From a virus (Duplodnaviria; Heunggongvirae; Uroviricota; Caudoviricetes), in IMG/VR virus record IMGVR_UViG_2675903313_000009: a DNA stretch of 64,000 nt. One strand, 5' to 3'. This document shows positions 1 to 64,000 of this stretch, one piece after another. Every line of letters starts with the position of its first letter. Positions within the stretch are counted from its first letter, which is position 1. A program made the translations under genes and the position numbers. The notes under the pieces were generated by a model that saw only the letters and a program-made list of their open reading frames with translations, was not told the DNA's origin and searched no databases.

Positions 1-1503
1 GTTTCTGGCGCTACGCCGGTAATGCGTGATTCTGAACACTTCTTCTTTGATCTGCCCTCTTTCAGCGAAATGTTGCAGGCATGGACCCGCAGCGGTGCGT
101 TGCAGGAGCAGGTAGCAAACAAAATGCAGGAATGGTTTGAATCCGGCCTGCAACAGTGGGATATCTCCCGCGATGCGCCTTACTTCGGTTTTGAAATTCC
201 GAACGCACCGGGCAAATATTTCTACGTCTGGCTGGACGCACCGATTGGCTACATGGGTTCCTTCAAGAATCTGTGCGACAAACGCGGCGACACTACCAGC
301 TTCGACGAATACTGGAAGAAAGACTCCACCGCCGAGCTGTACCACTTCATCGGTAAAGATATCGTTTACTTCCACAGCCTGTTCTGGCCTGCCATGCTGG
401 AAGGCAGCAACTTCCGCAAGCCGACCAACCTGTTTGTTCATGGCTATGTGACGGTGAACGGCGCAAAGATGTCCAAGTCTCGCGGCACCTTTATTAAAGC
501 CAGCACCTGGCTGAATCATTTTGACGCTGACAGCCTGCGTTACTACTACACTGCGAAACTCTCTTCGCGCATTGATGATATCGATCTCAACCTGGAGGAT
601 TTCGTTCAGCGCGTGAATGCCGATATCGTGAACAAAGTGGTGAATCTGGCGTCCCGTAACGCGGGCTTTATCAATAAGCGTTTTGACGGTGTGCTGGCAG
701 GCGAACTGGCTGACCCGCAACTGTACAAAACCTTTACTGATGCCGCTGAAGTGATTGGTGAAGCATGGGAAAGCCGCGAATTTGGTAAAGCGATTCGTGA
801 AATCATGGCGCTGGCTGATCTGGCTAACCGCTATGTCGATGAACAGGCTCCGTGGGTGGTGGCGAAGCAGGAAGGACGCGATGCCGATCTGCAGGCGATT
901 TGCTCTATGGGCATTAACCTGTTCCGCGTGCTGATGACGTACCTGAAACCGGTACTGCCGAAACTGACTGAACGTGCAGAAGCATTCCTGAATACAGAAC
1001 TGACCTGGGATGGTATCCAGCAACCGCTGCTGGGCCATAAAGTGAATCCGTTCAAGGCACTGTATAACCGTATCGATATGAAACAGGTGGAAGCACTGGT
1101 GGAAGCATCCAAAGAAGAAGTGAAAGCCACAGCTGCACCGGTAACTGGCCCACTGGCTGACGACCCGATTCAGGAAACCATCACCTTTGACGACTTCGCC
1201 AAAGTTGACCTGCGTGTGGCGCTGATTGAAAACGCGGAGTTTGTCGAAGGTTCTGACAAACTGCTGCGCCTGACGCTGGATCTCGGTGGTGAAAAACGCA
1301 ATGTCTTCTCCGGCATTCGTTCTGCTTATCCAGACCCACAGGCACTGATTGGTCGTCACACCATTATGGTGGCTAACCTGGCTCCGCGTAAAATGCGCTT
1401 CGGTATCTCCGAAGGCATGGTGATGGCTGCTGGCCCTGGCGGGAAAGATATCTTCCTGTTAAGCCCGGATGTCGGTGCTAAACCTGGCCACCAGGTTAAG
1501 TAA
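1..1503 (+). CDS. metG: Methionyl-tRNA synthetase, C-terminal portion (5' end outside window); includes C-terminal tRNA-binding domain
   Basis: Frame open from position 1; translation matches enterobacterial MetRS C-terminal region from memory; followed by hairpin terminator. Confidence 0.95.
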
Positions 1504-1524
1504 TTAAGCAACCATTCTTCACAA

Positions 1525-1549
1525 TGCCCAGCAATACGCTGGGCATTTT
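1525..1549 (+). terminator. Rho-independent terminator after metG
   Basis: Stem tgcccagc/gctgggca with 5-nt loop followed by TTTTC. Confidence 0.85.
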
Positions 1550-1586
1550 CATATAGACACAACCCCTTCTGACTTTAACAAACCCT

Positions 1587-1601
1587 AAAACAATTTGTTT
1601 T
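1587..1601 (+). promoter_or_regulatory. Early operator motif copy (AAAACAAnTTGTTT palindrome)
   Basis: aaaacaatttgtttt; one of about 10 near-identical palindromes in 5' leaders. Confidence 0.5.
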
Positions 1602-1636
1602 CTACCTTTTGTTAATTGAGATAATAAGCCACATAA

Positions 1637-1652
1637 GAAAACAAATTGTTTC
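1637..1652 (+). promoter_or_regulatory. Early operator motif copy
   Basis: gaaaacaaattgtttc, 12 nt upstream of ATG 1665. Confidence 0.5.
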
Positions 1653-1664
1653 GGAGTGGTTGAA

Positions 1665-1964
1665 ATGTTGAACATTACCCAAGCCTACCAGGTGGCATTG
1701 ATCAGTTCATCTCATACATCAGAGGAAGATGCTCGCCGATTCATGATCGCAAGCAATGAGCTGGATTGGGTTTCACAAATTGATGGCGGTTGTATTGTCC
1801 ACGCCGGGTTACAGGATGATGTCTGGAAAGACGACTTGCGTCGATATGGTATATCCGAAGGCGCGATTGCTAACATTCAGAAAGTACTTGATGTAGGCTT
1901 TGACTCTGTACATTTTGATTGTGGTGCACCGGTCGTTGAAGGGCTAGAGTGCTGGCAATGGTAA
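1665..1964 (+). CDS. Hypothetical early protein, acidic
   Basis: ORF with GGAG RBS; preceded by operator motif. Confidence 0.5.
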   Translation: MLNITQAYQVALISSSHTSEEDARRFMIASNELDWVSQIDGGCIVHAGLQDDVWKDDLRRYGISEGAIANIQKVLDVGFDSVHFDCGAPVVEGLECWQW

Positions 1965-2000
1965 TCCGGCAATCGCTTCATACTAGACAACGGAGAATTT

Positions 2001-2186
2001 ATGCTTAAAGAAGACTCATATCTACTAAAGGCGCTTGAAATGCGTGGCGTTGAACCTACAGTGAAAAACGCTCACGATATCTACCTTCAGTTTTCACCGG
2101 AGCTGAAACGGTTCATAAATCAATACGGGGTTAATGACTCAAGTGTTAAAGCAATGATAGATGATGAATTAGACCATCTCATCTAA
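2001..2186 (+). CDS. Hypothetical small protein
   Basis: 61-aa ORF with GGAG RBS. Confidence 0.4.
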   Translation: MLKEDSYLLKALEMRGVEPTVKNAHDIYLQFSPELKRFINQYGVNDSSVKAMIDDELDHLI

Positions 2187-2338
2187 TCGTTTCCTATGAT
2201 AATGGTTTTCACTTTGAGATTGTTATTTTTCATAGCTAAAGCTGATGTTTGTGGAAGGTGGATTGATAAACGGATGCGTATTTAGGTTATACAAGTGAGA
2301 AAATTGATAATATATAAACGCGATTTTTATGTGATGGA

Positions 2339-2908
2339 ATGGATGTGATGGAAACCCAGAACCAACAAACAAAACCTCTGAATAACATTTATGCGTGGAT
2401 TCTAGCGTTCATGCCTTTCTTCTTTGGAGTATCGCCGGAAGAGTATACCAATTACGCTATTATAATTGGGGGTGTAACTACCATCGGTTTGTTAGTAGCT
2501 GACAGAATGGCTCTATCGGAGTCTGGCTGTGAACCACCTTCAATTCTATGGGGGGTATTCCTCCTGCCTGTCTATCTCTGGAAGCGCGCGACTATTACAA
2601 AAGGCAGCAGAGTGCCATTTATCATAATCGTTGCGTCGCTGGCTTGGATTATCTTCATCGGCATCCCACACAAGGACGAGGTTGCTCTTGAAGAAGCAGC
2701 CTGCCCTCTCGTGACAACTATTCTGAAAGAGAATAACGGTTCGACTGCACCAAAATGTATGAAGGTGACAATAGAGGACAAGGTGACGGATAAGTTCTAT
2801 AGAGCAACGGCTACACTAGACAATGGTAATGACATTAACATTACTCTGGAACTTACCGGCGACAGGAACTTCTACGTCCGTGTTCCAAATGTTTATCTGA
2901 ACAACTAA
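2339..2908 (+). CDS. Predicted membrane protein, unknown function
   Basis: Several hydrophobic segments in N-terminal half; start codon uncertain. Confidence 0.5.
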   Translation: MDVMETQNQQTKPLNNIYAWILAFMPFFFGVSPEEYTNYAIIIGGVTTIGLLVADRMALSESGCEPPSILWGVFLLPVYLWKRATITKGSRVPFIIIVASLAWIIFIGIPHKDEVALEEAACPLVTTILKENNGSTAPKCMKVTIEDKVTDKFYRATATLDNGNDINITLELTGDRNFYVRVPNVYLNN

Positions 2909-2999
2909 CGGTTGTAACTTATTGATAATGGCGGTCACAATTTGATTCTTTTCTATAAGAATCCGTTGATCGCCACTACTCCCCTACCATACCCGCAAT

Positions 3000-3780
3000 C
3001 ACATCCTTAAATATCAATAAGTTATAGTTGTTTATACAATCAAGAAAACAACTGAATAACAGATCAACGAAACATCAACGCTTTCACCCGATTTGGTCTA
3101 AAAAATTGACGTTTTCACACATCACTTCTTATACCCGTAACTCTACGCAGCAGACAGCGCCACAGCGTCCAATTTTCACCACAGACGACCCAACACACTA
3201 CCAATAAAAACACACGCTCAAAATCGCTCCCGTTGCGTTACACAACCATATAAACAACTTATTTTCAGGCATAACAAAACAACTAAATAACACAAATGCC
3301 ATTCCCAAAAACAACCAACCTCTTTATGGCAGGCTACCGAAAAGACCCACCTCTTCTCCCCAGGCTACCGGACAACCAACCTAACTTTCACAGGCAATCC
3401 GAAAACATTCATACGCGCGATACCCACGACACGCCATTACCCAAACAGCGAAGAAACACCAGAATCACTGAAACCCCAACGAAGCCTGTAACCGCAAGGT
3501 TTCTCTCAATCCCAAAAGACACGAAACATAACAATCACGGGAAACGCCATTACCCAATACACGAATAACTACAAAAGCCTTTCACACACTCCAGACAAAC
3601 AACTCAAACACAATAACGAAAGGAATCGCCCACCTGCCATTACTCCATACACGGAGAAGAACAATCACCAAAACGACGAGAACACCCCATAGAAGAACCA
3701 CCGCAAAACGAACGAAACCACAGACACCGACAGAGAAAACAACACACCCAATTCACCAACAGAAATAGTCGCCGTATAGA
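3000..3780 (+). other. CA-rich, G- and T-poor non-coding tract (candidate long non-coding transcript)
   Basis: About 780 bp with strong A+C excess on + strand; only a low-complexity ORF without RBS; internal degenerate repeats (caaccaacct..ggctaccg). Confidence 0.4.
3106..3134 (+). promoter_or_regulatory. Candidate sigma70-type promoter reading into the CA-rich tract
   Basis: TTGACG, 17-nt spacer, TTATAC. Confidence 0.35.
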
Positions 3781-3892
3781 ACGTTCTGGAAGGAGTGAGC
3801 ATTAACGCCTATAGAGAGGTTGAGACAGATAAAACACGAAGAAAACACAACATGTATAGCGAACAAGACAGGTATGTATAAGTGGGGAGGGA

Positions 3893-3916
3893 AGGAGGGG
3901 TGTCGCCTCCTTTTTC
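3893..3916 (+). terminator. Rho-independent terminator at end of CA-rich tract
   Basis: Stem aggagg/cctcct with 7-nt loop then TTTTT. Confidence 0.7.
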
Positions 3917-3980
3917 GTATTTATTCAACTCCTGATTTTCATCCCCCGTAACACCCCTACGGTCAGCCTTCGGTCCATAC

Positions 3981-4120
3981 AGGGAAAAGGCTGCATCCCG
4001 CTACAGAAACGGCTGGGTTGCCTTCGGGGAACGGCTGGAGGTTTTCAGGGAAACGGTCGAGTTGCCTATGTGGATTTCGGGAAAAGGCTCGATGCCGGTT
4101 CAGGAACGGTGGCGTACCGG
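3981..4120. repeat. Direct-repeat array A: about 6 units of ~21 bp with core GGGAAACGGC
   Basis: Units agggaaaaggctg / agaaacggctgg / ggggaacggctgg / agggaaacggtcg / gggaaaaggctcg / aggaacggtgg at about two helical-turn spacing. Confidence 0.6.
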
Positions 4121-4445
4121 TATAGCGAGAGGGAGAGTTGCGGCTACCCACCTGTAATGTGCGGGAAGAAGAGAGGCGCTCACGTGCAGGCAGACTAACT
4201 TACCGTTGGACTCCCTTTGAATGCCCAACTACAGCGTAATTGTGCCAGAGAGTCAGCGGGTCACAATCGATTTCAGTAGGTTTTCGGGGAGAGGATTATT
4301 CTGCTCACCAGCCACTTTCGGCCACTAAATCAGAATAATGTAAAAAGTGTACTCGGTACTAAACCTGAAAACTCACTGCCAAAACCACATTCACCGGAAT
4401 AAAATCCTTTTTCGCCTGTGCGTTATTGCGATAATAACACCATCA

Positions 4446-4466
4446 AGAAAACATGTTGTTTAAGGA
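4446..4466 (+). promoter_or_regulatory. Early operator motif copy
   Basis: agaaaacatgttgtttaagga, immediately upstream of ATG 4474. Confidence 0.5.
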
Positions 4467-4473
4467 TTGCTTT

Positions 4474-4803
4474 ATGTTTGCAAATATCGACATCAACCAA
4501 ATCAAGAAAATGACTCAAAAAGAGTTTGACCAGTTTTATGAGTTAGAAGGTTGGTCTTCCACGCTGATCAATTCGCGCTGGGTGCTTGAGCTGATGACTC
4601 GTGATGATGCTCCTGCTTTGATTATTTGCGACCTGGGTGATGATGCTGACTTTATGGATATGAGCGAATTTTGTGTGGACACATACAACCGCAGCCAGAA
4701 GTACTACTTCACATGCGATAGCGAGAATGACGTTATTTCTAAGGTCTATCTTCACCTTGTCCAGCATTGGGACGTTCAGGAGTTTCTTGAAGTATTCGAG
4801 TAA
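4474..4803 (+). CDS. Hypothetical small acidic protein
   Basis: ORF with AAGGA RBS; Asp/Glu-rich. Confidence 0.5.
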   Translation: MFANIDINQIKKMTQKEFDQFYELEGWSSTLINSRWVLELMTRDDAPALIICDLGDDADFMDMSEFCVDTYNRSQKYYFTCDSENDVISKVYLHLVQHWDVQEFLEVFE

Positions 4804-4928
4804 CCCCAACCAAAGCCAGCATTGCTGGCTTAATTTCTCTATAGCCGCAGGGAAGAACCTGCATATCGCTCATGCACCTGATCAATATGCTTTGTAGCCG
4901 TTTTCTTACTGGTATTATTTACGCCATT

Positions 4929-4950
4929 GAGAAAACAAGTTGTTTACGGA
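4929..4950 (+). promoter_or_regulatory. Early operator motif copy
   Basis: gagaaaacaagttgtttacgga upstream of ATG 4957. Confidence 0.5.
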
Positions 4951-4956
4951 GTTGTA

Positions 4957-5268
4957 ATGAAAAAATCATTGGTTCTTGGTCTGGACAAAGACCAGAAGAA
5001 AAAAGAGAAGCCTGCGCTGGTTGCTCAATTAACTTTGCTGGACATCGTTGCCAATGGAACCTCTATTCGTCTGTTCCGTGAAACAGCGGTGTCTTTCGAT
5101 AAAAACACCTTTACTCGTTATGTAATGAATGTTCGTCGCCAGCGTGGAAAAGGCTGGGTGGCATTTCAAAGAATGTGGCCGGAACATCAGCTCGAACTGG
5201 CTTTGATGGAAGTTAACCGCGTGGCCCAGCAAGAAATTCAGAGAGCATCAGTGATGGCAATAGCCTGA
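4957..5268 (+). CDS. Hypothetical small basic protein
   Basis: ORF with RBS; followed by terminator. Confidence 0.5.
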   Translation: MKKSLVLGLDKDQKKKEKPALVAQLTLLDIVANGTSIRLFRETAVSFDKNTFTRYVMNVRRQRGKGWVAFQRMWPEHQLELALMEVNRVAQQEIQRASVMAIA

Positions 5269-5302
5269 TAATGTGCAAGTGGTAATTAGTCGACCGTACG
5301 AC

Positions 5303-5331
5303 AGCCCCGCCATCCTTACGGGGCTTTTTTT
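5303..5331 (+). terminator. Rho-independent terminator
   Basis: Stem agccccg/cggggct followed by T7. Confidence 0.85.
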
Positions 5332-5336
5332 GTATT

Positions 5337-5352
5337 GTAAGTACATACTTAC
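5337..5352. promoter_or_regulatory. Palindromic TAAGTA..TACTTA motif copy
   Basis: gtaagtacatacttac, perfect palindrome. Confidence 0.4.
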
Positions 5353-5395
5353 GATCATAGAATAGAAAAATAACCAATACACTACGGAGAGTGAA

Positions 5396-5791
5396 ATGAC
5401 CGTTAAACGCGAAAAACTGACAGTTGATGTTTACTATGCCTCTGAAACCGCCGAAGGTAAGAATGTGGCAAAAATCACCGTTGTTACGTACAACACCGAA
5501 ACTGGTGCCGAAGTCCAGGCCAGTACGATCGTGCGTAAAGGTGATGCCTCCGGCGGCGAGTACGCGACTCAATACCAGTCCATTCTCGATGCAACTGACC
5601 CGCTGCTGCTGAAAATCGAGAACTACTTCCGCCAGGTTGATGAAGAGGTGTTTGAAACCATGATGAATATGGTTAACACCGTATTCGCCTCCAGCCTGAA
5701 TACCAACACTACCTGGATTGGTCAGTACGGCCTGCGCATTACCTCTGGCATTCCTGCCGACACCTTAATCCCTGAAAGCGTATTCGCTTAA
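5396..5791 (+). CDS. Hypothetical protein
   Basis: 131-aa ORF with GGAGAG RBS. Confidence 0.5.
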   Translation: MTVKREKLTVDVYYASETAEGKNVAKITVVTYNTETGAEVQASTIVRKGDASGGEYATQYQSILDATDPLLLKIENYFRQVDEEVFETMMNMVNTVFASSLNTNTTWIGQYGLRITSGIPADTLIPESVFA

Positions 5792-5835
5792 TCCTCTTTA
5801 AATGGCGCGTAAACCGCGCCATTTTATTAAGCCCG

Positions 5836-5856
5836 ATAACAATTTGTTTTCTGCCT
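5836..5856 (+). promoter_or_regulatory. Early operator motif copy
   Basis: gataacaatttgttttctgcc. Confidence 0.5.
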
Positions 5857-5908
5857 TATCTGATTTGTGAAAATGATTTCACTGAAGCAAGTTAATAAGG
5901 AAACCATC

Positions 5909-6283
5909 ATGGGACTTGATATCTATATCGAGACACAGCCTAAAAACGATCTGAATAACGAGGCATCCAGAAAGCAGGTTGCTTACTTCCGTAAGTTCAA
6001 TGCGCTCGTTGGGTGGATGGAGCGCAACGTAGGTGAAGTCGAAAATTGTGAGCTTTTAGAATTAACGATGAATGACATTTGTTTTCTGAAGGCTCATTTG
6101 ATGCACATAAACGAAAGTAATTGCGAAGAGTACTTGCCTACCCGGGAAGGTTTTTTCTTCGGCAGTCAGGAGTACGATGAAGGTTACTGGCATGATGTGG
6201 GGCAGTTGAAAGAGCTTGTGGAAGATCTGATTAAGAACCACGACTTTCACAATAACAGACTGACCTTCTGCGCCTGGTGGTAA
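5909..6283 (+). CDS. Hypothetical acidic protein
   Basis: ORF with TAAGGAAA RBS; start chosen at ATG 5909 rather than upstream GTG. Confidence 0.5.
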   Translation: MGLDIYIETQPKNDLNNEASRKQVAYFRKFNALVGWMERNVGEVENCELLELTMNDICFLKAHLMHINESNCEEYLPTREGFFFGSQEYDEGYWHDVGQLKELVEDLIKNHDFHNNRLTFCAWW

Positions 6284-6285
6284 AT

Positions 6286-6429
6286 ATGGGCGATTTCAAG
6301 AAACGCCTGAAGGAAAGAGCCGAGATGGTCAGAAAGCAAAACGCCTCTTCTGTCATCAGATACGCAAGGCAGTTTAGTCGCAACAACAAATCAGTTGAGG
6401 AAAAGATCCTTAGCGTAATCGGTCGATAA
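6286..6429 (+). CDS. Possible small basic protein (47 aa), translationally coupled
   Basis: ATG 3 nt after upstream stop; below ORF-track size cutoff. Confidence 0.3.
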   Translation: MGDFKKRLKERAEMVRKQNASSVIRYARQFSRNNKSVEEKILSVIGR

Positions 6430-6434
6430 TTATT

Positions 6435-6458
6435 AAGGCCATCAATGCTGGTGGCCTT
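6435..6458 (+). terminator. Hairpin, possible terminator
   Basis: Stem aaggcca/tggcctt; weak T tract. Confidence 0.4.
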
Positions 6459-6483
6459 AAATGACCATCCTGTTTCCCGCAGG

Positions 6484-6560
6484 CTAAAAACACCAACCTC
6501 TTACCTCCAGGCAACCGACAAACCCACCTGTTCCCGTCCGGCTACCGCAACTTTCCACTT
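6484..6560 (+). repeat. Second copy of CA-rich element (about 75% similar to 3312..3395)
   Basis: caccaacctctt..ggctaccg..ctttccac shared with the large CA-rich tract. Confidence 0.45.
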
Positions 6561-6596
6561 TGACGCCTTATTCGTACAACGATAATTAACACCAAC

Positions 6597-6620
6597 AAGA
6601 AAACAATTTGTTATTTACGA
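6597..6620 (+). promoter_or_regulatory. Early operator motif copy
   Basis: caagaaaacaatttgttatttacga upstream of ATG 6634. Confidence 0.5.
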
Positions 6621-6633
6621 TAAGGAATTAATC

Positions 6634-7116
6634 ATGAATTTTATCGCTACTGTAAACGCACCCGCACATGGCAATATCGCTGTAACGTTCTCTGACATTG
6701 AAAAACGAGTACTTGGTGCATGGCGCGACAATGAGACGGTAGAACTGTCAGCACAAGAAAAATGCATTATTGCACGCGACATCATTGGCAATCGTCGTTA
6801 CTCGCGGGTATTTGAGAAAGCGTATGTGGTAAATTCTGGATTCGGAACGTTCGTCTTTCCGGTGCGCTCCGGGCGATTCTGCCAGTCCAAGCTGATTGAG
6901 TTCGCTACGCAGATTTCTGTCTGGATTAAAACTCAATCGTCGTTCAAATTTTCCGACGATGAAGCAGTATCGCAGGGGATGCGGATCGCCAACAATGCGA
7001 TTAAATGCAAAAACATTACGTATACCGCTGGCGTTGATACATGGAAACTGTTTTGCGCTAACTTTATGCTGAATGTATACGCAAGCAACCGCATCCACAT
7101 CCTTGATGGCGTGTAA
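6634..7116 (+). CDS. Hypothetical protein
   Basis: 160-aa ORF with TAAGGAA RBS. Confidence 0.55.
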   Translation: MNFIATVNAPAHGNIAVTFSDIEKRVLGAWRDNETVELSAQEKCIIARDIIGNRRYSRVFEKAYVVNSGFGTFVFPVRSGRFCQSKLIEFATQISVWIKTQSSFKFSDDEAVSQGMRIANNAIKCKNITYTAGVDTWKLFCANFMLNVYASNRIHILDGV

Positions 7117-7124
7117 CTGAGAAG

Positions 7125-7147
7125 AGGGCCAGAAACGGCCCTTTCTC
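7125..7147 (+). terminator. Hairpin terminator after 6634..7116
   Basis: Stem agggcc/ggccct then TTCTCT. Confidence 0.5.
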
Positions 7148-7255
7148 TATAGCCACCAGCTGCCGCAGGGAAATTTTCAGAAACGGCGAGGAACGTATTC
7201 ATGAGCCGACGGGGAACGGCCAGGATTTTTTCGGGAAACGGCTGCATTCGCCTTT
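7128..7255. repeat. Direct-repeat array B: about 4 units with core G(G)AAACGGC
   Basis: cagaaacggcc / cagaaacggcg / ggggaacggcc / gggaaacggctg; same core as array A. Confidence 0.55.
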
Positions 7256-7660
7256 GTGTAGAAAAAACATCGGGAAGCTGGTGGAATCCAACCAGCGGTT
7301 GTCGGACAGGTGAGCGGGGAAAATTATGATGACTTTCGTCACCTGAGACATCCAGATTTCTTTCGTGGCATAATCACATACGTGATTAAGTGGTGTGATT
7401 ATGTGAAAAATCACGCGCACATAATACGCGAGCGGATACAGAACAAAACAAAATGCCGATCCGCACCGACAAATAAACGCGGATCACATAGCAAGACTAA
7501 AAGCCAATGATTAACCATACTCTATAGCGCAATATAACGCGTTTTAAGCGCGTTAATGTGTTAAGTAATGGGCATGTACTGGTAAGGATATAAAAGCGCG
7601 TCTATGGCGTTATTTTGGCGCTTATTTTTATGTTGTTGGAGTGAGTTAAAGACAATAAAA

Positions 7661-7680
7661 ACGCGCCATCATTGGCGCGT
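7661..7680. promoter_or_regulatory. GC-core palindrome acgcgcca..tggcgcgt
   Basis: 20-bp inverted repeat in AT-rich intergenic region. Confidence 0.3.
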
Positions 7681-7707
7681 TATGGTGGGAGTATTGGAAA
7701 CGAAAAA

Positions 7708-7726
7708 AGCGCCCATAGTGGGCGCT
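7708..7726 (-). terminator. 19-bp palindrome agcgcccatagtgggcgct with flanking A/T runs (copy 1); likely bidirectional terminator
   Basis: Perfect inverted repeat directly downstream of minus-strand gene 7732..7962. Confidence 0.55.
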
Positions 7727-7731
7727 CGATT

Positions 7732-7962
7732 TTATTTGTGTAAACTGATTTTAAATCCCATTTCTACAAACGCTTTTAGCATTAAAAATATATCAGCGTC
7801 GTTCACGTCTGCTTTTTTTCGCTCCTGGTCGCTCAATAAGTCAATTTTGTGCGTCGTTTCATCTATAAGCTCGACTGCGCGCCCAGCGTAACCAGCGATC
7901 CCAGCGATGCGATTAACATAATATTCATTATGGACGTTAACGCCAGCGATAAGAACAAACAT
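7732..7962 (-). CDS. Hypothetical small protein
   Basis: 76-aa ORF in AT-rich minus-strand block. Confidence 0.4.
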   Translation of the reverse strand: MFVLIAGVNVHNEYYVNRIAGIAGYAGRAVELIDETTHKIDLLSDQERKKADVNDADIFLMLKAFVEMGFKISLHK

Positions 7963-7983
7963 GATTAAGCTCCTTAAAAAAAA

Positions 7984-8187
7984 TTAAATAGAATTTTGAA
8001 GTTTTCCGATTAATGCGCTTAAACGTAAGTATTCACGTTTGCGCTTGCAATCTCGCTTGCTGTTAAGCAAATCAGAAAACGTAAAATTTAATTGGTCGCG
8101 TTGCGCGATTAAATCATCGATTAATTCCAGTTTATAAGCGCGATACTTTGCGCGATATTCCGCGCGGATCTTGTCATAGCTGACCAT
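7984..8187 (-). CDS. Hypothetical small basic protein
   Basis: ORF with GGAG RBS before ATG at 8187; Lys/Arg-rich. Confidence 0.4.
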   Translation of the reverse strand: MVSYDKIRAEYRAKYRAYKLELIDDLIAQRDQLNFTFSDLLNSKRDCKRKREYLRLSALIGKLQNSI

Positions 8188-8204
8188 TTTTAAAGCTCCT
8201 TTAA

Positions 8205-8223
8205 AGCGCCCATAGTGGGCGCT
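8205..8223. promoter_or_regulatory. 19-bp palindrome agcgcccatagtgggcgct (copy 2)
   Basis: Identical to 7708..7726; lies between two minus-strand genes. Confidence 0.4.
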
Positions 8224-8235
8224 TGATTCCATTAA

Positions 8236-8895
8236 TTACGCTTTGAAAGCATCAGCTAAATAATTGTAGAAATCATTTTTAATGAAGCGATATTGCTGAG
8301 TACCAGCTTTCGCGCTCCCAGCTCCTTTGACTTTTTCAACAAGTCCAAGACGTTCGCAAAGATTGATCAACTGGTTGGCTTGAGTATAGCCAGCGTCCAA
8401 TTTAATTTCACACGCTTTTTTAGCTTCATTCATTAAATCGAAAACAGCGCCATTGGTGAACGTGTCGATCTCGTCGTTAATCATATCGATTAAAGCGAAT
8501 ACACGAGATCCTGACATATCAGCGATGGAATAAACGCATTTACCAGATTTAATTGATTTAACCAGATAAACCAGTTTTTCCAGAGAATAACTATTAGTCA
8601 TTGCATCACGGAAAAATACTTCTGGCGCTTGTTTGCTTGCTTTAATCGCATAGTAGAAAACAGAGCATAATTTTTCGTCTTCTACAGCGTTTACAACGTT
8701 GTTGATGAAGTAAGCAAGTTTCGTGGTCGCAGCTTGCATATTTGCTTTGTCTGTTTTAGTGTGCGTACCATTTTTATAATGTTCGTTATATGTTTGAGTC
8801 GCCAGATCTGCTTTTTCGCGCAGCTCGTCGGATACAATAGATGCAGCTTCAATGATGGACTTTTTAGAAATGATAACGTTAGCCATGATGGACAT
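8236..8895 (-). CDS. Hypothetical protein
   Basis: 219-aa ORF, AT-rich. Confidence 0.55.
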   Translation of the reverse strand: MSIMANVIISKKSIIEAASIVSDELREKADLATQTYNEHYKNGTHTKTDKANMQAATTKLAYFINNVVNAVEDEKLCSVFYYAIKASKQAPEVFFRDAMTNSYSLEKLVYLVKSIKSGKCVYSIADMSGSRVFALIDMINDEIDTFTNGAVFDLMNEAKKACEIKLDAGYTQANQLINLCERLGLVEKVKGAGSAKAGTQQYRFIKNDFYNYLADAFKA

Positions 8896-9140
8896 CCTTA
8901 CGAAAAATTAAAATGAATTTATTTTTTACTGTCGTTAGCTAGCTCGCTTTCGACGAGTTCAATTATCGATACGTGAAAAAAGATTGCAAGTATTTTTTTT
9001 AAATTTTTTGCAGGGATGAAAGCCCTAGAAATAAAAGCGAGATCGTCGAAGGTGTTCCCTAAATAAATAATCAATTCGGGCCTTTAACCTTATATATTTA
9101 TACAGAGTGGCATTGAAAGAGTTTTAAATGAATGGCATGT

Positions 9141-9168
9141 AAAATAATAACCGGGCTTAGCCGGTTAT
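9141..9168 (-). terminator. Rho-independent terminator (minus strand) after 9182..9706
   Basis: Stem aaccgg/ccggtt followed by T-run on minus strand. Confidence 0.65.
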
Positions 9169-9181
9169 TACCCTTATAGAT

Positions 9182-9706
9182 TTAAAATGGAAGGATTCGT
9201 TCAACCCAATCGAAGAAAACAAGTATTTTTCTGCCGTCTTCTAACTTAAGAGTGACCTGGCAAGCATCAACGCCTCTTGACACCCCTTCAATTTCACGAC
9301 CGTCTGCCATGTAGACCCTTATAGATTGGTCGTTTTGATAAGCCTTGCGACATATCGCAAAAAAGTCACGGCGTGATGGCTGATTGTCAACATAGTCTGG
9401 ATGTATTGTTAGCCTACCTTTGAACTCGCGAGCAATGCCATCGATTACACCTGATTCAATTGTGCTAATGCGCTCAAGTGGGAGTCTTATACGATTTTCT
9501 TTATCATATGGAAGCGGGCATAAATCTAGCTTATTGCGGGAAGGCATTGTCCCCTGAACGTACATGCAAAACACCTGACCGTCTTCAAGCGTGACTCTTA
9601 CAGGAATGTTGTTCTTCCGCCAGAACATAAGTATGTTTTCAGCATGTTCGTAGTCTCGCGGCCAGACTTCAGCCGGTATGCCGTAGGTGATGTCCAATGT
9701 TCTCAT
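9182..9706 (-). CDS. Hypothetical protein
   Basis: 174-aa ORF; overlaps upstream gene by 4 nt. Confidence 0.5.
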   Translation of the reverse strand: MRTLDITYGIPAEVWPRDYEHAENILMFWRKNNIPVRVTLEDGQVFCMYVQGTMPSRNKLDLCPLPYDKENRIRLPLERISTIESGVIDGIAREFKGRLTIHPDYVDNQPSRRDFFAICRKAYQNDQSIRVYMADGREIEGVSRGVDACQVTLKLEDGRKILVFFDWVERILPF

Positions 9707-10317
9707 TCTGATACTCTTAGAGGTGTTTTCAGCAACCCAAATTTAAATTCTTTGTTACCAACGACAAAGAAGGGAACCTCAACATAGATTTTTTTATCGA
9801 CGGATTTAGAGTTAGCTGTTTTCTGTATGTCACGAACGATACGTTTTGAGATATTTTCATCGATAAACAATACCTTTCCACTTGTATTCCCTTCAGCCTT
9901 GGCGTAAGTAACGATAGGCTCTTCATTGCCAACCCTAATGTTTACTTGGCAACCTGTTGTAGCCATTTCATCACAGTAAAGTGTGCCGTCTTGAACTTCT
10001 AAAACAATTCCAGATGGCTTCATGGCTTCGTCAGAGTTTACATTAACGTTTTCTGGTACAGCGGTCCCGTTAATTTGCAACCGTAATCTTTCTTTTCCTC
10101 CATTAAGTATTGTTTCTTCTGCGTTGTCTGAGAATCTGAACCAAACTGGCTGATTCAGACCTCGTGATTTGTATTCTACTACGTCTTCGGAGGTAAACAT
10201 GCTGTACGTTTTTTGCATGTCAGAGACGAAATCTGATAATGCGTTGGCGGAAAACGCCGGGAGGCATATACAAGCAAGGAGTAACGAAATTTTCATTTTC
10301 ATATCATGATAATCCAA
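9703..10317 (-). CDS. Predicted secreted protein (N-terminal signal peptide)
   Basis: N-terminus MKMKISLLLACICLPAFSANA; true start probably a few codons inside the ORF. Confidence 0.55.
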   Translation of the reverse strand: MDYHDMKMKISLLLACICLPAFSANALSDFVSDMQKTYSMFTSEDVVEYKSRGLNQPVWFRFSDNAEETILNGGKERLRLQINGTAVPENVNVNSDEAMKPSGIVLEVQDGTLYCDEMATTGCQVNIRVGNEEPIVTYAKAEGNTSGKVLFIDENISKRIVRDIQKTANSKSVDKKIYVEVPFFVVGNKEFKFGLLKTPLRVSE

Positions 10318-10806
10318 TTATTTAACATCACACTTTCTAAGTTTTTCTATTTGTTCTAATTTTTCATGATCATCATTTAGATTTCCTTCGACTATCTCCG
10401 TTTCAAGTTTGCTGATTAGCATGTTAAGTGCGTTGTAGTTATTGCATTTTACTTTGTAGGCGTAGTATGACCTTGTCCCTGGTTTTTGTACACCCATATC
10501 ATTAAAGTTAGAGCTTAAAGTATAACCTTCAAGTTCAACCCCTTTTATTGTTGGAAGAATTATATTTAATGGTTCTAATTTAAATGGGTAGATATAAATA
10601 TGTGATATGAAGTACTCTTCTGAAGAGATTTTCTTCATGTCTTTTGTGATTGAAGCTGAATATTTACGGTTCCGAGTGATATAAAATTTTGTGCATTTGT
10701 ACAACTCTAGGTTGAATAGATAATATTTATCTTTAAAAAGAACATCTTTTCCATGTGATATTTTATGTCGTAAAGAGTTAATTATTTTGTTTATGGAAAT
10801 ACTCAT
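10318..10806 (-). CDS. Hypothetical protein, Lys-rich
   Basis: 162-aa ORF abutting downstream gene; low GC. Confidence 0.5.
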   Translation of the reverse strand: MSISINKIINSLRHKISHGKDVLFKDKYYLFNLELYKCTKFYITRNRKYSASITKDMKKISSEEYFISHIYIYPFKLEPLNIILPTIKGVELEGYTLSSNFNDMGVQKPGTRSYYAYKVKCNNYNALNMLISKLETEIVEGNLNDDHEKLEQIEKLRKCDVK

Positions 10807-10951
10807 CTACAGTATCCGACCTTAGTTATCAATTGAAAAGCCTACAAATATCGTTCTGCCAATCAAGAAATTTTTTCAGCCGGAGGTGTGTGCTTCAAAA
10901 AATGTGATGAATATCACATGCAGGTGCTCTCATACACCTGCATGTAGACTA

Positions 10952-11551
10952 TTAATCATTCAATAATCTATATTTTCTTTTGATTAAATCTTCACCTTTT
11001 TTGGTGAACACAAAACCAAATTGCGATTTTTTGTTCAGCCTAAGTACTCTGTTATCCAACGCATCGGTTGATGGAATCAATGTTTGATCATCTATCCAAT
11101 TAAGTAGCGTAAGAAAGTTCAGCAGCCTCAACGTTGTTGTGCGAAGCTCTTTCGATATATTTTCAATGCTGGCAATTCGTCTTTCTTTTTTCTCAGGTGG
11201 TACAGATAATTGTTCTTGAGGTTTCGTGGATAGATAATCAATTTCGTTTGCTGCATCGAATGATATGTGTGGCGTAATTTTGCTAAAAAAGCCTTTCGCT
11301 GACTCACTTGATAATAAACCAGACCTATTCATATCGTTTGTTATTCTGTACAGGAGTGGACTGTGTTTCATTTCAGGATAACGTTGATAAAAGTTAAGCA
11401 ATTCAAAAGCAGCATTAGCGCCAACAAGAAAATCAGAAGGATCGCTGACTTTCCAGAAAGAATGATTTTTCTTAGCGCCAGTGGTGTCAACAAATGATAA
11501 TTCTTTTAACCAACTCATGATGTGCTCCTTTCTAACAAGTGAGCACATCAT
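10952..11551 (-). CDS. Hypothetical protein
   Basis: 199-aa ORF, low GC. Confidence 0.5.
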   Translation of the reverse strand: MMCSLVRKEHIMSWLKELSFVDTTGAKKNHSFWKVSDPSDFLVGANAAFELLNFYQRYPEMKHSPLLYRITNDMNRSGLLSSESAKGFFSKITPHISFDAANEIDYLSTKPQEQLSVPPEKKERRIASIENISKELRTTTLRLLNFLTLLNWIDDQTLIPSTDALDNRVLRLNKKSQFGFVFTKKGEDLIKRKYRLLND

Positions 11552-11583
11552 AGAATTAGTAGATAGGGGGTAAATATGAAATG

Positions 11584-11862
11584 TTACGGCAACCTGCTCA
11601 GTATTTCCTCTAGATCTTTTTTTGTCATATTGGAGTTCTCATAGATGCGCATGATTTTCTCACGCGTCTTAGCGGAAACCCCAACGGCAGATGTGACTTT
11701 GTCAAATTCAGCCATAGTCATCGTCTCCAGAATGGCATTGATAACTTCAGCCTTAGACATCTTGATTTTTTTCTCTTTGAGTTTTATTTGAAATTTTCCA
11801 AGTTTTTCATTGGCTTTATCAGACAATGCCACTTGGCAATAAGTTGTTTTTTTTTCGCTCAT
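11584..11862 (-). CDS. Hypothetical small protein
   Basis: 92-aa ORF overlapping helicase stop. Confidence 0.45.
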   Translation of the reverse strand: MSEKKTTYCQVALSDKANEKLGKFQIKLKEKKIKMSKAEVINAILETMTMAEFDKVTSAVGVSAKTREKIMRIYENSNMTKKDLEEILSRLP

Positions 11863-11864
11863 AA

Positions 11865-13424
11865 CTAATCTCGTTTCAGAACTCCAAAATCGAATGTGCC
11901 ATCAATTGGCAATACACCTTCTGCAAAGCCAGGTGTGGTGTCGATGATGTGTTTTCGCTCATAAGAGTGAGACAACAGGTATTTGTTGCTAATGTCAATG
12001 AAATCAGTGATAAAACACACGTTTGCCTGATTTTTTTTTGCTCGTAAGCCACGACCGACACGCTGTCTCATTTCAACTTCTGCTTTCCCACCACCAGCAA
12101 GAATGACCGCGCCCACGCTTGGCACATCAACACCGACATCCAGAATAGTCGAGCCTATTAAAACATCTATTTCGCCAGACGCTAAACTGTTCAGCTTTGC
12201 TTGCCTTGTCGCCTGGTTCGATTCCCCATAAATGAAGTCAACTCTAAGGCCGGACTCCTTCATCATCTCCATCAGGATTTGCCCGTGGCGTTTAAGACGA
12301 ACCAGAGTCATACAATTGAGAGAATGTTGCTTATAGAGCAATGCTTCGCGCACAATGGCCTCGTTACGTCCCAAATTATACACGATCCCCAACTGATAAG
12401 CCTTTTGGTAGGCAGTGCTCATACCAACTCTAAAATTGAGGTGTTTGTTGGCAAGTTCGGCCTTGATTCTGGCCTCGTCTGGCTTGTAGGCAACTTTATG
12501 ATAAAGGAAGTACGGCTTTGCCAGAATGCCTCGATCAATCAGGTACTTTTCTGTGACTTTAATTTCAATTCGCCCGGCCACCGCCATCAGGCGCATGTTG
12601 GCTTCCGTCGAATCCTTCATGAACGGCGTGGCTGTAAGCGCCAGACGATAGTCTGCGTTCACACATAATCTGGCAATGTCATAGAAATTAGAGCCTGAAG
12701 ACTCATGCGCTTCTTCCAGAATAAGCAGAGACACACTTGAAAGGAAGCGTTTCACTAGCTCCCGACGTTTGAGGTGGTAGCTCTTTTTATCTGGTGTTGC
12801 ATCGCGTGGTGGTTCTTCAAGGAAACTTGCCAGAGTTTGAACTGTAGCGACGTTGATATGTCGTGATACCTGGAACTCACCCGAGCCAATGACTCCAACC
12901 TTTTGGCCCTTTAACCACGGTTCGCCATTTTCGGCGCGGTAGTCGATGGATCTCTGGAAGTTTTCGGCCATTTGAAACATCAGAACAGAGCGGGTTGTTA
13001 AAAATAATGTCATTCGACCGATACGTGCAGCTGCTTTGCAGGCAACATTAGATTTCCCGCCACCAGTAGCGATCTGCGCAATCATCATTCCCTCTCGAAC
13101 CAGTGTTTCCACAGTCTGATCCTGATACGCATAATCAGGATTGTATGGGAATGGGTTAACCGCTGGATTTGGTTTTCCAAGCGCCGGGGCTTTGTCTTTG
13201 CGGATATGAACACATTTGATGCCCGCCTTGTTCAAGTTCGCCGCTACAGGCTTGGCAAAGCCAGCAGGGAACGAGTTTTTACTCCAGTTGAACATTGTGC
13301 TTGTGCCCTTCCAGTCGCCAGTCTCGACTTCGTAGCTCAACATCTGTTGCACCATTTGCTTTACCTTGTCATCTGCGCCAGAAATAAGCGCATTAACTGC
13401 GTTAGATACAATCCGAACAGTCAT
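11865..13424 (-). CDS. Superfamily-2 (DEAD/DEAH-like) helicase
   Basis: Walker A ATGGGKS, DEAH-like LILEEAH, motif III LTATP. Confidence 0.8.
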   Translation of the reverse strand: MTVRIVSNAVNALISGADDKVKQMVQQMLSYEVETGDWKGTSTMFNWSKNSFPAGFAKPVAANLNKAGIKCVHIRKDKAPALGKPNPAVNPFPYNPDYAYQDQTVETLVREGMMIAQIATGGGKSNVACKAAARIGRMTLFLTTRSVLMFQMAENFQRSIDYRAENGEPWLKGQKVGVIGSGEFQVSRHINVATVQTLASFLEEPPRDATPDKKSYHLKRRELVKRFLSSVSLLILEEAHESSGSNFYDIARLCVNADYRLALTATPFMKDSTEANMRLMAVAGRIEIKVTEKYLIDRGILAKPYFLYHKVAYKPDEARIKAELANKHLNFRVGMSTAYQKAYQLGIVYNLGRNEAIVREALLYKQHSLNCMTLVRLKRHGQILMEMMKESGLRVDFIYGESNQATRQAKLNSLASGEIDVLIGSTILDVGVDVPSVGAVILAGGGKAEVEMRQRVGRGLRAKKNQANVCFITDFIDISNKYLLSHSYERKHIIDTTPGFAEGVLPIDGTFDFGVLKRD

Positions 13425-13470
13425 AAACCTCTTTCCTTAGTGCCTTTTGTATGTTATTTGGCTATTATAA

Positions 13471-13489
13471 TAAGTAAGTGATTACTTAG
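13471..13489. promoter_or_regulatory. Palindromic TAAGTA..TACTTA motif copy in divergent promoter region
   Basis: taagtaagtgattacttag. Confidence 0.4.
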
Positions 13490-14187
13490 TGGATTGTAGC
13501 AATAAAATGGATGTAAAAATCACGATTTTGCAGGTTGATGTTGCCAACCTTCGCCCGAATACCTGGAACACCAATTCGGTTGGTGCGCAGAATTTTGAAA
13601 AACTGAAAGGTTCTATCGAAAAATTGGGCTTTTTTAAGCCAATTTTGGCTCGTGAACTTGAAGATGGATTTTTTGAAATCCTCGGCGGCGAACATCGCTG
13701 GCGTGCTGCTATTGAGCAAGGAATTTCAACGGTTCCAGTGCTTTCTGTGGGCAAAATTAGCGATGTCGTAGCTAAACAGATGTCACTGGTGGACAACGAG
13801 CGATACGGTGAAGACGACCAAATCGCATTGCAACGCTTCATTGAAGAAATTCAGTCAGAACTTGACTATCAACTGTCTGAAATCGCCCCGTATGACGACG
13901 AAATCTCGATGGTTTTAGCAAAAGAGGCGGCAATCGACCTTGAAGCACTGGAGGCGTTGTCTCGTGGTAGTGATGAGCCTGTCGATACCGACAAACGAGA
14001 GAAAACCGAACGTGTGGGTGCGGAACATCAGACCATGCGCTTCAAAGTAACTTTCGATGCGTCAGATCGTGTTGCAGAAACCATAAAAAACATCATCAAA
14101 GAGCAGGATATTAACACCGGTAATGAAATGGAGAACGCTGGTGAGGCTCTGGTGTGGCTGGTCGACTACTACAAGGAGCGTATGTAA
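13489..14187 (+). CDS. ParB N-terminal-domain (ParB/Srx-like) protein
   Basis: GGEHRWRAA resembles ParB box II; start codon uncertain (GTG 13489 or ATG 13507). Confidence 0.7.
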   Translation: MDCSNKMDVKITILQVDVANLRPNTWNTNSVGAQNFEKLKGSIEKLGFFKPILARELEDGFFEILGGEHRWRAAIEQGISTVPVLSVGKISDVVAKQMSLVDNERYGEDDQIALQRFIEEIQSELDYQLSEIAPYDDEISMVLAKEAAIDLEALEALSRGSDEPVDTDKREKTERVGAEHQTMRFKVTFDASDRVAETIKNIIKEQDINTGNEMENAGEALVWLVDYYKERM

Positions 14188-14855
14188 TGACCAAAAAGTT
14201 TGAAATCGTATATCGCGACCCGGCAGATCTTATTCCCTATGAGATGAATGCCAAAAAGCATGATGAACAGCAGATCCGAGATCTAGCCGCAGCCATTAAA
14301 AAGCGCGGATTTGACCAGCCAATTACGGTCGATAAGAACGACGTAATTATTACTGGCCACGGCCGCCGTGAGGCTGCAATTTTTGCTGGACTTGAGCGCG
14401 TACCGGTTATTGTTCGCGATGATCTTAGTGATGACGAGGTTCGTGCGAAGCGCCTTGAAGATAACCGACTTGCCAGCATTGATTACGATGCAATTAAGCT
14501 ACAGAAAGAGCTTGAGTCGCTTGTTCTGGACGATATCGAGGTTTTCGGCTTTGAAGAGCGTGAGTTGAATGTTCTCGTTGGCAGCATGACAGAAGAAATG
14601 GACACCGACTCGCTAGTTATCGATCTTGGCGAAGAAACTAAACGACAGAAGGATGAACACACCGAGATCAGTCGTGAAGTTGCAGCGGAAGAAGTACGTG
14701 TTGTCGACGTATTGGGCTTTAAAACGCTTCCTGCTGGCTCTGCCATTGTTGTTGGTGATTTGCTTGCCCACATGGAAGAAATGACGGGAGAAAGCGGGGT
14801 AGACGCATTTGTGGCATATGCGGAGAAGATCTCTTCCGGGGAGATGGCTGCATGA
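14187..14855 (+). CDS. Second ParB N-terminal-domain protein
   Basis: GHGRREAA motif; start overlaps upstream stop (TAATG). Confidence 0.7.
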   Translation: MTKKFEIVYRDPADLIPYEMNAKKHDEQQIRDLAAAIKKRGFDQPITVDKNDVIITGHGRREAAIFAGLERVPVIVRDDLSDDEVRAKRLEDNRLASIDYDAIKLQKELESLVLDDIEVFGFEERELNVLVGSMTEEMDTDSLVIDLGEETKRQKDEHTEISREVAAEEVRVVDVLGFKTLPAGSAIVVGDLLAHMEEMTGESGVDAFVAYAEKISSGEMAA

Positions 14856-15517
14856 GCAAATACATCATCAACGTATCGTTTCAGACACGCGTAAATAAAA
14901 CCACGCGCACGTTGGAAATCGCTGAGTCGTTCGGGCTTGGCCTGGACGAAAAAGAGTGGACGCTTTACGACAATCTGGAGCTGGATGTGAAGCAGGGCGA
15001 TGTGGTGTACATCACCGGCCAATCCGGTTCCGGCAAATCCGTTGTGCTGCGCGAGTTGCAACGACAGATGAAGGATGAAGGGCTGTCTGTAGCCTCCATC
15101 GATGATTTTACCTTCGATAATGAGGTTAACGTCATCGATCAGTTGGGCAAAACGACCAGTGATGCGCTTGGGTTGTTATCTATGGCTGGTCTGAACGATG
15201 CATATCTGTTTGTTCGCAAGCCTTCTGAAATGTCAGACGGCCAGAAATATCGTCTCAAGATTGCCAAACTGATTGAGTCAGGCGCTAAAGTATGGGCTGC
15301 TGACGAGTTCGGCGCTGTTCTCGACCGTGTAACCGCTCAGGTTGTGGCGTCTAACCTCCAGCGTGCCGCTCGAAAGGTTGGTGCGACGGTAATGGTGGCG
15401 ACGACTCACGAAGACCTGAAGAACGCGCTGCGCCCGGATATGCAGATCACCAAGCACTACAAAGAACGCGTGAAGGTGGAATATCACAATGGTAGTCATG
15501 ATGAGGTCCATTCATGA
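14852..15517 (+). CDS. Stand-alone ABC-type ATPase
   Basis: Walker A GQSGSGKS, signature-like SDGQ, Walker B AADEFGAVLD, H-loop ATTHE. Confidence 0.7.
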   Translation: MSKYIINVSFQTRVNKTTRTLEIAESFGLGLDEKEWTLYDNLELDVKQGDVVYITGQSGSGKSVVLRELQRQMKDEGLSVASIDDFTFDNEVNVIDQLGKTTSDALGLLSMAGLNDAYLFVRKPSEMSDGQKYRLKIAKLIESGAKVWAADEFGAVLDRVTAQVVASNLQRAARKVGATVMVATTHEDLKNALRPDMQITKHYKERVKVEYHNGSHDEVHS

Positions 15518-16404
15518 CGGACATCATCATTAAACGCTACCGCCCTGAAGAGTTTCCGCGTCATCTGGACTTTCTGGAGCGAATGACTGTTACAAAGGGA
15601 ACTGTAGAGGACTGGCACGCTCTTAAGTCGCTTCACTACAAAACAGACGGCAAACCTTTCGCGCCAACTTACTATCGCTGCGAACTTGATGACCGTCTGG
15701 TGGGCGTCGTGGTTATGGCTTACCCGAAACTACTGTTGGCACCTCGCCACCGCATGTTTCCTAAGTTGAAACCAACCACTAATACCACCGTGGCTAACCA
15801 GTACTGGGGTCGGTACGTGAATAACAACTTTGCGGTGATCAGTCGCTCAGTTGTGGATACTCAGTATCGTGGCGTAGGCGTCTCTTATCGAATGATTAAC
15901 CTGGTTAGCAGGATGCATGACCGGCCAATCATTGAGATCCAGTCCTCGATGAGCAAATACAATCCCTTCGCCATGAAAGCAGGGTTTAAGTTCATCCGCC
16001 CTGAGCGACCGAAGAGCTATGAAAGTGCACTGCGTGTATTCCAGCGCCATTTCCGTTCCGACCCTGGTGATAACGAGGCGATCGTCAAAGAGTTGTTCGC
16101 AATGAGCGAGTCTCGTCGTCGCCGTGCACTGCGTGATCTGGTGGCGGACTACCACAAGAACAGTTCCCTGGCAAAAGCTGGGCGGAATCGTGGCACGACG
16201 ATTCAGGACATTGCCGACAGTCTGGTGGACGAGGCCAGCATTGTGAAGCTGCTCAAGGACATTCACAACCTGAGCTTTACGTCTCCGTTGTATGGTGTGT
16301 ACCGAAACCCTGACTTTGGTCGTCGACTGCCTGACACGCTGCCACTGCTGGCATTCGACAAACAACCTTTGGATAAACCGTTAGAAATTGCTTTACCGGC
16401 ATAA
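15514..16404 (+). CDS. Hypothetical protein with possible GNAT acyltransferase core
   Basis: YRGVGVS resembles GNAT motif A (R-x-x-G-x-G/A); C-terminal 150 aa unassigned. Confidence 0.45.
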   Translation: MTDIIIKRYRPEEFPRHLDFLERMTVTKGTVEDWHALKSLHYKTDGKPFAPTYYRCELDDRLVGVVVMAYPKLLLAPRHRMFPKLKPTTNTTVANQYWGRYVNNNFAVISRSVVDTQYRGVGVSYRMINLVSRMHDRPIIEIQSSMSKYNPFAMKAGFKFIRPERPKSYESALRVFQRHFRSDPGDNEAIVKELFAMSESRRRRALRDLVADYHKNSSLAKAGRNRGTTIQDIADSLVDEASIVKLLKDIHNLSFTSPLYGVYRNPDFGRRLPDTLPLLAFDKQPLDKPLEIALPA

Positions 16405-16413
16405 GGATTTGCC

Positions 16414-16680
16414 ATGACGTTAACCGACAAACAAAAGGACATCATCAAAACGCTCAATCTCGGTTATGAGCGAGGTCATCTACTTGATCTGGACGAATTG
16501 CTTGAAGTTTTGCCGTACAAGACAACAAAGCAAAGTATCCAGTTCTCAATTCGCGCTCTGATAAAAAAGGGGCTGGTGGAGAAAGGGCATACGCGCCAAC
16601 GCAGTGACAATCGCTATCACCGCCGGACTCTTGGGTTAACCACTTTAGGTCGAGCCAAAGCGAAGTTACTGGTGATGTAA
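16414..16680 (+). CDS. Small putative DNA-binding (winged-helix-like) protein
   Basis: 88-aa basic ORF with helix-turn-helix-like segment. Confidence 0.4.
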   Translation: MTLTDKQKDIIKTLNLGYERGHLLDLDELLEVLPYKTTKQSIQFSIRALIKKGLVEKGHTRQRSDNRYHRRTLGLTTLGRAKAKLLVM

Positions 16681-16704
16681 TCGGTCTGGGAGCTTATTTA
16701 AAGA

Positions 16705-16761
16705 CCTGCTTCTGTATATATAAATAATAAGTAACTTATTAAATATATATACGGAAGCAGG
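16705..16761. repeat. 57-bp AT-rich near-palindrome with GC clamps (copy 1)
   Basis: cctgcttc..gaagcagg arms around AT-rich palindromic core; second copy at 50433. Confidence 0.7.
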
Positions 16762-16796
16762 CTTAGTAAGACATGCCAGACCTAATTAAACACCCC

Positions 16797-16815
16797 AGAA
16801 AACAAGTTGGTTAGC
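16797..16815 (+). promoter_or_regulatory. Early operator motif copy (degenerate)
   Basis: cagaaaacaagttggttagc. Confidence 0.4.
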
Positions 16816-16832
16816 AGATGCAGTAAACAAGT

Positions 16833-16850
16833 TGTTTTAGAGCGCATGGA
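16833..16850 (+). promoter_or_regulatory. Early operator motif copy upstream of terminase small subunit
   Basis: gtaaacaagttgttttag. Confidence 0.45.
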
Positions 16851-16877
16851 CGCGCTCTGTGTGTTTTAGAGGGATCT

Positions 16878-17510
16878 ATGACGGTCGAAAAAGACGAGGT
16901 AAAAACTCGCCTGACACCAGCGGAGTGGGCCGAAGCTGAAGCCAAATGGACGTCAGGCGAATATACACTCTCAAAGCTGGAGGAAGAGTACGGCATTCGT
17001 CGTGAAACACTCTCCAGACATTTCAAAAAGCGAGGATTAGAGAAAGGCGCGGACTCTGTTGGGAAGATGGTTCGTGAGTCTCTTAAATCTGACGCAGAGC
17101 TTCGCGCTAAAGCCCGTGCGGAAAAGATAGAAGAACGTCGTACACGTTATGACGGCTGGGCGTATGCGTTGGGGCAGATGGTGATGGTCGAAGTCACTAC
17201 GGCCAAACGTGAGGGTAAGCCTTTAGGGGCGATTGAGGATTCTCTCAAGAGCTTACAGAGAGCCAGTAATACTCTTGCAAAATGCTTTGAAGTTTCGTCC
17301 AAAGCATTGGGCATGGATCATGCGGAAAATGACGAGGAAGAAATTCCGAACCTGGTATTTGGTGAGCTTACGCCTTCCCAGGTGGCGAAATTACGTCAGG
17401 AAGACGACGAGCCTGAAATCATCGATGACGAATTGCTTGAGACGTTGGAAGAAGAAGCTCTAAGCGAATTTGATGCGACAGATGATGGAAGTGAAGGGGA
17501 GGACGAATAA
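16878..17510 (+). CDS. Putative terminase small subunit
   Basis: HTH-like N-terminus, acidic C-terminus; directly upstream of large terminase. Confidence 0.6.
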   Translation: MTVEKDEVKTRLTPAEWAEAEAKWTSGEYTLSKLEEEYGIRRETLSRHFKKRGLEKGADSVGKMVRESLKSDAELRAKARAEKIEERRTRYDGWAYALGQMVMVEVTTAKREGKPLGAIEDSLKSLQRASNTLAKCFEVSSKALGMDHAENDEEEIPNLVFGELTPSQVAKLRQEDDEPEIIDDELLETLEEEALSEFDATDDGSEGEDE

Positions 17511-18766
17511 TGGCAATCCCGTCCTCGCTCAGTCTTGTGCAACTGCATTCTGGACAGATGAAAGTCTTCCAGTCTCCGCATCGATTTAAAGTTGTTTGTG
17601 CTGGTCGACGCTGGGGAAAATCCCGGTTGTCGATCTCCACTATTATTCGTGCGGCGGCAAAGGAAAAAAAGCAAAGAGTCTGGTATGTCGCTCCTACTTA
17701 CCAGATGGCTCGCCAGATTTTGTGGGACGATCTACAGGAAGTTCTGCCTCGTAAGTGGGTTAGGAAAAAGAACGACACCACGATGACAATCGTGTTGAAG
17801 AACGGTTCGGAGATCGCCCTCAAAGGTGCTGATAAGCCTGACACTCTGCGCGGCGTAGCGTTGCATTTTGTAGTGCTTGATGAATTTCAGGATATGAAGG
17901 CTGACACCTGGTACAAGGTGTTACGACCTACTCTTTCATCGACACGCGGCGGTGCACTGATCATTGGTACGCCAAAAGGCTTCTCGGAATTTCACAAACT
18001 GTGGACTATAGGCCAGAACGTAGAGCTGCAAAGAAAGGGACAGTGGAAGAGCTGGCAGTTTGTAACTGCCGATTCTCCGTTTGTACCTACGGCGGAAATT
18101 GAAGCTGCTAAGAACGATATGGACCCGAAATCGTTCGCTCAGGAGTACCTGGCTAGCTTTGAGAACATGTCCGGGCGCGTTTACTACCCGTTCGATCGTA
18201 ACGTGCATGTAAAACCGCTTCAGTTCAACCCTCGGTTGCCTATATGGGTAGGGCAGGACTTCAACATTGACCCGATGTCTTCCGTAATTTTGCAACCTCA
18301 GCCAAATGGTGAGCTATGGGCAATTGATGAATTGGTGCTCTTTTCCTCTAACACGGCAGAGGTTTGTGATGAGCTTGAGAGACGCTTCTGGCGCTGGAAA
18401 TCACAGATAACGGTATTTCCAGATCCGGCAGGTGCTTATCGCCAACATGCTCGCGGGGAGTCTGACGTCGACATATTCAAAGAGAAGGGATTCTTACGTG
18501 TCGATTATTCGAAAAAGCACCCGCCAATTGCGGATCGTGTTAATGCTGTTAACCGAATGCTGATGACCGCATCTGGAGATATCCGGTTGTATATCGATCC
18601 GAAGTGCAAGCATTTGATTGATTCACTGGAAAAAGTCATCTACAAGCCTGGAACACGAGATATGGATAAGACAGGTGGCATTGAGCATAGTGCAGACGCA
18701 TTGGGCTATCCAGTACATCGTAGGTATCCAGTCAAAAACCGTGTTATTCTTGGTGGTTCTCGATAG
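17510..18766 (+). CDS. Terminase large subunit
   Basis: Walker A-like CAGRRWGKS; position before portal. Confidence 0.8.
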   Translation: MAIPSSLSLVQLHSGQMKVFQSPHRFKVVCAGRRWGKSRLSISTIIRAAAKEKKQRVWYVAPTYQMARQILWDDLQEVLPRKWVRKKNDTTMTIVLKNGSEIALKGADKPDTLRGVALHFVVLDEFQDMKADTWYKVLRPTLSSTRGGALIIGTPKGFSEFHKLWTIGQNVELQRKGQWKSWQFVTADSPFVPTAEIEAAKNDMDPKSFAQEYLASFENMSGRVYYPFDRNVHVKPLQFNPRLPIWVGQDFNIDPMSSVILQPQPNGELWAIDELVLFSSNTAEVCDELERRFWRWKSQITVFPDPAGAYRQHARGESDVDIFKEKGFLRVDYSKKHPPIADRVNAVNRMLMTASGDIRLYIDPKCKHLIDSLEKVIYKPGTRDMDKTGGIEHSADALGYPVHRRYPVKNRVILGGSR

Positions 18767-18784
18767 GTAAGTAATTATCTAAGG
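18762..18784. promoter_or_regulatory. GATAGGTAAGTA motif copy
   Basis: gataggtaagtaattatctaagg before portal gene. Confidence 0.35.
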
Positions 18785-18792
18785 TTATTCAA

Positions 18793-20367
18793 ATGGAATT
18801 GAACGACAAACAAATTAAGGATCTGGTGGCGCGACGCCACCCGGAATACGAAAAGAAAAAAGAACATTGGGACTTCCTCGCCAGCACTTACGCTGGCGGG
18901 CGTGGTTGGTTTACAGACAATATCTTTCGTTACTTTAAAGAGGGAGATCAGGAGTTTAAGGAGCGAGTTGAACGTGCTTATCGCTTCAACCACACTCGTG
19001 AGGTGGTAAACCTCATCAACAAATATCTCTTTAAAGAAGATATTCATAGAAATATCGAAGAGGCACCAGAGCAGATCCGCAATTTCTGGAAACGTGCGAC
19101 TCGCCAGAATGCCTCTATTGACTCATTTATGGCCGCTATTGATTTGCAGTCGTCTATTTACGGTCGCATATGGGTTGTTGTCGATAGCACGATGAGTGGT
19201 GATGTTGAGTCAGTAGCTGACGAGAAAAAGAAAGATGCTCGCGCCTACGCCTACTGGATTTCACCTCAGCAAATGCTGGATGTGGCATGGGACGACGACG
19301 GGAATATGTTGTGGGCGTTAATTGTGGAAGTCGCTCGTGATGACGCAGATCCTTTTACTTCTACAGGTCAGGAATACCAACGTTATCGTCTGTGGACACA
19401 AAACGAGTGGTATCTGCTCCGTGAGGAAGTGAAGAAGGGCGCTGGTGGAGCAGGTCGCCGTCAGGCAAAAGTTATTTTAGAGGATAGCGGTGAGCATAAT
19501 CTCGGCGTAGTTCCTGTGTTTCCTGTTGATTGTATTGGAGAAAGTGAATCACCGTATTTCAGCCCATCGTTGATCGATGATATCGCTTATCTTGATCGTG
19601 CGGTTGCAAACTATCTGTCAAACCTTGATGCCATTATTCAGGATCAGACATTTAGCCAGTTGGCTATACCGGTACAGTCGCTTTTACCTGGTGATGAAAA
19701 CCACACTAAAGTGCTTGAAATGGGCACAAAGCGAGTCTTCACCTACGATTCTGAAGGTGGAAACCAGCCGTTTTATCTGTCACCAGACCCGAAACAAGCT
19801 CAGATGATCATCACTACAATTAAGACGGTGATTAACGAAATCTACCATTCAGTTGGTGTAGCTGGTGAGCGAACGAAGCAGGACAACGCACAGGGAATCG
19901 ATAATTCATCTGGTGCCGCAAAAATGTATGACTTCCAGCGTGTAAATAGCTTGCTTGTCACAAAAGCAGAGCGTCTGGAAAGGGCTGAACGCCAAATCAT
20001 GCTACTGGTTGCGAAATGGATGGGGGTAGATCTGGACGAAGACCACTCTTTAATTGCGTATCCAGAAAGTTTCGATATTCGTGGCCTTACTGATGAATTT
20101 TCTGTTGCCGAGAAACTGTCATTACTTCAGGCACCGGACTCTGTACGTCGTCACCAGATGGAAATGCTTATTGAGAAGATTTTCCCGAACATTACTGAGG
20201 CGATGAAAAAGGAATTTGATAAAGATCTCTTGAATTTTCCTCCAAAAAATGATCTAAATACCCTTGAAAATAAGTCAGTACTTACTTATGATCGTGGTGC
20301 AGCCCAAGAAAGCGGGCAAGATCAACCCCGAGGGAATGGGGACTCATCTACTCAAGAGAACGAGTGA
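18793..20367 (+). CDS. Portal protein
   Basis: 524-aa ORF after terminase; size and gene order. Confidence 0.75.
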   Translation: MELNDKQIKDLVARRHPEYEKKKEHWDFLASTYAGGRGWFTDNIFRYFKEGDQEFKERVERAYRFNHTREVVNLINKYLFKEDIHRNIEEAPEQIRNFWKRATRQNASIDSFMAAIDLQSSIYGRIWVVVDSTMSGDVESVADEKKKDARAYAYWISPQQMLDVAWDDDGNMLWALIVEVARDDADPFTSTGQEYQRYRLWTQNEWYLLREEVKKGAGGAGRRQAKVILEDSGEHNLGVVPVFPVDCIGESESPYFSPSLIDDIAYLDRAVANYLSNLDAIIQDQTFSQLAIPVQSLLPGDENHTKVLEMGTKRVFTYDSEGGNQPFYLSPDPKQAQMIITTIKTVINEIYHSVGVAGERTKQDNAQGIDNSSGAAKMYDFQRVNSLLVTKAERLERAERQIMLLVAKWMGVDLDEDHSLIAYPESFDIRGLTDEFSVAEKLSLLQAPDSVRRHQMEMLIEKIFPNITEAMKKEFDKDLLNFPPKNDLNTLENKSVLTYDRGAAQESGQDQPRGNGDSSTQENE

Positions 20368-20388
20368 TAAGTAACAAAAGGAATTTTT

Positions 20389-21276
20389 ATGAATCTGTGG
20401 CAAATGCTTTTGGCCCGTCGTGGTCTGATGGATGTCGCTGAAGCGCATGAGCGTGGAGGCGCTGGCGGTGTAGCTGCTGATGATGAGCAGAGTACACAAG
20501 ATCCTGACAAACAGGGTGAACAAAAAGAGCAGCCGAAGGGCGATGACGAATACGCTGGCATGACTCAGGAAGAGTTACTGGCCGAACTTCGTAAAACCAA
20601 GAAAGCTGGTGCTGAACTGCTGAAGGAGAACATGAAGCGCAAAGAGAAAGAGCGCACATTGGCCGATCAGCTTGCTCAGTACGGTGAAATCGACCCGGCG
20701 CGTGCTCGCCAGCTTTTAGAAGCTGAACAGGCCGCAGAAAACGCACGTCGTGAGGCGGAGCAAGCTGAACTGGAGCGTCGTGGTGAGTTCGATGCTGTTA
20801 AAAAACAGATGATCGAAGCACACCAGGCAGAGCTGGCACAGCGTGACGAACGTTATGCAGCACTGGAAAGTGAAAACGCATCACTGAAATCTCAATTAGT
20901 CGAGATGACCGTGGGCGCTTCCTTCAGTAACTCTCTCTTCCTACGTGACAAAGTTCTGATGACTCCGGCAAAAGCCCGCGTGATCTACGGTTCTCATTTT
21001 GAAGTGGGTGAAGACGGTAGCGTAGTGGGTTATGACAAACCGGCAGGTCATAAAGAACGAGCTGTTCTGGTTGACGGTGAAGGTAAGCCGTTGCCGTTTG
21101 AATCCGCGATTGAACGCATTGTGCGGGCAGATCCGGAAGCTGACGCATTGATGCGTAGCGAAGCCAAGCAGGGTGTAGGCTCACATTCCAAATCGACCTA
21201 CACAATATCCCGACCGAAGAACAAGTCGACTATGGATAAGTTGGCCTCCGGTCTGGGGAAAATTGGACTTAAGTAA
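20389..21276 (+). CDS. Scaffolding protein
   Basis: Charged, coiled-coil-like (EAEQA/ELERR repeats); between portal and capsid. Confidence 0.6.
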   Translation: MNLWQMLLARRGLMDVAEAHERGGAGGVAADDEQSTQDPDKQGEQKEQPKGDDEYAGMTQEELLAELRKTKKAGAELLKENMKRKEKERTLADQLAQYGEIDPARARQLLEAEQAAENARREAEQAELERRGEFDAVKKQMIEAHQAELAQRDERYAALESENASLKSQLVEMTVGASFSNSLFLRDKVLMTPAKARVIYGSHFEVGEDGSVVGYDKPAGHKERAVLVDGEGKPLPFESAIERIVRADPEADALMRSEAKQGVGSHSKSTYTISRPKNKSTMDKLASGLGKIGLK

Positions 21277-21301
21277 CATCTAAATCAAAGGGAATTGATA
21301 G

Positions 21302-22177
21302 ATGCCATTACTGCGTGAAGAAGCTGAAAAGCTGTCTAACAACGAACTCGAACAGGGTGTGATCGAAACTATCATTGATCGCGATGACCTGTTTGCCATC
21401 CTGCCTTTTATGAAAATTAATTCAAAGGCATATCTGTACAATCGTGAAAAAACGCTGAGTGAAGCTACCTTCATCGACGTTAACGACACCATCACTGAAG
21501 GTGCAGCAACCTTCGAAGAATGCGTTGCGAAACTGCGTATTCTGGCTGGTGACGTAGACGTTGATAAATTCCTGGCGACCACTATGGCCGACACCAATAA
21601 CCAGTTGGCTATTCAGGTTCGTCAGAAAGTTAAAGGTCTGGCTCGTGCGTTCCGCCGCAACCTGATTTTGGGTGACTCCAGCTCCAACAACAAAGCGTTT
21701 GACGGCATTCCACGCCTGATGCACGCAGATCAGAAGATCGATATCGCCGGTGCATCTATGACTTTCTCTATGTTCGACGAACTGGTCGATGCGGTGAAAG
21801 ATCTTGGTGCTGACTGCATCATGATGCGTTCAGAGCACCTGCGTGCTTATCGTGCGCTGCTGCGTACAGTAAACGTAGGTCCGTCTGAAATCATGATGGA
21901 GAACTTTGGTCGTCCGATGCTGTGTCATAACGGCGTTCCGTTCATCATCAACGACTTCATCCCGACCGATGCTGGTAAAGCAAGCATCTACTGCCTGCAT
22001 CTGTCAGAAGAGAACGGCGTTACTGGTCTGTATGGCGGCGACAACGCAGGTATCGTTGTTGAAAACATTGGTACTGTACAGAACAAAGACGCAGTACGTA
22101 CCCGTGTGAAGTGGTACTGCTCTCTGGCGAATAAGCACGATAAGGCTATCGCTGCACTGACCAATGTAAAAATTTAA
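21302..22177 (+). CDS. Major capsid protein
   Basis: 291-aa ORF after scaffold, followed by strong terminator. Confidence 0.75.
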   Translation: MPLLREEAEKLSNNELEQGVIETIIDRDDLFAILPFMKINSKAYLYNREKTLSEATFIDVNDTITEGAATFEECVAKLRILAGDVDVDKFLATTMADTNNQLAIQVRQKVKGLARAFRRNLILGDSSSNNKAFDGIPRLMHADQKIDIAGASMTFSMFDELVDAVKDLGADCIMMRSEHLRAYRALLRTVNVGPSEIMMENFGRPMLCHNGVPFIINDFIPTDAGKASIYCLHLSEENGVTGLYGGDNAGIVVENIGTVQNKDAVRTRVKWYCSLANKHDKAIAALTNVKI

Positions 22178-22188
22178 TCAGAGTAGTA

Positions 22189-22202
22189 GATAAGTAGTTA
22201 TC
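22189..22202. promoter_or_regulatory. Palindromic GATAAGTA..TTATC motif copy
   Basis: gataagtagttatc. Confidence 0.35.
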
Positions 22203-22211
22203 TATGTTAAA

Positions 22212-22238
22212 GGGTGGGCTATACGCCCACCCTTTTTG
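22212..22238 (+). terminator. Rho-independent terminator after capsid gene
   Basis: Stem gggtgggc/gcccaccc then TTTTT. Confidence 0.85.
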
Positions 22239-22250
22239 TAGGAGCGAGAA

Positions 22251-23171
22251 ATGCCAGAACAAAAGATGAAGATTACGGAAGAGGCATTTTCGGATTTTAC
22301 GGGGCATATGTGCCGCGCCGGATTTACCAATTCTATCTCCGATGAACCTTTAACCGAGCGGCAACAAAGTCAGCTATCTGCTTGTTTGCAGGCGGTTCCC
22401 CTCTCCCAATCCGTAAACATAACCCCGGCTTCACCGTCAGTTTTGGTTGGGAAAACTGTTCAACTTAGTGCAGGTATTAGTATGGGTAAGAGTGCCAGTT
22501 CATTCACCTGGAAGTCAGCAAATGACCAAATTGCAACCGTTAACGGCACTGGATTAGTAACTGGCGTAGCACCAGGCAAAGTAAAAATTACTGCAACTGA
22601 TCAGGAAACCCAGCTTTCCGCTTCAGTGGAAGTCACCGTAAATCCGGTAGCCGTTCAATCCGTAACGGTAACGCCAGCATCAACGTCTGTTGAGAAAGGG
22701 AAATCAGTCAGTCTGAAAGCGAATGTTCAGCCGTCAAATGCGACGAATAAGGCTGTTACCTGGTCTTCCAAAAATGAAGATAAGGCAACGGTAGACCAGA
22801 GCGGGAACGTTACTGGTGTAGAAGTTGGCACTGCGACGATTGAGATCGTTTCCCAAGATGGTAGCAAAAAGGCAACTGCAACGGTGGAAGTAACTGCGCC
22901 TGTTGTGGCTGTTACAGGCGTCGAAATCGACCCAAATAGCACAACCGTTGAGGCAAACAAAACTGTTCAGCTGACCGCAAATGTCGAGCCGGCAGGAGCC
23001 ACAAATAAAACCGTTACTTGGGAATCTAAAAATACCGAGTTTGCAACGGTTGACAGCGAAACCGGTGTTGTAACTGGTGTTGCGGCTGGTACTGCCACAA
23101 TCGAGGTTACTACCCAAGATGGTAGCCACAAAGCGACAGCGACCGTAGAAGTCACTGCTGCACAGGAATAA
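22251..23171 (+). CDS. Ig-like (Big_2-type) domain protein, probable head decoration or fibre
   Basis: Three tandem ~80-aa Ig-like repeats (VTVTPASTSV..TATVEVTA). Confidence 0.7.
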   Translation: MPEQKMKITEEAFSDFTGHMCRAGFTNSISDEPLTERQQSQLSACLQAVPLSQSVNITPASPSVLVGKTVQLSAGISMGKSASSFTWKSANDQIATVNGTGLVTGVAPGKVKITATDQETQLSASVEVTVNPVAVQSVTVTPASTSVEKGKSVSLKANVQPSNATNKAVTWSSKNEDKATVDQSGNVTGVEVGTATIEIVSQDGSKKATATVEVTAPVVAVTGVEIDPNSTTVEANKTVQLTANVEPAGATNKTVTWESKNTEFATVDSETGVVTGVAAGTATIEVTTQDGSHKATATVEVTAAQE

Positions 23172-23179
23172 TCAATATT

Positions 23180-23197
23180 GGGCGGCGAAAGCCGCCC
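23180..23197 (+). terminator. Hairpin, possible terminator
   Basis: Stem gggcggc/gccgccc with GAAA loop; no T tract. Confidence 0.4.
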
Positions 23198-23215
23198 ATG
23201 TAGAGAGAATGCGTT

Positions 23216-23650
23216 ATGAAACCAGCAAAAATTGTTTTATTAGAACCGCAATTTTCCGGTTATTCGGGAATGTTGTGCGGCGTTCAGTTCGAGAACGGGT
23301 TGTCCGTAGCGGAGTTGCCTTTTATCGATCAGCAAAGGATTTGTGCCTCAATGCGAGCATCAACAGTCGAGGGCAAAAATGTTTCTCCGTCTGCCGCATA
23401 CAGTGATCGTGGCGAGTTGACCGCAGACCTGATTACCGAGCCAGCAGCACCTGACATTGTGCCAATGAAACGTGGGACACCAGATGAACCGGCCAAACAG
23501 ATCCAGACTTTCACACGAGAAGAGTTGGAGTCAATTGCAGACAATGAAGGCATTGCCGGTCTACGTGTGATTGGTAATCAGGTTGGTGTCAAAGCGAAAG
23601 GAATTGTCGAGATGATTGAAGGCATCCTGAAAGCACAAGGCGGTGAGTAA
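23216..23650 (+). CDS. Hypothetical virion morphogenesis protein
   Basis: ORF in head-tail connector region. Confidence 0.4.
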   Translation: MKPAKIVLLEPQFSGYSGMLCGVQFENGLSVAELPFIDQQRICASMRASTVEGKNVSPSAAYSDRGELTADLITEPAAPDIVPMKRGTPDEPAKQIQTFTREELESIADNEGIAGLRVIGNQVGVKAKGIVEMIEGILKAQGGE

Positions 23651-24483
23651 TGGCGCAGATCGACTCGTATCGTAGCGGTGAAGCTGTTTCCCTTTCATTT
23701 GCCTTCAACGTGCTGGATATCGAATCTGCTACCTACACAGTAAAGGACAGCACCGGGGCTATTCTCGTTGATGGCGAGCCGCTAGAAATTACCAGCGGTC
23801 AAATGTCGATTCCGGTTGTCGTGTCGGCTGAATATAACCAGCTCTCTGAGAAAGAACGCGATCTGCGGTACGTCATTGTGAAGGCTGTTGCATCGGGTCT
23901 GACGCATGAAGAGCGGCAAATGTATGTTCTGCTGAATAGTTTTGAACTGTCGATACCAGAACAGTCGTTTGCAACTGTCGCTGATGCTCAAATGCAGGCG
24001 ATCGATATGCTGAATGGGGACACTTTGCTGTCGGATGGTGAAGGCTTAATGCGCAAGCGTCTCATTGAGGCTACCAGACGAATTAAAACTTTACCGTTCT
24101 CAATCCGCAAAATTCTACGTATCGACTTTGACCGATACGATCGCCCTCAAAATATGCTGAATGTGTATGACATTCCGTGGGGAGCAGATGGAGCGTACCG
24201 GCATGATTTAGTCGATTGGGAAAAGATGACGCAGGAGAAGTTTGAAGAGTTCCCTGACTACTTCAAAGAAGCGTTGATGCTTGCCGTTGTCAACGAAGCG
24301 TGTGAGATCGCAAATGGCAATGATGTAGCCGCAGCACGAGAGGATGGCATTTTGTCAGAGTCCATCGGTGAAACAACCAACATGTACCGTACCGGTAAAG
24401 CTGCAAACGTGCATGTGGCTCGTAGTACCTGGCGCTTGCTGGTCAGTTACATCAACAACCGTATGATTGTTCGCCGTGCGTAA
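23650..24483 (+). CDS. Hypothetical virion morphogenesis protein
   Basis: 277-aa ORF, start overlaps upstream stop. Confidence 0.45.
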   Translation: MAQIDSYRSGEAVSLSFAFNVLDIESATYTVKDSTGAILVDGEPLEITSGQMSIPVVVSAEYNQLSEKERDLRYVIVKAVASGLTHEERQMYVLLNSFELSIPEQSFATVADAQMQAIDMLNGDTLLSDGEGLMRKRLIEATRRIKTLPFSIRKILRIDFDRYDRPQNMLNVYDIPWGADGAYRHDLVDWEKMTQEKFEEFPDYFKEALMLAVVNEACEIANGNDVAAAREDGILSESIGETTNMYRTGKAANVHVARSTWRLLVSYINNRMIVRRA

Positions 24484-24562
24484 CGCCAGTCGCATTATTT
24501 ACTTTTGGTCGAAAGGTTTTTTGGCCAGTAATGAGAGCGACCGACAACAACAGGGAGAGAGC

Positions 24563-24907
24563 ATGAATATTTCATGGCAAACAGAAATTGCGATATACCG
24601 ATTTGGCGCAAAGAATGTTTACGGCGAGGCGCAATTGCAATTCGTCAGGAAGACGAATGTCGGCGTGGTTAAGTTCGAACAGAGTAATGAGAAATCGTCA
24701 GTTCGTGCTGATAGCTCTGGTAGTCGTGGTAAGGCGAGCCTGGAACTGTTTGATGCTGTGTTAGTTGTCCCTTTGGAAGCGGCTGTACAACTTGATGATG
24801 TACTGATCCTTGAAGGTCAAAAATTAAAGGTGTCCAGTGTTCATCGCCGCTGGGGGCTACGAGGAAGACCTGGGCATCTTGAAGTGGGGGCGAATATATG
24901 GGTCTGA
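24563..24907 (+). CDS. Hypothetical head-tail joining protein
   Basis: Start set at ATG 24563 with GGGAGAG RBS. Confidence 0.4.
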   Translation: MNISWQTEIAIYRFGAKNVYGEAQLQFVRKTNVGVVKFEQSNEKSSVRADSSGSRGKASLELFDAVLVVPLEAAVQLDDVLILEGQKLKVSSVHRRWGLRGRPGHLEVGANIWV

Positions 24908-25371
24908 AATACGATGCGCATCAGTTCAAACGTGCGGGGAATAGACTCAACAACAGCCAGAAAGCATTTAAGCGATATCTTATTCGGGACATGGAAAAGC
25001 TGGCGCGTTTGGTTGAGCGTCTCAGCCGTGCAATGGCCCCGCTGGAAACCGGATCTCTGGAGACAGCCATCTTTGCCAGGGTGATTAAAGAAGGTTATTC
25101 AGGGCTGCGCATTGAGCTTTCTGTGTCTGGAGCAAAACCACGTCAGGGGCATCCGGGCGTAGAAGTCGGTGACTATGCTAAGTACATGGAGCTGGGTAAA
25201 TACCGACTCGGTTATCTTTCTCGAATGAAGAACGTGACAAACCCACCAATTGCCGGTGTTAAACCCCGTGTTGGGCCACACTTTCTGGAAAGAGCGGTGG
25301 AAATTAGCGAGAAGCAGTTCTCAGAAGCGATTCTTGAGGCTGCCAGAAAAGCCGGATTTACGAGAGGTTAA
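24898..25371 (+). CDS. Hypothetical head-tail joining protein
   Basis: 157-aa ORF overlapping neighbours. Confidence 0.45.
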   Translation: MGLKYDAHQFKRAGNRLNNSQKAFKRYLIRDMEKLARLVERLSRAMAPLETGSLETAIFARVIKEGYSGLRIELSVSGAKPRQGHPGVEVGDYAKYMELGKYRLGYLSRMKNVTNPPIAGVKPRVGPHFLERAVEISEKQFSEAILEAARKAGFTRG

Positions 25372-25372
25372 T

Positions 25373-25756
25373 GTGTTTATTGAAGCGTTTGCAAGTTTGA
25401 TGCAGAAGGCAAAGATTGGCACGGTCGGGACTGACATTTTCTGTCACTACTTGCCTGCCAATGTGAAATCTGGCGTCCTGCTTATTAACCCAAATACCGG
25501 TATCAGCATCGATCATGAGCTACAGGGCTTTTATCACGAATCATTCACAATCATTGTGCGTGGTTCGTCAATTACTACGACGGTTGAGAAAGCCAATAAA
25601 ATCATTGAGATGTTTCCAGTAGAGGAAACGGAATCTGGTGGTGTTTATTTTCGACTTGTACGACCGATGGCGATGCCAATCATTTATCCCAAAAATGATG
25701 GGGCATTAATAGAAGCAGGCATTCCTGTTGAATTTGCTGGCTATTTATTGAATTAA
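25373..25756 (+). CDS. Hypothetical tail completion protein
   Basis: GTG start with GAGG RBS immediately after upstream stop. Confidence 0.4.
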   Translation: MFIEAFASLMQKAKIGTVGTDIFCHYLPANVKSGVLLINPNTGISIDHELQGFYHESFTIIVRGSSITTTVEKANKIIEMFPVEETESGGVYFRLVRPMAMPIIYPKNDGALIEAGIPVEFAGYLLN

Positions 25757-25762
25757 CTCAAT

Positions 25763-25782
25763 TAGTAAGTATATACTTACTA
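25763..25782. promoter_or_regulatory. Palindromic TAAGTA..TACTTA motif copy (perfect 20-bp palindrome)
   Basis: tagtaagtatatacttacta upstream of major tail gene. Confidence 0.45.
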
Positions 25783-25830
25783 TTAGCGCAATGAATGCGT
25801 AGAATTAACGGAAAAAGGAGTTTTCCATCA

Positions 25831-26577
25831 ATGTCTAATACCCATGTAAAAAACATCAAACTTGGTGCCTGTAAGGTGTCGTTTGGTGGTGTGGATTTGG
25901 GTTACACCAAAGGTGGTGTTCAGGTTGAAATCGCAACCGAAACGCTGAAAGTGACCGTAGACCAGCTGGGCCAGACCACGATCTCCGAGCTGATCCAGGG
26001 CCGCAACATCACCATTACTGCGCCGCTGGCTGAATCCGTGTTGAAAAACATGGTCGATCTGATGCCAGGTTCCACGCTGAGTTCTGGCGAAGATACCGTA
26101 ACCATCACGTCTGCGCAGGGAGTGAACCTGATCGACGTTGCGAAAGAGTTGGTGCTGACCCCGCAGGATGCGACGGATTATGTTCTGACCATCCCTAAAG
26201 CAGCAACCGCGGGTAACTTCACCATGACCTACCAGTCTGACGACGTTCGCGTGTTCTCAGTTGAGTTTTCCGCTTACCCGGACGACGCTGGCGTGTTGGG
26301 GAAAATGAGCCTCCCAAAGCCGGTTGAGAGCGTCACGCTGACCCCGTCTTCACCGACCGTAAAAGTGGGCACTAAAGTTCAATTGAGCGCAACCTTCACC
26401 CCGGCCGATGCAACCAATAAGACTGGCGTGTGGAGCTCTGATGCGACTGATAAAGCGACCGTAGATCAGAACGGACTGGTAACTGGTAAAGCTGTCGGTT
26501 CAGCCAATATCACCTTCACAACTAATGACGGTGCCAAGAAGGCGACCAAAGCCGTCTCTGTAACTGCCGCAAGCTAA
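25831..26577 (+). CDS. Major tail protein with C-terminal Ig-like (Big_2-type) domain
   Basis: AAAGGAG RBS; C-terminal Ig-like segment; position before chaperone and tape measure. Confidence 0.7.
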   Translation: MSNTHVKNIKLGACKVSFGGVDLGYTKGGVQVEIATETLKVTVDQLGQTTISELIQGRNITITAPLAESVLKNMVDLMPGSTLSSGEDTVTITSAQGVNLIDVAKELVLTPQDATDYVLTIPKAATAGNFTMTYQSDDVRVFSVEFSAYPDDAGVLGKMSLPKPVESVTLTPSSPTVKVGTKVQLSATFTPADATNKTGVWSSDATDKATVDQNGLVTGKAVGSANITFTTNDGAKKATKAVSVTAAS

Positions 26578-26592
26578 ATTGTGATAACCCAA

Positions 26593-26612
26593 GAGGCCCA
26601 TGGATGGGCCTC
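26593..26612 (+). terminator. Hairpin after major tail gene
   Basis: Stem gaggccca/tgggcctc. Confidence 0.45.
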
Positions 26613-26638
26613 TGTATGAGTTTAAAAGGATTTAAACC

Positions 26639-26956
26639 ATGACCAAATTACTCGATCTCGACTCCATTCTGCCGCCGAAAAAAAGCATCAAATTTGGTGG
26701 CAAAGAATATCCCATCGTTGAAATGACCGTCGGCCTCTTTGTTTCCATCAAGCAGATGGAAGGCAAAGATCTCATGAACATGTCTCCTGTTGAGCAAGTG
26801 ACAGCTTATGCAGATCTGGTTCGTAAGGTTATCCCTTCAGTACCTGACGAAGTTCTTGAAAAACTGACTGTTCCGCAACTCCAGCAGATCTTCACCTTCG
26901 CTATGGAAGTGATTGATGAAGAAAACGAAAAAGCGGCTGGCGAAGGGGCAAAGTAA
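26639..26956 (+). CDS. Tail assembly chaperone (lambda G-like position)
   Basis: Small acidic ORF between major tail and tape measure. Confidence 0.55.
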   Translation: MTKLLDLDSILPPKKSIKFGGKEYPIVEMTVGLFVSIKQMEGKDLMNMSPVEQVTAYADLVRKVIPSVPDEVLEKLTVPQLQQIFTFAMEVIDEENEKAAGEGAK

Positions 26957-27036
26957 TTTCCCGTGATGAATCCGGGACAAGGACCGTCTCAATAGATCTC
27001 GGATTCTATTTCAGTCGTGTAGTTGCTCACTACGCC

Positions 27037-27306
27037 GTGTCGCCATTAGAGCTACTGAACGTTCCTCTCACGATGTTCTGGATGCTCAGTCGCAATATAG
27101 ACCGTCTGCGTGCGGAAGAGGATGTCCGCAACTTACAAGTCGCTCGTGCGTCCCAGGCGGATGGCGAGGCTGTGAAGGCGTTCATGGAGGGTTTGCAACT
27201 CAGGATTGGAAGACCTGTCGTAACAGATAAAGTCTACGATCCAAGCCAGGATAAGGCAGACCCTGACGCCAAAGAGCAACTGATGCAAATATTTGGCAGA
27301 GGATGA
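27037..27306 (+). CDS. Possible tail assembly chaperone extension (T-like)
   Basis: Frame is -1 relative to 26639..26956 and open from 26920; no canonical slippery heptamer found. Confidence 0.35.
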   Translation: MSPLELLNVPLTMFWMLSRNIDRLRAEEDVRNLQVARASQADGEAVKAFMEGLQLRIGRPVVTDKVYDPSQDKADPDAKEQLMQIFGRG

Positions 27307-30300
27307 CAAGGGAATGTCACAAAACGTAGAGTTTATCCTGTCGCTGGAAGACAAACAGTTTACAGCGTCAATCGATCGTGCGGGGAAACTGCTTACTCGA
27401 TTTGGTGAGCAGGTAACAAAGCCTGCTCAAAAAATCCAAACCTTTGAACGCTCTTTGGGTTCGGTCGCCCGTATCATTGGCGTTCTGGAAAGCAAGCTCG
27501 ATTCTACGGCAGATAAACTACAGGATGTAGCTGCCGGTTTTGAGCTTGCTTCAGATGCTACGCGTAAAATGCGTGGCAACATCACCAGCCTCAATTCTGG
27601 TCTTAAAGCCCTGATTGAGCGCGTCGATACGACAACTTCTTCAGTAGATAAACTCACCGCGTCATTACGTAAAGTGCAATCAGAGCTAAATGATTTCTCT
27701 GATTGGGCGACCTATGCAAGCAAAAGCGCAAGCCGCTTTGGTACGGAGGTCAAAGAAGCCTCTGCGTCCGTGAGTGGCATGAATACGCGCCTTAATACCA
27801 CGACGAAGCGACTCAGTAATTGGGGTGTCACAACGAGTCAGGCTGCCGAGGGACTGAAAAAGGTTCGTGAGCAGATGGACGAAGTTATCGGACGTCAGCA
27901 ACTGATTAGCAAGCCGGTACGCGTTCGTACATCTGGAAGTGGCGATGGTGGCAGCGGGCGGCGTAGCGGCTCTGGCCATAGCGGTAAAAGTAACGAAGGA
28001 GGTATGTTCTCTGGCCTTCGTGGCAACATTTTCCTGCTTGGCGAGATCGGAGATGCAGCCAGAACGGTTACTGACATCATGTTTGGGTGGCAGAAGCCTA
28101 TTGTTGAAGCTGCGGCCGAAATGGAACGTATGCGGGTGATGCTTCGAGGGTTGAATAAGGATAAGCCCAACCCTGGCCAGGCTGCCGCTGATGATATGAA
28201 GTACATCGTAGACATGGCGCAAAATGCGCCGTTCGCGATGCAGGCGTTAACAGACTCCTTCGTGAAGTTTCGTTCTGCTGGCTTAGATCCAACCGATGGT
28301 TCTCTGAAGGCGCTGGTGGACTCCGTTGCTCGTTTTGGTGGTGATAGTGAGCTGTTGAAACGTGCGGCTGTGGCCGTTCAGCAGATGTCCGGTAAGGGCG
28401 TTGTGTCAATGGAAGAGCTACGTCAGCAATTAGGTGAAGCCGTTCCTAACGCGATGCAGGCAATGGCAGACGCCGCAGGCATCACTATGGGGGAACTGAC
28501 TAAAGCCGTTGCCAGCGGTACGGTTGAGGCAAAACAGGCGTTGTCTCTGATGTTTGTTGGTCTGCGTGCGGAGAATGAGAACGCAGCGAAAGACATGATG
28601 CAAACCTACACAGGTGCGCTGGCGCAACTTCAGACGTCATTCACGTTATTTGCTGATCGGGTTGGTCAGGCCGGATATCTGGATTCTCTATCGAAGGGGA
28701 TGAAAGAACTGGCTTCAATCATGAATAGCGCCGAAGGGATTTCGTTTGCCAATTCTTTAGGTTCGGGGTTAACAACGGCAATCGATGGGTTGCGTCAGCT
28801 TGCTCAATGGTTAGCAAAGAACCAAGAGCTGGTAATTAATCTCGGTAAGGTCGTGGCCGCGATGGTTGCGTTCAAACTGATGCGAGCAGGGATCATGGGG
28901 GTAGTTGGCGCAGGCAGCCAGATGGTTAGCACCTTTGCCACGATGGCGACAGCCATACAGACTCCATTTAACCTCGGCGCTACAGCAGCAACCCGATTCA
29001 ATCGTGCGGCACGTATGGGGCTGGCTCCGATCCCCTCTCTTATTTTCGCCATCCGTGGGGCGATTACGGGGCTTAAAGGCGCTTTTGCTGGATTAACGGC
29101 GTTCATTGCAGCAAACCCTATAGGGGCAGCATTTACAGTTGCCACTGTAGCTGTTGCTGGCCTAATCACGTACATGACCATGCTCCGCAGCGAAACTTCA
29201 AAGGTCGTTGACGAGATTAGGAAAATACCAGAAGCGATGACAGCGGCCAAACGTGCACAGATGGCGGAGTATAAAGCGCGTCTTGAGCAACAAATCACGC
29301 AAAAGGAACAAGAGTTAAAATCTGGCGAAAAGGTGGTTTATGGGCCGGGTATGGCCGGAACTACAGTAAAGATTAATCAGGATGAACGTAAGCGTATAGA
29401 AAATGAGCTAAATGACCTTCGTAAGAAACGCGATAAAACTACTGGGGCAATTGAACGCGGAGACATTGCTGTAGCCAAACGTCTTGCAAAAGATGCGGCA
29501 GAATCACAGATAGAGAAAATACGGGAAGAGAATAGAGACTTTGCGGCAACATTCGTGAAAGCCCGGCAGGAGGCTCTGGATAAGATCCAGAAAATCAATG
29601 ATGACGGTTCACTTTCAGATGACGAAAAGAACAAGCTATTGGCACCGTTACGTGAAACGGTAAACAAAAGCTATCTGGAGCCTGCGCAAAAACTGGTTGA
29701 TTCACTTTCTTCTCGTAAGAATGCTGTCGAGGGGCAAATAGCCACTCTTAATGATCAGCTTGAAAAAGCGAAAAAGGAAGGAAACACCGAGCAGATCAAG
29801 AAACTGCAAGGCAGTATTCGTGGTTATCAGGAGAATTTGGAAGTCGTCGCTCAGGAACTGACTCAGGCAGAGTTCGAGAGAGATAACGCTGCCAAAACTG
29901 GTAAGGGCGTAATGTCAAACCAGGGGACTGTTCTGGGGTTAGGTACAACTGATAAAGCTGCTCAGAAGGCGCTGGCGCAATATATGCGAAACCAGATGGA
30001 TTCTGCGACTTATCAGCGTACTCTGCCTGACGGCACTCCGATGATGGACTTCGAAGGTAAGCCGATTATTGGGCCTAAACAACTCAAGACGCAGCTTAAT
30101 TTGCAGAAAGCATCCAGCGCCAGCTCTCTGGAGAAAATGAGCGATGAAGAGCGTGCCGCAGCCATTGCTGCACTAACTAAAGCTCGTGAACAGGATGCAG
30201 CAGCTGCCGAGAAAGCAGCCCAACGATCAGCTAACGCCTCGCAGCGTGCGGCCAAGAAGGAACAGGCAGCGCAACAGAAACTGGCAGCCGGATACCAGAA

Positions 30301-31870
30301 GGCTCTGGACAAAGCCGATCAGCTTATGGGGCAAATGGGTGAAAGCTCTAAGGCTACGGTATCGTTTGATCAGTCTCTTCGCGATACAACGAAATCGCTG
30401 TCAGATTTGGCTAATGCGGTTCCTAACGAGTTCATCACTCAAGAGATGATCGACAAGGCGAAAAAACGTCTTGAAGACCTCAAAAATGCGACACCTGAAT
30501 ATCGCGAGATGTTTAATCGCCGCAATGTTGAGCAGATGATCTCCACTTGGGCACCGGAGGCGGATTCCATTATTAGTGCTGGCTATACGCCGTCTCGCGA
30601 AGAGAAAGTTGCTGATTTCGAAGACACCTACAACCGCAATCTCAAAGCGTTGATAGAACTTCGTGATAAGGCGTCTGATCCTAAAGTTGTGGCGCTTTAT
30701 ACAAAGAAAATCAATCAACTGATTGCTGCTGGCAATACCGCGCTCATTAAAGAGACGGGGACTGCGACGCAGAAGTTGGCACTGGAATACGAAAACTTGG
30801 CAGAGCAGATCGAAAGCACCTGGACTGATTTGTTTAGTGGCTTAACTGATGTCCTGACTGATTTCGTTATTAACGGGAAGATGAGCTTCTCCAGCCTATC
30901 TCAGTCCATTTTGAAAGATATCACCAATATGGTCGTGAAGTCGCAGATCACGCTGCCTCTAATGAACATGTTGGGGATGGGAACCACCGCAGCTGGTAGT
31001 TCACAGAGTGGTAATTTGCTGACCGGGGTTGCTTCCGCCGTTGCCAATCAAGGGGTACGAATGGGCAACACTGTTAACGGCGACAAGTCGGTAGGAGAAG
31101 CCACGAAGGAGACGTCCAGTTCGGTAACTGGATTGGGGCAAACAACACAGCAGACCACTAGCGCAATTGGCACTGCAACAAATGCGATTGGTAGCTGGGT
31201 ATCAGGGCTATTTGATAGCACTGAAGCCAAAGATGCCGAGACAAAAGCCGTGAAGGACTCCATCTTCTCGATGCAGAACCTCAGCTCTGTTACCGGCGCG
31301 CTGTCTGCCGCGTTTGCAATGCTTGGAGCTAATGCTTCCGGCTCTGGTAATAAGTGGTTGAGTTTTGGAGCAACGGTTGCATCTGGTCTTGTTTCAGCTT
31401 GGGCTGGCGGTGGTTTCGACAGCGTGACATCAAGCTCTGCTAAAACCGCAACCAGCAGTGTGGCTGACGGAACTAAAGGCATTCCTGCAATCCCGAAGTT
31501 TGCAAATGGAGGAATATTCGGAAAAGACGGCGTGATCCCACTCCGGGCATACCAGAAAGGCGGTATTGCTAACTCGCCTCAATTAGCGTTATTTGGGGAA
31601 GGTTCTATGAATGAGGCGTATGTTCCATTGCCTGATGGTCGAACAATCCCTGTAACGCTCAGTACCGATGGTATGAGTGGAGGAGGAAATGTTCTTTCTC
31701 CGGTATCAATTGAGATCAACGTCCATAGTGACGGTAGCACAACTGAATCCGGCGATACAGAAAGCATATGGAACAATGCCGCTCAACGGATGAAAGCAAT
31801 CGTGCTTGAGACTATCGCTCAAGAGAAACGCCCTGGCGGATCACTCAACCCAAACACTCAACGTAACTAA
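27293..31870 (+). CDS. Tail tape measure protein
   Basis: 1525-aa ORF, helical N-terminal two-thirds, Gly/Ser-rich C-terminus; start may be ATG 27314. Confidence 0.9.
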   Translation: MAEDDKGMSQNVEFILSLEDKQFTASIDRAGKLLTRFGEQVTKPAQKIQTFERSLGSVARIIGVLESKLDSTADKLQDVAAGFELASDATRKMRGNITSLNSGLKALIERVDTTTSSVDKLTASLRKVQSELNDFSDWATYASKSASRFGTEVKEASASVSGMNTRLNTTTKRLSNWGVTTSQAAEGLKKVREQMDEVIGRQQLISKPVRVRTSGSGDGGSGRRSGSGHSGKSNEGGMFSGLRGNIFLLGEIGDAARTVTDIMFGWQKPIVEAAAEMERMRVMLRGLNKDKPNPGQAAADDMKYIVDMAQNAPFAMQALTDSFVKFRSAGLDPTDGSLKALVDSVARFGGDSELLKRAAVAVQQMSGKGVVSMEELRQQLGEAVPNAMQAMADAAGITMGELTKAVASGTVEAKQALSLMFVGLRAENENAAKDMMQTYTGALAQLQTSFTLFADRVGQAGYLDSLSKGMKELASIMNSAEGISFANSLGSGLTTAIDGLRQLAQWLAKNQELVINLGKVVAAMVAFKLMRAGIMGVVGAGSQMVSTFATMATAIQTPFNLGATAATRFNRAARMGLAPIPSLIFAIRGAITGLKGAFAGLTAFIAANPIGAAFTVATVAVAGLITYMTMLRSETSKVVDEIRKIPEAMTAAKRAQMAEYKARLEQQITQKEQELKSGEKVVYGPGMAGTTVKINQDERKRIENELNDLRKKRDKTTGAIERGDIAVAKRLAKDAAESQIEKIREENRDFAATFVKARQEALDKIQKINDDGSLSDDEKNKLLAPLRETVNKSYLEPAQKLVDSLSSRKNAVEGQIATLNDQLEKAKKEGNTEQIKKLQGSIRGYQENLEVVAQELTQAEFERDNAAKTGKGVMSNQGTVLGLGTTDKAAQKALAQYMRNQMDSATYQRTLPDGTPMMDFEGKPIIGPKQLKTQLNLQKASSASSLEKMSDEERAAAIAALTKAREQDAAAAEKAAQRSANASQRAAKKEQAAQQKLAAGYQKALDKADQLMGQMGESSKATVSFDQSLRDTTKSLSDLANAVPNEFITQEMIDKAKKRLEDLKNATPEYREMFNRRNVEQMISTWAPEADSIISAGYTPSREEKVADFEDTYNRNLKALIELRDKASDPKVVALYTKKINQLIAAGNTALIKETGTATQKLALEYENLAEQIESTWTDLFSGLTDVLTDFVINGKMSFSSLSQSILKDITNMVVKSQITLPLMNMLGMGTTAAGSSQSGNLLTGVASAVANQGVRMGNTVNGDKSVGEATKETSSSVTGLGQTTQQTTSAIGTATNAIGSWVSGLFDSTEAKDAETKAVKDSIFSMQNLSSVTGALSAAFAMLGANASGSGNKWLSFGATVASGLVSAWAGGGFDSVTSSSAKTATSSVADGTKGIPAIPKFANGGIFGKDGVIPLRAYQKGGIANSPQLALFGEGSMNEAYVPLPDGRTIPVTLSTDGMSGGGNVLSPVSIEINVHSDGSTTESGDTESIWNNAAQRMKAIVLETIAQEKRPGGSLNPNTQRN

Positions 31871-31877
31871 CTCTCGA

Positions 31878-31895
31878 CTGCCCCGGTCGGGGCAG
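31878..31895 (+). terminator. Hairpin after tape measure gene
   Basis: Stem ctgcccc/ggggcag. Confidence 0.45.
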
Positions 31896-31912
31896 TCTCA
31901 CAAGGATGTGAG

Positions 31913-32248
31913 ATGGAAAGACAAACGTTTAATTGGTATCCAGATTACGAATCTGAAAAGAGCGTAAAACCGAATGTAACGGTACTTAATTTTGGTGATG
32001 ACTACGAGCAGCGACAGGCTCAAGGTCTTAATCGTATTAAAGAAGAATGGTCGTTAACCTTTACCAGATCATACAACGAAATTAATGCAATCGATGACTT
32101 CCTGACTGAGCGATCAGGCGTTGAATCGTTCTATTGGGTTAATCCAAGAGGCAAGCAGATTGTAGTTGTATGTGACAGTCATACGGTCAAGCGATATCAG
32201 GGGTACTGTGTCTTAACTGCTACATTCAGACAAGTATTTGAGGCTTAA
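31913..32248 (+). CDS. Minor tail protein (lambda M-like position)
   Basis: 111-aa ORF immediately after tape measure. Confidence 0.65.
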   Translation: MERQTFNWYPDYESEKSVKPNVTVLNFGDDYEQRQAQGLNRIKEEWSLTFTRSYNEINAIDDFLTERSGVESFYWVNPRGKQIVVVCDSHTVKRYQGYCVLTATFRQVFEA

Positions 32249-32255
32249 GTATCTG

Positions 32256-32280
32256 GATAAGTAAGTACTAATTTACTATC
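32256..32280. promoter_or_regulatory. GATAAGTAAGTA motif copy
   Basis: gataagtaagtactaatttactatc. Confidence 0.35.
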
Positions 32281-32330
32281 ATTGTGGCGCTGACAGGATG
32301 TTAGCGCCTACTTATTTCAAGGATGAAACA

Positions 32331-33029
32331 ATGGGAATTAAAGCTGATATTCAGAGCTTATCTCCCTCTGCACTCATTGAGTTGTTCGTACTGGATATGT
32401 CGAACACAACTTCAGGGGGGAAGCTATTCTTCCACGCCGGAACAAACGAACTGATGCAACCGGTCGTCTGGCAAGGAGTGACATACGAGCCGTGGCCAAT
32501 CAAAGCATCAGGCTTTGACAAAACTGGCCAGGGAACGTTGCCACGTCCAAAAATTCAGGTATCGAACTTTGCCGGAACCGTCTCTGCGGAAGTTCAGGCG
32601 AACGACGATCTTGTTGGCTGCCGCATTATTCGCAAGATGACGCTGGCTCGCTTCCTCGATGCCGTTAATTTTAAAGACGGCAACCCAACAGCAGATCCAA
32701 ACCAACATTTCCCGGATGAAATGTGGTTTATCGAACAGAAAACTCTCGAAACTCATCAGGTTGTCGAGTTTGAATTGTCCAGTGTGTTCGATTTGATGGG
32801 GGTGCAACTGCCGTATCGTCAGATCATTAAAAACACCTGCCCGTGGAAATACCGAGGGCCAGAATGCGGCTATACCGGTCCATATTTCGACAAAAATAAC
32901 CAGCAGACGTCTATGTCTGGTGCTGATTACTGCACAAAACGTTATGACGCCTGTAATGCGCGTCGGAATTATTTTGCCAACGGAGTGATCCATTTTGGCG
33001 GGTTTATTGGAGCTACGCGATATGGGTAA
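32331..33029 (+). CDS. Minor tail protein (lambda L-like position)
   Basis: Gene order; start set at ATG 32331. Confidence 0.65.
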   Translation: MGIKADIQSLSPSALIELFVLDMSNTTSGGKLFFHAGTNELMQPVVWQGVTYEPWPIKASGFDKTGQGTLPRPKIQVSNFAGTVSAEVQANDDLVGCRIIRKMTLARFLDAVNFKDGNPTADPNQHFPDEMWFIEQKTLETHQVVEFELSSVFDLMGVQLPYRQIIKNTCPWKYRGPECGYTGPYFDKNNQQTSMSGADYCTKRYDACNARRNYFANGVIHFGGFIGATRYG

Positions 33030-33819
33030 TAAAGCAATCCCTGAGCTTGGCTCTGATGTTATGCAGCAAATCTATCTCTGCGCCATAAATCGCTACCCTA
33101 ATGAAGCGTGTGGCTTTCTGGTGAGAACTAATGGCGACAAATATCGCTTTATGGAAGCGCGAAATGTTTCGGAGAACCCGCAGAACACTTTTGTAATGCA
33201 CGTTGACGACATTATGGCGGCAGAGGATGCGGGTGATGTTATCGCAATCTGGCATTCACATACTGATGAATCAGCAGAAGCATCTGATGCCGATCGTGCA
33301 GGCTGCGAAGCGACGGAAGTTCCGTGGATGATTCTGGCTATTCGCAAGAATGTTGAGGGAGATGCCCCTTTCCATTTTAGCGAGATGAATGTGATCACAC
33401 CTGATGGTTTCGAAATGCCATACCTGGGTAGACCGTATGTATTTGGCGTATTCGATTGCTGGATGTTGTGTCGGGACTATTTGAAGCGTGAGTTTAACGT
33501 CGAACTAAACCCGAACGCACACCTGCATATTCCATCGTGGTACACCGGCGATAACGACATTCTCGATCAGAACTACCGTAACGAGGGATTGGTGCGTCTT
33601 GCGCCCGGAACAGAGCCTCAACGTGGGGACATCTTCTTTATCCAATACGGGAAAATGCCTGACCACTGCGCGGTTTATATCGGCGATGGAATGATTCTTC
33701 ATCACCAGATCGACCGCCTTAGTTGTCGTGCTTATTACGGCGGGATGTATCAGAAACATACGACGCATCACTTGCGTCACAGAGACTTGCTCAAGGGAGA
33801 TGAGACGTGTCTGAGTTAG
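33022..33819 (+). CDS. Tail assembly protein K-like (JAB/MPN plus NlpC/P60-like)
   Basis: AIWHSHTD metal-binding-like motif; conserved Cys/His in C-terminal half; gene order. Confidence 0.75.
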   Translation: MGNKAIPELGSDVMQQIYLCAINRYPNEACGFLVRTNGDKYRFMEARNVSENPQNTFVMHVDDIMAAEDAGDVIAIWHSHTDESAEASDADRAGCEATEVPWMILAIRKNVEGDAPFHFSEMNVITPDGFEMPYLGRPYVFGVFDCWMLCRDYLKREFNVELNPNAHLHIPSWYTGDNDILDQNYRNEGLVRLAPGTEPQRGDIFFIQYGKMPDHCAVYIGDGMILHHQIDRLSCRAYYGGMYQKHTTHHLRHRDLLKGDETCLS

Positions 33820-34400
33820 TTCATGTGCAGCTTGGCGGCCCTATGGCCAAACATTTTGGCCGCCACTGGCATCTAAAGGTGCGCAATACAAAACAGGCTC
33901 TGGATTTAATTGAGGCCAACAAGCCTGGGTTTAAAGCATGGATGAAGCGCAACATCAAAACCTATGACAGATACCACATCCAGATCACCAATAAACAGGG
34001 CCACAAGTGGTCTGTGGACGAGAGTGAATATCAGATGATGGGGCAGTCTGACAACATAGCCAAAATCCGCATTACCCCTGTTCCGCGAGGAAGCGGCGGT
34101 TCTGCTTTTGGGTGGTTTCAGACGGTAGTAGGAGCCGCTTTGTTGGTTGTATCGGCGGTAATGATGCCCGCTCTTGCGCCTCTCGGTTTGTCACTGATGA
34201 TGGGCGGTATAGCGCAAATCATATCTCCGCAAGCCACTAACGAAAGTGTGAGGCAGGCGGATAACTCGAACTCTTATTACTTTGATGGACCTCAAAACAC
34301 AACAAACCAGGGGAACCCTGTACAGCTTATCTATGGCGAGGAAATTTTAGTTGGCTCACAGGTCGTGAGTTCTTCTATCACCATCGATCAGCTTATGTAA
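33807..34400 (+). CDS. Tail assembly protein I-like
   Basis: C-terminal hydrophobic segment; position before J-like gene. Confidence 0.65.
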   Translation: MSELVHVQLGGPMAKHFGRHWHLKVRNTKQALDLIEANKPGFKAWMKRNIKTYDRYHIQITNKQGHKWSVDESEYQMMGQSDNIAKIRITPVPRGSGGSAFGWFQTVVGAALLVVSAVMMPALAPLGLSLMMGGIAQIISPQATNESVRQADNSNSYYFDGPQNTTNQGNPVQLIYGEEILVGSQVVSSSITIDQLM

Positions 34401-34411
34401 TCAAGGATTTT

Positions 34412-37400
34412 TTGGACATGGAACAGTTCAAGAAGAAAAAATTACCGCTTCTTATTGCCGGTGCTGGTGGCAAGAAAAGTAAAAGCTCCAGCCGTACCCC
34501 GGTTGAAGCTGATGATACTGTCAATTCTCGTGCTATGGCAGCCATCCTCGACCTTCTTGGCGAGGGGGTTATCGGTGGCCTGGTAAATGGCGCAAAGTCG
34601 ATCTTCATCGACGATTTACCGATCTTGAATGAAGATGGCTCTTCCAACTTCAGCGGTATTACATGGGATTTTCGTGACGGCTCACAAGACCAGACGCCAA
34701 TGGCTGGTTTTGATTTTGTTGAAACGCCTAAGTCCGTAAATATTCAGCTTAAAAAAACACACGACGTTACGGTTTCAATCGATAACGATGAAGCTGATCG
34801 CGTTCGTGTCATCATGAAATTCCCCTCTTTACGTAGCGTTGATAAAAGCTCTGGCGATACAAATGGCACTACGGTGAAGTACAAATTCCAGATCGCCAAC
34901 GCAGACGCAACATTTTCTGATGTAGTGGCAGAAGGTGAGAAAAGCGTTGATATCACGCTAACGGCAAAGAAAACCGGCGTGTATTACCGTAGCCATGAGC
35001 TGAAACTGCCTAAGCCTGGTCGTGCATACAAGGTTAGGGTGATTCGTCTTACAGATGATAATAGTAGCCAGTACCTCTACAACGACACATGGGTTGATTC
35101 CATCGGTGAGATTGTCGACACGCCAATGAACTACCCTAACTCTGCTCTTGTTGGCTTGAAGGTCAATTCAGAGCAGTTTGGTAGCACAATGCCTTCCCGT
35201 TCGTATTTGGTGCGCGGTATCAAAATCCGAGTACCGTCAAACTACAACGAATACACCAATACTTATGTCGGCGTATGGGACGGTACTTTTAAGCTGTTGT
35301 CTTCTTCAAACCCTGCGTGGATTCTCTACGATTTGCTTACCAATACTCGGTATGGTCTTGGGCAATTTGTGTCGGAATCCATGATTGACCTCGGCCAGCT
35401 CTACCAGATTGGTCGATATTGTGACGAAGAGGTCGATGATGGCTTTGGGGGTAAAGAGAAACGCTTTGCAATCAATACGCAGATCACCAGTCGACAAGAC
35501 GCATACCGATTAATTCAGGATATTGCCGGTGCATTCCGCGGCATGGTGTTTTGGGCTGGTGGCATGGTTAACATCATGCAGGATAGCCCATCAGATCCGG
35601 TAATGATGTTTACCAACTCCAACGTCAAAGATGGACTGTTTACCTATAAAGGTTCTGCGCGTAAAGATCGCCCATCCGTTGCGCTCGTAACCTACAACAA
35701 CAAGGAGGACGGTTATAAGCAAAATATCGAGTACGTTGAAGATCAGGACGCAATGCGCCGTTATGGTGAGCGTAAAACAGAAGTCGTAGCATTTGGATGT
35801 ACAAGCCGAGGCCAGGCTCACCGAGTTGGTTTGTGGCTTTTGTATACCGCCAGAATGGAGTCGGATGTAATTACATTTACTGCCGGCTTAGACGCCTCAT
35901 TTCTGATGCCCGGTGAAACCGTTCTGATTCAGAACAAATATCGTGCAGGTAAACGTAACTCCGGTCGAATTGTGGAGTTTACCAAAAACAGCATCACTCT
36001 CGATGCGCCTGTGTCGTTAGCTAAAAGCGGCAGCTTTATTCGGATATTGAATCAGGAAGGCAAAATCGTTGAACGCGATGTTCTTGAAACTGGCGAAAAC
36101 ATAACAAAGGTTACGTTTTCAAAAGCCCTGTCGTCAGCGGAAACGCCTGTTTTGAACGGTGTCTGGACAATTACAGAACCAGATCTCGAACCTATGCGCG
36201 TTCGCATCGTTAACATCGCGCAGGGGGAAACGCCGGGTAGCTTTGACATCACCGCTGTTGAGAACAATCCGTCTAAATATGAGGCAATCGACAATGGTGC
36301 AACGCTGATCCCGCAGAATACGACGGTATTGGACCCAACTTACTCCAAGCCATCTAATCTGCAAATCACTGAAGGGACTTATCTCTCAAGCCCGGGCAAC
36401 CTGTCAGTAAAACTGACTGCAACATGGGAAGGAAAATCTCCAGAGTATTGGATCAGTTGGCGACGTTCTGATGAAAACAATGTATCGAACTGGCAATCGG
36501 CGCGTGTAACCGAAGAGCAATACGAAATCGTTAATGTCGCGGAGAATGGACGCTACGACTTCCAGCTGTATGCGGTTTCATTCAACGGTAAAAAAACAGA
36601 GATTATCAGTACCGTTTATCAGGTGTTGGGCACAATGACACCGCCGGATGCCCCAACGTCATTAACGGCCGTTGGAGACTATCGTAATGTGATACTGAAT
36701 TGGGTTAATCCAGATTCGGTAGACCTTGATCACATTAATGTTTACGCATCCCAGACCAACAATCTGGATACGGCGAAACTGATCGCAGAGTCTGCAAGCA
36801 CCACCTTTACACATGCTGGTCTTGGGGATAGCGAAACGTGGTATTACTGGGTTCGAGCATCGAACAAGCGAGGTATGTTAAGTCCTCCGAACTCAAACTT
36901 GGGTACAGAGGCGGCAACTCGCGATGTACTGTCGTTCCTGACTGGCAAAATTACATCTTCCGAGCTTGGTCAGGCTCTGCTTGAGGACATCAACAGCAAA
37001 GCCTCTCAAGAAGCAGTTGACGAGTTAAATGAGCATATCAACCAGAGCGTCGAATCTTTGGAGGGGGCGGTAAACGACGTTAAGGAAGATATAGCTGAAT
37101 TAGATAAGCAGTTCAGCGATAACCTCGCGAATTTTGAAATAAAATTCAACGAGCGTAGCGATGCTTTGGAGAACGCACAAACCGAGCTTAAAGGTGAGGT
37201 TTCGGCAACGATCGACAAGGTCAATGAAGCGTTTGAAAAAATTGATGCTACTGATGCTGCAATTGTTGAAATCGAAAACACCGTATCTGAACACGATAAA
37301 GCTCTCGCTAATACAGTCGAGGCAATAAAGGCTGCAAGAGATGAAGCGGCGGCTCTTATTGCTAAGGAAAGCGAGGCTCGTGTTGAAGGCGATGCTGCAA

Positions 37401-39142
37401 ACGCTAAACAACTGGAAGTGTTGCAGTCAACGGTAGAGGAAAGCTCCGCTGCCGTTGAAGAAATGAAAAAGACGGTTGCAGAGGTCGATCGTGCCAGTGC
37501 AGAACTGACTACGAACATTGAGGCGTTAGCCAAAACAAATATTGACTTGGCTCTTCGTCAAGATGAAGACCAGCACAAGCAGATGGTCAATAACGCGAAG
37601 ATCGCAACAACACAGAAAACCTTTGCTGATGATATGTCTGCAATGGCCACGAAGGTTGAGGAAATTCGCGTAGAAATTGGCGAAGACATTAAGGCCAGTA
37701 TTCTGGAAGAGTCCACCGCTCGTGCCGATGGCGATGAAGCGTTGGCAAAGCGTGTCACTCAGCTGCAATCTAAGTTTGAAGGAGATATCAGCGCGGCGAT
37801 TAGTACAGAGCAGGAGGCTCGTACATCTGCCGATGAAGCTCTGACGACACAGATCACTCAGCTTGAGTCGAAAGTAAGCAACGATATCGTCGCAGCTATT
37901 AAGGAAGAGCAAGAAGCCCGAGCAACGGAAGATTCGGCTCTGGCAAGCCAGATCACCCAACTTCAGGCAAAGGTTGATGATGATATTTCTGCTGCAATAC
38001 GTAGTGAGCAGGAGGCCCGAGCAAGCGGGGACTCTGCGTTAGCCAAACAAATAAACCAGCTTCAGTCAAAGGTTGACGGTGATATATCCGCTGCCATCAC
38101 TCAGGAGCAGGAGGCCAGAGCAAGTGCTGACCAGGCGCTCTCACGAGAAATTAACAGCCTGCGAGCACAAACCGGAACTGATATTGCCGCAGCGGTTGCT
38201 GTAGAGACAAAAGCAAGGACTGATGCCGATAGTGCATTGTCTACCCAGATTACGTCTCTTACAGCAAAAGCTAATGATCTCAAGGCGTCTCTTGCCAGAG
38301 AAACAACGGCTCGTGCAGATGGTGATACCGCTTTAACAAAAGAGGTTTCAAGTTTAAAAGCACAGACAGCGAAAGATATTAGTGCGGCCGTTGCAGTTGA
38401 AACGCAGGCTCGAACTGATGCTGACTCGGCGTTGTCGTCTCAGATCACCAAGCTGACCTCTCAATACAAAGAGGATATTAAAGCGGCTGTAGCAACCGAA
38501 ACGAAAACGCGTACAGAGCAAGATGCTGCATTGGCAACTCAAATCACAAACTTAGAGTCTCAAACGGCAGCCAACATTTCCGCGGCGGTCACAACTGAAA
38601 CGACAGCGAGAACGCAGGCAGATAATGCTCTGAGTGGGCGAATCGATACTCTGAAAGCAGAGGTGAATGGAAATACCGCGACAATTCAACAGCAGGCAAC
38701 AGCTATTGCTGATACCAACAAAAAAGTGTCAACCGCGTGGACGTTGAAAATGGAGACTTCAACGAGCGGAGGGCAGAAGTATGTTGCCGGTATTGCGCTT
38801 GGTATTGACACCACTGGGCTATCTCAGTTTTTGGTTCAGGCGGACAGGTTTGGTTTGGTCAACTCTGTTAACGGGAAGATCACAACGCCATTTGTTATCG
38901 AAAACAGTATCGCCTATATGAATGGAGCGTATATCAAGGATGGCACAATCACCAATGCAAAAGTAGGCGATCTGCAATCTACCAATTTTGTTAGCGGTAG
39001 ATCTGGATGGCGGTTCGGCAAAAATGGAACGCTTGAGATCAACGGTAATAGCGGCGGCAATGGGCGATTGGTTATAAATGGTCAGCGGATTGACGTTTAT
39101 GACGATAACAACGTCCTACGAGTAAGAATTGGCCGTCTGTGA
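34412..39142 (+). CDS. Tail tip / host specificity protein (J-like) with long coiled-coil repeat domain
   Basis: 1576-aa ORF after I-like gene; about 11 tandem 28-aa repeats. Confidence 0.85.
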   Translation: MDMEQFKKKKLPLLIAGAGGKKSKSSSRTPVEADDTVNSRAMAAILDLLGEGVIGGLVNGAKSIFIDDLPILNEDGSSNFSGITWDFRDGSQDQTPMAGFDFVETPKSVNIQLKKTHDVTVSIDNDEADRVRVIMKFPSLRSVDKSSGDTNGTTVKYKFQIANADATFSDVVAEGEKSVDITLTAKKTGVYYRSHELKLPKPGRAYKVRVIRLTDDNSSQYLYNDTWVDSIGEIVDTPMNYPNSALVGLKVNSEQFGSTMPSRSYLVRGIKIRVPSNYNEYTNTYVGVWDGTFKLLSSSNPAWILYDLLTNTRYGLGQFVSESMIDLGQLYQIGRYCDEEVDDGFGGKEKRFAINTQITSRQDAYRLIQDIAGAFRGMVFWAGGMVNIMQDSPSDPVMMFTNSNVKDGLFTYKGSARKDRPSVALVTYNNKEDGYKQNIEYVEDQDAMRRYGERKTEVVAFGCTSRGQAHRVGLWLLYTARMESDVITFTAGLDASFLMPGETVLIQNKYRAGKRNSGRIVEFTKNSITLDAPVSLAKSGSFIRILNQEGKIVERDVLETGENITKVTFSKALSSAETPVLNGVWTITEPDLEPMRVRIVNIAQGETPGSFDITAVENNPSKYEAIDNGATLIPQNTTVLDPTYSKPSNLQITEGTYLSSPGNLSVKLTATWEGKSPEYWISWRRSDENNVSNWQSARVTEEQYEIVNVAENGRYDFQLYAVSFNGKKTEIISTVYQVLGTMTPPDAPTSLTAVGDYRNVILNWVNPDSVDLDHINVYASQTNNLDTAKLIAESASTTFTHAGLGDSETWYYWVRASNKRGMLSPPNSNLGTEAATRDVLSFLTGKITSSELGQALLEDINSKASQEAVDELNEHINQSVESLEGAVNDVKEDIAELDKQFSDNLANFEIKFNERSDALENAQTELKGEVSATIDKVNEAFEKIDATDAAIVEIENTVSEHDKALANTVEAIKAARDEAAALIAKESEARVEGDAANAKQLEVLQSTVEESSAAVEEMKKTVAEVDRASAELTTNIEALAKTNIDLALRQDEDQHKQMVNNAKIATTQKTFADDMSAMATKVEEIRVEIGEDIKASILEESTARADGDEALAKRVTQLQSKFEGDISAAISTEQEARTSADEALTTQITQLESKVSNDIVAAIKEEQEARATEDSALASQITQLQAKVDDDISAAIRSEQEARASGDSALAKQINQLQSKVDGDISAAITQEQEARASADQALSREINSLRAQTGTDIAAAVAVETKARTDADSALSTQITSLTAKANDLKASLARETTARADGDTALTKEVSSLKAQTAKDISAAVAVETQARTDADSALSSQITKLTSQYKEDIKAAVATETKTRTEQDAALATQITNLESQTAANISAAVTTETTARTQADNALSGRIDTLKAEVNGNTATIQQQATAIADTNKKVSTAWTLKMETSTSGGQKYVAGIALGIDTTGLSQFLVQADRFGLVNSVNGKITTPFVIENSIAYMNGAYIKDGTITNAKVGDLQSTNFVSGRSGWRFGKNGTLEINGNSGGNGRLVINGQRIDVYDDNNVLRVRIGRL
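37690..38650 (+). repeat. Tandem ~84-bp (28-aa) repeats inside the J-like gene
   Basis: Repeating (D)ISAAI..EQEARA..D.ALA.QI.QLQSKV units visible at DNA and protein level. Confidence 0.8.
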
Positions 39143-39177
39143 TGGTGGAAAAAAAAATTTATATCGGTAAAAATAGG

Positions 39178-39191
39178 TAAGTATTTACTTA
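39178..39191. promoter_or_regulatory. Palindromic TAAGTA..TACTTA motif copy
   Basis: taagtatttactta upstream of tail fibre gene. Confidence 0.4.
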
Positions 39192-39235
39192 ATGGCGGGC
39201 AAGGTTGGCCCGCCAAATCAAGGAGCATATTCAAC

Positions 39236-42200
39236 ATGTGGTACAGGGAAGGTACTATCACATTTACACAGGGTAGCAATACTCTGGTTGGGGCAGGGAC
39301 AGCCTGGAATGTAACAGCTAATGGTGTGTTGCCGGGGATGATCGTCATTGGCCCCGACAATAAGCTGTATGAGATCAAGCGCGTAATAAGCGATACGAAT
39401 ATTGTTCTCTCAGAACCTTATACCGGCGAAACTCAGTCTGAGGTTCCGTGCCGAATCATTACGACCTATGAAGGCGACTTAACACAGTTTAGCGCGCGCT
39501 TTACTGCGCTAATGTCGCGTATGTCGGCTGATTCCAAGTCCATACGCAGTTGGTTGACTGCGCTGGATGAGGTGACAATCGAGCGTGAAGACGGTACAGA
39601 AGTGACCGTTAAGCCGCTAATGCAGATCGTCAACGAGCACAACGAAAACGTTGAGTGGTATAAAAATAACACTGACGCGATTGATGCTGCTGGCGACAAA
39701 GCTCGTGAGGCGGCGGCCAGTGCTGCCGCAGCAGCAAAAAGCGCCAATGTCGCTGGAGAAAAAGCCTCTCAAGCGTCTCAAAGTGCATCCGCTGCGGCAT
39801 CCTCACAAAGTGCCGCAAGTGCGAGTGCAACTGCTGCGAAAAAATCTGAAACGAATGCTGCAGCGTCACAAAAATCTGCAGCCACTTCTGCATCCACCGC
39901 GACCACGAAGGCGTCAGAAGCTGCCACCTCAGCCCGGGATGCGGCGGCCTCAAAAGAGGCAGCGAAATCATCAGAAACGAGCGCTGCCTCGAGCGCCGGC
40001 AGTGCAGCTTCCTCGGCAACGGCGGCAGGAAATTCCGCGAAGGCCGCAAAAACGTCTGAGACGAATGCGGATAACAGCGCACAGGCGGCAGCAGACTCAC
40101 AAACTGCATCGGCAAACTCCGCGACAGCAGCCAAAAAATCAGAAACCAACGCGAAAAATAGTGAGGCAGCAGCAAAGGTCAGCGAAACCAACGCTAAAGC
40201 GTCAGAGAACAAGGCGAAAGAATATCTCGACAAGGTCGGGGGACTCGTCAGCCCGATGACGCAATACGATTGGCCCGTTGTTACTGGTAATGAGTCTTTT
40301 TACATAAAGATCGCGAAACTTTCCGATCCCGGAAGCAACAATTGCCATGTAACGCTAATGGTTACTAACGGCGGTGACTACGGCTCCCCTTACGGAAACA
40401 TTGACTTTATCGAGATCTCGGCGCGCGGTCTGCCTTCTTCGCTTACTGCTGATAATGTATCTCGTTACCTGAGTATACGCCGTTTAGGGCCAACCGGGCT
40501 AATCAATAGCATGCAAATGCGTTACGGCCTGGTTAAAGGTGATGGCTTTATTGAGGTTTGGGCCTTCCAGCGTGCATTTATCAACGGCGCAAAGGTTGCG
40601 GTACTGGCGCAGACGGCACGCACGGAATTATACATTCCAGACGGATTTGTTAAGCAAACCGCCGCGCCTTCTGGATATGTTGAAGGCAACGTTGTAAGGA
40701 TTTACGACCAGGTAAACAAGCCGTCGAAATCGGATGTTGGACTTGGCAACGTAACGAACGATGCGCAGGTAAAAAAAACCGGCGATACAATGACCGGTGG
40801 GCTTACTTTTGCAAACGACTCAATCCTTGCCTGGATTCGGAATACTGACTGGGCGAAGATTGGATTTAAAAATGATGCCGATGGTGACACTGATTCATAC
40901 ATGTGGTTTGAAACAGGCGACAACGGCAATGAATATTTCAAATGGAGAAGCCGCCAGAGCACCACAACAAAAGACCTGATGAATCTTAAATGGGATGCTT
41001 TGTCTGTTCTTGTTAAAGCCCTTTTCAGCAGTGAAGTAAAAATATCGACAGTCAATGCACTGAGGATTTTTAATTCATCCTTTGGTGCTATTTTTCGCCG
41101 TTCTGAAGAAAGCCTGTATATCATCCCTACACGAGAAAATGAGGGTGAAAATGGAGATATTGGGCCATTAAGGCCATTCAACATCAACTTAAGAACAGGA
41201 GTTGTGTCTGTTGGTCATGGACTAAATGTTACTGGTGGCGTTAATGGTAGTTTGAACGGTAATGCTTCAACAGCTACGAAGTTGCAGACTGCGCGTACTA
41301 TTAATGGGGTGTCGTTTGACGGTTCTAAAAACATTGAGCTAACTCCAAGGTCTATAGGAACGATCAACTCAGCAACAATGTCTTTTAGTGGTGGTGCCGG
41401 ATGGTTCAAGCTGGCAACTGTAACCATGCCACAGGCCAGTTCCGTGGTTTACATAAGCCTGATTGGTGGTGCAGGGTATAACGTTGGCGCCCCGCAGCAA
41501 GCAGGCATCTCTGAGCTGGTTCTGCGTGCCGGAAATGGAAATCCAAAGGGTATTACTGGTGCATTATGGCGACGGACATCGGTTGGATTTACTAATTTTG
41601 CATGGGTGAATACATCCGGTGATACCTATGATGTTTATGTTGAAATAGGTAATTACGCCACAGGTGTTAATATTCAGTGGGATTATACCAGTAACGCCAG
41701 CGTAACGATTCATACATCACCAACTTATACAGCGAATAAACCAACTGGTCTTACTGATGGAACGGTATATGTCATTTACAGTTCGCACATTAAACCGACC
41801 GCCACGGATGTCGGCGCATTACCAATAACCGGAGGAAATCTCAACGGCGGTTTAACGGCTACTGGTGAGATCATTTCAAAATCGGCGAATGGTCTGCGCA
41901 TTGCCTATGGCAACTATGGATTCTTTATCCGTAATGACGGCGGCAGCACATATTTCATGCTAACAGCATCAGGAGATACATTAGGTTCATGGAACGGTTT
42001 GCGACCTATTACAATTAATAATACCAGCGGTGCTGTATCAATTGGTAATGGACTAAATGTGACTGGTGGCGTAAATGGTAGTTTGAACGGTAATGCTTCA
42101 ACAGCTACGAAGTTGCAAACAGCGAGAAACATCAATGGTGTTAAGTTTGATGGTTCAGGCGATATCAATATTAATACATTGGTATCTCGTGGCCGAGTTA

Positions 42201-43150
42201 CGGCGTTAAGCGGCTCTACTCAAGGCACTGCTGGCATTCAAATGTATGAGGCGTACAACAATAGCTACCCGACCACGTATGGCAACGTATTGCACATGAA
42301 AGGTGCGAGTGCTGCTGGTGAGAGCGAGTTGCTTATTGGCTGGAGTGGTACGAGCGGTGCACATGCGCCAGTTTTCATTCGCTCACGAAGAGATAACACA
42401 GGTGCAGCATGGTCAGCGTGGGCGCAGGTATATACCGCTAAGGATTCAATCCCTGGTGTGAATACAACTGGTAATCAGAACACTACTGGTAATGCCGCAA
42501 CCGCCACAAAATTGCAGACAGCAAGGAAAATTGCTGGTGTGGCGTTTGATGGCTCTGCCGATATAACTTTGACTGCGGCTAACCTTAATGCTTACACGAA
42601 AACAGAGGTAGCAAACCTTCTAAGTTCCTATGCAAGCAGATCATCACTGACAGGCTATAGTGGCAACCTGGATATTGTTGCTGAAACACTGGTTGTCAAA
42701 TCAGGCGGTAGTGGAGGGTTTGCTATATGGGATATTGGCACAACTACTAGCGGTGCCAATATGTACATTGATCCAAACCCAGGTATCAATACAGTTTGGC
42801 GTTCAACGTCTTCAAGGCGCTATAAAAAGGATATTGAAACATTACAAGATCGATATGCTGATGAACTTTTGTCATTAAGACCTGTTTGGTATCGTTCAAT
42901 TTGTCGAGGTGACCGAAAGAATTGGGGGTATTACGGCCTTATTGCTGAAGAGGTTGGTGAGATTGCCCCGCAATATGTCCATTGGCGTGAACCAACAAAT
43001 AATGATTCTCCAGAAGATATTTCCTCAAATGGTATGGTCGCTGAAGGAGTGATGTATGAGCGTTTGGTTGTACCACTCATTCATCATATTCAGCAATTGA
43101 CCAAAAGGGTTGAGGAGCTTGAAACGAAGTTAAATTCACCTAAAGAATAA
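39236..43150 (+). CDS. Long tail fibre protein with Ala/Ser-rich region and C-terminal intramolecular chaperone (peptidase S74-like)
   Basis: Ala/Ser-rich low-complexity block; three internal repeats containing [13 protein letters not shown]; C-terminal segment resembles auto-cleaving fibre chaperone domains. Confidence 0.8.
41203..42570 (+). repeat. Three dispersed internal repeats in tail fibre gene
   Basis: [33 protein letters not shown] near 41215, 42055 and 42480. Confidence 0.7.
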
Positions 43151-43163
43151 ACAACTTCAATCG

Positions 43164-43186
43164 GGGCTGGAGCTAAACCAGCCCCT
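43164..43186 (+). terminator. Hairpin after tail fibre gene
   Basis: Stem ggggctgg/ccagcccc. Confidence 0.5.
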
Positions 43187-43210
43187 GCTTAAAAGTATAA
43201 GGATATATTT

Positions 43211-43465
43211 ATGAGCTATGGTGCACAGGTTTGGTCGCCATCAAGACAGGAGATGGTCAATGCGTTGGCCCCTGTTTATTACCTCGATTATTTTACTCCC
43301 TCTGGTTCAGGAAGTAGAACATATGAGGTTGAGGCGGGATTGGGAATCGACTATTACATAATGGACGTAACCAATGGAAAGTACACAAGTCTTACGGTTT
43401 CTGGAAATACCATTTCGTGGTCTGGAGCTAGTGGTAATTTAAACATATTGGTTTTTCAAAAATAA
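43211..43465 (+). CDS. Hypothetical protein (possible fibre accessory)
   Basis: 84-aa ORF downstream of fibre. Confidence 0.4.
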   Translation: MSYGAQVWSPSRQEMVNALAPVYYLDYFTPSGSGSRTYEVEAGLGIDYYIMDVTNGKYTSLTVSGNTISWSGASGNLNILVFQK

Positions 43466-44073
43466 TGTACGGAAGCAAGATATATCGATCTGACGGGAAG
43501 GTCTGGATGTCTCCTTCTTTGTCTCCTATCGTTTTTCAGAGAAAGCAGGTTGTTTCTTTGTCCGGCGGAACAGAGTTTAACACCAAAATATCTCCAGATC
43601 GTTCACCGATTATTTTTGTTGCCTATTCGAAAGCTGTTTCATTAATAGCCAACAGAATAGTGCGTAACAACCAGGTGATTTACAGTTTCGGAGGTCGGGG
43701 TAGCGACTCTAGTGCCACGATATACGTATTTTCGAAAGGTATAGCCAAAAAAGAAACTTGGGGCATGAGTTTTTTCAATGCACAAGGGGGGGAAATCTAT
43801 AATACGGCAAATATCCCACTTTCATTTACCTTTCTTAATAATACGGAGTGGAACAGCTCTGGAGGGCATGTTTTTGATTACCCTCCAGCGATAATCCCAA
43901 CATATGCGAATGTGTTCGCTGTTCCAGTACCGGGCGGAGCCATGACAATGGTTTATGGATATGCGGCGTATGGAAATACTGTTAGCTCGATATTCGTAAA
44001 CCAACTTAATGGCGGCCATAGTTTTAGCGTAAATGGCAGAGTACCGGTAATAAATAGAAATCTGTATAACTGA
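43465..44073 (+). CDS. Hypothetical protein (possible fibre assembly or adhesin)
   Basis: 202-aa ORF, start overlaps upstream stop. Confidence 0.45.
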   Translation: MYGSKIYRSDGKVWMSPSLSPIVFQRKQVVSLSGGTEFNTKISPDRSPIIFVAYSKAVSLIANRIVRNNQVIYSFGGRGSDSSATIYVFSKGIAKKETWGMSFFNAQGGEIYNTANIPLSFTFLNNTEWNSSGGHVFDYPPAIIPTYANVFAVPVPGGAMTMVYGYAAYGNTVSSIFVNQLNGGHSFSVNGRVPVINRNLYN

Positions 44074-44080
44074 TGAGTAA

Positions 44081-44314
44081 ATGATGAAAAGATTATTTCT
44101 AACAATAGCTGTTGTTCTCTCTCTTACTGGCTGCCAGAAATTGCCGACACCTATATGTTATGGTGAAGCTATCATTGGTGGACAGGAGACAGTCATACCC
44201 ATATATGCTGTTAAAAAAGTGAACGACTATACCTTATACAAAGCGGGTAGCATCTATAACTGGCGATGGGTTGGAGTAGGTGCTTTCTCATCAATCGGTT
44301 GCAATGCTGAATGA
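44081..44314 (+). CDS. Small lipoprotein
   Basis: Signal peptide with lipobox LTGC (MMKRLFLTIAVVLSLTGCQ). Confidence 0.6.
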   Translation: MMKRLFLTIAVVLSLTGCQKLPTPICYGEAIIGGQETVIPIYAVKKVNDYTLYKAGSIYNWRWVGVGAFSSIGCNAE

Positions 44315-44333
44315 TAGGTAAGTACACACCTAC
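44313..44333. promoter_or_regulatory. GATAGGTAAGTA motif copy
   Basis: gataggtaagtacacacctac. Confidence 0.35.
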
Positions 44334-44395
44334 AACAAAAGGGTGAAATGTGATATAAATCCGCCATCCCGATTTGACTTTTCATGGAGGAAAAC

Positions 44396-44719
44396 ATGTC
44401 GAACGAGATGGCGGGCGTTACAACAGAGCAAGTTGAGCGTATTGCCGCGATCGTTGCTCGGGAGGTTGTTGGCAAATTAGGTAAAGAGCTACGTGAAGAA
44501 ATTGGCCAGGAGGTCAATGATCAGCTGAAAACCTACTTTGGTGATATGACCCCGGCGCAACATAGTATTCAACACTCCAATCTGGACAAACTCCTTAACC
44601 GGTTAGATTCCATCTCAAGTGGGTTCTTTGGCGGCATTGTTTCTAAAATAACGTCGTTCATTATTACCGCACTGCTTTTGGGGTTAGCCGCGTATGGCGT
44701 AAAAAGTGGACTGCAATAA
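44396..44719 (+). CDS. Putative holin or lysis regulator
   Basis: Single C-terminal transmembrane segment; directly upstream of endolysin-position gene. Confidence 0.4.
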   Translation: MSNEMAGVTTEQVERIAAIVAREVVGKLGKELREEIGQEVNDQLKTYFGDMTPAQHSIQHSNLDKLLNRLDSISSGFFGGIVSKITSFIITALLLGLAAYGVKSGLQ

Positions 44720-44732
44720 CAGGAGATCAAGG

Positions 44733-45425
44733 ATGAAGACTCCGAGAGGCATTCGTAATAATAACCCCGGTAATCTTGATAAAGGATCACCGTGGCAAGG
44801 TCTGGTTGCGAATCCAGACGAACCGCGCTTTTGCACGTTTAAAGACCCTGTTTGGGGGATTCGTGCGCTGGCGGTGACTCTAATTACCTACCACGATAAA
44901 CGTCGCGCAAAAGACGGCTCAAGTATCGATACCATTCGTGAAGTTATTGAACGCTGGGCACCGCCGAATGAAAACAATACTGACGCCTACATTAATGAGG
45001 TGTCTAAAGCCGTTGGTGTAACCGCAGACATGATCATCGATCTGCATGATTACGACATCCTTCGACCTTTGGTTGAGGCAATCATTCGCCACGAGAATGG
45101 CCGAGGCCCGCTAAAAACGCTGAACACCTGGTATGCGGCAGAAGTTATTGAGGAAGGTCTGCGTCGAGCTGGCGTTGTTAAGCCGGTGAAAACCGTGAAG
45201 GCTGTTCCTGTAACTAAAGAAACCGCAGGCGCAACTGTTACAGCAGGTATTGGTCTGGCGCAGCTGGCCGATGTTATGCCGCAGGTTTCCGCTGCTATGG
45301 ATAAAGCACAAGGTCATATCTCTAGCGGGGATACAGTACGCATCATCTTCGGTATTGCCACTATTGTTGTGGCAGGATTCATTGCCTGGTCGCAGGTAAG
45401 AAAACACCAGAAAGGGATGGTCTAA
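44733..45425 (+). CDS. Putative endolysin (by position), C-terminal hydrophobic segment
   Basis: AGGAG RBS; lies between holin-like and spanin genes; enzymatic family not assignable. Confidence 0.45.
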   Translation: MKTPRGIRNNNPGNLDKGSPWQGLVANPDEPRFCTFKDPVWGIRALAVTLITYHDKRRAKDGSSIDTIREVIERWAPPNENNTDAYINEVSKAVGVTADMIIDLHDYDILRPLVEAIIRHENGRGPLKTLNTWYAAEVIEEGLRRAGVVKPVKTVKAVPVTKETAGATVTAGIGLAQLADVMPQVSAAMDKAQGHISSGDTVRIIFGIATIVVAGFIAWSQVRKHQKGMV

Positions 45426-45426
45426 T

Positions 45427-45678
45427 ATGCTAGGCAGCCTGATGACAAAGCTAAAAGTTGCTTTGATTACGCTGGCTGCCGTTCTTTTCGTTCTGGTCGG
45501 CGCTTACACGATGGGCGGAAATGCGGCGCGACGAGCAATGGAAGAGAAGGCAAAACAGGAAGACAGGAAACGACTTCAAAGCACAGTGGATGTCAAAAAT
45601 GAAACGGTTAATGAAGTGCGGCAAAAAGATGCCTCTGGTGTTCATCGCGAGCTGTTTGATAAATGGGTGCGTGATTAA
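45427..45678 (+). CDS. Inner-membrane spanin (Rz-like)
   Basis: N-terminal TM helix then charged helical region. Confidence 0.6.
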   Translation: MLGSLMTKLKVALITLAAVLFVLVGAYTMGGNAARRAMEEKAKQEDRKRLQSTVDVKNETVNEVRQKDASGVHRELFDKWVRD

Positions 45679-45826
45679 GACGCAGGCTCCAGGCGTGCTA
45701 TTCTGCGATGCTGCAAATCCTATCTATGTGAGTAGAGAGGATTTTATGACTGAGGAAACGGAGCGACAGTTGCTTATCCACAATACGATAGGTGAAAGGC
45801 TGTGTGAGTGGGGGCACCTGAACTGA
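45599..45826 (+). CDS. Outer-membrane lipoprotein spanin (Rz1-like), overlapping Rz in +1 frame
   Basis: Lipoprotein signal ending LINGC; overlaps Rz 3' half and extends beyond it. Confidence 0.5.
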   Translation: MKRLMKCGKKMPLVFIASCLINGCVIKTQAPGVLFCDAANPIYVSREDFMTEETERQLLIHNTIGERLCEWGHLN

Positions 45827-46050
45827 GTCGATGATTGATGAGTGGTCTCAGTTTACCTTTTATCCTAAAGATGGCATCTTCACTCATATACACGCCTGTT
45901 CACTCAAGCTCATGTTGAATCATTTAGTAATTTGATGTAGATTTATTAGGCATCCACGTAAGTGGGCACATACAGGCTACGCATCCTCGTAGCCTTCAAC
46001 CCCGAGAGGGGTGCCGCAATGACACTTGTGTTAACGGCTAAGGTGGATAT

Positions 46051-46470
46051 ATGCTAAATTATCATGACAATACGCGTTCTATGCAGACGATCCGCACCAA
46101 TACTGCGGTCATCGACAGCTTTCCTATGCGTATTCACAACAGTGAAGACGCAGTAGAAGTGCGACGTATGTTGTGCCGTGAATCAGCTAACCGCCAGCAC
46201 TTCATCGTCACTTTTAAGAGCGATGTGGCGCGTGCCGAAAAGATCTCTAATTCTACGTCACTGGTTAAACCGTTGGCCGAGGTTGTCGCTAACGGTAAAC
46301 GAACCTCTTTTGTTTTAGATGTTGCTGAACAATATCCTGACTTGAAGTGTTTAGATCGTGATATTTCTTCACGAATCAAACAAGTTGTAGAGTCTTTTAT
46401 GAAGAAATTCTGTAAAATCGATGATATGGAACCATCAACGGCACAGAATACTTCATGGCACCATCTCTAA
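46051..46470 (+). CDS. Hypothetical protein
   Basis: 139-aa ORF. Confidence 0.45.
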   Translation: MLNYHDNTRSMQTIRTNTAVIDSFPMRIHNSEDAVEVRRMLCRESANRQHFIVTFKSDVARAEKISNSTSLVKPLAEVVANGKRTSFVLDVAEQYPDLKCLDRDISSRIKQVVESFMKKFCKIDDMEPSTAQNTSWHHL

Positions 46471-47228
46471 TTGGTCAGGCGAACAGATTAATCCCTGAAA
46501 TAGAAGACTACAGCAAGGTCTTGTCTGAAATGCCGAGAGCGACGAGAATTATCGCTCTCGGTGAGTTCTATTTTATCTCCCGAGGTTTCGATCTAATTCG
46601 ATTTACCGAATACGAGCTTGTTGATTCGGCCTATGAACGCTGTATTGTTGGCGAGTGTCTTGAGTCATGTGATCCTGATTACCAAGAGCAGGAAGTTAAG
46701 CGACTCAAACGTGCTGGTTACACACCTCTTGAGATAGGAGCAGAAATTGAATCCTACAAGTTGCATGTGGGGCAGCCAGTCCAAACAGTCTTCCGCGTGG
46801 CCTACTGCGAGTTTCCAATCAAGGATAAATCTGGAGTAAAAGTCAGCGCCAAGCAGATTAGAGGGGTTTTTACTCATGCTGATTATATGGGATTAGGCAT
46901 CGCAAGTTTTGCTTACCTTTATCTCGTAGATAAGTATCAGTACTTGGTTTGCGATACGTTACAGACGGTAAAAGGCGCAACTCTTTGGGCTGTGAGTATG
47001 CGCAAACATGGACTGGTCGAAATTTACGATACGAAGAACGAAAATTTTATAGAGGAATTGGGTGAGGATGCCTGTGGCGTAAGTGGTTTTATTCCGTGGG
47101 ATATCGGTAAGTCTGACGGAGGCCAGATGCGAAGACGTGAAGAGTGGGGGACTAATAAAATCAATCTCACCCCAGGTGCTTGTACTCATATAGTGAACAT
47201 TCTGACTAAACGATCTATGAATCAATAA
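46455..47228 (+). CDS. Hypothetical protein with possible GNAT-like motif
   Basis: HADYMGLGIAS weakly resembles acetyltransferase motif A; overlaps upstream gene. Confidence 0.45.
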   Translation: MAPSLIGQANRLIPEIEDYSKVLSEMPRATRIIALGEFYFISRGFDLIRFTEYELVDSAYERCIVGECLESCDPDYQEQEVKRLKRAGYTPLEIGAEIESYKLHVGQPVQTVFRVAYCEFPIKDKSGVKVSAKQIRGVFTHADYMGLGIASFAYLYLVDKYQYLVCDTLQTVKGATLWAVSMRKHGLVEIYDTKNENFIEELGEDACGVSGFIPWDIGKSDGGQMRRREEWGTNKINLTPGACTHIVNILTKRSMNQ

Positions 47229-47250
47229 ACCCGCTACGGCGGGTTTTTTG
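47229..47250 (+). terminator. Rho-independent terminator
   Basis: Stem acccgc/gcgggt then T6. Confidence 0.85.
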
Positions 47251-47325
47251 TTATTAAGCCCCCCCTATGTACCTATCATTAAACCTTTACACCGCAGCCG
47301 TAGGCATTTAGGCTATATCACATAT

Positions 47326-47348
47326 AAGAAAACAAGTTGTTTCAGACG
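47326..47348 (+). promoter_or_regulatory. Early operator motif copy upstream of parA-like gene
   Basis: taagaaaacaagttgtttcagacg. Confidence 0.5.
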
Positions 47349-47377
47349 ATAATTATATACGCAAAGGGAACTCTCCA

Positions 47378-48046
47378 ATGACCAAGATCTTTGTGGTTGG
47401 CGGCACAAAGGGCGGGCCTGGCAAATCCACCGTTGCCCAGCAAATTGCCGTTTGCCTGAAAGTCAAAAAGAAGAAGAAGGTTTATATTACCGATATAGAT
47501 ATTCAGCGCACGACAACGAGCTGGTGTGAAGACCGTCGACAGAACGAAGACCTTGAGCTGATTCCTTTTGCATACGTTCAGGATGACATCATTAAGCACC
47601 TAAAATCGCTTCAGGGTAGAGCTGAGTTTGTAGTGGTAGATGCTGGTGGCTTCGACTCCGAAATTCAGCGACAAGCGATGCTGATGGCTGACGTTATCAT
47701 TATCCCGCTGCGTCCTAAGCGTCGTGATTTGAAATCTTTACGTGACATCGATCCTATTATCGACAATGTTCGCAATGTAAACGATAAAGTGAAGGTCCGC
47801 GCGGTCATGAACCAGTGCCCGGCTTTGCCATCACAAGTGTCTCGCATTCTGGCGGCTAAAGAGATTGTTGAGACGTTTGGCATCGAGTCTGCGCCAGTCA
47901 ATCTATATAACCGCAACGTCTATGATGATGCGGAAGAGTCTGGTCGTTCTATCTTTGAAATGACCGGTAGCGAGCGCGACAAAAAGGCGGAAGCCGAGTT
48001 TGAAGAATTTGTAGATTATCTGTTGAGTCTGGAGGAAGAAGAATAA
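47378..48046 (+). CDS. parA: ParA/MinD-family partition ATPase
   Basis: Deviant Walker A GGTKGGPGKST; 222 aa. Confidence 0.85.
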   Translation: MTKIFVVGGTKGGPGKSTVAQQIAVCLKVKKKKKVYITDIDIQRTTTSWCEDRRQNEDLELIPFAYVQDDIIKHLKSLQGRAEFVVVDAGGFDSEIQRQAMLMADVIIIPLRPKRRDLKSLRDIDPIIDNVRNVNDKVKVRAVMNQCPALPSQVSRILAAKEIVETFGIESAPVNLYNRNVYDDAEESGRSIFEMTGSERDKKAEAEFEEFVDYLLSLEEEE

Positions 48047-48405
48047 TGTCCATGAAAATGGGTGACCTAGCAAAGCGCAAAGAGCCTGATGCACCGGCTA
48101 AGAACACAACTCCTTTGCGCCAACCAGTCAGACCACAGGGACGCCCGACTCGTGGCAAAGAGAAAATTAAAAGCCGCACAATGTCACTGGAGGACGAATA
48201 CTTCGAACTGCTGGAGATGATGAAGTTCATCCCTCGCTTCGAGAAGTTCACTCGTTCTGACGTGATTCGTGCTGCTATTTTCCATCTTGCGGAGAAGACA
48301 CCGCAGGAAATCGAGGACATCGTGAAACTTAACGAGGCGATCACAGCTGCCGATGTCACGATGCGTACCGATGAAATCAAACGCGAGTTGATGAAGAAAG
48401 GTTAA
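48046..48405 (+). CDS. Small partition partner (ParG/ParB-like centromere-binding candidate)
   Basis: 119-aa basic protein coupled to parA (ATGTCC overlapping stop). Confidence 0.5.
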   Translation: MSMKMGDLAKRKEPDAPAKNTTPLRQPVRPQGRPTRGKEKIKSRTMSLEDEYFELLEMMKFIPRFEKFTRSDVIRAAIFHLAEKTPQEIEDIVKLNEAITAADVTMRTDEIKRELMKKG

Positions 48406-48412
48406 TTTTATT

Positions 48413-48437
48413 GAGGTGCTGCTTGGCACCTCTTTCT
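48413..48437 (+). terminator. Terminator after partition operon
   Basis: Stem gaggtgc/gcacctc then TTTCT. Confidence 0.65.
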
Positions 48438-48449
48438 ATAGGTTCCCTA

Positions 48450-49169
48450 ATGCTCTACAAATATATTGGAAGTGAAGATTCGCAAAAAGTGTTACGTAAC
48501 CTCAAACGGTTTGTAGAGGACGGCACTATCTCTGCTAGCGCACCTTCTTCATTCAACGACCCATCAGAGTTCAAAGTTTCGATAACGATGGGAGGTACAG
48601 AAGTGGAGCACCGGAAACACTTTGAAGACAATGGATGTAAGGATTTTTCCTTTGAAGACTGGGATGCTGTAGCTCCTGAAGCTGCAAAATCGTTGGCTGT
48701 GGATTTGCGGAAAGAATCATTAGGGGCTTTTGGTGTGGTGTGCTTGTCACCAAACGAAGATAACATCTTGATGTGGTCACATTACTCAGTGTCGCATAAA
48801 GGTTTCTGCATAGGCTTTGATGATGATTTTGTTACCTCTATTGAGGGGTATCACAGCTTTGATAATGTGAAATATATACCTTCTGTTCCCGTGTTCGATG
48901 AAGTTACAGATGAGTTTAAGGTACTTTTTGATAAGCTCTTTTTCTACAAGCACGAATGCTGGAAATATGAGGAAGAACAAAGGGTTATTACTAAAAAAAT
49001 AGGCGCTCAGGCATTTGATAAGAAATATATTAGAGAGATCATTCTTGGACATAACGTTTCTCCTGAAGTAGAAGAATATGCCCGGACACAGCTAGACACG
49101 AGCATCGAGGTTTACAAAATGAGTACACCTGATGATGGTTATCTTCTTGTCAAAGAAAAGCTGAAGTAG
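48450..49169 (+). CDS. DUF2971-like protein
   Basis: N-terminal LYKYIGSED and FNDPSEF, later MWSHY; recalled as DUF2971 hallmarks, not verified. Confidence 0.5.
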   Translation: MLYKYIGSEDSQKVLRNLKRFVEDGTISASAPSSFNDPSEFKVSITMGGTEVEHRKHFEDNGCKDFSFEDWDAVAPEAAKSLAVDLRKESLGAFGVVCLSPNEDNILMWSHYSVSHKGFCIGFDDDFVTSIEGYHSFDNVKYIPSVPVFDEVTDEFKVLFDKLFFYKHECWKYEEEQRVITKKIGAQAFDKKYIREIILGHNVSPEVEEYARTQLDTSIEVYKMSTPDDGYLLVKEKLK

Positions 49170-49235
49170 CTCCAGACTTTCCTCAAATGATTATGTTGGG
49201 CGCTTTTCTTATTGAACTGGTTAGTGAGGCTAATA

Positions 49236-50408
49236 ATGGATTTGTTCTCAACCAAAATAGCAAAAAACAAGCTGCACGAATCTTTTAAACAGATTTATCA
49301 AGATAATACATATGCTCCAGTAAGAGAAGTGATACAGTCGTGGGGGCGTGGGTTACTGGAGCGTAGCGGTGAGCAGACTAAATTCGTTAAAGAGTTTCAG
49401 ACAACCTTCAATTCCGCCTTATGGGAATTGTATCTGAACGAAATGTTTATTCGTCTCGATTATTCTGTCGACTACACAAAAGACAGTCCCGATTTCTGTG
49501 TTACTACACCGTCAGGCTACCAGTTTAACGTCGAAGCTGTGATATCAGATCGGCCACATAATCCACCTGCAGGTGTTCTTTTTAGCGAATCAAAATTCAA
49601 ACATCAATCAACGCTAAAATTAATCGGAAAAATCAAAGACAAACATGATCTTTTTACAGGAGTTAATGGCAAAAAATTCCCGTACTCTACGATGTCTCAT
49701 GTAGTTAATAAGCCGTTTGTTCTGGCGCTTGCACCCTTTGACTCCGATTTATCATTGTCTCAAAATAACACAATCATCAATCGAGTGTTGTTTGGCATTG
49801 AGGAACCTACCACCAGAAATTTGGTGACTGGCAGCCAAACTAAAGTTACCTCAATCAAAAAGAATGAAGACGTTGAAATTCCATTAGGTATATTTACTAA
49901 CGACTCATATAAAGAAATAAGTGCGGTTATTTTCTCCACCACCGGCACTTTTGGAAAAGCCGTGGTTCAAAGCGGTATCGGTAGATATGTAAGGTCAACA
50001 CGATATCGAGCCATTGATGTGAATGATTTCATCGCCAATGAAGGGATGAAAAACGAGGGAAAGCACACACAAAGGATAGGACCTGATCATTTCATCACTA
50101 CATATCGGCATTTTTTAAATAACGAAGTCACTGGTGCGGATATTGTAGTTTGTCATTCCACTGCTCATGAAGAGACGCACTTTGACGGCCTTCATATTTA
50201 CTACAATCCTTTTGCGACAGTGCCACTGGACAGAAATATTTTCTTCCCCCCAGAGATAACTCATAATTTTTACGATATGGAAAAAGAACAGTCTGTTCAG
50301 AATCATCCTGATGGAGCGCTGGTATCTAGACAGGTTTTTGAACCAACTAGAGCACATTTTAGGTATATCATGAAACATTGGTTTCCAGGCTTTCTAAAAG
50401 ATGTTTAA
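49236..50408 (+). CDS. Hypothetical 390-aa protein, partner of DUF2971-like gene
   Basis: GTGAGG RBS; no recognisable motifs; lower GC than neighbours. Confidence 0.55.
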   Translation: MDLFSTKIAKNKLHESFKQIYQDNTYAPVREVIQSWGRGLLERSGEQTKFVKEFQTTFNSALWELYLNEMFIRLDYSVDYTKDSPDFCVTTPSGYQFNVEAVISDRPHNPPAGVLFSESKFKHQSTLKLIGKIKDKHDLFTGVNGKKFPYSTMSHVVNKPFVLALAPFDSDLSLSQNNTIINRVLFGIEEPTTRNLVTGSQTKVTSIKKNEDVEIPLGIFTNDSYKEISAVIFSTTGTFGKAVVQSGIGRYVRSTRYRAIDVNDFIANEGMKNEGKHTQRIGPDHFITTYRHFLNNEVTGADIVVCHSTAHEETHFDGLHIYYNPFATVPLDRNIFFPPEITHNFYDMEKEQSVQNHPDGALVSRQVFEPTRAHFRYIMKHWFPGFLKDV

Positions 50409-50432
50409 GCATCCTGCTGGTTGAATTTGGAA

Positions 50433-50486
50433 CCTGCTTCTGTATATAAATACTAAGTTACTTATTATTATTTATACGGAAGCAGG
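50433..50486. repeat. 54-bp AT-rich near-palindrome with GC clamps (copy 2)
   Basis: About 85% identical to 16705..16761; followed by TCTTTTT. Confidence 0.7.
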
Positions 50487-50572
50487 TCTTTTTCTATGCC
50501 AACTTCCCAGACACATTCCCTTCCGTTTCCACTTCCAAAAACTGCCACCAGTCGCTATCATCCGCTCATTGC

Positions 50573-50594
50573 AATAAGTAAGTAACTACCTATC
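50573..50594. promoter_or_regulatory. TAAGTAAGTA / GATAGGTA motif copy (inverted orientation)
   Basis: aataagtaagtaactacctatc. Confidence 0.35.
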
Positions 50595-50605
50595 TGGTGA
50601 GCCAC

Positions 50606-51346
50606 ATGAGCCAAATCTTTTTTGATACCATTGACAACGACCAGTACGACTTCATGACAGAGTGGAATACCGCTGTTATGGACAAGTGGGTCGCTGAAAA
50701 CATTGGTTTGTCGCGCTGCAAAGACGAGGCTGAACTCTTCGAGACGAAGTGGTTTGATTACCGCGATATGCATCCTCTCATGGCCACCTGTCTGTTTACG
50801 GAGGCGTACAAACGTCAGTACTCAAATATCATGCTGACGCACGGTCGCGAACACTTTGAAACAGCTCCGTTCACCACCGGGTTAAAACGCCTGCCTTATC
50901 AGGAGTTGTCGACTGCCAATAAAACGTCGCTATGGAAAGCACGCCAGTTTGCTGATCGCTATTGCTGTTCATACGACTACTTTATCTCCACGGTTCTTTC
51001 CGCAGCTGCACGGCGTCTGTGGGACAAGTTGCCGCGCCCACAGCATTTATGGCAGCCAGAACTGGTTGAGATATTCGAAGAGAAATTATCCAGACGCGCA
51101 ACAACCCGTCTGGATGACTCTCTGGTTAGCTTTAAGCATATGGGAGACATGCAGTTCAACCCGATTCAGGAAAGCTATTTTGAGTGGATTCTGGAGCGTT
51201 TGCGCATCATCCCCCGCAGCAAGCGCATACGCGCAATTTTCTCTGCTATCTGGCTAATGGAAATCGTTCCAGAGCGCCTTATTTCCGCCCACTTTCCAGA
51301 AGAACTGGAAGAAGCACGGCGGTTTATTGATCCCCTATCTAATTAA
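50606..51346 (+). CDS. Hypothetical protein (possible replication initiation or helicase loader, by position)
   Basis: ORF immediately upstream of DnaB-like helicase. Confidence 0.45.
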   Translation: MSQIFFDTIDNDQYDFMTEWNTAVMDKWVAENIGLSRCKDEAELFETKWFDYRDMHPLMATCLFTEAYKRQYSNIMLTHGREHFETAPFTTGLKRLPYQELSTANKTSLWKARQFADRYCCSYDYFISTVLSAAARRLWDKLPRPQHLWQPELVEIFEEKLSRRATTRLDDSLVSFKHMGDMQFNPIQESYFEWILERLRIIPRSKRIRAIFSAIWLMEIVPERLISAHFPEELEEARRFIDPLSN

Positions 51347-51353
51347 CTAATAC

Positions 51354-51378
51354 TAGAAAACAATTTGTTTAAAAAACA
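51354..51378 (+). promoter_or_regulatory. Early operator motif copy upstream of helicase
   Basis: ctagaaaacaatttgtttaaaaaac. Confidence 0.5.
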
Positions 51379-51389
51379 AAGGAAAGCAC

Positions 51390-52730
51390 ATGACCGAACT
51401 TTGCCATACAGGACGCGGGCTGTCCGAAGAGTTTGATGAAGATTTCCAGAACAGACTGACGGCATATTTTTGTCGTGATCACGAGTTTCTTACTCGTGCG
51501 GGAGATCTGGTTGTGCCTAGCCAATTTGCCAATGCGGCCAATGCCATATTGGTTAATATGGTTTCGGGCTATTACCGTATGTACAAGAGCGCGCCTTCTT
51601 CATCTGCGATTCTGGATATGCTTAAGCGCGCGAAACGCGATAAGACCATCCGTGAGGAACTCTTCCCGGATGTTGTTGCTGCGTTTAAGCGCATCCTTGC
51701 AGAAAAATTGTCTGATACCACGTACATGGTTGACCAGGTATCCACATTCGCAAAAAGTGTAGCGTTTGATGATGCTCTGATTAAAGCTGCTGAACTGAAA
51801 GAGAAGGGCGACTTTCAGGGGGCGATGGCAATCATGGCCAAGGTTCAGCAGATAGGCTCGAACGAAGCGACCGGAATCTATGACTACTACACCTCCGCAA
51901 GTGAGCGATTGAAAGCGCGTGAATATGAGGCTTCAGAGGAGTATGTGCCAAACAGCATTACAACTGGACTCCCTCTGCTCGATAGGTTGCTGTACCAAAA
52001 AGGCTGGGCGAAGCGTGAAATGGTGCTCTTCATGGGGTTCGCTAAATCCGGCAAATCGACCGCAATGGGTGAGTTTTCCATAAACGCAACGCTTGCTGGC
52101 TACAATGTTCTGTATCTCTCGCTGGAGGTTCACACCACCATTTTATCCGACCGTTTTGATGCAAGATTGTCGGAGACAGAAATGTCCAAGCTGGTGGAAC
52201 GGCGCGATGAGGTTCATCGTAAGTTGGCAGAGTTGGGAGCCACGAAGGGGATTGGTAGTTTGTGGGTGGTTGAGCGTCCGTCAGGAAGTATGTCACCGGC
52301 AGATCTGGACCGTATGCTTAACAGCATGAAAGCCAACGGCATGGTGCCTGACATGGTTGTTGTCGACTACGCAGATTTGATGCGTGCCAGTTATGACCTT
52401 CGTGATGATCGCGCCAACATTCGTAGTATCTACACCGATTTACGTGCTCTTTATGACAAGCATAACGTTGCTGGGATTACGGCATCGCAGACAAACCGTG
52501 AAGGTGGCGCGTCAGAAGTTGCCACAATGATGCACGCTGCCGACAACATCGAAAAAGTACGTATTGCTGACCTGGTAATAACGATCAACAAAACCGAAGA
52601 AGAAGAAGCGAAAGGAGAGGCTCGTCTCTACTTTGCTGGTTCACGTAACCAGCAGGGAGGGATCAGCATTCGCGTTAAACAAAACCTCGAACAAATGCGC
52701 TTCATTGAGCGAATCTTAGACGTTACCTAA
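51390..52730 (+). CDS. DnaB-like replicative helicase
   Basis: Walker A GFAKSGKST, Walker B MVVVDYADLM; 446 aa. Confidence 0.8.
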   Translation: MTELCHTGRGLSEEFDEDFQNRLTAYFCRDHEFLTRAGDLVVPSQFANAANAILVNMVSGYYRMYKSAPSSSAILDMLKRAKRDKTIREELFPDVVAAFKRILAEKLSDTTYMVDQVSTFAKSVAFDDALIKAAELKEKGDFQGAMAIMAKVQQIGSNEATGIYDYYTSASERLKAREYEASEEYVPNSITTGLPLLDRLLYQKGWAKREMVLFMGFAKSGKSTAMGEFSINATLAGYNVLYLSLEVHTTILSDRFDARLSETEMSKLVERRDEVHRKLAELGATKGIGSLWVVERPSGSMSPADLDRMLNSMKANGMVPDMVVVDYADLMRASYDLRDDRANIRSIYTDLRALYDKHNVAGITASQTNREGGASEVATMMHAADNIEKVRIADLVITINKTEEEEAKGEARLYFAGSRNQQGGISIRVKQNLEQMRFIERILDVT

Positions 52731-52736
52731 AAAATA

Positions 52737-52759
52737 AGCGTGGAGAACACCTCCACGCT
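52737..52759 (+). terminator. Hairpin after helicase gene
   Basis: Stem agcgtggag/ctccacgct. Confidence 0.45.
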
Positions 52760-52877
52760 TGATTCATTGGTGAAACAACTTTTCTTTTGCCAAACCACAA
52801 AAGAAAAACACATGAACCTTTATATTATATCAACATTTAGGTTGGTCACAATATTGCCTATTAAAAGTGGAATTATC

Positions 52878-53993
52878 GTGAGCGAGCTGAAAGAGCTAAT
52901 TACCGAATTAGATTTTGAACAATGGTTGGACACTGAAGGTATCGTTTATCGACGTGGAGGCGTGAGTGCTCGCGGTCGTGAAGTGAATATCAAGGAGTGT
53001 CCGGTATGTGGCAGCTCCAACTGGAAGGTATATTTCAATCTGACCAGTGGCGTCGGCAAATGCTTTGCTGGTGATCATCCCGAAGAGATTCAGTTCAATA
53101 AGCTGATCTTCCTCAAGCACTACAGCGGTAAATCACGACGACAGTTCGAGGAATATGTGCAGAACGCGCTGATCTCACAAGGATGGGCGCCGAAGAAGGA
53201 AGAGGTCGTGCTGGCCAGCAAGGTTGAACTCGAAGGGCCAGTAGCTCTCCCTCGACATTACGAACTCCCCATTGACGGTCGTCTTCCTGATTATCTGGTG
53301 GAGCGCCATATCTCCCCGGATCTGGCCAAATACTTTGATCTGCGTTACTGCGTCGAAGGCAAGCACGCATACGTCGATCCGTACACAGACCAGGTCAAAG
53401 GGCAGGTGTTTGATATGCGCATCCTGATACCGGTTTACGATCTGGATGGCGTGATGAAGACCTTCCAGGGGCGTGACATTACCGGTGCAGCAGAACGTCG
53501 CTACCTCTTTCCTATGCAGCTTCCAGCTTCAGGTAGGTTTCTCTACAACGGCCATAATGCAGTCGGCAAACAGACTGTAGTTGTCTGTGAGGGGGCGTTC
53601 GATGTTATGGGGGTCAAACGAGCTATTTTTGACGAAGAAACATTACGTGATTACGTGGAACCAATAGGAACGTTCGGGATGCATCTATCTGGTAACACCA
53701 CTCAGGATGCAGAAGATCAGCTGGGCGCGTTCCTGACGCTCAAGGCGCGTGGGCTACGTAATGTGATTATGATGTGGGATAGTGAAAAGCAGGCTATACG
53801 CAACACTATGGCCGCAGCCAGGCGACTGAGCAGTATTGGTCTTAATGTGAAAATTGCATGTTTGGGCGAGGAAGGACTCGACCCCGGCGATGCGACCCCG
53901 GGGCAGATTATCAAAGCCTACTATTGCGCAAAACCTTACTCACGACAGCTTGAACTTTTAAGCAAGGTAAAAGGCATAGCTGCATTAGTTTGA
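52878..53993 (+). CDS. DNA primase (zinc-finger plus TOPRIM)
   Basis: CPVCGSS..CFAGDH zinc-binding motif; TOPRIM-like VVVCEGAFDVMG; start codon uncertain. Confidence 0.75.
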   Translation: MSELKELITELDFEQWLDTEGIVYRRGGVSARGREVNIKECPVCGSSNWKVYFNLTSGVGKCFAGDHPEEIQFNKLIFLKHYSGKSRRQFEEYVQNALISQGWAPKKEEVVLASKVELEGPVALPRHYELPIDGRLPDYLVERHISPDLAKYFDLRYCVEGKHAYVDPYTDQVKGQVFDMRILIPVYDLDGVMKTFQGRDITGAAERRYLFPMQLPASGRFLYNGHNAVGKQTVVVCEGAFDVMGVKRAIFDEETLRDYVEPIGTFGMHLSGNTTQDAEDQLGAFLTLKARGLRNVIMMWDSEKQAIRNTMAAARRLSSIGLNVKIACLGEEGLDPGDATPGQIIKAYYCAKPYSRQLELLSKVKGIAALV

Positions 53994-55130
53994 ACCAGTA
54001 TTAGTCACATACACATTGACCGAAAATGATTTAACTTCAGTATTGAAGTTGTCAGTCATTACCGCGAGGTAGGCATTTTTGGTATCTCTGAATTGCTTCA
54101 GGATGATTTGAACGTTATCTGTGCAAACAAACGAGGTAGCCAGATTGCCTCCTTTCTCTGAAAAATCCTTCAGGAATGTGCAGTCAACTTTGCCATCATT
54201 AGCGGTGAAGGTAGCATCATCACCCTGCCAGGTAAATGTAGCGTTAACGCCCTTATCAATGGATTTAGCAATAAGTCGCTGGGTGGCGGATTTTGTTTTG
54301 GCTTTGGAAGCCGGCGCTCGATATTTGCCGCTTTCTTTCAGTTCTGCAATGTAATCGCAGCCTCTTTTTTCTCCTTTATCGCAAGCAGTCTGATAAAGGT
54401 CGGCTGCTTTTTTATAGTCCTTTTTTACACCTTCCCCATTCTCATACATAATGCCAAGATTGGTTATGGCGTCGGCGTTTCCAAGTTCCGCTGCCTTTTT
54501 ATACCACTTAACTGCTTCTGCATCATTGCGTTTAACGCCTAACCCATCATCGTATAGTATTCCTAATCCTATCATAGCTTCTGAACTGCCTTGGTCTGCC
54601 GCCTTTTTGTAATAAGTAAAAGCCTTTTTATAATTCTTTTTAACGCCTTTACCATATTGGTAATACGCCCCAAGAACTGAAGTTGCTTTAACATACCCGG
54701 CATCAGAGGCTAGTTTGAAGTATTTAATGGCGAGTGCATGATCTACTTTACCAAGCAACCCCTTTTGATAAATAGCACCAAGATTGTTGTAGGCTCTACC
54801 TTCACGAGCATCCCCCGCAAGTTTGTAGTACTCAACAGCTTTATTTAGGTCTTTATCTACACCCTCGCCAAATGTGTACATAACCCCAAGTGCATAATAT
54901 GCTACTTTGTCTCCCTTTTCTGCAGCGAGATCAATCCACTTCTTGGCCTCAACTACATCCTTATCAAAACCATTGATACCATCAAAATAATTTGTCCCTA
55001 ACTCACTTTGTGCTGCGGTATCCCCTGCGGTAGCGGCTTCTATCAGCGTTTGTTTATTGTCTGCGTTAACGAATCCAGAGCTAAAAAGCAAAGTTAATGC
55101 CAGCAACGATGAAGATTTTATGTATTTCAT
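53985..55130 (-). CDS. Secreted Sel1-like repeat protein
   Basis: Signal peptide MKYIKSSSLLALTLLFSSGFVNA; about 7 Sel1-type repeats; C-terminal ~120 aa unassigned. Confidence 0.8.
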   Translation of the reverse strand: MKYIKSSSLLALTLLFSSGFVNADNKQTLIEAATAGDTAAQSELGTNYFDGINGFDKDVVEAKKWIDLAAEKGDKVAYYALGVMYTFGEGVDKDLNKAVEYYKLAGDAREGRAYNNLGAIYQKGLLGKVDHALAIKYFKLASDAGYVKATSVLGAYYQYGKGVKKNYKKAFTYYKKAADQGSSEAMIGLGILYDDGLGVKRNDAEAVKWYKKAAELGNADAITNLGIMYENGEGVKKDYKKAADLYQTACDKGEKRGCDYIAELKESGKYRAPASKAKTKSATQRLIAKSIDKGVNATFTWQGDDATFTANDGKVDCTFLKDFSEKGGNLATSFVCTDNVQIILKQFRDTKNAYLAVMTDNFNTEVKSFSVNVYVTNTGSN

Positions 55131-55363
55131 ATTTTTTGTTCTGTTGATATAGGATGAACAGTTTAGACGCGGCAAGCGTCAAGTGTGCGAAAAAGGGTAC
55201 TTAAATTTAGTTAATATGTCAGCTTTGTTGATTTAGTTTATGGTCGGTAAAGTTACTAGGAAACTAATAACCATAAGAAATAGTACGCCATTTAATTATT
55301 GTGGCACTGCTCGTGTTTTGATTAACTAATACCTGCGATAAATATAAATAAAGGGAAGCCAAC

Positions 55364-55777
55364 ATGAGCAAAAATAAGCTGATTTTAACAGGAGCTTTAT
55401 TGTCTTTGTTTGCTTTAGTGGGGTGTAAGCCTACAGACGAGAAGGCTATTGCTCTGGGCCAACAAGCAATTGCGGATGATATGAAAGATCCCACGTCGGT
55501 GATGTTTAGGAAAGATAAGTTTGTCAGGACTGATCATGACGATGGGAGTGTGACAGGCTTTGTGTGCGGAGAATTGAACGCCAAAAATGGCTTTGGTGCA
55601 TACGTGGGCTATCACTCATATGTTGTTGAACTCGAAATGAAGCCAAAGGGCATGTTTTCGAAAGGGGTGGTATACAAAATCCTATCGAAGTCGTTGGCAC
55701 CTAATGATCCTCATGACTTACAGCGTTATAAGCAGGTCTACAGAAAGATGTGCAACAGTGAGGCTGTAGCTCATTAA
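55364..55777 (+). CDS. Lipoprotein
   Basis: Lipobox LVGC in N-terminal signal peptide. Confidence 0.65.
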   Translation: MSKNKLILTGALLSLFALVGCKPTDEKAIALGQQAIADDMKDPTSVMFRKDKFVRTDHDDGSVTGFVCGELNAKNGFGAYVGYHSYVVELEMKPKGMFSKGVVYKILSKSLAPNDPHDLQRYKQVYRKMCNSEAVAH

Positions 55778-55783
55778 TGGTGA

Positions 55784-55815
55784 ATGCCGGGCAGACTATA
55801 AGCCCGGCATCTTCG
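55784..55815 (+). terminator. Hairpin terminator after lipoprotein gene
   Basis: Stem atgccgggc/gcccggcat. Confidence 0.6.
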
Positions 55816-55840
55816 TATAGGGAACTATTGCGCCTAAAAT

Positions 55841-55861
55841 GATAAGTAGATACATACTTAG
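55841..55861. promoter_or_regulatory. Palindromic GATAAGTA..TACTTA motif copy
   Basis: gataagtagatacatacttag. Confidence 0.4.
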
Positions 55862-55902
55862 TTTTTTGTAAGAATACTTTCATCTGTTAGCTAGGAGTTG
55901 GT

Positions 55903-56679
55903 ATGAAAGACGAAATTCAGAAATTGGCCTGTGACATCATTGATAAAACAGGTTTAGAAATCAGCGAGGGCAGTCGACTAGACATCATTGGAAAGGCCGT
56001 CAATACAGCAATGAATCATATCGCTGCTCGTATGGACGAGATCCCGCTACCAGGGTTGCCTTATCTGAAAGTTGAGTTACACGTATGGGGCGAACCTTCT
56101 TGTGCACGGCGTTCTGCATTAGTTGTTTTTATTAGCAAAGAAAACCCGCTCAGTCTTAAAGTGCAGGTTGGAGCATGGCTTGATGGCAGAGTGATCTACA
56201 CAAATACCGTTTTTTGTCTTTCAAACGACGAAACTATTGAAGCGGCCATTCAAGAAGCAGTTCTAGCAATGCGCAGCAGCGGTTTGATGAAGAATAACTA
56301 CGAAGAGTACTTGCGTTCGATAAGTGGTGAAAAGACATTATCTCTGAAAGCAGATTTCGTTACCCCGAAAAATCTGTTGGAAGTTTTGATTAATAAAGGG
56401 GCTAATAGTGCCGTAAATGTAATCAGAGAGAGTGAATACGCGTCTCTTTGGGATATGTGCAAAAGCCAGTTGGATCTTGTGCATATCGTTGTAGATGCGG
56501 GGAAGGCTTGTGATGGCGTAATGGCGGAATTTACTGGGAAGATGGTCAGGATTGCTAACGAATTACCGATGATTAAACAAGAGGCTAAATCATACGCCAC
56601 CAATCATGTCACAGAGCTTCTTGCCCCTTATCGCTTAGAAAGCGATCAGCGCAAGATGATTAGCTGGGGAAGTTGGTAA
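55903..56679 (+). CDS. Hypothetical protein
   Basis: 258-aa ORF. Confidence 0.5.
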   Translation: MKDEIQKLACDIIDKTGLEISEGSRLDIIGKAVNTAMNHIAARMDEIPLPGLPYLKVELHVWGEPSCARRSALVVFISKENPLSLKVQVGAWLDGRVIYTNTVFCLSNDETIEAAIQEAVLAMRSSGLMKNNYEEYLRSISGEKTLSLKADFVTPKNLLEVLINKGANSAVNVIRESEYASLWDMCKSQLDLVHIVVDAGKACDGVMAEFTGKMVRIANELPMIKQEAKSYATNHVTELLAPYRLESDQRKMISWGSW

Positions 56680-56746
56680 GCTCTCTGTGTGTCGTTTTTT
56701 ACGCAAACAATGATAGGTAAGCACAAGATTATTTCTGGCGGTAATT

Positions 56747-57217
56747 GTGAAAGCTGATTTGTCAAAAATCCCTTCTATTTCAGGAAATAACGGTTATTCA
56801 CTTCGTTGTGAGGAAGTAAAGATAAACGGTGAGTCGGCATATTGCAGCTACTCCGTTTGCCAGCACACCATTCTTGCCTTCAAAGAAAACCGTCTTCCTC
56901 GAACTTCATTCCAGTCGTGCGCAACCGCTATCAAAGCAGGCAAATGCAAGGCGTTAAAAATGATGGTTGAAGAGATTCGTAAAGGAGAATCTCTGTATTT
57001 CGAAGATATGACCGCGCTCATTAAGGAGGTTGAAGAACGGAATAAACAAGCCAGAACTTTAAAACGAAAACGTGACAGTGTAACGATTAATAGCATGGTT
57101 AAGAAGAGCACCACATCACAAACAGCGATCACTGACGTGTATGCGGCGTTGCTTGAAGAAACAACAAAAGAAACACATGAGCAAATCGATCAACATATGG
57201 AGGTAAAACAACAATGA
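56747..57217 (+). CDS. Hypothetical protein
   Basis: 156-aa ORF (GTG start in track). Confidence 0.4.
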   Translation: MKADLSKIPSISGNNGYSLRCEEVKINGESAYCSYSVCQHTILAFKENRLPRTSFQSCATAIKAGKCKALKMMVEEIRKGESLYFEDMTALIKEVEERNKQARTLKRKRDSVTINSMVKKSTTSQTAITDVYAALLEETTKETHEQIDQHMEVKQQ

Positions 57218-58536
57218 AAAAGTTGATCGCACTTAAGCATAAGCTGGACGAAATGAAAGCTATGGGAACCAATGCAAAAAAAGAGGCATTGGCCAACATG
57301 GATGACTTCGAGCAAAGCATGGTTTCATTGATGCTCAACCCTTTCATCCGTTTTGGGGTAAAGAAATACAAAGTGGCAGAGCCGCTTAGTGAGTCCATCC
57401 CAAGTGACGAAAAAGCCATTGATGTACTGAATAAGCTGGCCTCTCGCGAGCTAACGGGGAACGCAGCAATAGCTGCTGTTGAGTCTATCGTGGCGTCAAT
57501 GTGCGCCGATGGGCAGGACGTGTTCCGTCGTTTCCTCTTAAAAGACCCGAAAGCGGGTGTTGGGATTAGCCTATGCAACAAGGTTTTTGAAAATCCCATT
57601 CCGAAATTCGAGGTGCAGCTGGCGTCACCGTATAAAGAAAAAGGCGACAAATACCCCTTCAAGCCAAATCCTAAAGCAAAATGGCCGATGATTGGCAGCC
57701 TTAAGCTCGATGGTTTGCGAGTAATTTGCGAGGTTATTGTTGACGAAGAAGAGGTTAACTTCCTTTCTCGTACTGGTAATCCAATCACGTCTCTCGATCA
57801 CCTAAAGCCAGCCATGCTCGAATTAGGCAAACTTTCAGGCCACAAACACATCTTCTTCGATGGTGAAGGCACAGCCGGTTCATTTAACCAGTCCGTATCT
57901 GCATTGCGCAAAAAGAACGTGCAGGCAATTGGCGCTATTTATCATATTTTCGACTTCTTCCTACCGGAATGGCGAGCACAGGCTAAATCCAAAGAGTATG
58001 CAAAGACAGGTATGAAGCTGAAAGAGCGCCTGGCTATGCTGGTGGCGTTGTTCAAAAACGATCGCAGTGAAGGCTACACACAAGACATTCACCTGCATCC
58101 GTTCTATATCATCCATAGCCACGAAGACTTCATCGAACGCTTCATGAAACGCCTGGACGATAACGAAGAAGGGGAGATGGGCAAAGATCCGAACTCTGTT
58201 TACGAGTTTAAACGTACCCGCAGCTGGTGGAAGTTAAAAGACGAAGATTCAGAAGATGGTGAAATTATCGACTTTGAGCCGGGCGATCCGGACTCTGGTT
58301 TTGCCAACACGCTTGGAAAAATTGTTATTCGCCTTGAAAACGGTGTGATTGTTCGTGCGAGCGGCATTAAGCATAAATATCTGGACGAGATCTGGAACAA
58401 CAAAGAGAAGTACCGTGGTCGTATTGTCGAGGTTCATTGTCACGAGAAAACGCCGGATGGCAGCTTACGCCACCCACGACTGAAATGGCCGCGTTGCTTA
58501 CGCGATACAGAAGATCGAATCGGAGATAAAGAATGA
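57214..58536 (+). CDS. ATP-dependent DNA ligase
   Basis: Adenylation motif I KLDGLR (SLKLDGLRV); about 150-aa N-terminal extension. Confidence 0.85.
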   Translation: MKKLIALKHKLDEMKAMGTNAKKEALANMDDFEQSMVSLMLNPFIRFGVKKYKVAEPLSESIPSDEKAIDVLNKLASRELTGNAAIAAVESIVASMCADGQDVFRRFLLKDPKAGVGISLCNKVFENPIPKFEVQLASPYKEKGDKYPFKPNPKAKWPMIGSLKLDGLRVICEVIVDEEEVNFLSRTGNPITSLDHLKPAMLELGKLSGHKHIFFDGEGTAGSFNQSVSALRKKNVQAIGAIYHIFDFFLPEWRAQAKSKEYAKTGMKLKERLAMLVALFKNDRSEGYTQDIHLHPFYIIHSHEDFIERFMKRLDDNEEGEMGKDPNSVYEFKRTRSWWKLKDEDSEDGEIIDFEPGDPDSGFANTLGKIVIRLENGVIVRASGIKHKYLDEIWNNKEKYRGRIVEVHCHEKTPDGSLRHPRLKWPRCLRDTEDRIGDKE

Positions 58537-58712
58537 TGCTCGGTTGGATGATTGCATTTTTAGCAGTTGGTTTTTTCATAGGTATTGTGGTGATGTCCAG
58601 TTGCATCAATGACTACATTAAAAGCGGTGTTATAGAAAGACGCGGTCGTATTTATCGCATTGTAGAAATAACCAACACCGTGAAGGAGATTAAGGATGAT
58701 CGTATTAAGTAA
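58536..58712 (+). CDS. Small single-pass membrane protein (paralog 1)
   Basis: 58-aa ORF found by eye; TM helix then RIYRIVEIT; start overlaps ligase stop (ATGA). Confidence 0.45.
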   Translation: MLGWMIAFLAVGFFIGIVVMSSCINDYIKSGVIERRGRIYRIVEITNTVKEIKDDRIK

Positions 58713-58911
58713 ACGGGAGAAGGAAACGCTTCATGAAATCAGTAAGTGGCCGGAGTTCCCTGAGTACTGGAAGCCTAAAACGCGAGCTAAGTTAGAGCGT
58801 TTAGGGTTGGTTGCAAACGTTTCTGAAACGTGGTGTTCGGCCAACTACCAGTTAACTGATAAAGGGAAAGTATTGCTACAGCAATTAGTAGAATCAGGAG
58901 TGTTAAAATGA
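58696..58911 (+). CDS. Hypothetical small protein
   Basis: 71-aa ORF overlapping neighbours. Confidence 0.4.
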   Translation: MIVLSKREKETLHEISKWPEFPEYWKPKTRAKLERLGLVANVSETWCSANYQLTDKGKVLLQQLVESGVLK

Positions 58912-59060
58912 TTCCATACATCTCATTAGCTTTTATGGGTGGCTTCCTTATCGGCTTCGGCATCTGTCGTGATTTAATTAAGCAGGAACTTAAAACCAAA
59001 ACACTGTGCATCGGAAAGCGTGTGTATCGGGTAGTTCATGAAACAAAGGTGAAAAAATGA
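58908..59060 (+). CDS. Small single-pass membrane protein (paralog 2)
   Basis: 50-aa ORF found by eye; TM helix then RVYRVVHET; ATGA overlaps at both ends. Confidence 0.45.
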   Translation: MIPYISLAFMGGFLIGFGICRDLIKQELKTKTLCIGKRVYRVVHETKVKK

Positions 59061-59347
59061 TCAATTTGACTTCTTGGAACTGGTGGTTGGCCACCTATTT
59101 CTTAGCGGCCGGAGTCGCATTCGCCTTTTACGTAGGTCAGTTAGTCGTAAAACTGTTGCTGATTAAATTTGCTAGTCATAAACGTATCGATGATGGTCTG
59201 TGGCGTCTTGGCACCCTGGTGGAAATTCGCTACGGGCAACTTAAGGAGAACGAAACCATTACTATCCAAGCGAAACGATTCACTGCCACCATTACAAGAA
59301 CACCTAGTCGTAGAGTGGCCTTGATCAAAAAAGTCACAACCGAATAA
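59057..59347 (+). CDS. Small membrane protein (paralog 3)
   Basis: N-terminal TM helix; basic C-terminus. Confidence 0.5.
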   Translation: MINLTSWNWWLATYFLAAGVAFAFYVGQLVVKLLLIKFASHKRIDDGLWRLGTLVEIRYGQLKENETITIQAKRFTATITRTPSRRVALIKKVTTE

Positions 59348-59356
59348 AAACATATT

Positions 59357-59378
59357 GATAAGTATTTACTTACTTATC
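59357..59378. promoter_or_regulatory. Palindromic GATAAGTA..TACTTATC motif copy (full 8-bp arms)
   Basis: gataagtatttacttacttatc. Confidence 0.45.
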
Positions 59379-59553
59379 TTTTGTGTATAAGATGACTTTG
59401 TTTTCGTTGAGACGCGACTGTTTGAACTTAAATACAAGTGCAAACGAAGAAGTCTATCTGGCAGTAGCCTAATAAGCCAAACACCAGCGAGGTCAGTTTC
59501 CAGCCTCGTTACCGAAATGGGACACACTGAGCGAGTGTGATTGCAGAACGCAG

Positions 59554-59576
59554 GAGGGAACATTCATGTTCCCTCC
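59554..59576 (+). other. Perfect 10-bp-stem hairpin
   Basis: ggagggaaca/tgttccctcc with 4-nt loop. Confidence 0.5.
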
Positions 59577-59582
59577 GATGAA

Positions 59583-59661
59583 GTAACAGAATGGGCGGTT
59601 GGTATATTTTCAACTCCATATGACTCCCGGATTCTTAGCCACTGACCGCCCATCCTGTTAC
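59583..59661 (+). other. Long-range stem-loop (17-bp stem around ~45 nt), candidate structured RNA
   Basis: gtaacagaatgggcggt pairs with accgcccatcctgttac. Confidence 0.4.
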
Positions 59662-59736
59662 GTCATTTTGTTCAATTATGTCGTTTATACTGGGTTAAAA
59701 AGCGGCGACGTAGCCCGGCTGGTATGGTTAGCCAGC

Positions 59737-59859
59737 ACACAACGTTGAGGCCATTACATTTTTATCAATTCTAAGGTTCTATTCACAGAGATACCGGCGA
59801 ACGTTGATATGTAACATGTTGGGCAAACATTCAATCGGAGTAGTGGCCTCAACGTTGTG
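59737..59859 (+). other. Long stem-loop H1 (ACACAAC..GTTGTG termini)
   Basis: 16-bp stem acaacgttgaggcca/tggcctcaacgttgt around ~90 nt. Confidence 0.45.
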
Positions 59860-60125
59860 AAGACGGGATTGTTGTGTAGGTTTAACCACTGTTGCCATTG
59901 GTGCCTGTTTTCACAACAAATGATTCCATACATCACATAGTATAAATTACAAAGTAGGTGCTGTCCTCAGAAACATCATCTACTTAAAGATTTTGCCTTC
60001 TACTATTGAGCGAAGTCGAAAGCGTCTGGCACTAACGAAAAGTGCAAGTAGCGGTGCGTTTCCTGGCAGAAACTAAACCGTCGCGATTGGCACTGTTGAG
60101 TAATAAATACTGGCAGTGCTGAATT

Positions 60126-60200
60126 GATGGTGTAGCTCAGCGGTAGAGCAGTTGGCTGTTAACCAACTGGTCGGTGGTTCGAATCCACCCACCATCGCCA
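60126..60200 (+). tRNA. tRNA-Asn (anticodon GUU)
   Basis: Cloverleaf folds by hand; anticodon loop CUGUUAA; CCA encoded; not the E. coli Asn tRNA sequence. Confidence 0.85.
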
Positions 60201-60205
60201 ATTTA

Positions 60206-60292
60206 GGGGAGTTAGTCCGTAGAGGTAGCGGTGTAGACTGTAAATCTACTGTCATGGCGACTCGGGTGGTTCGACTCCATCACTCCCCACCA
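60206..60292 (+). tRNA. tRNA-Tyr (anticodon GUA), long variable arm
   Basis: Anticodon arm gtaga-CUGUAAA-tctac; acceptor ggggagt/actcccc; CCA encoded. Confidence 0.75.
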
Positions 60293-60296
60293 AATT

Positions 60297-60372
60297 GCCG
60301 GTTTAGCTCAGTTGGTAGAGCAGTCGCTTTGTAAGCGAATGGCCAGCGGTTCAAGTCCGTTAACCGGCACCA
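60297..60372 (+). tRNA. tRNA-Thr (anticodon UGU; assignment tentative)
   Basis: Acceptor gccggtt/aaccggc; anticodon loop UUUGUAA with one mismatch in stem. Confidence 0.65.
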
Positions 60373-60462
60373 ACACAACAGGTAAGAGCATTGGGCGAAT
60401 CGGCGATACTGACCCACAAGGCCGTAAATCGATAGAGTCAGACCAGTGCTCTTACCGTTGTG
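60373..60462 (+). other. Long stem-loop H2 directly after tRNA-Thr
   Basis: acacaacaggtaagagcattgg pairs with ccagtgctcttaccgttgtg. Confidence 0.45.
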
Positions 60463-60562
60463 ATGAATGCACAGGCTGATGTGCCGCAACTACAGTAGTG
60501 CGCGCTTTGCGGGGCTTGCTACAACCCTGTGTCGGAGTTCAGTACCGACCATCACAATAGCT

Positions 60563-60649
60563 GGAGAGTAGGGAGCATGGTGCTCAAGCGGTCTTGAAAA
60601 CCGTTCCATTGTGCAAACGATGATGGTTCGATTCCATTACTCTCCGCCA
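60563..60649 (+). tRNA. tRNA-Ser (anticodon UGA), long variable arm
   Basis: Acceptor ggagagt/actctcc; anticodon loop CUUGAAA; CCA encoded. Confidence 0.8.
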
Positions 60650-60650
60650 G

Positions 60651-60729
60651 ACACAGCGTTGAGCGGTTTGGCCTTTTAATCAACTCGATTAAGACTCCGC
60701 TAACATAAACCAGACCGCTCAACGCTGTG
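60651..60729 (+). other. Long stem-loop H3 directly after tRNA-Ser
   Basis: acacagcgttgagcggtttgg pairs with ccagaccgctcaacgctgtg. Confidence 0.45.
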
Positions 60730-60803
60730 ATAGATAATTACGGCAGACGTTCTTAACCATAGCTTGCTAACATCTTAGCAACACTTTTTTCAGCGCAAAA
60801 TTC

Positions 60804-60826
60804 AAAGGGGCTTCGGCCCCTTTTTT
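60804..60826. terminator. Bidirectional rho-independent terminator
   Basis: aaaggggc ttcg gcccc tttttt, A/T runs on both sides. Confidence 0.9.
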
Positions 60827-60841
60827 GTTGAACAGTGCAAT

Positions 60842-62104
60842 TTACTTTACATAGTCGCCCAGTTTTAATATTTCGCGCTTATATTCTTTAACCATGCTAC
60901 TGGATTCAGTATAAATTCGATTTAAAAGATTATCGCTATCTTTATTCTCATTTATCTTAATGAGTGATAATTTAAATTCATAGTCATCAAATGCCACAAT
61001 CAAATGGTGGCCTGGGATTATATCTTCGTCACTCTTGAAGTATATATCTTCAAGTATGTAATCTAGTTGATTAGATTTTCTTTTCTCGATGTAATCTTCA
61101 GCCATAGCTATTACATCATTCCTGTCATTTAACCTGTTTTTTTCGGAAGGCACATCTTCGTAATGTTGCACGATTGAACAACCAATAAGGCGTGGGATGT
61201 AAACGTCAAAATGAGTAACTCTATCATTCGCGGTTTTAAGTTGTTCCTCAAAGTAGTTTCTTACATGTAAAGGCAACTTCTCAAAGTAATCATTAATTAT
61301 AGGAGAACAAGGAGTTTTATAATTCATAAGAACCGACGGTACGAGCTGTGGGCGTCGAAACATCCAGTCCCTTTTAACGTCCGATGGAACATAATAACTT
61401 TTAATGATATTATCAAAATAATTTATCATTCGAGATTTGAATATTTTATTGAATCTAAGGTTTATGAATGTATCCAGATAAGGCATATTTGAATAAGCAT
61501 CATCAAAAAATATTTCATCATTGAAAAAATCATATTTATTCAATAAACAACACAGTTTTTCCGAATTAATATGTTCACAATAATCGATTTTTAATCCAAA
61601 GATAGCAATGATCAACTTCATCTGAGGTGGGATTTTAAAAATTAATTGTGATACATACGCTCTTTTTTCCTTGAGACATTCCCCATCAATATAAAATGAA
61701 CTATCCACATACTCAAATATATTAATAATATGCTTCACATACTGTATTACCTCATGCTGTTTTACCAATGGGTAATAGAGTCTATGTAACTCATCGCTGT
61801 TTAAATTAATTTTGTGTTTATCGATAATTTGTTTTGCAAGAAGACATAACGCATCATGTTGATTTAATAAGGAATCAAACCATTGTTTAAATGCACTCTT
61901 TCGCATTTCGAACAATGATTCAGTTGTTAATTGAAGGGCTGAAAAAGCTGCTTTTGCACTTTTTCTCGCTTCGTAGGCATTCCATGCTGTTGCTATAAAA
62001 GCAAATGCTGTAGCCAATGTTCCAACAGTTTGACCATTTAAAACAACCCAATCCCAAAAAATAACGGTGAGCAGTAGTATAATAATGAAAATTAAAAAAG
62101 GCAT
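60842..62104 (-). CDS. AT-rich membrane-anchored protein of unknown function
   Basis: 420-aa minus-strand ORF; two N-terminal hydrophobic helices; GC far below neighbours; own terminator. Confidence 0.6.
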   Translation of the reverse strand: MPFLIFIIILLLTVIFWDWVVLNGQTVGTLATAFAFIATAWNAYEARKSAKAAFSALQLTTESLFEMRKSAFKQWFDSLLNQHDALCLLAKQIIDKHKINLNSDELHRLYYPLVKQHEVIQYVKHIINIFEYVDSSFYIDGECLKEKRAYVSQLIFKIPPQMKLIIAIFGLKIDYCEHINSEKLCCLLNKYDFFNDEIFFDDAYSNMPYLDTFINLRFNKIFKSRMINYFDNIIKSYYVPSDVKRDWMFRRPQLVPSVLMNYKTPCSPIINDYFEKLPLHVRNYFEEQLKTANDRVTHFDVYIPRLIGCSIVQHYEDVPSEKNRLNDRNDVIAMAEDYIEKRKSNQLDYILEDIYFKSDEDIIPGHHLIVAFDDYEFKLSLIKINENKDSDNLLNRIYTESSSMVKEYKREILKLGDYVK

Positions 62105-62278
62105 GTATGTATTTCACTCTACTAACTATAAATTATTAGGCTAATGTTAACCAAACAATGCCTTAATTAATAGATTGATCGAGGCTTTAATAGCTTTATA
62201 ATGCAGACTGCAAAGATAAGTATGCACATACCTATCTTCTTTGTAAGTAAAGTTGCATATCAATTCTATGAGGTAACA

Positions 62279-62524
62279 ATGACGATCACTATCTACGGAC
62301 GAGATAACTGCTCATACTGCAAACGTGCGGTCGAGCTGGCGAAGCAACTAAAGGGACATGGCTACGGTGATTATGAGTACATCGACATCACCACTGCCGG
62401 TATCAACAAGGAAAAACTAAGTGAAATTGTTGGTAAACCGGTAGAGACTATCCCCCAGGTGCTGATCGATGGCCAGCCGATTGGCGGATACACAGAACTG
62501 GCTGCATACGTCAGCACCCTCTGA
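62279..62524 (+). CDS. Glutaredoxin (GrxA/NrdH-like)
   Basis: CSYC active site in YGRDNCSYCKRA; GKPVETIPQ and GGYTE motifs resemble E. coli glutaredoxin 1 from memory. Confidence 0.8.
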   Translation: MTITIYGRDNCSYCKRAVELAKQLKGHGYGDYEYIDITTAGINKEKLSEIVGKPVETIPQVLIDGQPIGGYTELAAYVSTL

Positions 62525-62529
62525 TTTTA

Positions 62530-62552
62530 ACGGCTCACAGGAGCCGTTTTTA
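62530..62552 (+). terminator. Rho-independent terminator after glutaredoxin
   Basis: Stem acggctc/gagccgt then TTTTT. Confidence 0.85.
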
Positions 62553-62603
62553 TTCCCACCAAACTCACTCCCATTTCCCTTAAAATTCAAAAAACAACGT
62601 CAA

Positions 62604-62630
62604 AATGATTCCATACCTACTATGTATGGA
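62604..62630. promoter_or_regulatory. Inverted repeat upstream of integrase
   Basis: attccata..tatggaat. Confidence 0.3.
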
Positions 62631-62734
62631 ATCATTACTGAAAATGAGTTACTTTTACTCTTGATCCTATAAGAATCTATGCCTAATATACTGTTTACTT
62701 ATACAGTGAATCGGCGTAACTCGGTGATTGTCAT

Positions 62735-63838
62735 ATGAAAAATAGCTTTGACAGAGCACGCGCTGCGGAGAACACCTCAAAAGAGGCGATTGAGTATCTC
62801 GAAAGAGCATCTCAAATGCAGGCCGTTATGATCTCGCAGGTCAGCAATGACATGAGATTCTCGGACGCATTCATGTTATTCACTCGCTTATCTCTGCTGA
62901 TAACAAGACGTCGGCCAGAGATCGCTGTTCATTGTATTTTGATACATGTTTTGCCGCACATTGCCGATGTAAAAGTAAGTGACATTAATAGGTTCATGGT
63001 GAACCAACTGGTCAACCCACTAATACTGGATGGCAAAATTGTTATGGGCCGCCGCGTTTTCTCTCTGATGAAGCAGTTCCTTAGCTGGTGCGCCTTCCAG
63101 GGGATGATAGACGTGTCACCGTTAAACGATATGTCACTAAACAAAGTTGCCGGTGGCGCAAAGCCCACACCTCGCGAGCGGAAGCTGACCGACGCAGAGG
63201 TATGGGTGTTCTGGAATATATGGGACTACTTCAATGTGTGCGCTGGTACAAAATGGGCGGCCAGGCTGTGTCTTGTATCCGCAAGACGACCTGACGAAGT
63301 ACTGCGGGCTAAAAAAAGTGAGTTCAATCTTAAGCGTGGGGTTTGGAATCAAGGCAAGAGGAACAAATCTGCCCGTGAGCATTCGCTGCCTTTAAGCACA
63401 TTAATGCGCACATGTATTGAAGAGTTGTTCGAATACGGTAAAGGCAGCCAGTGGCTCGTGCCTTCGAATAAAAAAATCGGGAAAGACCTTCCTATGTCTA
63501 AAGTGGCAATAGCCCAGGCATTACGTCGTATCCTGGAACGACCAGAACTGATGGAGCTTGAGCCATTTACACCCCGAGACTTGCGCCGTACTGCGCGTAG
63601 TTACTTCCCAGCATTAGGCATAAGCCAGGAGGTATCACGCAAAATCATGAACCACAGTCTTGAGGGGATAGATCGAGTCTACGACCGGCACGATTATATG
63701 GACGAGATGCGAGACGCCTTAGAAAGTTTCTCGACGTACATCGCATCAATCGTAGAGCAACCGGATTTAGACGAAATTGACCACAAATTCAAGGGAGATC
63801 GTCTATCAACAGAGCTTATTCGTGTAAATTTTTCATAG
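62735..63838 (+). CDS. int: Tyrosine-type site-specific recombinase / integrase
   Basis: C-terminal catalytic signature (TPRDLRRT, MNHSLEGI, RVYDRHDY); N-terminus atypical. Confidence 0.8.
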   Translation: MKNSFDRARAAENTSKEAIEYLERASQMQAVMISQVSNDMRFSDAFMLFTRLSLLITRRRPEIAVHCILIHVLPHIADVKVSDINRFMVNQLVNPLILDGKIVMGRRVFSLMKQFLSWCAFQGMIDVSPLNDMSLNKVAGGAKPTPRERKLTDAEVWVFWNIWDYFNVCAGTKWAARLCLVSARRPDEVLRAKKSEFNLKRGVWNQGKRNKSAREHSLPLSTLMRTCIEELFEYGKGSQWLVPSNKKIGKDLPMSKVAIAQALRRILERPELMELEPFTPRDLRRTARSYFPALGISQEVSRKIMNHSLEGIDRVYDRHDYMDEMRDALESFSTYIASIVEQPDLDEIDHKFKGDRLSTELIRVNFS

Positions 63839-64000
63839 AGACTTTATGGCCTCAACAACCTTTTGTGATGCGCCTTTCTCTTTACCGAATCGCTCGTTAT
63901 ATGCAGCAAGAACCTGTTTTTCGTCCTCGTTAAGAGGAGCGGTGCCTTCTTTGTATAAAAATGCTGCGAGTTCAGGTTGGCGTTCTTCCAGCACCATCAT
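63832..64000 (-). CDS. Hypothetical protein, C-terminal fragment (start beyond window)
   Basis: Minus-strand open frame ending ..VVEAIKSL; overlaps integrase stop. Confidence 0.35.

Follow-up and report, generated by a model that had tools for sequence, protein, structure and literature searches.

A conserved palindrome upstream of the tyrosine recombinase gene of a probable SSU5-supergroup phage-plasmid as a candidate recombination site

The closest described relatives of the DNA analysed here are phage-plasmids of the SSU5 supergroup, and this kind of element is already known. The prophage form of a temperate siphovirus of this type is a low-copy circular plasmid. For Cyrano (pLF82, OV696614), experiments showed that it is a plasmid maintained at 5.5 copies per cell, that ciprofloxacin induces it and that virions are produced (PMC9928086). 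Comparable recombination systems are Cre/loxP of P1 and ResD/rfsF of F, in which tyrosine recombinases of a plasmid-prophage or plasmid likewise lack an arm-binding domain. P1 Cre is described as a multimer resolvase in a statement quoted in PMC7969092. The window, the whole 64,000-nt stretch of DNA that was analysed, belongs to the lineage of Cyrano and of plasmid pTW10722_119 (NZ_CP035843.1). A palindrome upstream of the recombinase gene int and its conservation represent a new detail on this known element.

Relationship to SSU5-supergroup phage-plasmids

The window has the gene order of Cyrano and of plasmids such as pTW10722_119, which belong to the SSU5 supergroup, and most of its sequence is 95-99.9% identical to theirs at the nucleotide level. 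At this level the 64 kb are collinear with circular E. coli plasmids of 100-120 kb such as pTW10722_119, where collinearity extends over 1-64000 and is interrupted by four variable patches, and with Cyrano/pLF82. Cyrano, pTW10722_119 and the window have apbC-metG, ParA, replisome genes, the tRNA cluster, int and the repressor in common. In megablast searches, phage CMS-2020a matched the window with 93% coverage and 95.6% identity; Cyrano, PhiR41_1 and SSU5 (~81%) were also matched. Just beyond the window limits, relatives encode a RepB initiator and a DnaE-like polymerase. Judged by sequence comparison, the window is very probably 64 kb of a ~110-kb SSU5-supergroup phage-plasmid of Escherichia coli, and the circular, episomal state of its own element would be that of its relatives. 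In the modules for structural proteins, lysis, partition and replication, Salmonella phage SSU5 itself (NC_018843) is ~81% identical to the window. It carries neither int nor the adjacent HTH repressor nor the palindrome, has cobT directly after tRNA-Asn and is absent among the metG matches found.

In a search of 5,426 complete E. coli genomes, int was found at 255 places (252 genomes) and the terminase-capsid block at 247 places (237 genomes). All of these are plasmid-borne, and no chromosomal copy of either was found in this set. Close int relatives in other genera lie on contigs of ~108 kb. The original prediction that the mosaic of signals is more like a phage-plasmid is thus borne out, and all of the parts that it named (metG 3′ end, ParA, DnaB-like helicase, primase, ligase, four tRNAs, tyrosine recombinase) were found. 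It also holds that the window has no recognisable att repeat: no direct repeat of at least 14 nt is shared by the left junction and the right end, which is to be expected since no integration takes place.

The left edge (1..1503, plus strand) consists of the last 1,503 nt (501 codons) of the metG that the phage-plasmid carries, encoding methionyl-tRNA synthetase (Pfam tRNA-synt_1g, Anticodon_3 and tRNA_bind), the 5′ part being left of the window. Its identity is 98.7% to pTW10722_119, 96.5% to Cyrano and 94.1% to K-12, and dN/dS is 0.016-0.03, with dS reaching 0.158 between the window and other phage-plasmid alleles. In pTW10722_119 and Cyrano, full-length metG and a divergent apbC are placed between humD and the phage genes, and the cassette occurs in 208 PLSDB plasmids, 203 of which are non-mobilizable. 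Homology to the K-12 chromosome comprises exactly mrp/apbC and metG and ends at the stop codons of both genes. By these measures, apbC-metG is a captured host cassette under strong purifying selection. Since the element carries this cassette, the metG at the left edge is internal cargo of the phage-plasmid, paired with apbC, and not a chromosomal flank or an integration junction. A plausible metG terminator, a 9-bp hairpin ATGCCCAGC-AATAC-GCTGGGCAT followed by TTTTC (1524..1550, plus strand), was recognised by reading the sequence; a terminator scan made no call there. In a comparison with K-12 sequence downstream of metG, the match ended at the metG stop codon and the hairpin was not homologous to the K-12 metG terminator. 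The element had been proposed to begin at 1504, where K-12 homology does end. However, metG lies inside the same circular plasmids as the rest of the window, and therefore the element continues past the left window edge.

A chromosomal prophage integrated just downstream of metG, with its right att site outside the window, would explain why a normally chromosomal gene is followed by a hairpin and shortly afterwards by phage-like genes, and why a tyrosine integrase is encoded. It is nevertheless very improbable: more than 200 circular plasmids as well as phage Cyrano hold metG plus apbC with the same flanks on both sides, the metG of the window is the plasmid allele, chromosome homology breaks off at the gene ends, and the 5,426 genomes hold no chromosomal copy of int or the structural genes. 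Plasmid-internal metG and the lack of chromosomal copies in this genome set rule out integration downstream of metG for this lineage. That the signal mixture is an assembly chimera, for which the unusual gene mix is the sole supporting point, is even harder to credit and is ruled out by collinearity, as the identical order recurs in sequenced phage genomes and in scores of complete circular plasmids that were assembled independently. The integrase had also been suggested to belong to a neighbouring island, or it could be a recent recombinant insertion beside the phage. The region to the left of int (59350-62600) does vary among relatives, but the window and pTW10722_119 are 99.9% identical from 60445 to 64000, and the linkage of int with its overlapping HTH gene and with the cobT/cobS/dnaE block is kept in all relatives examined, from E. 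coli to Providencia. A separate origin is therefore highly unlikely. E. coli, Citrobacter, Nissabacter, Klebsiella, Xenorhabdus and Providencia share the fixed order int, HTH, 70-aa protein, CobT, AAA_5 and DnaE, and by its neighbourhood int appears to belong to the syntenic core of the lineage in at least nine genera.

Gene modules of the window

An AT-rich variable patch (9182..11609, minus strand, GC 36-40%) that is absent from pTW10722_119 contains a gene for an FljA-like 'repressor of phase-1 flagellin' (9182-9706, minus; PF03614, E=5e-81). It is followed by a DEAD/DEAH (UvsW-like) helicase gene (11865..13424, minus; Pfam and annotation of relatives). The packaging genes are preceded by genes for two ParB_N/Srx-domain proteins and for an ABC-type ATPase (13489..15517, plus; Pfam), which are kept in pTW10722_119 and Cyrano. 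Annotation of collinear relatives assigns the terminase large subunit, portal, a DUF6651 protein and the major capsid protein to 17510..22177 (plus). The tail module (27293..43150, plus) was assigned from ORFs, Cyrano/pTW10722_119 annotation and collinearity, and comprises a 1,525-aa tape measure protein, M/L/K/I/J-like proteins and a tail fibre with a variable middle part (40065-41846). Lysis genes (holin, endolysin, Rz) were placed at 44384..45678 (plus) by synteny, using the Cyrano annotation and collinearity.

The ParA-type partition ATPase (47378-48046, plus; Pfam MipZ/CbiA/ParA, ParA-like phrog_164) adjoins a 119-aa partner (phrog_5111; block 47378..48405, plus). A search for centromere repeats found none. 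The subsequent variable slot (48411..50408, plus) holds the anti-phage defence candidates PDC-S31/DUF2971 and PD-T7-5 (PADLOC, E=4e-38 and 2e-139), where pTW10722_119 instead has a P-loop NTPase. The replication module (50597..53993, plus; Pfam and PHROGs) includes a phrog_2500 protein, the DnaB-like helicase (51390-52730, plus; Pfam) and a primase/Toprim protein (52740-53993, plus; Pfam). It is followed by a Sel1/TPR repeat protein (53985..55175, minus; Pfam Sel1, E=1e-54), present in many E. coli relatives but not in Cyrano, and by an ATP-dependent DNA ligase (57214..58536, plus; Pfam).

Upstream of the tRNA cluster, a non-coding region with long inverted repeats (59540..59960, plus) is highly structured (RNA fold z=-6.3; 0 of 100 shuffles equally stable) and matches no Rfam family. 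The cluster (60126..60649, plus; ARAGORN and Rfam) contains tRNA-Asn(GTT), tRNA-Tyr(GTA), tRNA-Thr(TGT) and tRNA-Ser(TGA). A 420-aa protein (60842..62104, minus) matches phrog_18168, a PHROG of unknown function, and neither Pfam nor PADLOC. The next gene codes for a GrxA-type glutaredoxin (62201..62524, plus; Pfam), and a terminator scan called a terminator-like hairpin 3′ of it (62529-62548). Compared to Cyrano and pTW10722_119, the window has its own variable patches, namely the FljA-like gene, PD-T7-5/PDC-S31 and a different middle part of the tail fibre. Relative to Cyrano, tRNA-Tyr and the Sel1 protein are additional; relative to pTW10722_119, where IS100 resides in them, the J and primase genes are intact.

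The recombinase gene, its promoter and the palindrome

The tyrosine recombinase ('integrase', 367 aa; 62735..63838, plus strand) was assigned by Pfam, catalytic residues and an AF2 model with fold matches. Invariant residues are R184/R185, K211, R281-x-x-R284, H307 and Y316, with Arg in place of the first His of the H-x-x-R motif. The N-terminus had been called atypical, and indeed the first ~70 residues match no Pfam family. The AF2 model (pLDDT 82.6) has an all-helical N-terminal half, and no arm-binding domain was found by Pfam or in the model. In fold comparison, the model agreed best with lambda Int 75-356, Tn1549 Int, Xer, IntI and Cre. Outside the group, the phage proteins closest in sequence are lambdoid integrases, with 25-34% identity over residues 70-354. 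Convergent with int and overlapping it, the 3′ end of the gene for an HTH regulator (128 aa, putative prophage repressor; 63833..64000, minus) is cut by the window edge. This gene was assigned by synteny with pTW10722_119 and Cyrano CYRAN_45; the protein gave a weak HTH_19 match and no peptidase domain was found in it.

A perfect 13-7-13 palindrome, AATGATTCCATAC-CTACTAT-GTATGGAATCATT (62604..62636), lies 99 nt upstream of int and, by conservation and covariation, is a candidate crossover or binding site of the recombinase. In 12 lineages it precedes int, the most divergent of these int homologues having 44% protein identity. Among the loci aligned, the arms are invariant and the spacer and left flank vary; the 77 loci that hold the palindrome in this orientation display seven spacer variants. 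Arm covariation is symmetric, with 4 of 13 positions altered in both arms and 99.2% of cells paired, a level reached by none of 500 shuffles. The same palindrome accompanies solitary int homologues (47-48% identity) on a 723-kb Rahnella and a 508-kb Pantoea replicon, with no adjoining phage repressor.

Between palindrome and int, a putative int promoter (62661..62708, plus strand), TTGATC-17 nt-TAATAT, overlaps the LexA-box-like sequence TACTGTTTACTTATACAGTG (62689-62708), as judged by sequence reading and alignment conservation. The box matches 16 of 20 consensus positions, and its CTG-N10-CAG keeps a constant distance from the palindrome in 77 loci. It is the only LexA-type box in the whole window; the 119.8-kb pTW10722_119 has two, the other one ahead of humD. 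Since the box in the int promoter is conserved, int expression is expected to rise in the SOS response.

Isolated copies of the palindrome arm were also observed. One, ATGATTCCATACATC (58908..58922, plus strand), overlaps the stop/start junction of two small ORFs and is kept in position in Cyrano, Citrobacter, Kluyvera and SSU5. A second (59920-59934) lies inside the structured non-coding region, and relatives have an additional copy in the dnaE-like gene. The isolated copies have an ATC extension in common, and one directly follows a TTCACA hexamer. In pTW10722_119, all five copies of an 11-mer lie within 10 kb around int and none elsewhere in the 119.8 kb; the pair to the left lies on the plus strand and the copy to the right on the minus strand, converging on the palindrome. 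SSU5 has isolated ATGATTCCATACATC motifs at the same places as the window.

Possible roles of the recombinase and the palindrome

We lean, with some reserve, towards a Cre/loxP-like resolution or circularisation module, in which int is a core gene of the lineage that does not serve chromosomal insertion and whose expression is raised by SOS. A simple tyrosine recombinase without an arm-binding domain would recombine at the 13-7-13 site upstream of its own gene, acting on the palindrome as Cre does on loxP in P1. Plasmid multimers would be resolved, incoming genomes circularised, or both, and the phage would not be inserted into the chromosome by this enzyme. The LexA box would allow more int expression during the SOS response. 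Three observations sit less well with such a module. The first His of the H-x-x-R motif is replaced by Arg, an SOS-controlled promoter suits induction better than steady plasmid maintenance, and the extra isolated arms (58908, 59920, dnaE-like gene) are unexpected for a plain lox-like site and persist in SSU5, which has no int.

The palindrome could alternatively be an operator, for example in autoregulation. That it and the scattered single arms are operators, with the recombinase as repressor only or with another protein binding, and not crossover sites, is possible but doubtful. The clustering and convergence of the 11-mers around int in pTW10722_119, the shared ATC extension, the TTCACA hexamer, the three isolated copies retained in SSU5 and the position of the palindrome upstream of the int promoter would fit operators. 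On the other hand, two 13-bp arms around an AT-rich, asymmetric and freely varying 7-bp spacer, with half-site centres spaced 20 bp, have the geometry of a tyrosine-recombinase core site, and the site accompanies the recombinase gene also at loci that lack a neighbouring HTH repressor. Furthermore, in Xenorhabdus, Providencia, Rahnella and Pantoea the palindrome occurs without any isolated arm within the 5-10 kb of sequence to either side. Crossover and operator roles are not exclusive, as res sites often overlap resolvase promoters. A true integrase, with the phage-plasmid alternating between plasmid and integrated states and the palindrome as attP, is improbable. The lambdoid homologues and lambda Int as top fold match speak for it, attP commonly adjoins int, SOS control is compatible with excision or induction, and a few contigs of 0.2-0.9 Mb bear close int homologues; moreover, Y. 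pestis pMT1/pFra reportedly integrates into the chromosome. It is opposed by the missing arm-binding domain, the absence of chromosomal copies in 5,426 E. coli genomes, the lack of a noticeable excisionase next to int and the solitary homologues that have the same site on megaplasmids without phage genes. The P0006 contigs, which include three blocks with a longest contig of 0.2-1 Mb, also count against it: at four places the genes upstream of int are unchanged, and a further 12 are listed with mostly the same neighbouring proteins.

The Cre/loxP-like reading draws on two 13-bp inverted repeats with a short asymmetric spacer near the gene, and by this likeness multimer resolution and circularisation would be the expected role. 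Sequence similarity between the recombinase and Cre was not detectable and their folds match only weakly (E about 1e-2), the spacer has 7 bp compared with 8 in loxP, and the LexA box in the promoter and the extra isolated arms set the window apart. Lambda-type integrases are the top structural match for the core-binding and catalytic domains, and the 7-bp spacer resembles the lambda overlap region. In contrast to them, the recombinase has a helical N-terminus without the arm-binding fold, and integrated copies of its lineage were not found in the 5,426 E. coli genomes. Lambda-type sites consist of an imperfect core with distinct flanking arm sites, whereas the site in the window is a perfect palindrome.

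Affiliation to the SSU5 supergroup of phage-plasmids

The best matches to the window among complete E. coli genomes are circular plasmids of 100-120 kb. In a direct comparison, one E. coli plasmid, the 119.8-kb pTW10722_119, was collinear with window positions 1-64000 at 95-99.9% identity, except for four variable patches and its IS100 copies. The phage-plasmid Cyrano and other E. coli plasmids from the SSU5 supergroup fell in the same range of identity. Among phage records, megablast gave 94-98% identity to the Escherichia phages CMS-2020a, PhiR41_1 and Cyrano, and about 81% to Salmonella phage SSU5, the latter spanning the capsid, tail, lysis, par and rep modules. Cyrano (pLF82) is a published SSU5-like phage-plasmid with 5.5 copies per cell, for which virion production and a 39-fold induction by ciprofloxacin have been shown by qPCR and electron microscopy (PMC9928086). 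Phage-plasmids of the SSU5 supergroup form a defined set (PMC7969092; PMC11652158). Because the window is collinear with E. coli plasmids and with Cyrano, and because the supergroup has already been defined, sequence comparison assigns the window to a known and common group, such elements being carried by about 4-5% of complete E. coli genomes. The original prediction had called the element more like a phage-plasmid, and the circular plasmids and Cyrano among its collinear relatives bear this out. As the element is already known, its residual interest lies in an uncharacterised module of recombinase, site and LexA box and in a long-kept metG-apbC cargo.

All parts named in the original prediction were recovered by ORF listing, tRNA search and domain scans. 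Domain scans identified the 3′ 1,503 nt of metG (ending at 1503), a ParA protein of the Walker-type ATPases (47378-48046; PF09140, PF13614, PF01656, phrog_164), a DnaB-like helicase (51390-52730), a primase/Toprim protein (52740-53993) and an ATP-dependent ligase (57214-58536). The tRNA search and Rfam gave tRNA-Asn, -Tyr, -Thr and -Ser (60126-60649), and nothing else was returned by Rfam, whether the whole window or the non-coding region 58500-62800 was scanned. A 367-aa tyrosine recombinase (here termed int, 62735-63838) was found with Pfam PF00589. Synteny with annotated relatives assigns the lysis genes as well as a full siphovirus module, comprising terminase, portal, capsid, a 1,525-aa tape measure, and J-like and fibre proteins. 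The window holds the gene repertoire of the SSU5/pHCM2 type, with siphovirus structural genes and conserved replication and recombination genes. Of the plasmid functions, partition is represented in the window by ParA, an ATPase of the kind found in type I ParABS systems, and a RepB-family initiator is carried by the collinear relative in the part beyond the window. The protein encoded downstream of ParA (119 aa) matches solely phrog_5111, a family of unknown function. No convincing centromere or iteron repeats were observed near parA and upstream of the helicase gene, nor convincing tandem repeats across the whole window.

The episomal reading rests on these relatives. Across 5,426 complete genomes of E. 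coli, 255 places in 252 genomes hold the int region and 247 places in 237 genomes the terminase-to-capsid block, all of them on plasmids and none on a chromosome; accordingly, no integrated prophage copy with attL and attR was found in this set. Most of the plasmids carrying int or the structural block measure 100-120 kb. In a species-representative genome set, the contigs with close relatives of int (85-86% identity) measure about 108 kb in Yersinia pestis and Kluyvera, 58 kb in Buttiauxella and 12 kb in Kluyvera sichuanensis. Close homologues also occur on contigs of 0.2-0.9 Mb. When the metG junction was compared with the rest of the window for direct repeats of the att type, three chance 14-mers were all that emerged, in agreement with the earlier statement that the window has no recognisable att repeat.

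The metG-apbC cassette

The element had been thought to abut metG, starting about 30 bp after its terminator. This left boundary is wrong, since metG is internal to the plasmids of the relatives. The full-length metG (677 aa) of both pTW10722_119 and Cyrano is flanked on one side by a divergent apbC/mrp and a LexA-boxed humD, and on the other by the genes found in the window from 1656 onward. The apbC-metG cassette is present in 208 PLSDB plasmids (191 from Escherichia, 203 non-mobilizable) and in all four E. coli phages of this lineage that have been sequenced. On the K-12 chromosome, homology is limited to apbC, metG and the sequence between them and ends at the metG stop codon; the hairpin that follows metG in the window is unrelated to the K-12 metG terminator. 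The metG fragment of the window shares 98.7% identity with the pTW10722 allele, 96.5% with that of Cyrano and 94.1% with that of K-12. Its dN/dS is 0.03 against K-12 and 0.016 against Cyrano (at dS = 0.158), and against other phage-plasmid alleles dS reaches 0.16 with dN/dS of about 0.01-0.02. The limits of the K-12 homology, the allele identities and the dN/dS values show the cassette to be an old capture under purifying selection on the plasmid. The chromosomal metG is retained in every genome that carries the plasmid copy. The lineage has long kept a second, functional-looking methionyl-tRNA synthetase together with ApbC, and we found no discussion in the searchable literature of metG or methionyl-tRNA synthetase in connection with SSU5, pHCM2 or phage-like plasmids. 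For annotation, a housekeeping gene of host type beside phage genes does not prove an integration junction.

The two genes are unequally distant from K-12. At the nucleotide level, metG shows 94.1% identity and apbC 82.5% (reference stretches L001 16144-19435 and L003 3060-6334 compared), the ApbC proteins being 95% identical. This suggests either that the donor was not E. coli and metG underwent gene conversion afterwards, or that the two genes differ in rate.

The recombinase, the adjacent palindrome and the putative SOS box

In elements of E. coli, Citrobacter, Nissabacter, Klebsiella, Xenorhabdus and Providencia, the genes beyond int keep a fixed order: an HTH gene (about 128 aa) that is convergent with int and overlaps it, a gene for 70 aa, then cobT, the gene of an AAA_5 ATPase and dnaE. 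This makes int a core gene; its left side is variable among the relatives. The suggestion that the integrase may belong to a separate neighbouring island is contradicted by this constant order from E. coli to Providencia. In contrast, SSU5 lacks int, the adjacent HTH gene and the palindrome described below, and its cobT comes straight after tRNA-Asn (reference stretch L091, SSU5 36000-62000). According to reviews, phage-plasmids typically lack integrases (PMC12977533). Unlike phage-plasmids in general, the SSU5 group keeps an integrase with a conserved lox-like site and a putative SOS box. An ‘integrase’ label by itself does not prove integration.

In an alignment of 20 int homologues (43-87% identity), R184/R185, K211, R281-D-L-R284, H307 and Y316 are invariant. 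This is the catalytic set of tyrosine recombinases, with R281 in place of the first His. The spacing from H307 to Y316 is 9, and in lambda Int the spacing from His to Tyr is likewise 9. In the AlphaFold (AF2) model (pLDDT 82.6), the N-terminal half is predicted to be entirely helical, residues 1-121 included. Foldseek matched the model with a probability of 1.00 to lambda Int 75-356, Tn1549 Int, Xer proteins, IntI and Cre, the match to Cre being the weaker one. Together with PF00589, the model and these matches indicate a two-domain fold of core-binding and catalytic domains. The N-terminus had been described as atypical, and its first ~70 residues indeed match no Pfam family. No beta-sheet arm-binding domain was seen in the AF2 model and no Arm-DNA-bind match in Pfam. 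The protein thus differs from heterobivalent integrases of the lambda type in that it lacks an N-terminal arm-type domain, the fold match to lambda Int beginning at residue 75 of the latter, and in that no integrated copies were found in the 5,426 complete E. coli genomes. Against solved structures, a single-sequence search gave no match, and a profile search gave weak ones to a phage-integrase core-binding domain (E=0.006) and to XerH (0.02).

A perfect palindrome at 62604-62636, AATGATTCCATAC-CTACTAT-GTATGGAATCATT, lies 99 nt upstream of the int start. In an alignment of loci from E. coli, Y. pestis, Kluyvera and Buttiauxella, its 13-bp arms are invariant and the 7-bp spacer differs; sequences to the right of the site are conserved, and those to the left are unrelated. 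The palindrome was found in 80 IMG/VR contigs. Seven AT-rich spacer variants occur in 77 loci (these IMG/VR contigs, further loci and the window, with the orientation of the site given by the SOS-like box). Among homologues sampled down to 44% identity, int is closely preceded by a perfect palindrome, again with a 7-bp spacer, in all 12 lineages. Across them the arm consensus moves from ATGATTCCATAC to GTGACTCCAGAC, and every change is mirrored in the opposite arm. Complementarity holds in 99.2% of cells, with 4 of the 13 positions changed on both sides; this pairing was reached by none of 500 shuffles, and slid registers gave 25-38%. The changes probably trace to few events, so that the pairing count overstates their independence. 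Two solitary int homologues (47-48% identity), on a 723-kb Rahnella and a 508-kb Pantoea replicon, have neither phage neighbours nor the HTH gene, yet carry the same palindrome. Conservation in the 12 lineages and these solitary megaplasmid copies indicate that the palindrome goes with the recombinase and that the clade is plasmid-borne.

The site has the layout expected of a Cre/loxP-like module, in which two inverted recombinase-binding repeats surround an asymmetric spacer of 6-8 bp. Anatomy and comparison suggest that int and the palindrome would form a simple-site system of this kind for multimer resolution, which perhaps also circularises the genome after infection. On the other hand, the palindrome and a number of single arms might be operators rather than crossover sites. 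The arm, extended to ATGATTCCATACATC, recurs singly on the + strand at 58908-58922 and 59920-59934, and the relatives have one isolated copy inside the dnaE-like gene on the - strand (L010 48985-48996, in pTW10722_119). In the 119.8 kb of pTW10722_119 there are five copies of the 11-mer and no others, all pointing at the palindrome. The isolated copies sit at conserved positions, Citrobacter and Klebsiella have an extra one within int, and three, one of them mutated, persist in SSU5, which has no int (L091 5323, 6346, 10885). Since such copies fit operators better than a plain crossover site, we regard the operator explanation as doubtful but worth keeping in mind.

Between the palindrome and int lies a promoter-like sequence, TTGATC-17-TAATAT. 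A putative LexA box, TACTGTTTACTTATACAGTG, agrees with the consensus at 16 of 20 positions and overlaps this int promoter, including its -10 element. By this placement of CTG-N10-CAG over promoter elements, the int promoter is predicted to be LexA-regulated. The CTG-N10-CAG lies at a fixed distance from the palindrome in the 77 loci, its interior being variable. There is no second copy in the window, and pTW10722_119 has two such boxes in all, the other one preceding humD. Nissabacter, Xenorhabdus, Providencia and the solitary copies lack the box. The neighbouring 128-aa repressor shows a weak HTH match and no peptidase domain, which makes CI-style cleavage unlikely. In the E. coli/Klebsiella/Yersinia branch, the putative LexA-controlled promoter could serve as the prophage's SOS sensor. 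The int transcript would, speculatively, read antisense into the convergent, overlapping repressor gene, so that DNA damage would turn on the recombinase and silence the small, non-cleavable repressor. We put this forward jointly with an undescribed Cre/loxP-like system common to the SSU5 supergroup and enterobacterial megaplasmids, as a linked proposal that we hold to be rather improbable; the scattered, inward-pointing single arms would then be additional binding sites of the same protein. If real, the module would open a way to study the induction of these plasmids and the maintenance of their monomeric state.

Two oversized plasmids (198 and 161 kb) were considered as candidates for palindrome-mediated fusion and rejected, the int neighbourhood being normal in both. 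In the 161-kb plasmid, IS26 breaks the dnaE-like gene.

Variable regions and cargo

An AT-rich patch at 9182-11609 (36-40% GC), missing from pTW10722_119, encodes a FljA-like ‘repressor of phase-1 flagellin’ (PF03614, E=5e-81) along with three proteins that fall into no family. With a flagellar phase-variation repressor of this kind, a phage-plasmid could influence the flagellin expression of its host. The anti-phage defence candidates PDC-S31 (DUF2971; PADLOC E=4e-38) and PD-T7-5 (PADLOC E=2e-139) occupy a slot at 48411-50408, which separates the par operon from the replication genes. Since pTW10722_119 carries a P-loop NTPase in the same slot, this site looks, from gene content, like an exchange hotspot for defence genes. 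A 396-aa Sel1-repeat protein is encoded on the - strand at 53985-55175, between the primase and downstream genes; Cyrano lacks it, whereas many E. coli relatives have it. Within the variable region to the left of int, the - strand at 60842-62104 encodes a 420-aa protein with a match to phrog_18168 (unknown function) and none in Pfam or PADLOC; at this spot the cargo of relatives is different, for example a YafO toxin, PhoH, Ail/Lom or an Acb2/Tad1-like protein.

Upstream of the tRNA cluster, the non-coding stretch 59540-59960 contains several inverted repeats of 20-22 nt; its predicted RNA fold has z=-6.3, and Rfam gave no match. An origin or an RNA not yet characterised may lie here. Similar arms (CACAGCGTTGAG...) recur past tRNA-Ser at 60652-60729.

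Plasmid pTW10722_119 has four IS100 copies (12227-14028 and 31849-33650 in its stretch L010; 1431-3232 and 27523-29324 in L106), three of which break J, the primase gene and dnaE. It is probably a defective phage; the J and primase genes interrupted there are intact in the window. Outside the window, this plasmid encodes a phage-plasmid dihydrofolate reductase (L106 25705-26181), labelled trimethoprim-resistant DfrA51 by NCBI, which adjoins thymidylate synthase and nrdAB.

Follow-up and report, generated by a model that had tools for sequence, protein, structure and literature searches.

Phage P1 is carried as a plasmid prophage in which a single repressor, C1, acts on one operator scattered over ~100 kb at promoters and keeps these promoters off in the carrier state; one of the copies, Op72, precedes ban, which encodes a DnaB-like helicase. 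C1 recognises an asymmetric 17-mer, ATTGCTCTAATAAATTT, not a 6-1-6 dyad. In the KorB and KorA global regulon of the IncP plasmid RK2, the KorB operator OB, TTTAGCSGCTAAA, is a 13-bp 6-1-6 palindrome with a dozen copies at promoters, some centred at about -39. The partition protein is also the global repressor; expression bursts on entry and is then shut off. Omega of pSM19035 and ParG of TP228 are centromere-binding ribbon-helix-helix proteins of type Ib partition loci, small, with a flexible basic N-terminus, and encoded beside a small Walker ParA. They autoregulate their own operon, with omega also repressing several other promoters, and bind arrays of 7-bp or 4-bp repeats.

The DNA analysed here, a stretch of 64,000 nucleotides (the window), is from an E. 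coli phage-plasmid of the SSU5/pHCM2/pLF82 type. It carries a 16-base motif with a palindromic core, M1, shortly 3' of the promoters of about eight operons. We infer binding and repression, and lean on balance towards M1 being the double-stranded DNA operator of one phage-plasmid-encoded repressor that would control a dispersed early and establishment regulon. The likeness to P1 extends to a copy in front of a DnaB-like helicase, but no C1 homologue was seen here, and the P1 par operon lies outside the C1 regulon. The burst of expression on entry followed by shut-off would be shared with RK2, although the operator sequence is different and KorB is a ParB-type HTH CTPase, whereas our candidate binder is a small ParG-like protein. 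That candidate resembles omega and ParG in size, gene position and N-terminus, but M1 is a single 13-bp dyad rather than a repeat array, the regulon here would be far larger and consist of phage early genes, and the fold of the candidate is a prediction. To our knowledge the M1 core, AAACAAnTTGTTT, is unlike the consensus operators of C1, KorA, KorB and omega; M1 would work in a similar way, outside those regulons.

Copies of M1 and their enrichment

The original prediction had described ten copies of a recurrent palindrome, and the palindrome is real. With up to 2 mismatches, AGAAAACAAnTTGTTT matched 19 times in the window against 0.55 expected, a number reached by 0 of 100 shuffled sequences. 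Counting each site once left 10 strong copies, at the positions originally given. In an unbiased search AAACAAnTTGTTT ranked first among perfect palindromes, both in the window and in the phage-plasmid Cyrano. This core is a 13-bp palindrome (6-1-6); its AGA extension is conserved only on the promoter-proximal side, so the 16-base motif is asymmetric. The position-weight-matrix scan of the whole element that had been proposed found further copies: with a score cut-off of 20, the complete genomes of Cyrano and SSU5 yield 13-16 sites. Many dispersed copies far above chance are a feature of dispersed-operator repressor regulons of the P1 C1, N15 CB, RK2 KorA/KorB and pSM19035 omega type, and are what we find here. 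The sites in the window, with the elements around them, are as follows.

1588-1603, minus strand: reverse copy of M1, 3' of the metG terminator; dyad centre 1594, predicted at about -38 of the 1665-gene promoter and 51 bp from the centre of the forward copy
1636-1651, plus strand: forward copy; extended -10 TGAGATAAT at 1617-1625, 10 nt upstream; ATG 1665
3252-3267, minus strand: weak copy with 2 mismatches, preceding the 3296 gene
4446-4461, plus strand: forward copy AGAAAACATGTTGTTT; TGCGATAAT at 4427-4435; ATG 4474
4930-4945, plus strand: perfect forward copy; TGGTATTAT at 4910-4918; ATG 4957
5837-5852, minus strand: reverse copy 3' of a terminator; dyad centre 5843, predicted at about -38 of the TGTGAAAAT promoter (5866-5874); gene ATG 5909
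6598-6613, plus strand: forward copy; GATAAT at 6581-6586; ATG 6634
16797-16812, plus strand: forward copy 1 in the terminase (terS) leader; CCTAATTAAAC just before
16822-16837, plus strand: forward copy 2 in the terS leader, 25 bp from copy 1
16838-16867, plus strand: terminator-like GC hairpin and T run, between both M1 copies and the terS ATG at 16878
47327-47342, plus strand: perfect forward copy in the parA promoter; parA ATG 47378
51355-51370, plus strand: forward copy upstream of the DnaB-like helicase; ATG 51390

Two further weak matches are probably not sites: one at 9214 lies within an FljA-like coding sequence and one at 43540 is internal to an ORF. The claim of at least nine operons holds for eight clear promoter regions in the window; the ninth, that of the 3296 gene, needs the weak site at 3252-3267. 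At the homologous promoter, SSU5 has a single good copy and the relative L008 has two.

Promoter geometry, conservation and expression

The placement of M1 is tied to the -10 hexamer, not to the start codon or ribosome site. The hexamers read GATAAT or TATTAT, in many cases with TGn just before them, and the gap from their end to M1 is 10 nt in twelve cases, 11 in five, 9 in two, and 8 and 4 in one each, while M1 stands anywhere from 8 to 65 nt before the start codon. From this near-constant gap of 10-11 nt the dyad centre is predicted at about +13 in forward copies and about -38 in reverse copies, so that at the sequence level M1 sites overlap the core promoter (-40 to +20). A consensus -35/-10 scanner found no full sigma-70 promoter at M1 sites, so we have assumed factor-independent promoter strength from the extended -10 hexamers.

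The reverse copies lie 3' of terminator hairpins in untranscribed spacers, outside any leader, at the predicted -38. The spacing from reverse to forward copy is exactly 51 bp in four promoters from three genomes; the reverse copy at 5837-5852 stands without a forward partner in the window, and the same layout is found in L008 and L009. One homologous promoter has its AGA arm pointing in different directions in different genomes, while the dyad is retained. Reverse copies and a flipped AGA arm are explained by a symmetric reader of DNA, but not by a reader of RNA.

The same 16-mer is found at homologous promoters, with diverged flanks, in Salmonella SSU5, L008/L009, the Klebsiella-type elements L010 and L011, the deep relative L023/L046, and plasmid pMT1. 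In the parA promoter it is kept in Klebsiella-type and other relatives as a 17-bp palindrome, perfect in L011 and with one mismatch in L010. M1 is absent from the Acinetobacter and Aeromonas relatives, whose ParA partner is unrelated, so that motif and partner co-vary. A palindrome in the Aeromonas relative, ATAACAnnnTGTTAT, was set aside as it is located inside IS copies. All multi-copy occurrences of M1 in IMG/VR fall on SSU5-like contigs. We take this conservation across the enterobacterial members of the family to mark, very probably, the binding site of one element-encoded repressor.

Expression values come from published RNA-seq of a lysogen of Cyrano, which is nearly identical to this element (PMC9928086, S1 Table). 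The first genes of M1 operons read 5.7-25.5, about 0.6-2.6 times the element median of 9.8, and the putative target operons are silent in the carrier state with the exception of the parA operon, which reads 50-89 (5-9 times the median) and is the only M1 operon expressed in this lysogen. Low lysogen RNA fits repression and lack of activation alike. The high reading of the parA operon is as expected if that operon encodes an autoregulating repressor.

The original prediction of a single dimeric repressor with a dispersed regulon therefore stands in its outline, given the promoter-linked dyad, the fixed -10 gap, the reverse copies near -38, the family-wide conservation and the near-background lysogen RNA; the regulators it named do not (see below). 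One element-encoded protein would bind the dyad as a dimer or higher oligomer, at about +13 of sigma-70 promoters that in many cases have a TGn-extended -10, with a further binding position at about -38 in some of them. The bound protein would block the binding or escape of RNA polymerase, and this single regulator would keep the regulon off during plasmid carriage. Its members would be small early genes, probably with anti-defence or establishment roles, the DnaB-like helicase operon, the terminase leader and the parA operon, amounting to eight promoters in the window and about 15-20 in the whole element.

The parA partner and other candidate binders

The parA promoter has M1 as its sole notable dyad. 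Its operon encodes two proteins that bear on the identity of the binder.

47378-48046, plus strand: parA, small Walker-type, 222 aa (Pfam MipZ, AAA_31, CbiA and ParA)
48046-48405, plus strand: ParG/omega-like candidate centromere-binding protein and repressor, 119 aa, directly 3' of parA

The ParA is of the small Walker type without an N-terminal HTH, as in type Ib partition, but no repeat array like that of a type Ib centromere was found near the par locus (46400-49300). Its partner has a conserved MGDLAKR N-terminus, a basic arm, an invariant strand-like segment, IKSRTMS, and then two helices. IKSRTMS and the helix FTRSDVIRAAI do not vary even at an overall identity as low as 48%, and this matches the invariant operator. 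Like omega, ParG and KorB, the partner may serve as an adaptor in partition while autoregulating its operon and repressing further promoters. Among the candidates it is the most likely, as yet putative, M1 regulator. Plasmid pMT1 lacks it, uses a P1-type ParAB, and still keeps its M1 sites. A scan of IMG/VR for relatives of the partner returned close relatives only, and a divergent homologue on a 188-kb Klebsiella plasmid proved to be an IS-truncated fragment.

The regulators originally proposed, the small proteins encoded at 16414 (CYRAN_123) and 58696 (CYRAN_37), do resemble winged-helix proteins. However, they read 7.8 and 6.4 in the lysogen against the median of 9.8, and at this background level they cannot be what keeps M1 sites repressed there. 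Weak homologues of the 16414 protein also occur in the Acinetobacter and Aeromonas relatives that lack M1. A second dyad motif is found in this element, where it would mark another promoter class, and the 16414 protein is more likely tied to that motif.

Several other proteins were considered and rejected. The small protein encoded at 11584-11862 (CYRAN_117-like) is expressed in the lysogen and has the look of a ribbon-helix-helix protein, but its predicted DNA-reading strand differs among relatives that share M1 (TYCQVAL, VSCHLKL, KRVTLEV), and a private immunity repressor is the likelier role. Just past the end of the window lies CYRAN_45, an HTH 'putative repressor', which is missing from SSU5 although SSU5 shares M1. 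Two ParB_N proteins are silent in the lysogen (5.0 and 9.5) and conserved in relatives without M1, the UmuD-like CYRAN_98 has an S24 domain only, and none of the first genes of M1 operons, considered as Cro-like autoregulators, matched a DNA-binding family.

Other readings of M1 and what the regulon would mean

M1 might need no dedicated regulator. The -10 hexamer, AACACCAACA and M1 could together form a promoter-plus-leader cassette, spread by duplication and kept because it makes initiation, promoter escape or translation efficient. Phage T5 early promoters, with their conserved downstream regions, and A/U-rich translation enhancers are parallels. The ~35 bp that run from the -10 hexamer through M1, with the G-poor stretch separating the two, are conserved as one block, the AGA arm is tied to the promoter side, and the leaders are A/U-rich and unstructured. 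We nevertheless regard this as unlikely, since it accounts neither for the exact dyad symmetry nor for the isolated reverse copies at -38, and explains neither the tandem pairs with 25-bp spacing (in the terS leader and at the L008 promoter) nor the near-background lysogen RNA from extended -10 promoters. M1 also persists at promoters, such as those of parA, whose cassette is otherwise diverged.

The motif could instead be read in RNA, and the element encodes a protein that might do so.

9182-9706, minus strand: FljA-family protein (PF03614, E 5e-81, profile positions 1-170 of 170) with a predicted tandem Hfq/Sm fold

This protein is a candidate RNA-level regulator, or a moron directed at host flagellin. 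As a regulator it would bind single-stranded 5'-..AGAAAACAAnUUGUUU, an A-rich and then a U-rich half, at the 5' end of ~20 early mRNAs, blocking translation and destabilising the mRNA. Salmonella FljA and T4 RegA work in this manner, one protein acting on leaders just 5' of the Shine-Dalgarno sequence, and RegA acts on many early mRNAs; the protein encoded here is a true member of the FljA family. It mirrors the pattern of presence and absence of M1, and is present in pMT1 too. Unlike the targets of FljA and RegA, however, M1 is tied to the promoter, its position being set by the -10 hexamer and not by the ribosome site, and conserved reverse copies stand in untranscribed spacers 3' of terminators. 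A reader of single strands would gain nothing from exact dyad symmetry, and no M1-like sequence occurs in the known target of the family, the E. coli K-12 fliC leader. In one relative the FljA-like protein is only 34% identical while M1 is unchanged, and a role as a host-flagellin moron would account for the gene without M1. We therefore consider this reading quite improbable. If true, one Hfq-like repressor would block translation of ~20 early mRNAs in SSU5-type phage-plasmids, a RegA-like post-transcriptional lysogeny lock, and Salmonella FljA, which represses fliC in phase variation, would be a domesticated copy of this phage regulator.

An RNA hairpin or known RNA family was rejected on near-zero folding z-scores (-0.9 to +0.55) and the lack of an Rfam match at any M1 site: the palindrome cannot fold as RNA because its loop would be 1 nt, the leaders are unstructured (MFE -2 to -4 kcal/mol), and half-site variants are not compensatory.

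It is very unlikely that M1 is the site of an Enterobacterales DNA-binding protein exploited by the element. The motif is invariant in elements of Escherichia, Salmonella, Klebsiella, Enterobacter and Yersinia and absent in the Acinetobacter and Aeromonas relatives, and pMT1 tolerates the loss of the parA partner, but multi-copy M1 in IMG/VR is confined to SSU5-like contigs. We know of no E. coli regulator with the M1 consensus; the sites of LexA, CRP, Fis, IHF, KdgR, PurR, GntR-type and other regulators differ.

Least probable of all, and hardly to be expected, is that the copies are dispersed parS-like centromere sites serving partition only, with no effect on transcription: the parA promoter does have a perfect M1, the par locus has no repeat array near it and the ParA partner resembles a partition adaptor, but pure centromere sites have no need of a constant 10-11 nt from -10 hexamers, and pMT1 keeps M1 despite its P1-type ParAB, though it diverged recently.

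The preferred reading, a DNA operator of one repressor, would concern a widespread group of elements. SSU5-type phage-plasmids are common in Enterobacterales: among them are the S. Typhi element pHCM2, pLF82/Cyrano and Klebsiella elements that carry resistance, and a large part of Y. pestis pMT1 is related to them. About 800 plasmids in PLSDB carry this terminase together with the parA partner. We found no description of the regulatory circuit of SSU5-type phage-plasmids in the searchable literature. With M1 and the second dyad, two classes of promoter are mapped in a form open to explicit test, alongside a few candidate regulators. Should the parA partner prove to bind M1, a partition adaptor would also silence phage early genes, and plasmid maintenance and lytic control would be joined in one protein.

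Abundance and promoter context of M1

M1, a 16-base motif with a 13-bp (6-1-6) dyad core, is a real, strongly non-random and family-conserved feature. AGAAAACAAnTTGTTT had 19 matches with at most two mismatches in the window, where 0.55 would be expected; no shuffle out of 100 gave as many. A pattern-free search ranked AAACAAnTTGTTT first among perfect palindromes both in the window (6 perfect copies; shuffles gave no more than 2) and in the E. coli phage-plasmid Cyrano (9 copies). The original prediction had named ten copies; counting each site once returned ten strong copies at exactly those positions. The matches at 9214, which arises from the RKILVFF codons of the FljA-like gene, and at 43540, inside an ORF, were left uncounted.

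Forward copies lie just 3' of a -10 hexamer:

-10 elements before forward M1 copies
1617-1625, TGAGATAAT
4427-4435, TGCGATAAT
4910-4918, TGGTATTAT
6581-6586, GATAAT

Across the window, Cyrano and Salmonella phage SSU5, 12 of the gaps from hexamer end to M1 measured 10 nt, five 11 nt, two 9 nt, one 8 nt and one 4 nt; M1 lay between 8 and 65 nt from the start codon, with a median of 19 nt. If transcription begins 7 nt past the hexamer, M1 would start at about +4/+5, with its dyad centred near +13. The terS and dnaB copies have a different upstream element, CTAATTAA. A consensus promoter scanner that requires a -35 hexamer found none of these promoters, and as read from sequence they are of a putative extended -10 type, or reliant on something else.

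The window has two reversed copies, 1588-1603 and 5837-5852, both directly 3' of terminator hairpins and centred at about -38 of the following promoter. Reverse-to-forward dyad spacing is exactly 51 bp for the 1594/1645 pair, and three SSU5 promoters share this spacing. The terS leader contains two forward copies, 25 bp apart, and then a terminator-like hairpin:

16838-16867, terminator-like GC hairpin and T run, 3' of the two M1 copies and 11 nt 5' of the terS ATG

This hairpin suggests that antitermination or read-through is also required for late expression.

Relatives, lysogen expression and a second palindrome

The first 20 kb of the window is 96-98% identical to the E. coli phage-plasmids CMS-2020a, PhiR41_1 and Cyrano (pLF82), and about 80% identical to SSU5 and Klebsiella relatives. 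Cyrano 91527-108379 corresponds to window 1-16742, and the window from 16743 on corresponds to Cyrano from position 1 (terminase); the Cyrano annotation and published data are therefore transferable to most of the window. The region 8000-12000 has low GC (0.36-0.40 against about 0.47) and looks like a variable cargo slot within the lysogeny operon, because two of its ORFs (9703-10317 and 10318-10806) are replaced by a lipoprotein gene in Cyrano. Four tRNA genes cluster at 60126-60646; the last (60562-60646; Rfam tRNA-Sec score 47.3, threshold 47) probably corresponds to the gene that the Cyrano annotation gives as tRNA-Ser.

The whole-element scan suggested with the original prediction, made with a PWM derived from the ten window sites, gave 13-16 sites scoring at least 20 at homologous promoters in the full-length genomes of Cyrano and SSU5. 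The identical 16-mer, equally far from the -10 hexamer, occurs in the related elements L008 and L009 (where the FljA-like protein is only 53-57% identical), in the deep relative L023/L046, in Y. pestis pMT1 and, with diverged flanks, at the parA and dnaB promoters of Klebsiella-type and other relatives. The parA-promoter copy is a 17-bp palindrome, GAAAACAAcTTGTTTTC, perfect in the related element L011 and with one mismatch in L010. IMG/VR contigs with several exact copies were all SSU5-like; 74 of the 120 M1 loci there were single copies on unrelated contigs, probably chance matches. Acinetobacter and Aeromonas relatives (TerL 59% and 53% identical, respectively) retain the overall gene order, but gave no M1 site scoring 17 or more with the PWM; enteric genomes gave 16-26.

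The LF82 paper (PMC9928086, S1 Table) lists normalised lysogen read counts for all Cyrano genes; their median is 9.8. The M1-led first genes gave 7.1 (terS), 7.5, 12.8, 12.2, 5.7, 6.7, 25.5, 5.7, 7.0, 12.9 and 21.1 (helicase), the exception among M1 operons being the parA operon with 50, 89 and 55 (PMC9928086). Ciprofloxacin induces Cyrano 39-fold.

A second palindrome, TAAGTAnnTACTTA, often lengthened to TAAG-TAAGTAnnTACTTA-CTTA, had 16 matches against 1.95 expected:

Sites of TAAGTAnnTACTTA in the window
5338-5351
13475-13488
20271-20284
25766-25779
32258-32271
39178-39191
50579-50592
55843-55856
59359-59372

It is found in late, replication and ParB-operon intergenic regions, about 8-13 nt 5' of TGn-TAAGAAT-like -10 hexamers, with about 35 sites per genome in Cyrano and SSU5. 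The Acinetobacter and Aeromonas relatives have analogues (AGTAAGCGCTTACT, about 24 sites, and AGTAAnnnnTTACT, 12 sites), whereas M1 has none in either. These sites appear to mark a second class of promoter that has a factor of its own, perhaps the winged-helix-like product of the ORF at 16414.

Candidate readers of M1

Any repressor active in the lysogen has to be expressed in that state and conserved wherever M1 occurs. The originally proposed repressors at 16414 (CYRAN_123) and 58696 (CYRAN_37) gave lysogen reads of 7.8 and 6.4 against the median of 9.8 (PMC9928086), which argues against both. Three nucleic-acid-binding candidates are expressed:

48046-48405, parA partner, 119 aa, directly after parA
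11584-11862, 92-aa protein with a ribbon-helix-helix look
9182-9706, minus strand, FljA-like protein, PF03614 family

On balance, the sequence evidence leans towards M1 being read as DNA. Its position is fixed to the -10 hexamer, not to the Shine-Dalgarno sequence, and the dyad is exact. Reverse copies are conserved and lie in untranscribed spacers, orientation flips at one homologous promoter (window 3252, SSU5 90737, L008 18916), and variants in one half-site lack a compensating change in the other. No stable or shared fold, and no Rfam family, was found in the M1 leaders.

The M1 binder may well be something not recognised here; the parA partner is a tentative candidate. Cyrano annotation calls it a RelE/ParE toxin, but its predicted features point to a ParG/omega-like partition adaptor instead. 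A basic arm accompanies a conserved MGDLAKR N-terminus, and both the IKSRTMS segment and the FTRSDVIRAAI helix are invariant; all four are kept down to 48% overall identity. Its ORF overlaps the stop codon of the small Walker ParA, a layout matching that of type Ib ParG/omega-type adaptors, which autoregulate via sites in the parA promoter. M1 is the sole conserved dyad in the parA promoter, the parA operon is the sole M1 operon expressed in the lysogen, and the Acinetobacter and Aeromonas relatives have an unrelated ParA partner and no M1. Against this, the par locus has no repeat array, promoters with a single site are quieter than that of parA, and pMT1 retains M1 without the gene. pMT1 (L216/L218, NZ_CP010021.1) has kept its M1 sites, FljA-like gene and helicase operon, and an F-like backbone with P1-type ParAB has replaced its parA-partner-dnaB-primase segment. 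As a natural deletion, it could test the parA-partner hypothesis. The partner gene occurs in 797 PLSDB plasmids.

It is unlikely that M1 acts as an RNA site read by the FljA-like protein, lysogen-expressed as that protein is. M1 is absent from the fliC leader and stays unchanged where the FljA-like protein is only 34% identical, and a role as a host-flagellin moron would by itself account for the gene. The Aeromonas plasmid CP053880.1 (L221) has its own Hfq gene (39237-39554) directly 5' of the DnaB-like helicase, a second instance in this phage-plasmid superfamily of an RNA binder of the Sm type.

The 92-aa protein was rejected as M1 binder, as relatives with M1 in common have different residues at its predicted DNA-facing positions. 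A variable reading strand is as expected of an immunity repressor, and the protein is probably the private one of the divergent helicase/ParB promoter region. The 65-bp spacer there (13425-13488), between the helicase operon and the silent, divergent ParB operon, has a perfect TATAAT and a dyad. The leftward operon (11584-13424, minus strand) runs UvsW-like helicase, 92-aa protein, variable cargo, then FljA-like gene, an order conserved family-wide, with Cyrano lysogen reads of 46-114.

A probable dispersed regulon

M1 is very probably an operator in a dispersed regulon of early or establishment type. This type of mechanism is already known: P1 C1, RK2 KorB/KorA and pSM19035 omega share its regulatory logic, but to our knowledge their operators are unlike M1 in sequence, and M1 therefore works like these regulons and belongs to none. 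We found no description of it in the searchable literature. Two unusual candidate regulators make the question of the M1 regulator directly testable.

Follow-up and report, generated by a model that had tools for sequence, protein, structure and literature searches.

Three small acidic proteins, here called A, B and C, are encoded in a block of an SSU5-type E. coli phage-plasmid for which sequence evidence supports operator control, and an anti-defence role appears plausible for them, judging by analogy with the genomic surroundings of their relatives. Phage-plasmids of the SSU5 type occur commonly in clinical E. coli and Klebsiella, travelling both as phages and as plasmids. The window that we analyzed is a stretch of 64,000 nucleotides, the first position of which falls within the element's own metG. 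The three open reading frames were present exactly where the original prediction had placed them and their products are short and acidic as it had claimed, with the computed sizes and isoelectric points listed in Table 1. All genes of the block lie on the + strand.

Table 1 Genes, promoter regions and repeats of the block, with positions in the window.
Feature	Position	Strand	Characteristics
Promoter region of A	1574..1653	+	Palindromes 1586-1602 and 1637-1653 either side of -10-like GATAAT
Protein A	1665..1964	+	99 aa, pI 4.32, D+E 16.2%, net charge -10; DUF5983 C-terminal domain alone; phrog_5003
Mildly acidic protein	2001..2186	+	61 aa, pI 4.88; same block as A, B and C; phrog_11467
Hydrophobic block protein, probably in the membrane	2339..2908	+	189 aa, GRAVY +0.22; phrog_12486
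Repeat array 1	3314..3398	+	Three ~30-nt direct repeats ACC[AC]ACCT-N8-CAGGC[TA]AC
Upstream of B	4406..4460	+	Promoter-like unit and palindrome
Protein B	4474..4803	+	109 aa, pI 4.19, D+E 20.2%, net charge -14; near-orphan
Upstream of 4957..5268	4890..4947	+	Promoter-like unit and palindrome
Basic protein of the block	4957..5268	+	103 aa, pI 10.3; phrog_5125; 37% homologue in L019
Acidic protein	5396..5791	+	131 aa, pI 4.48; phrog_2473; 41% homologue in L019; pN/pS ~0.1
Upstream of C	5835..5851	.	Palindrome
Protein C	5909..6283	+	124 aa, pI 4.75, D+E 17.7%, net charge -11; widespread family without Pfam entry
Repeat array 2	6464..6545	+	Three ~30-nt direct repeats, same family as array 1
Upstream of 6634..7116	6558..6615	+	Promoter-like unit (TTGACG…GATAAT) and palindrome
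Basic protein, final + strand gene of the block	6634..7116	+	160 aa; phrog_1641; 30% homologue in L019

At the sequence level A, B and C are real, constrained genes, since their PHROG matches are strong (E 1e-49 to 1e-87), their homologues extend over the full length at identities reaching as low as 25-30%, and their pN/pS values of 0.09-0.20 against close alleles (about 0.1 for A) indicate purifying selection. Each start codon is preceded by a Shine-Dalgarno-like sequence, and coding sequences of identical length (300, 330 and 375 nt) are annotated by both RefSeq and GenBank in near-identical records. A shared origin of the three was rejected, with an hhalign probability of about 0.2% in all three pairings. 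The gene at 2339..2908 has an 82% homologue in an IncFIB plasmid, where it adjoins A-like and B genes. A humD (umuD-like) gene lies immediately upstream of the block, and the diverged relative L019 has an upstream umuC. An Rfam search of the block gave no match, Pfam yielded DUF5983 for A and no other family, no block protein had a significant match in NCBIfam or PADLOC, and sequence and profile searches returned no solved structure for A, B, C, the C-family profile, 5396..5791 or 2001..2186. The accession numbers of the proteins are not mentioned in the literature searched. We rejected 2001..2186 as a homolog of the RecBCD inhibitor gp5.9 of T7, as PF25708 scored 16.9 bits against a cutoff of 24.5 bits over 17 aligned residues and gp5.9 was not matched in the PDB search.

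The palindrome GAAAACAANTTGTT occurs 23 times against 4.1 expected, when both strands of each palindromic site are counted and up to two mismatches are allowed. Its copies directly follow -10-like hexamers and precede most start codons by 14-40 nt, with a longer distance for C (~58 nt), and it is kept at the equivalent genes of a diverged element whose proteins are just 30-40% identical. This conserved palindrome at the promoters supports the operator part of the "operator-controlled early block" proposed originally. The "early" part is not established, as the same palindrome precedes the terminase operon, an AAA ATPase gene and a DnaB-like gene. We found nothing in the literature on an SSU5 operator.

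We tentatively favor, at somewhat below an even chance, a reading in which the products of the block interfere with the host during establishment and the block is a set of repressor-gated cassettes, the phage-plasmid counterpart of anti-defence islands. The timing of expression, the targets and the mode of action of A, B and C are what we infer here. The block from 1.6 to 7.1 kb would be a row of mostly single-gene cassettes, most of them with a sigma-70-like promoter whose start region bears GAAAACAANTTGTT. Given the conserved palindrome at these start regions, the element's repressor would probably keep the cassettes silent, and they would come on upon entry of the DNA into a cell that lacks the repressor or upon prophage induction. 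Three such cassettes would give rise to A, B and C, small acidic cytoplasmic proteins that are not related to each other, and the block products may bind and neutralise host proteins that threaten the incoming DNA. Such host proteins could belong to restriction or to another defence aimed at nucleic acids, or could serve recombination or the SOS response. For C and B the favored mechanism would be an acidic surface that competitively inhibits a DNA-binding protein, while for A, with its DUF5983 C-domain, a different mechanism seems more likely, possibly ligand binding.

The absence of recognisable homology reported originally holds roughly for the near-orphan B, but not for A, which belongs to a Pfam family, nor for C, which has at least 78 relatives. 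A matches DUF5983 (PF19419) over profile positions 3-90 of 90, scoring 42.6 bits where the curated gathering cutoff is 27 (E 7.5e-11), and its relatives on pOXA-48-type and IncFIB plasmids also score above the cutoff. Homologues of A are found in 2301 plasmid records, 1663 of which are conjugative. On a pOXA-48-type IncL/M plasmid, the homologue comes directly after ssb and three genes after an Antirestrict (KlcA/ArdB) gene. DUF5983 is family 72 among the 100 largest families enriched in plasmid leading regions, with an FDR p value of 6.6e-199 and a median position of 2 from oriT (Samuel et al., Nature 2024, PMC11541004).

The C family has no Pfam entry and is recognized by the motifs MGLD, GYFRKxN, LPTxEGFFFGSxEYDxxY and a C-terminal WW. 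A Pfam scan of all 54 family members gave only scattered chance hits, and a precomputed Pfam tag on one relative was not reproduced. A homologue of C lies one gene away from ArdA in an E. coli ICE, and in a second ICE a homologue abuts an Antirestrict gene followed by a gene for MPTase-PolyVal, a zincin-like metallopeptidase domain found in ArdC-type proteins. Most of the 150 neighbours at 48 non-redundant loci carry no annotation; the annotated ones include ArdC (2), Antirestrict (1) and DUF932 (2). On Gram-positive plasmids the homologues are near RadC, ssb and toxin-antitoxin genes. We consider an anti-defence role of A, B and C plausible because relatives of A and C have known anti-restriction genes as neighbours on conjugative plasmids and in ICEs. 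The anti-defence reading proposed originally is supported in part by the gene context of the A and C families. Among the best solved-structure neighbours of B and C are DNA mimics (AcrIIA13 and DMP12), a further point for this reading. Known models do not support it: A, B and C had no Pfam hit at E <= 1 to ArdA (PF07275), ArdB/KlcA (PF03230), ArdC (PF08401) or Ocr, searches of Pfam, NCBIfam and PHROGs matched none of them to a model for anti-restriction, anti-CRISPR or any other anti-defence function, and their PHROG matches are all labelled "unknown function".

The same repressor-gated promoters might instead drive host-takeover or self-regulatory proteins that act outside immunity, for example anti-repressors in the manner of P1 Coi, proteins that inhibit HU, H-NS or similar nucleoid proteins, or factors that assist replication, recombination or repair. 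We regard this as rather unlikely. The operator motif before replication and packaging genes suggests one general lytic or establishment regulon, and in large phages the homologues of C lie in DNA-metabolism clusters with ligase, dUTPase, helicase and ribonucleotide reductase genes, once abutting the DNA ligase gene. The predicted fold of C has E. coli YfbM (1RYL; DUF1877) and DMP12 (PDB 3W1O; rank 4) among its best solved-structure neighbours, the latter a Neisseria DNA mimic that binds HU and not a defence system (PMC3643605); a fold search with C in BFVD returned only uncharacterised phage proteins. In chromosomal islands (CP4-44-type), DUF5983 also follows the cbtA toxin gene. Against all this, the A and C families repeatedly adjoin genes of the ArdA, ArdB and ArdC types and ssb in conjugative elements, and the leading-region enrichment of DUF5983 better suits the protection of entering DNA than lytic takeover.

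The conservation within the C family raises another alternative. The invariant or near-invariant residues of C are M1, G2, L3, D4, Y26, F27, R28, K29, N31, P77, T78, G81, F82, F83, F84, G85, S86, Y89, D90, Y93 and D96, a set held across phyla at 25-45% identity. Conservation is strongest in aromatic, glycine and basic residues and not in an acidic stripe, and the stretch of highest conservation falls in a loop and not on the face of a helix. By sequence, this pattern looks like a pocket or core more than a DNA-like surface. C, and perhaps A, might then be a small enzyme or ligand binder, for example a nucleotide-signal sponge or a protein with a metal-dependent activity, with acidity being secondary. 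A retains H17, E20, E21, D22, H83 and D85 at 29% identity, and one DUF5983 member has been assigned a glyoxalase/bleomycin-resistance-like fold with a putative small-molecule site, not a DNA mimic. We judge this alternative improbable, since no enzyme or known sponge family was matched and the conserved aromatics of C may do no more than make up the hydrophobic core.

A and B are more acidic than any other product in the window; in a rough set of 77 of its ORFs, they alone have a pI below 4.4, and about 12% of the set have one below 4.8. The choice of the three proteins is partly arbitrary, as 5396..5791, passed over originally, is more acidic than C and 2001..2186 is acidic too. A bona fide ArdA from the neighbourhood of a C homologue has a pI of 4.23 and a D+E content of 18.9%, which places the acidity of A, B and C within the range of a known DNA mimic. 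DNA mimics as a class are small, with a pI of about 3-5 and a high D+E content, and the D+E contents of A (16%) and C (18%) are low compared with classical DNA mimics. At the sequence level, the net negative charge is kept in the C family (median pI 4.57, net charge -11 in 54 sequences) and in the B family (net charge -14 to -15 at 25-36% identity).

B is confined to SSU5-type elements of E. coli and Shigella. When it was scored against all 1.84 billion representative proteins, only three distant relatives were found, none with a Pfam domain. Its predicted fold has as rank 1 solved-structure neighbour AcrIIA13 (PDB 7ENI), an anti-CRISPR that mimics the PAM duplex with an acidic surface. An apparent similarity of B to potato multicystatin (E 2e-5) was rejected because it adds up three weak matches to repeats, whose E values per domain are 8-260. 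We found no informative gene context of B outside its own block, which would agree with a view of A, B and C as accessory genes like any others that serve the plasmid state (in maintenance, lysogenic conversion or exclusion), counter no host factor and are only incidentally acidic. Many soluble bacterial proteins have an acidic pI, and the database labels are all "hypothetical". That A and B top the window in acidity, that charge is kept at 25-36% identity and that the gene context of A and C is specific makes this view quite unlikely to us.

The favored reading of host interference during establishment can be extended, though we doubt the extension. SSU5-type phage-plasmids would then carry a phage-side version of the anti-defence islands of leading regions, with an array of single-gene cassettes under a genome-wide repressor operator in place of ssDNA promoters, C would found a very widespread anti-defence or establishment family (spanning Proteobacteria, Bacillota, Actinobacteria, Bacteroidota, jumbo phages and possibly archaeal elements) with a new mechanism, either a variant of DNA mimicry or a ligand sponge, and B would be an E. 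coli-specific inhibitor. If the block is an anti-defence or establishment kit, the counter-defence repertoires of phages and plasmids would be linked via DUF5983 and the C family. Operator-gated single-gene cassettes would offer a simple genomic rule for finding candidates, and direct tests would gain two subjects, the large family of C, which has no annotation, and DUF5983 in A, a domain enriched in leading regions. If A, B and C have no such activity, the case would still warn that acidity plus position is weak evidence.

Other known systems also bear comparison with the block or its proteins. With the DUF5983 family (PF19419), known from the gene downstream of cbtA in CP4-44-type islands, A shares the whole C-domain, but A lacks DUF5983_N and does not adjoin cbtA/cbeA, and no cbtA is found near it. 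We rejected A as a YeeW-type full-length DUF5983 protein, as only 11 residues precede its C-domain and DUF5983_N (PF25638) is absent; K-12 YeeW itself consists of DUF5983_N only and has no BLASTP similarity to A. With mimics of the ArdA and Ocr type, A, B and C share the size class, the net charge per residue and, as proposed here, a position in a cassette expressed on entry, whereas Pfam linked none of them to ArdA, Antirestrict, Ocr or ArdC and their predicted folds differ.

Another parallel may be the leading-region anti-defence islands of conjugative plasmids, for which umuCD homologues are a common boundary (Samuel et al., Nature 2024, PMC11541004). Unlike these islands, the block belongs to a phage-plasmid typed as non-mobilizable, with a relaxase or oriT annotated neither in the window nor in close relatives, so that its genes lack the placement of island genes, which are among the leading ORFs beside oriT and lie on the T-strand. 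The gating is apparently by a palindromic operator in double-stranded DNA and not by single-stranded (Frpo-type) promoters, and the block itself contains no known anti-defence gene. Like them, it is a row of small genes on the same strand that includes an enriched family (DUF5983, in A) and has a umuD/umuC-type gene at one boundary, here the upstream humD. The diverged relative L019 adds a DUF4942 methyltransferase-like gene together with its umuC, and homologues of C are located in such islands beside genes of the ArdA, ArdB or ArdC type.

The first 8 kb of the window match E. coli plasmids of ~100-120 kb (pTW10722_119 and others) at 98% identity; they are also matched by the phages Cyrano, CMS-2020a and PhiR41_1 and, more weakly, by Klebsiella phage-plasmids and Salmonella phage SSU5. 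The matching records are annotated with a head-tail module, ParB-like proteins, a DnaB-like helicase, a primase and tRNAs. Judged by these matches and their annotated gene content, the window is an SSU5-type phage-plasmid. The metG sequence at its left end is the 3' part of a gene belonging to the element itself; the phage-plasmid carries a full-length methionyl-tRNA synthetase gene, whose neighbours are apbC and a humD/umuD-like gene, both of which lie directly upstream of the metG region in the relatives. The umuD-like gene forms the upstream boundary of the block, the plus-strand row of mostly single-gene cassettes that encodes the small acidic proteins A, B and C; in L019, a diverged 108-kb relative, this boundary is umuC. 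Far from the block, three tRNA genes are clustered with a nearby match to the tRNA-Sec model at threshold.

All three genes are present as originally described, each with a Shine-Dalgarno-like sequence before its start codon. Their lengths are those of the CDSs annotated in relatives, their products match PHROG families that are all of unknown function (E 1e-49 to 1e-87), and they are under purifying selection (pN/pS 0.09-0.20 against close alleles). The computed isoelectric points bear out the claimed acidity: 4.32 for A (99 aa, D+E 16%), 4.19 for B (109 aa, 20%) and 4.75 for C (124 aa, 18%). Among 77 roughly called ORFs of the window, only A and B fall below 4.4. An authentic ArdA adjoining a C homologue has a pI of 4.23 and 18.9% D+E. 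The charge is kept in distant relatives of C, whose family has a median pI of 4.57 and a net charge of -11 (n = 54), and in relatives of B at 25-36% identity (net charge -14 to -15). The product of gene 5396 (131 aa, phrog_2473), absent from the first list of candidates, is more acidic than C (pI 4.48), is under purifying selection and comes from the best-conserved plus-strand cassette gene in L019 (41% identity). The 61-aa product of gene 2001 was considered as a T7 gp5.9 RecBCD inhibitor; its Pfam match is sub-threshold (E 0.006, 17 residues aligned), and neither this score nor a PDB search supported that reading.

The palindrome GAAAACAANTTGTT gave 23 matches in the window against 4.1 expected, with up to two mismatches allowed and both strands of every palindromic site counted. 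Within the block it lies 8-11 nt 3' of -10-like hexamers (GATAAT or TATTAT), together with which it falls in a conserved unit of ~55 nt, and it is followed after 14-40 nt by the start codons of A, B and genes 4957 and 6634 and after ~58 nt by that of C. The corresponding proteins of L019 are 29-41% identical, yet the palindrome still precedes the equivalent small genes, which strongly suggests that GAAAACAANTTGTT is a functional DNA operator. With a 5-bp stem and a 1-nt loop, it should be unable to form an RNA hairpin. As it also precedes a gene upstream of the large terminase (start 16878), an AAA ATPase gene (47378) and a DnaB-like gene (51390), it looks like a genome-wide repressor site, for which the C1 operators of P1 offer a comparison, and it probably serves the element's master repressor as operator. 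A transcriptional regulator homologous to CYRAN_114 is encoded nearby. A literature search found no paper on an SSU5 operator. The original prediction of an operator-controlled early block is supported as regards the operator, which sits at the promoters and is kept in L019, but not as regards the timing, since GAAAACAANTTGTT defines no early class.

Coordinates of genes, sites and repeats in the window
Feature	Coordinates	Strand
metG, 3' part	22..1503	
Gene for protein A	1665..1964	+
Gene 2001	2001..2186	
Gene 2339	2339..2908	
A/C-rich segment	2908-4453	
Gene for protein B	4474..4803	+
Gene 4957	4957..5268	
Gene 5396	5396..5791	+
Gene for protein C	5909..6283	+
Gene 6634	6634..7116	
GAAAACAANTTGTT, in block	1586-1653	
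GAAAACAANTTGTT, in block	3253-3266	
GAAAACAANTTGTT, in block	4447-4460	
GAAAACAANTTGTT, in block	4931-4947	
GAAAACAANTTGTT, in block	5835-5851	
GAAAACAANTTGTT, in block	6599-6615	
GAAAACAANTTGTT, outside block	16798-16839	
GAAAACAANTTGTT, outside block	47328-47344	
GAAAACAANTTGTT, outside block	51356-51372	
Direct-repeat array	3314-3398	
Direct-repeat array	6464-6545	
tRNA genes and tRNA-Sec match	60126-60646	

The block also holds two arrays, each of three direct repeats of ~30 nt with the motif ACC[AC]ACCT-N8-CAGGC[TA]AC (17 matches against 3.5 expected). The arrays are kept in Cyrano and pTW10722 and in part in L019, and may be protein-binding sites. Between genes 2339 and B lies a segment of ~1.5 kb without a convincing ORF, whose plus strand is strongly A/C-rich (AT skew +0.18, GC skew -0.14); Rfam gave no match over this segment, and the gene content there differs between relatives, with three CDSs in Cyrano and one of 216 nt in pTW10722. 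A fragment of the block is present in an unrelated mobilizable IncFIB plasmid (L132, NZ_CP067400.1), with IS elements on both sides. It carries a DUF1380 gene followed by an A-like gene (48% identity), a homologue of gene 2339 (82%) and B (96%), so the cassettes move from one replicon to another.

Protein A contains the DUF5983 C-terminal domain (PF19419), scoring 42.6 bits where the cutoff is 27 bits. It is not equivalent to K-12 YeeW, encoded after cbtA in CP4-44, which consists of the separate DUF5983_N domain and has no similarity to A. Relatives of A were found by tblastn in 2301 plasmid records, mostly from Klebsiella, of which 1663 are typed conjugative. The homologue (PF19419, E 1.5e-22) on a pOXA-48-type IncL/M plasmid comes immediately after ssb and two ORFs from the mobA/relaxase region; an Antirestrict (KlcA/ArdB, PF03230) gene lies three genes before it, and DUF1380, an Hha-like gene and DUF4942 lie further along. 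In Klebsiella IncFIB plasmids the homologue comes after DUF4942. Among the 100 largest leading-region-enriched families of Samuel et al. 2024 (PMC11541004), number 72 is a DUF5983 family (FDR p 6.6e-199, n = 618, median position 2 from oriT, T-strand), described there as uncharacterised and as having no structural match among known anti-CRISPR or anti-restriction proteins. Another study grouped a DUF5983 protein with the glyoxalase/bleomycin-resistance folds and assigned it a putative small-molecule site made up of two Trp, one Arg and one Asp. The C-terminus of A is CWQW, and H17, E20, E21, D22, H83 and D85 are kept at 29% identity.

Protein B has a narrow distribution. A word-indexed search of 5.8 billion proteins returned only close relatives; when 1.84 billion representatives were scanned in full with HMMER, three distant relatives came to light (25-36% identity), none of them with a Pfam domain. 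B occurs in four Escherichia phage records and in 229 plasmid records; apart from one uncultured record and a diverged copy in Enterobacter, the plasmid records all come from E. coli or Shigella. The Klebsiella relatives that carry C are without B. The L019 relative of B (33% identity) lies in a shared, shuffled block with homologues of A and genes 4957, 5396 and 6634. The AlphaFold2 model, built from five sequences, is a beta-meander with helices (pLDDT 83.4). In AcrIIA13-type proteins an acidic surface blocks the PAM-duplex pocket of SauCas9; the likeness of modelled B to AcrIIA13 is weak and is no evidence of membership.

Protein C belongs to a broad family that has no Pfam entry. Beyond 78 relatives down to ~30% identity, a one-genome-per-species scan gave 98 more from Proteobacteria, Bacillota, Actinobacteria and Bacteroidota, as well as from contigs binned as Methanobacteriaceae or as other archaea. 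One contig of a 'Bacillota' MAG (JAEWTL010000044.1) encodes a protein 98% identical to C; this assignment is probably a mis-binning, and the archaeal-MAG members should be read with similar caution. The family signature comprises M1 G2 L3 D4, then Y26 F27 R28 K29 x N31, later L P77 T78 x E G81 F F F G S x E Y89 D x x Y93 … D96, and a C-terminal W-W/Y. The MGLD N-terminus is universal, which confirms the start codon of C. The model, which is of high confidence (pLDDT 93.8, pTM 0.84), has a four-stranded sheet and four helices with the GFFFGS motif in a loop, and its BFVD matches are uncharacterised phage proteins only, some from jumbo phages. An E. coli ICE has the order integrase – … – C – 63-aa gene – ArdA – … – LPD29 – DUF1281 – PilI, and a second ICE has C – Antirestrict – MPTase-PolyVal gene – … – TraI_2 relaxase, where MPTase-PolyVal is a zincin-like metallopeptidase domain present in ArdC-type proteins. 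C is found together with ParB on plasmid-like contigs, near RadC, ssb, thermonuclease and toxin-antitoxin pairs on Gram-positive plasmids, and adjoining DNA ligase, dUTPase, helicase and ribonucleotide reductase in phages of 138-165 kb. Among 150 mostly unannotated neighbours at 48 non-redundant genomic loci, the recurrent Pfams were DNA ligase (3), DUF932 (2), the ArdC N-domain with the peptidase domain (2), dUTPase (2) and Antirestrict (1).

A, B and C are mutually unrelated and have a common cassette architecture, which A and B retain in L019. Of the three, two are members of families characteristic of the establishment or anti-defence islands that conjugative elements carry. Because of the shared cassettes, the two island-typical families and an umuD-like boundary (umuC in L019) of the kind reported by Samuel et al., we tentatively favour host interference on entry as the best explanation for all three. 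For B and C the DNA-mimic mechanism originally proposed is plausible; for A it is doubtful. The conserved pocket-like residue constellation of C would also fit an enzyme or ligand-binding protein. The block might be an operator-gated, phage-side counterpart of a leading-region island in which C represents a new-mechanism family and B an E. coli-specific inhibitor, a joint reading that we regard as rather unlikely. It was already known that DUF5983, a domain of unknown function, is found in leading regions and that mobile elements carry candidate anti-defence cassettes; the conserved operator motif, the breadth of the Pfam-less C family and the parallel of a phage-plasmid block with leading-region islands are new.
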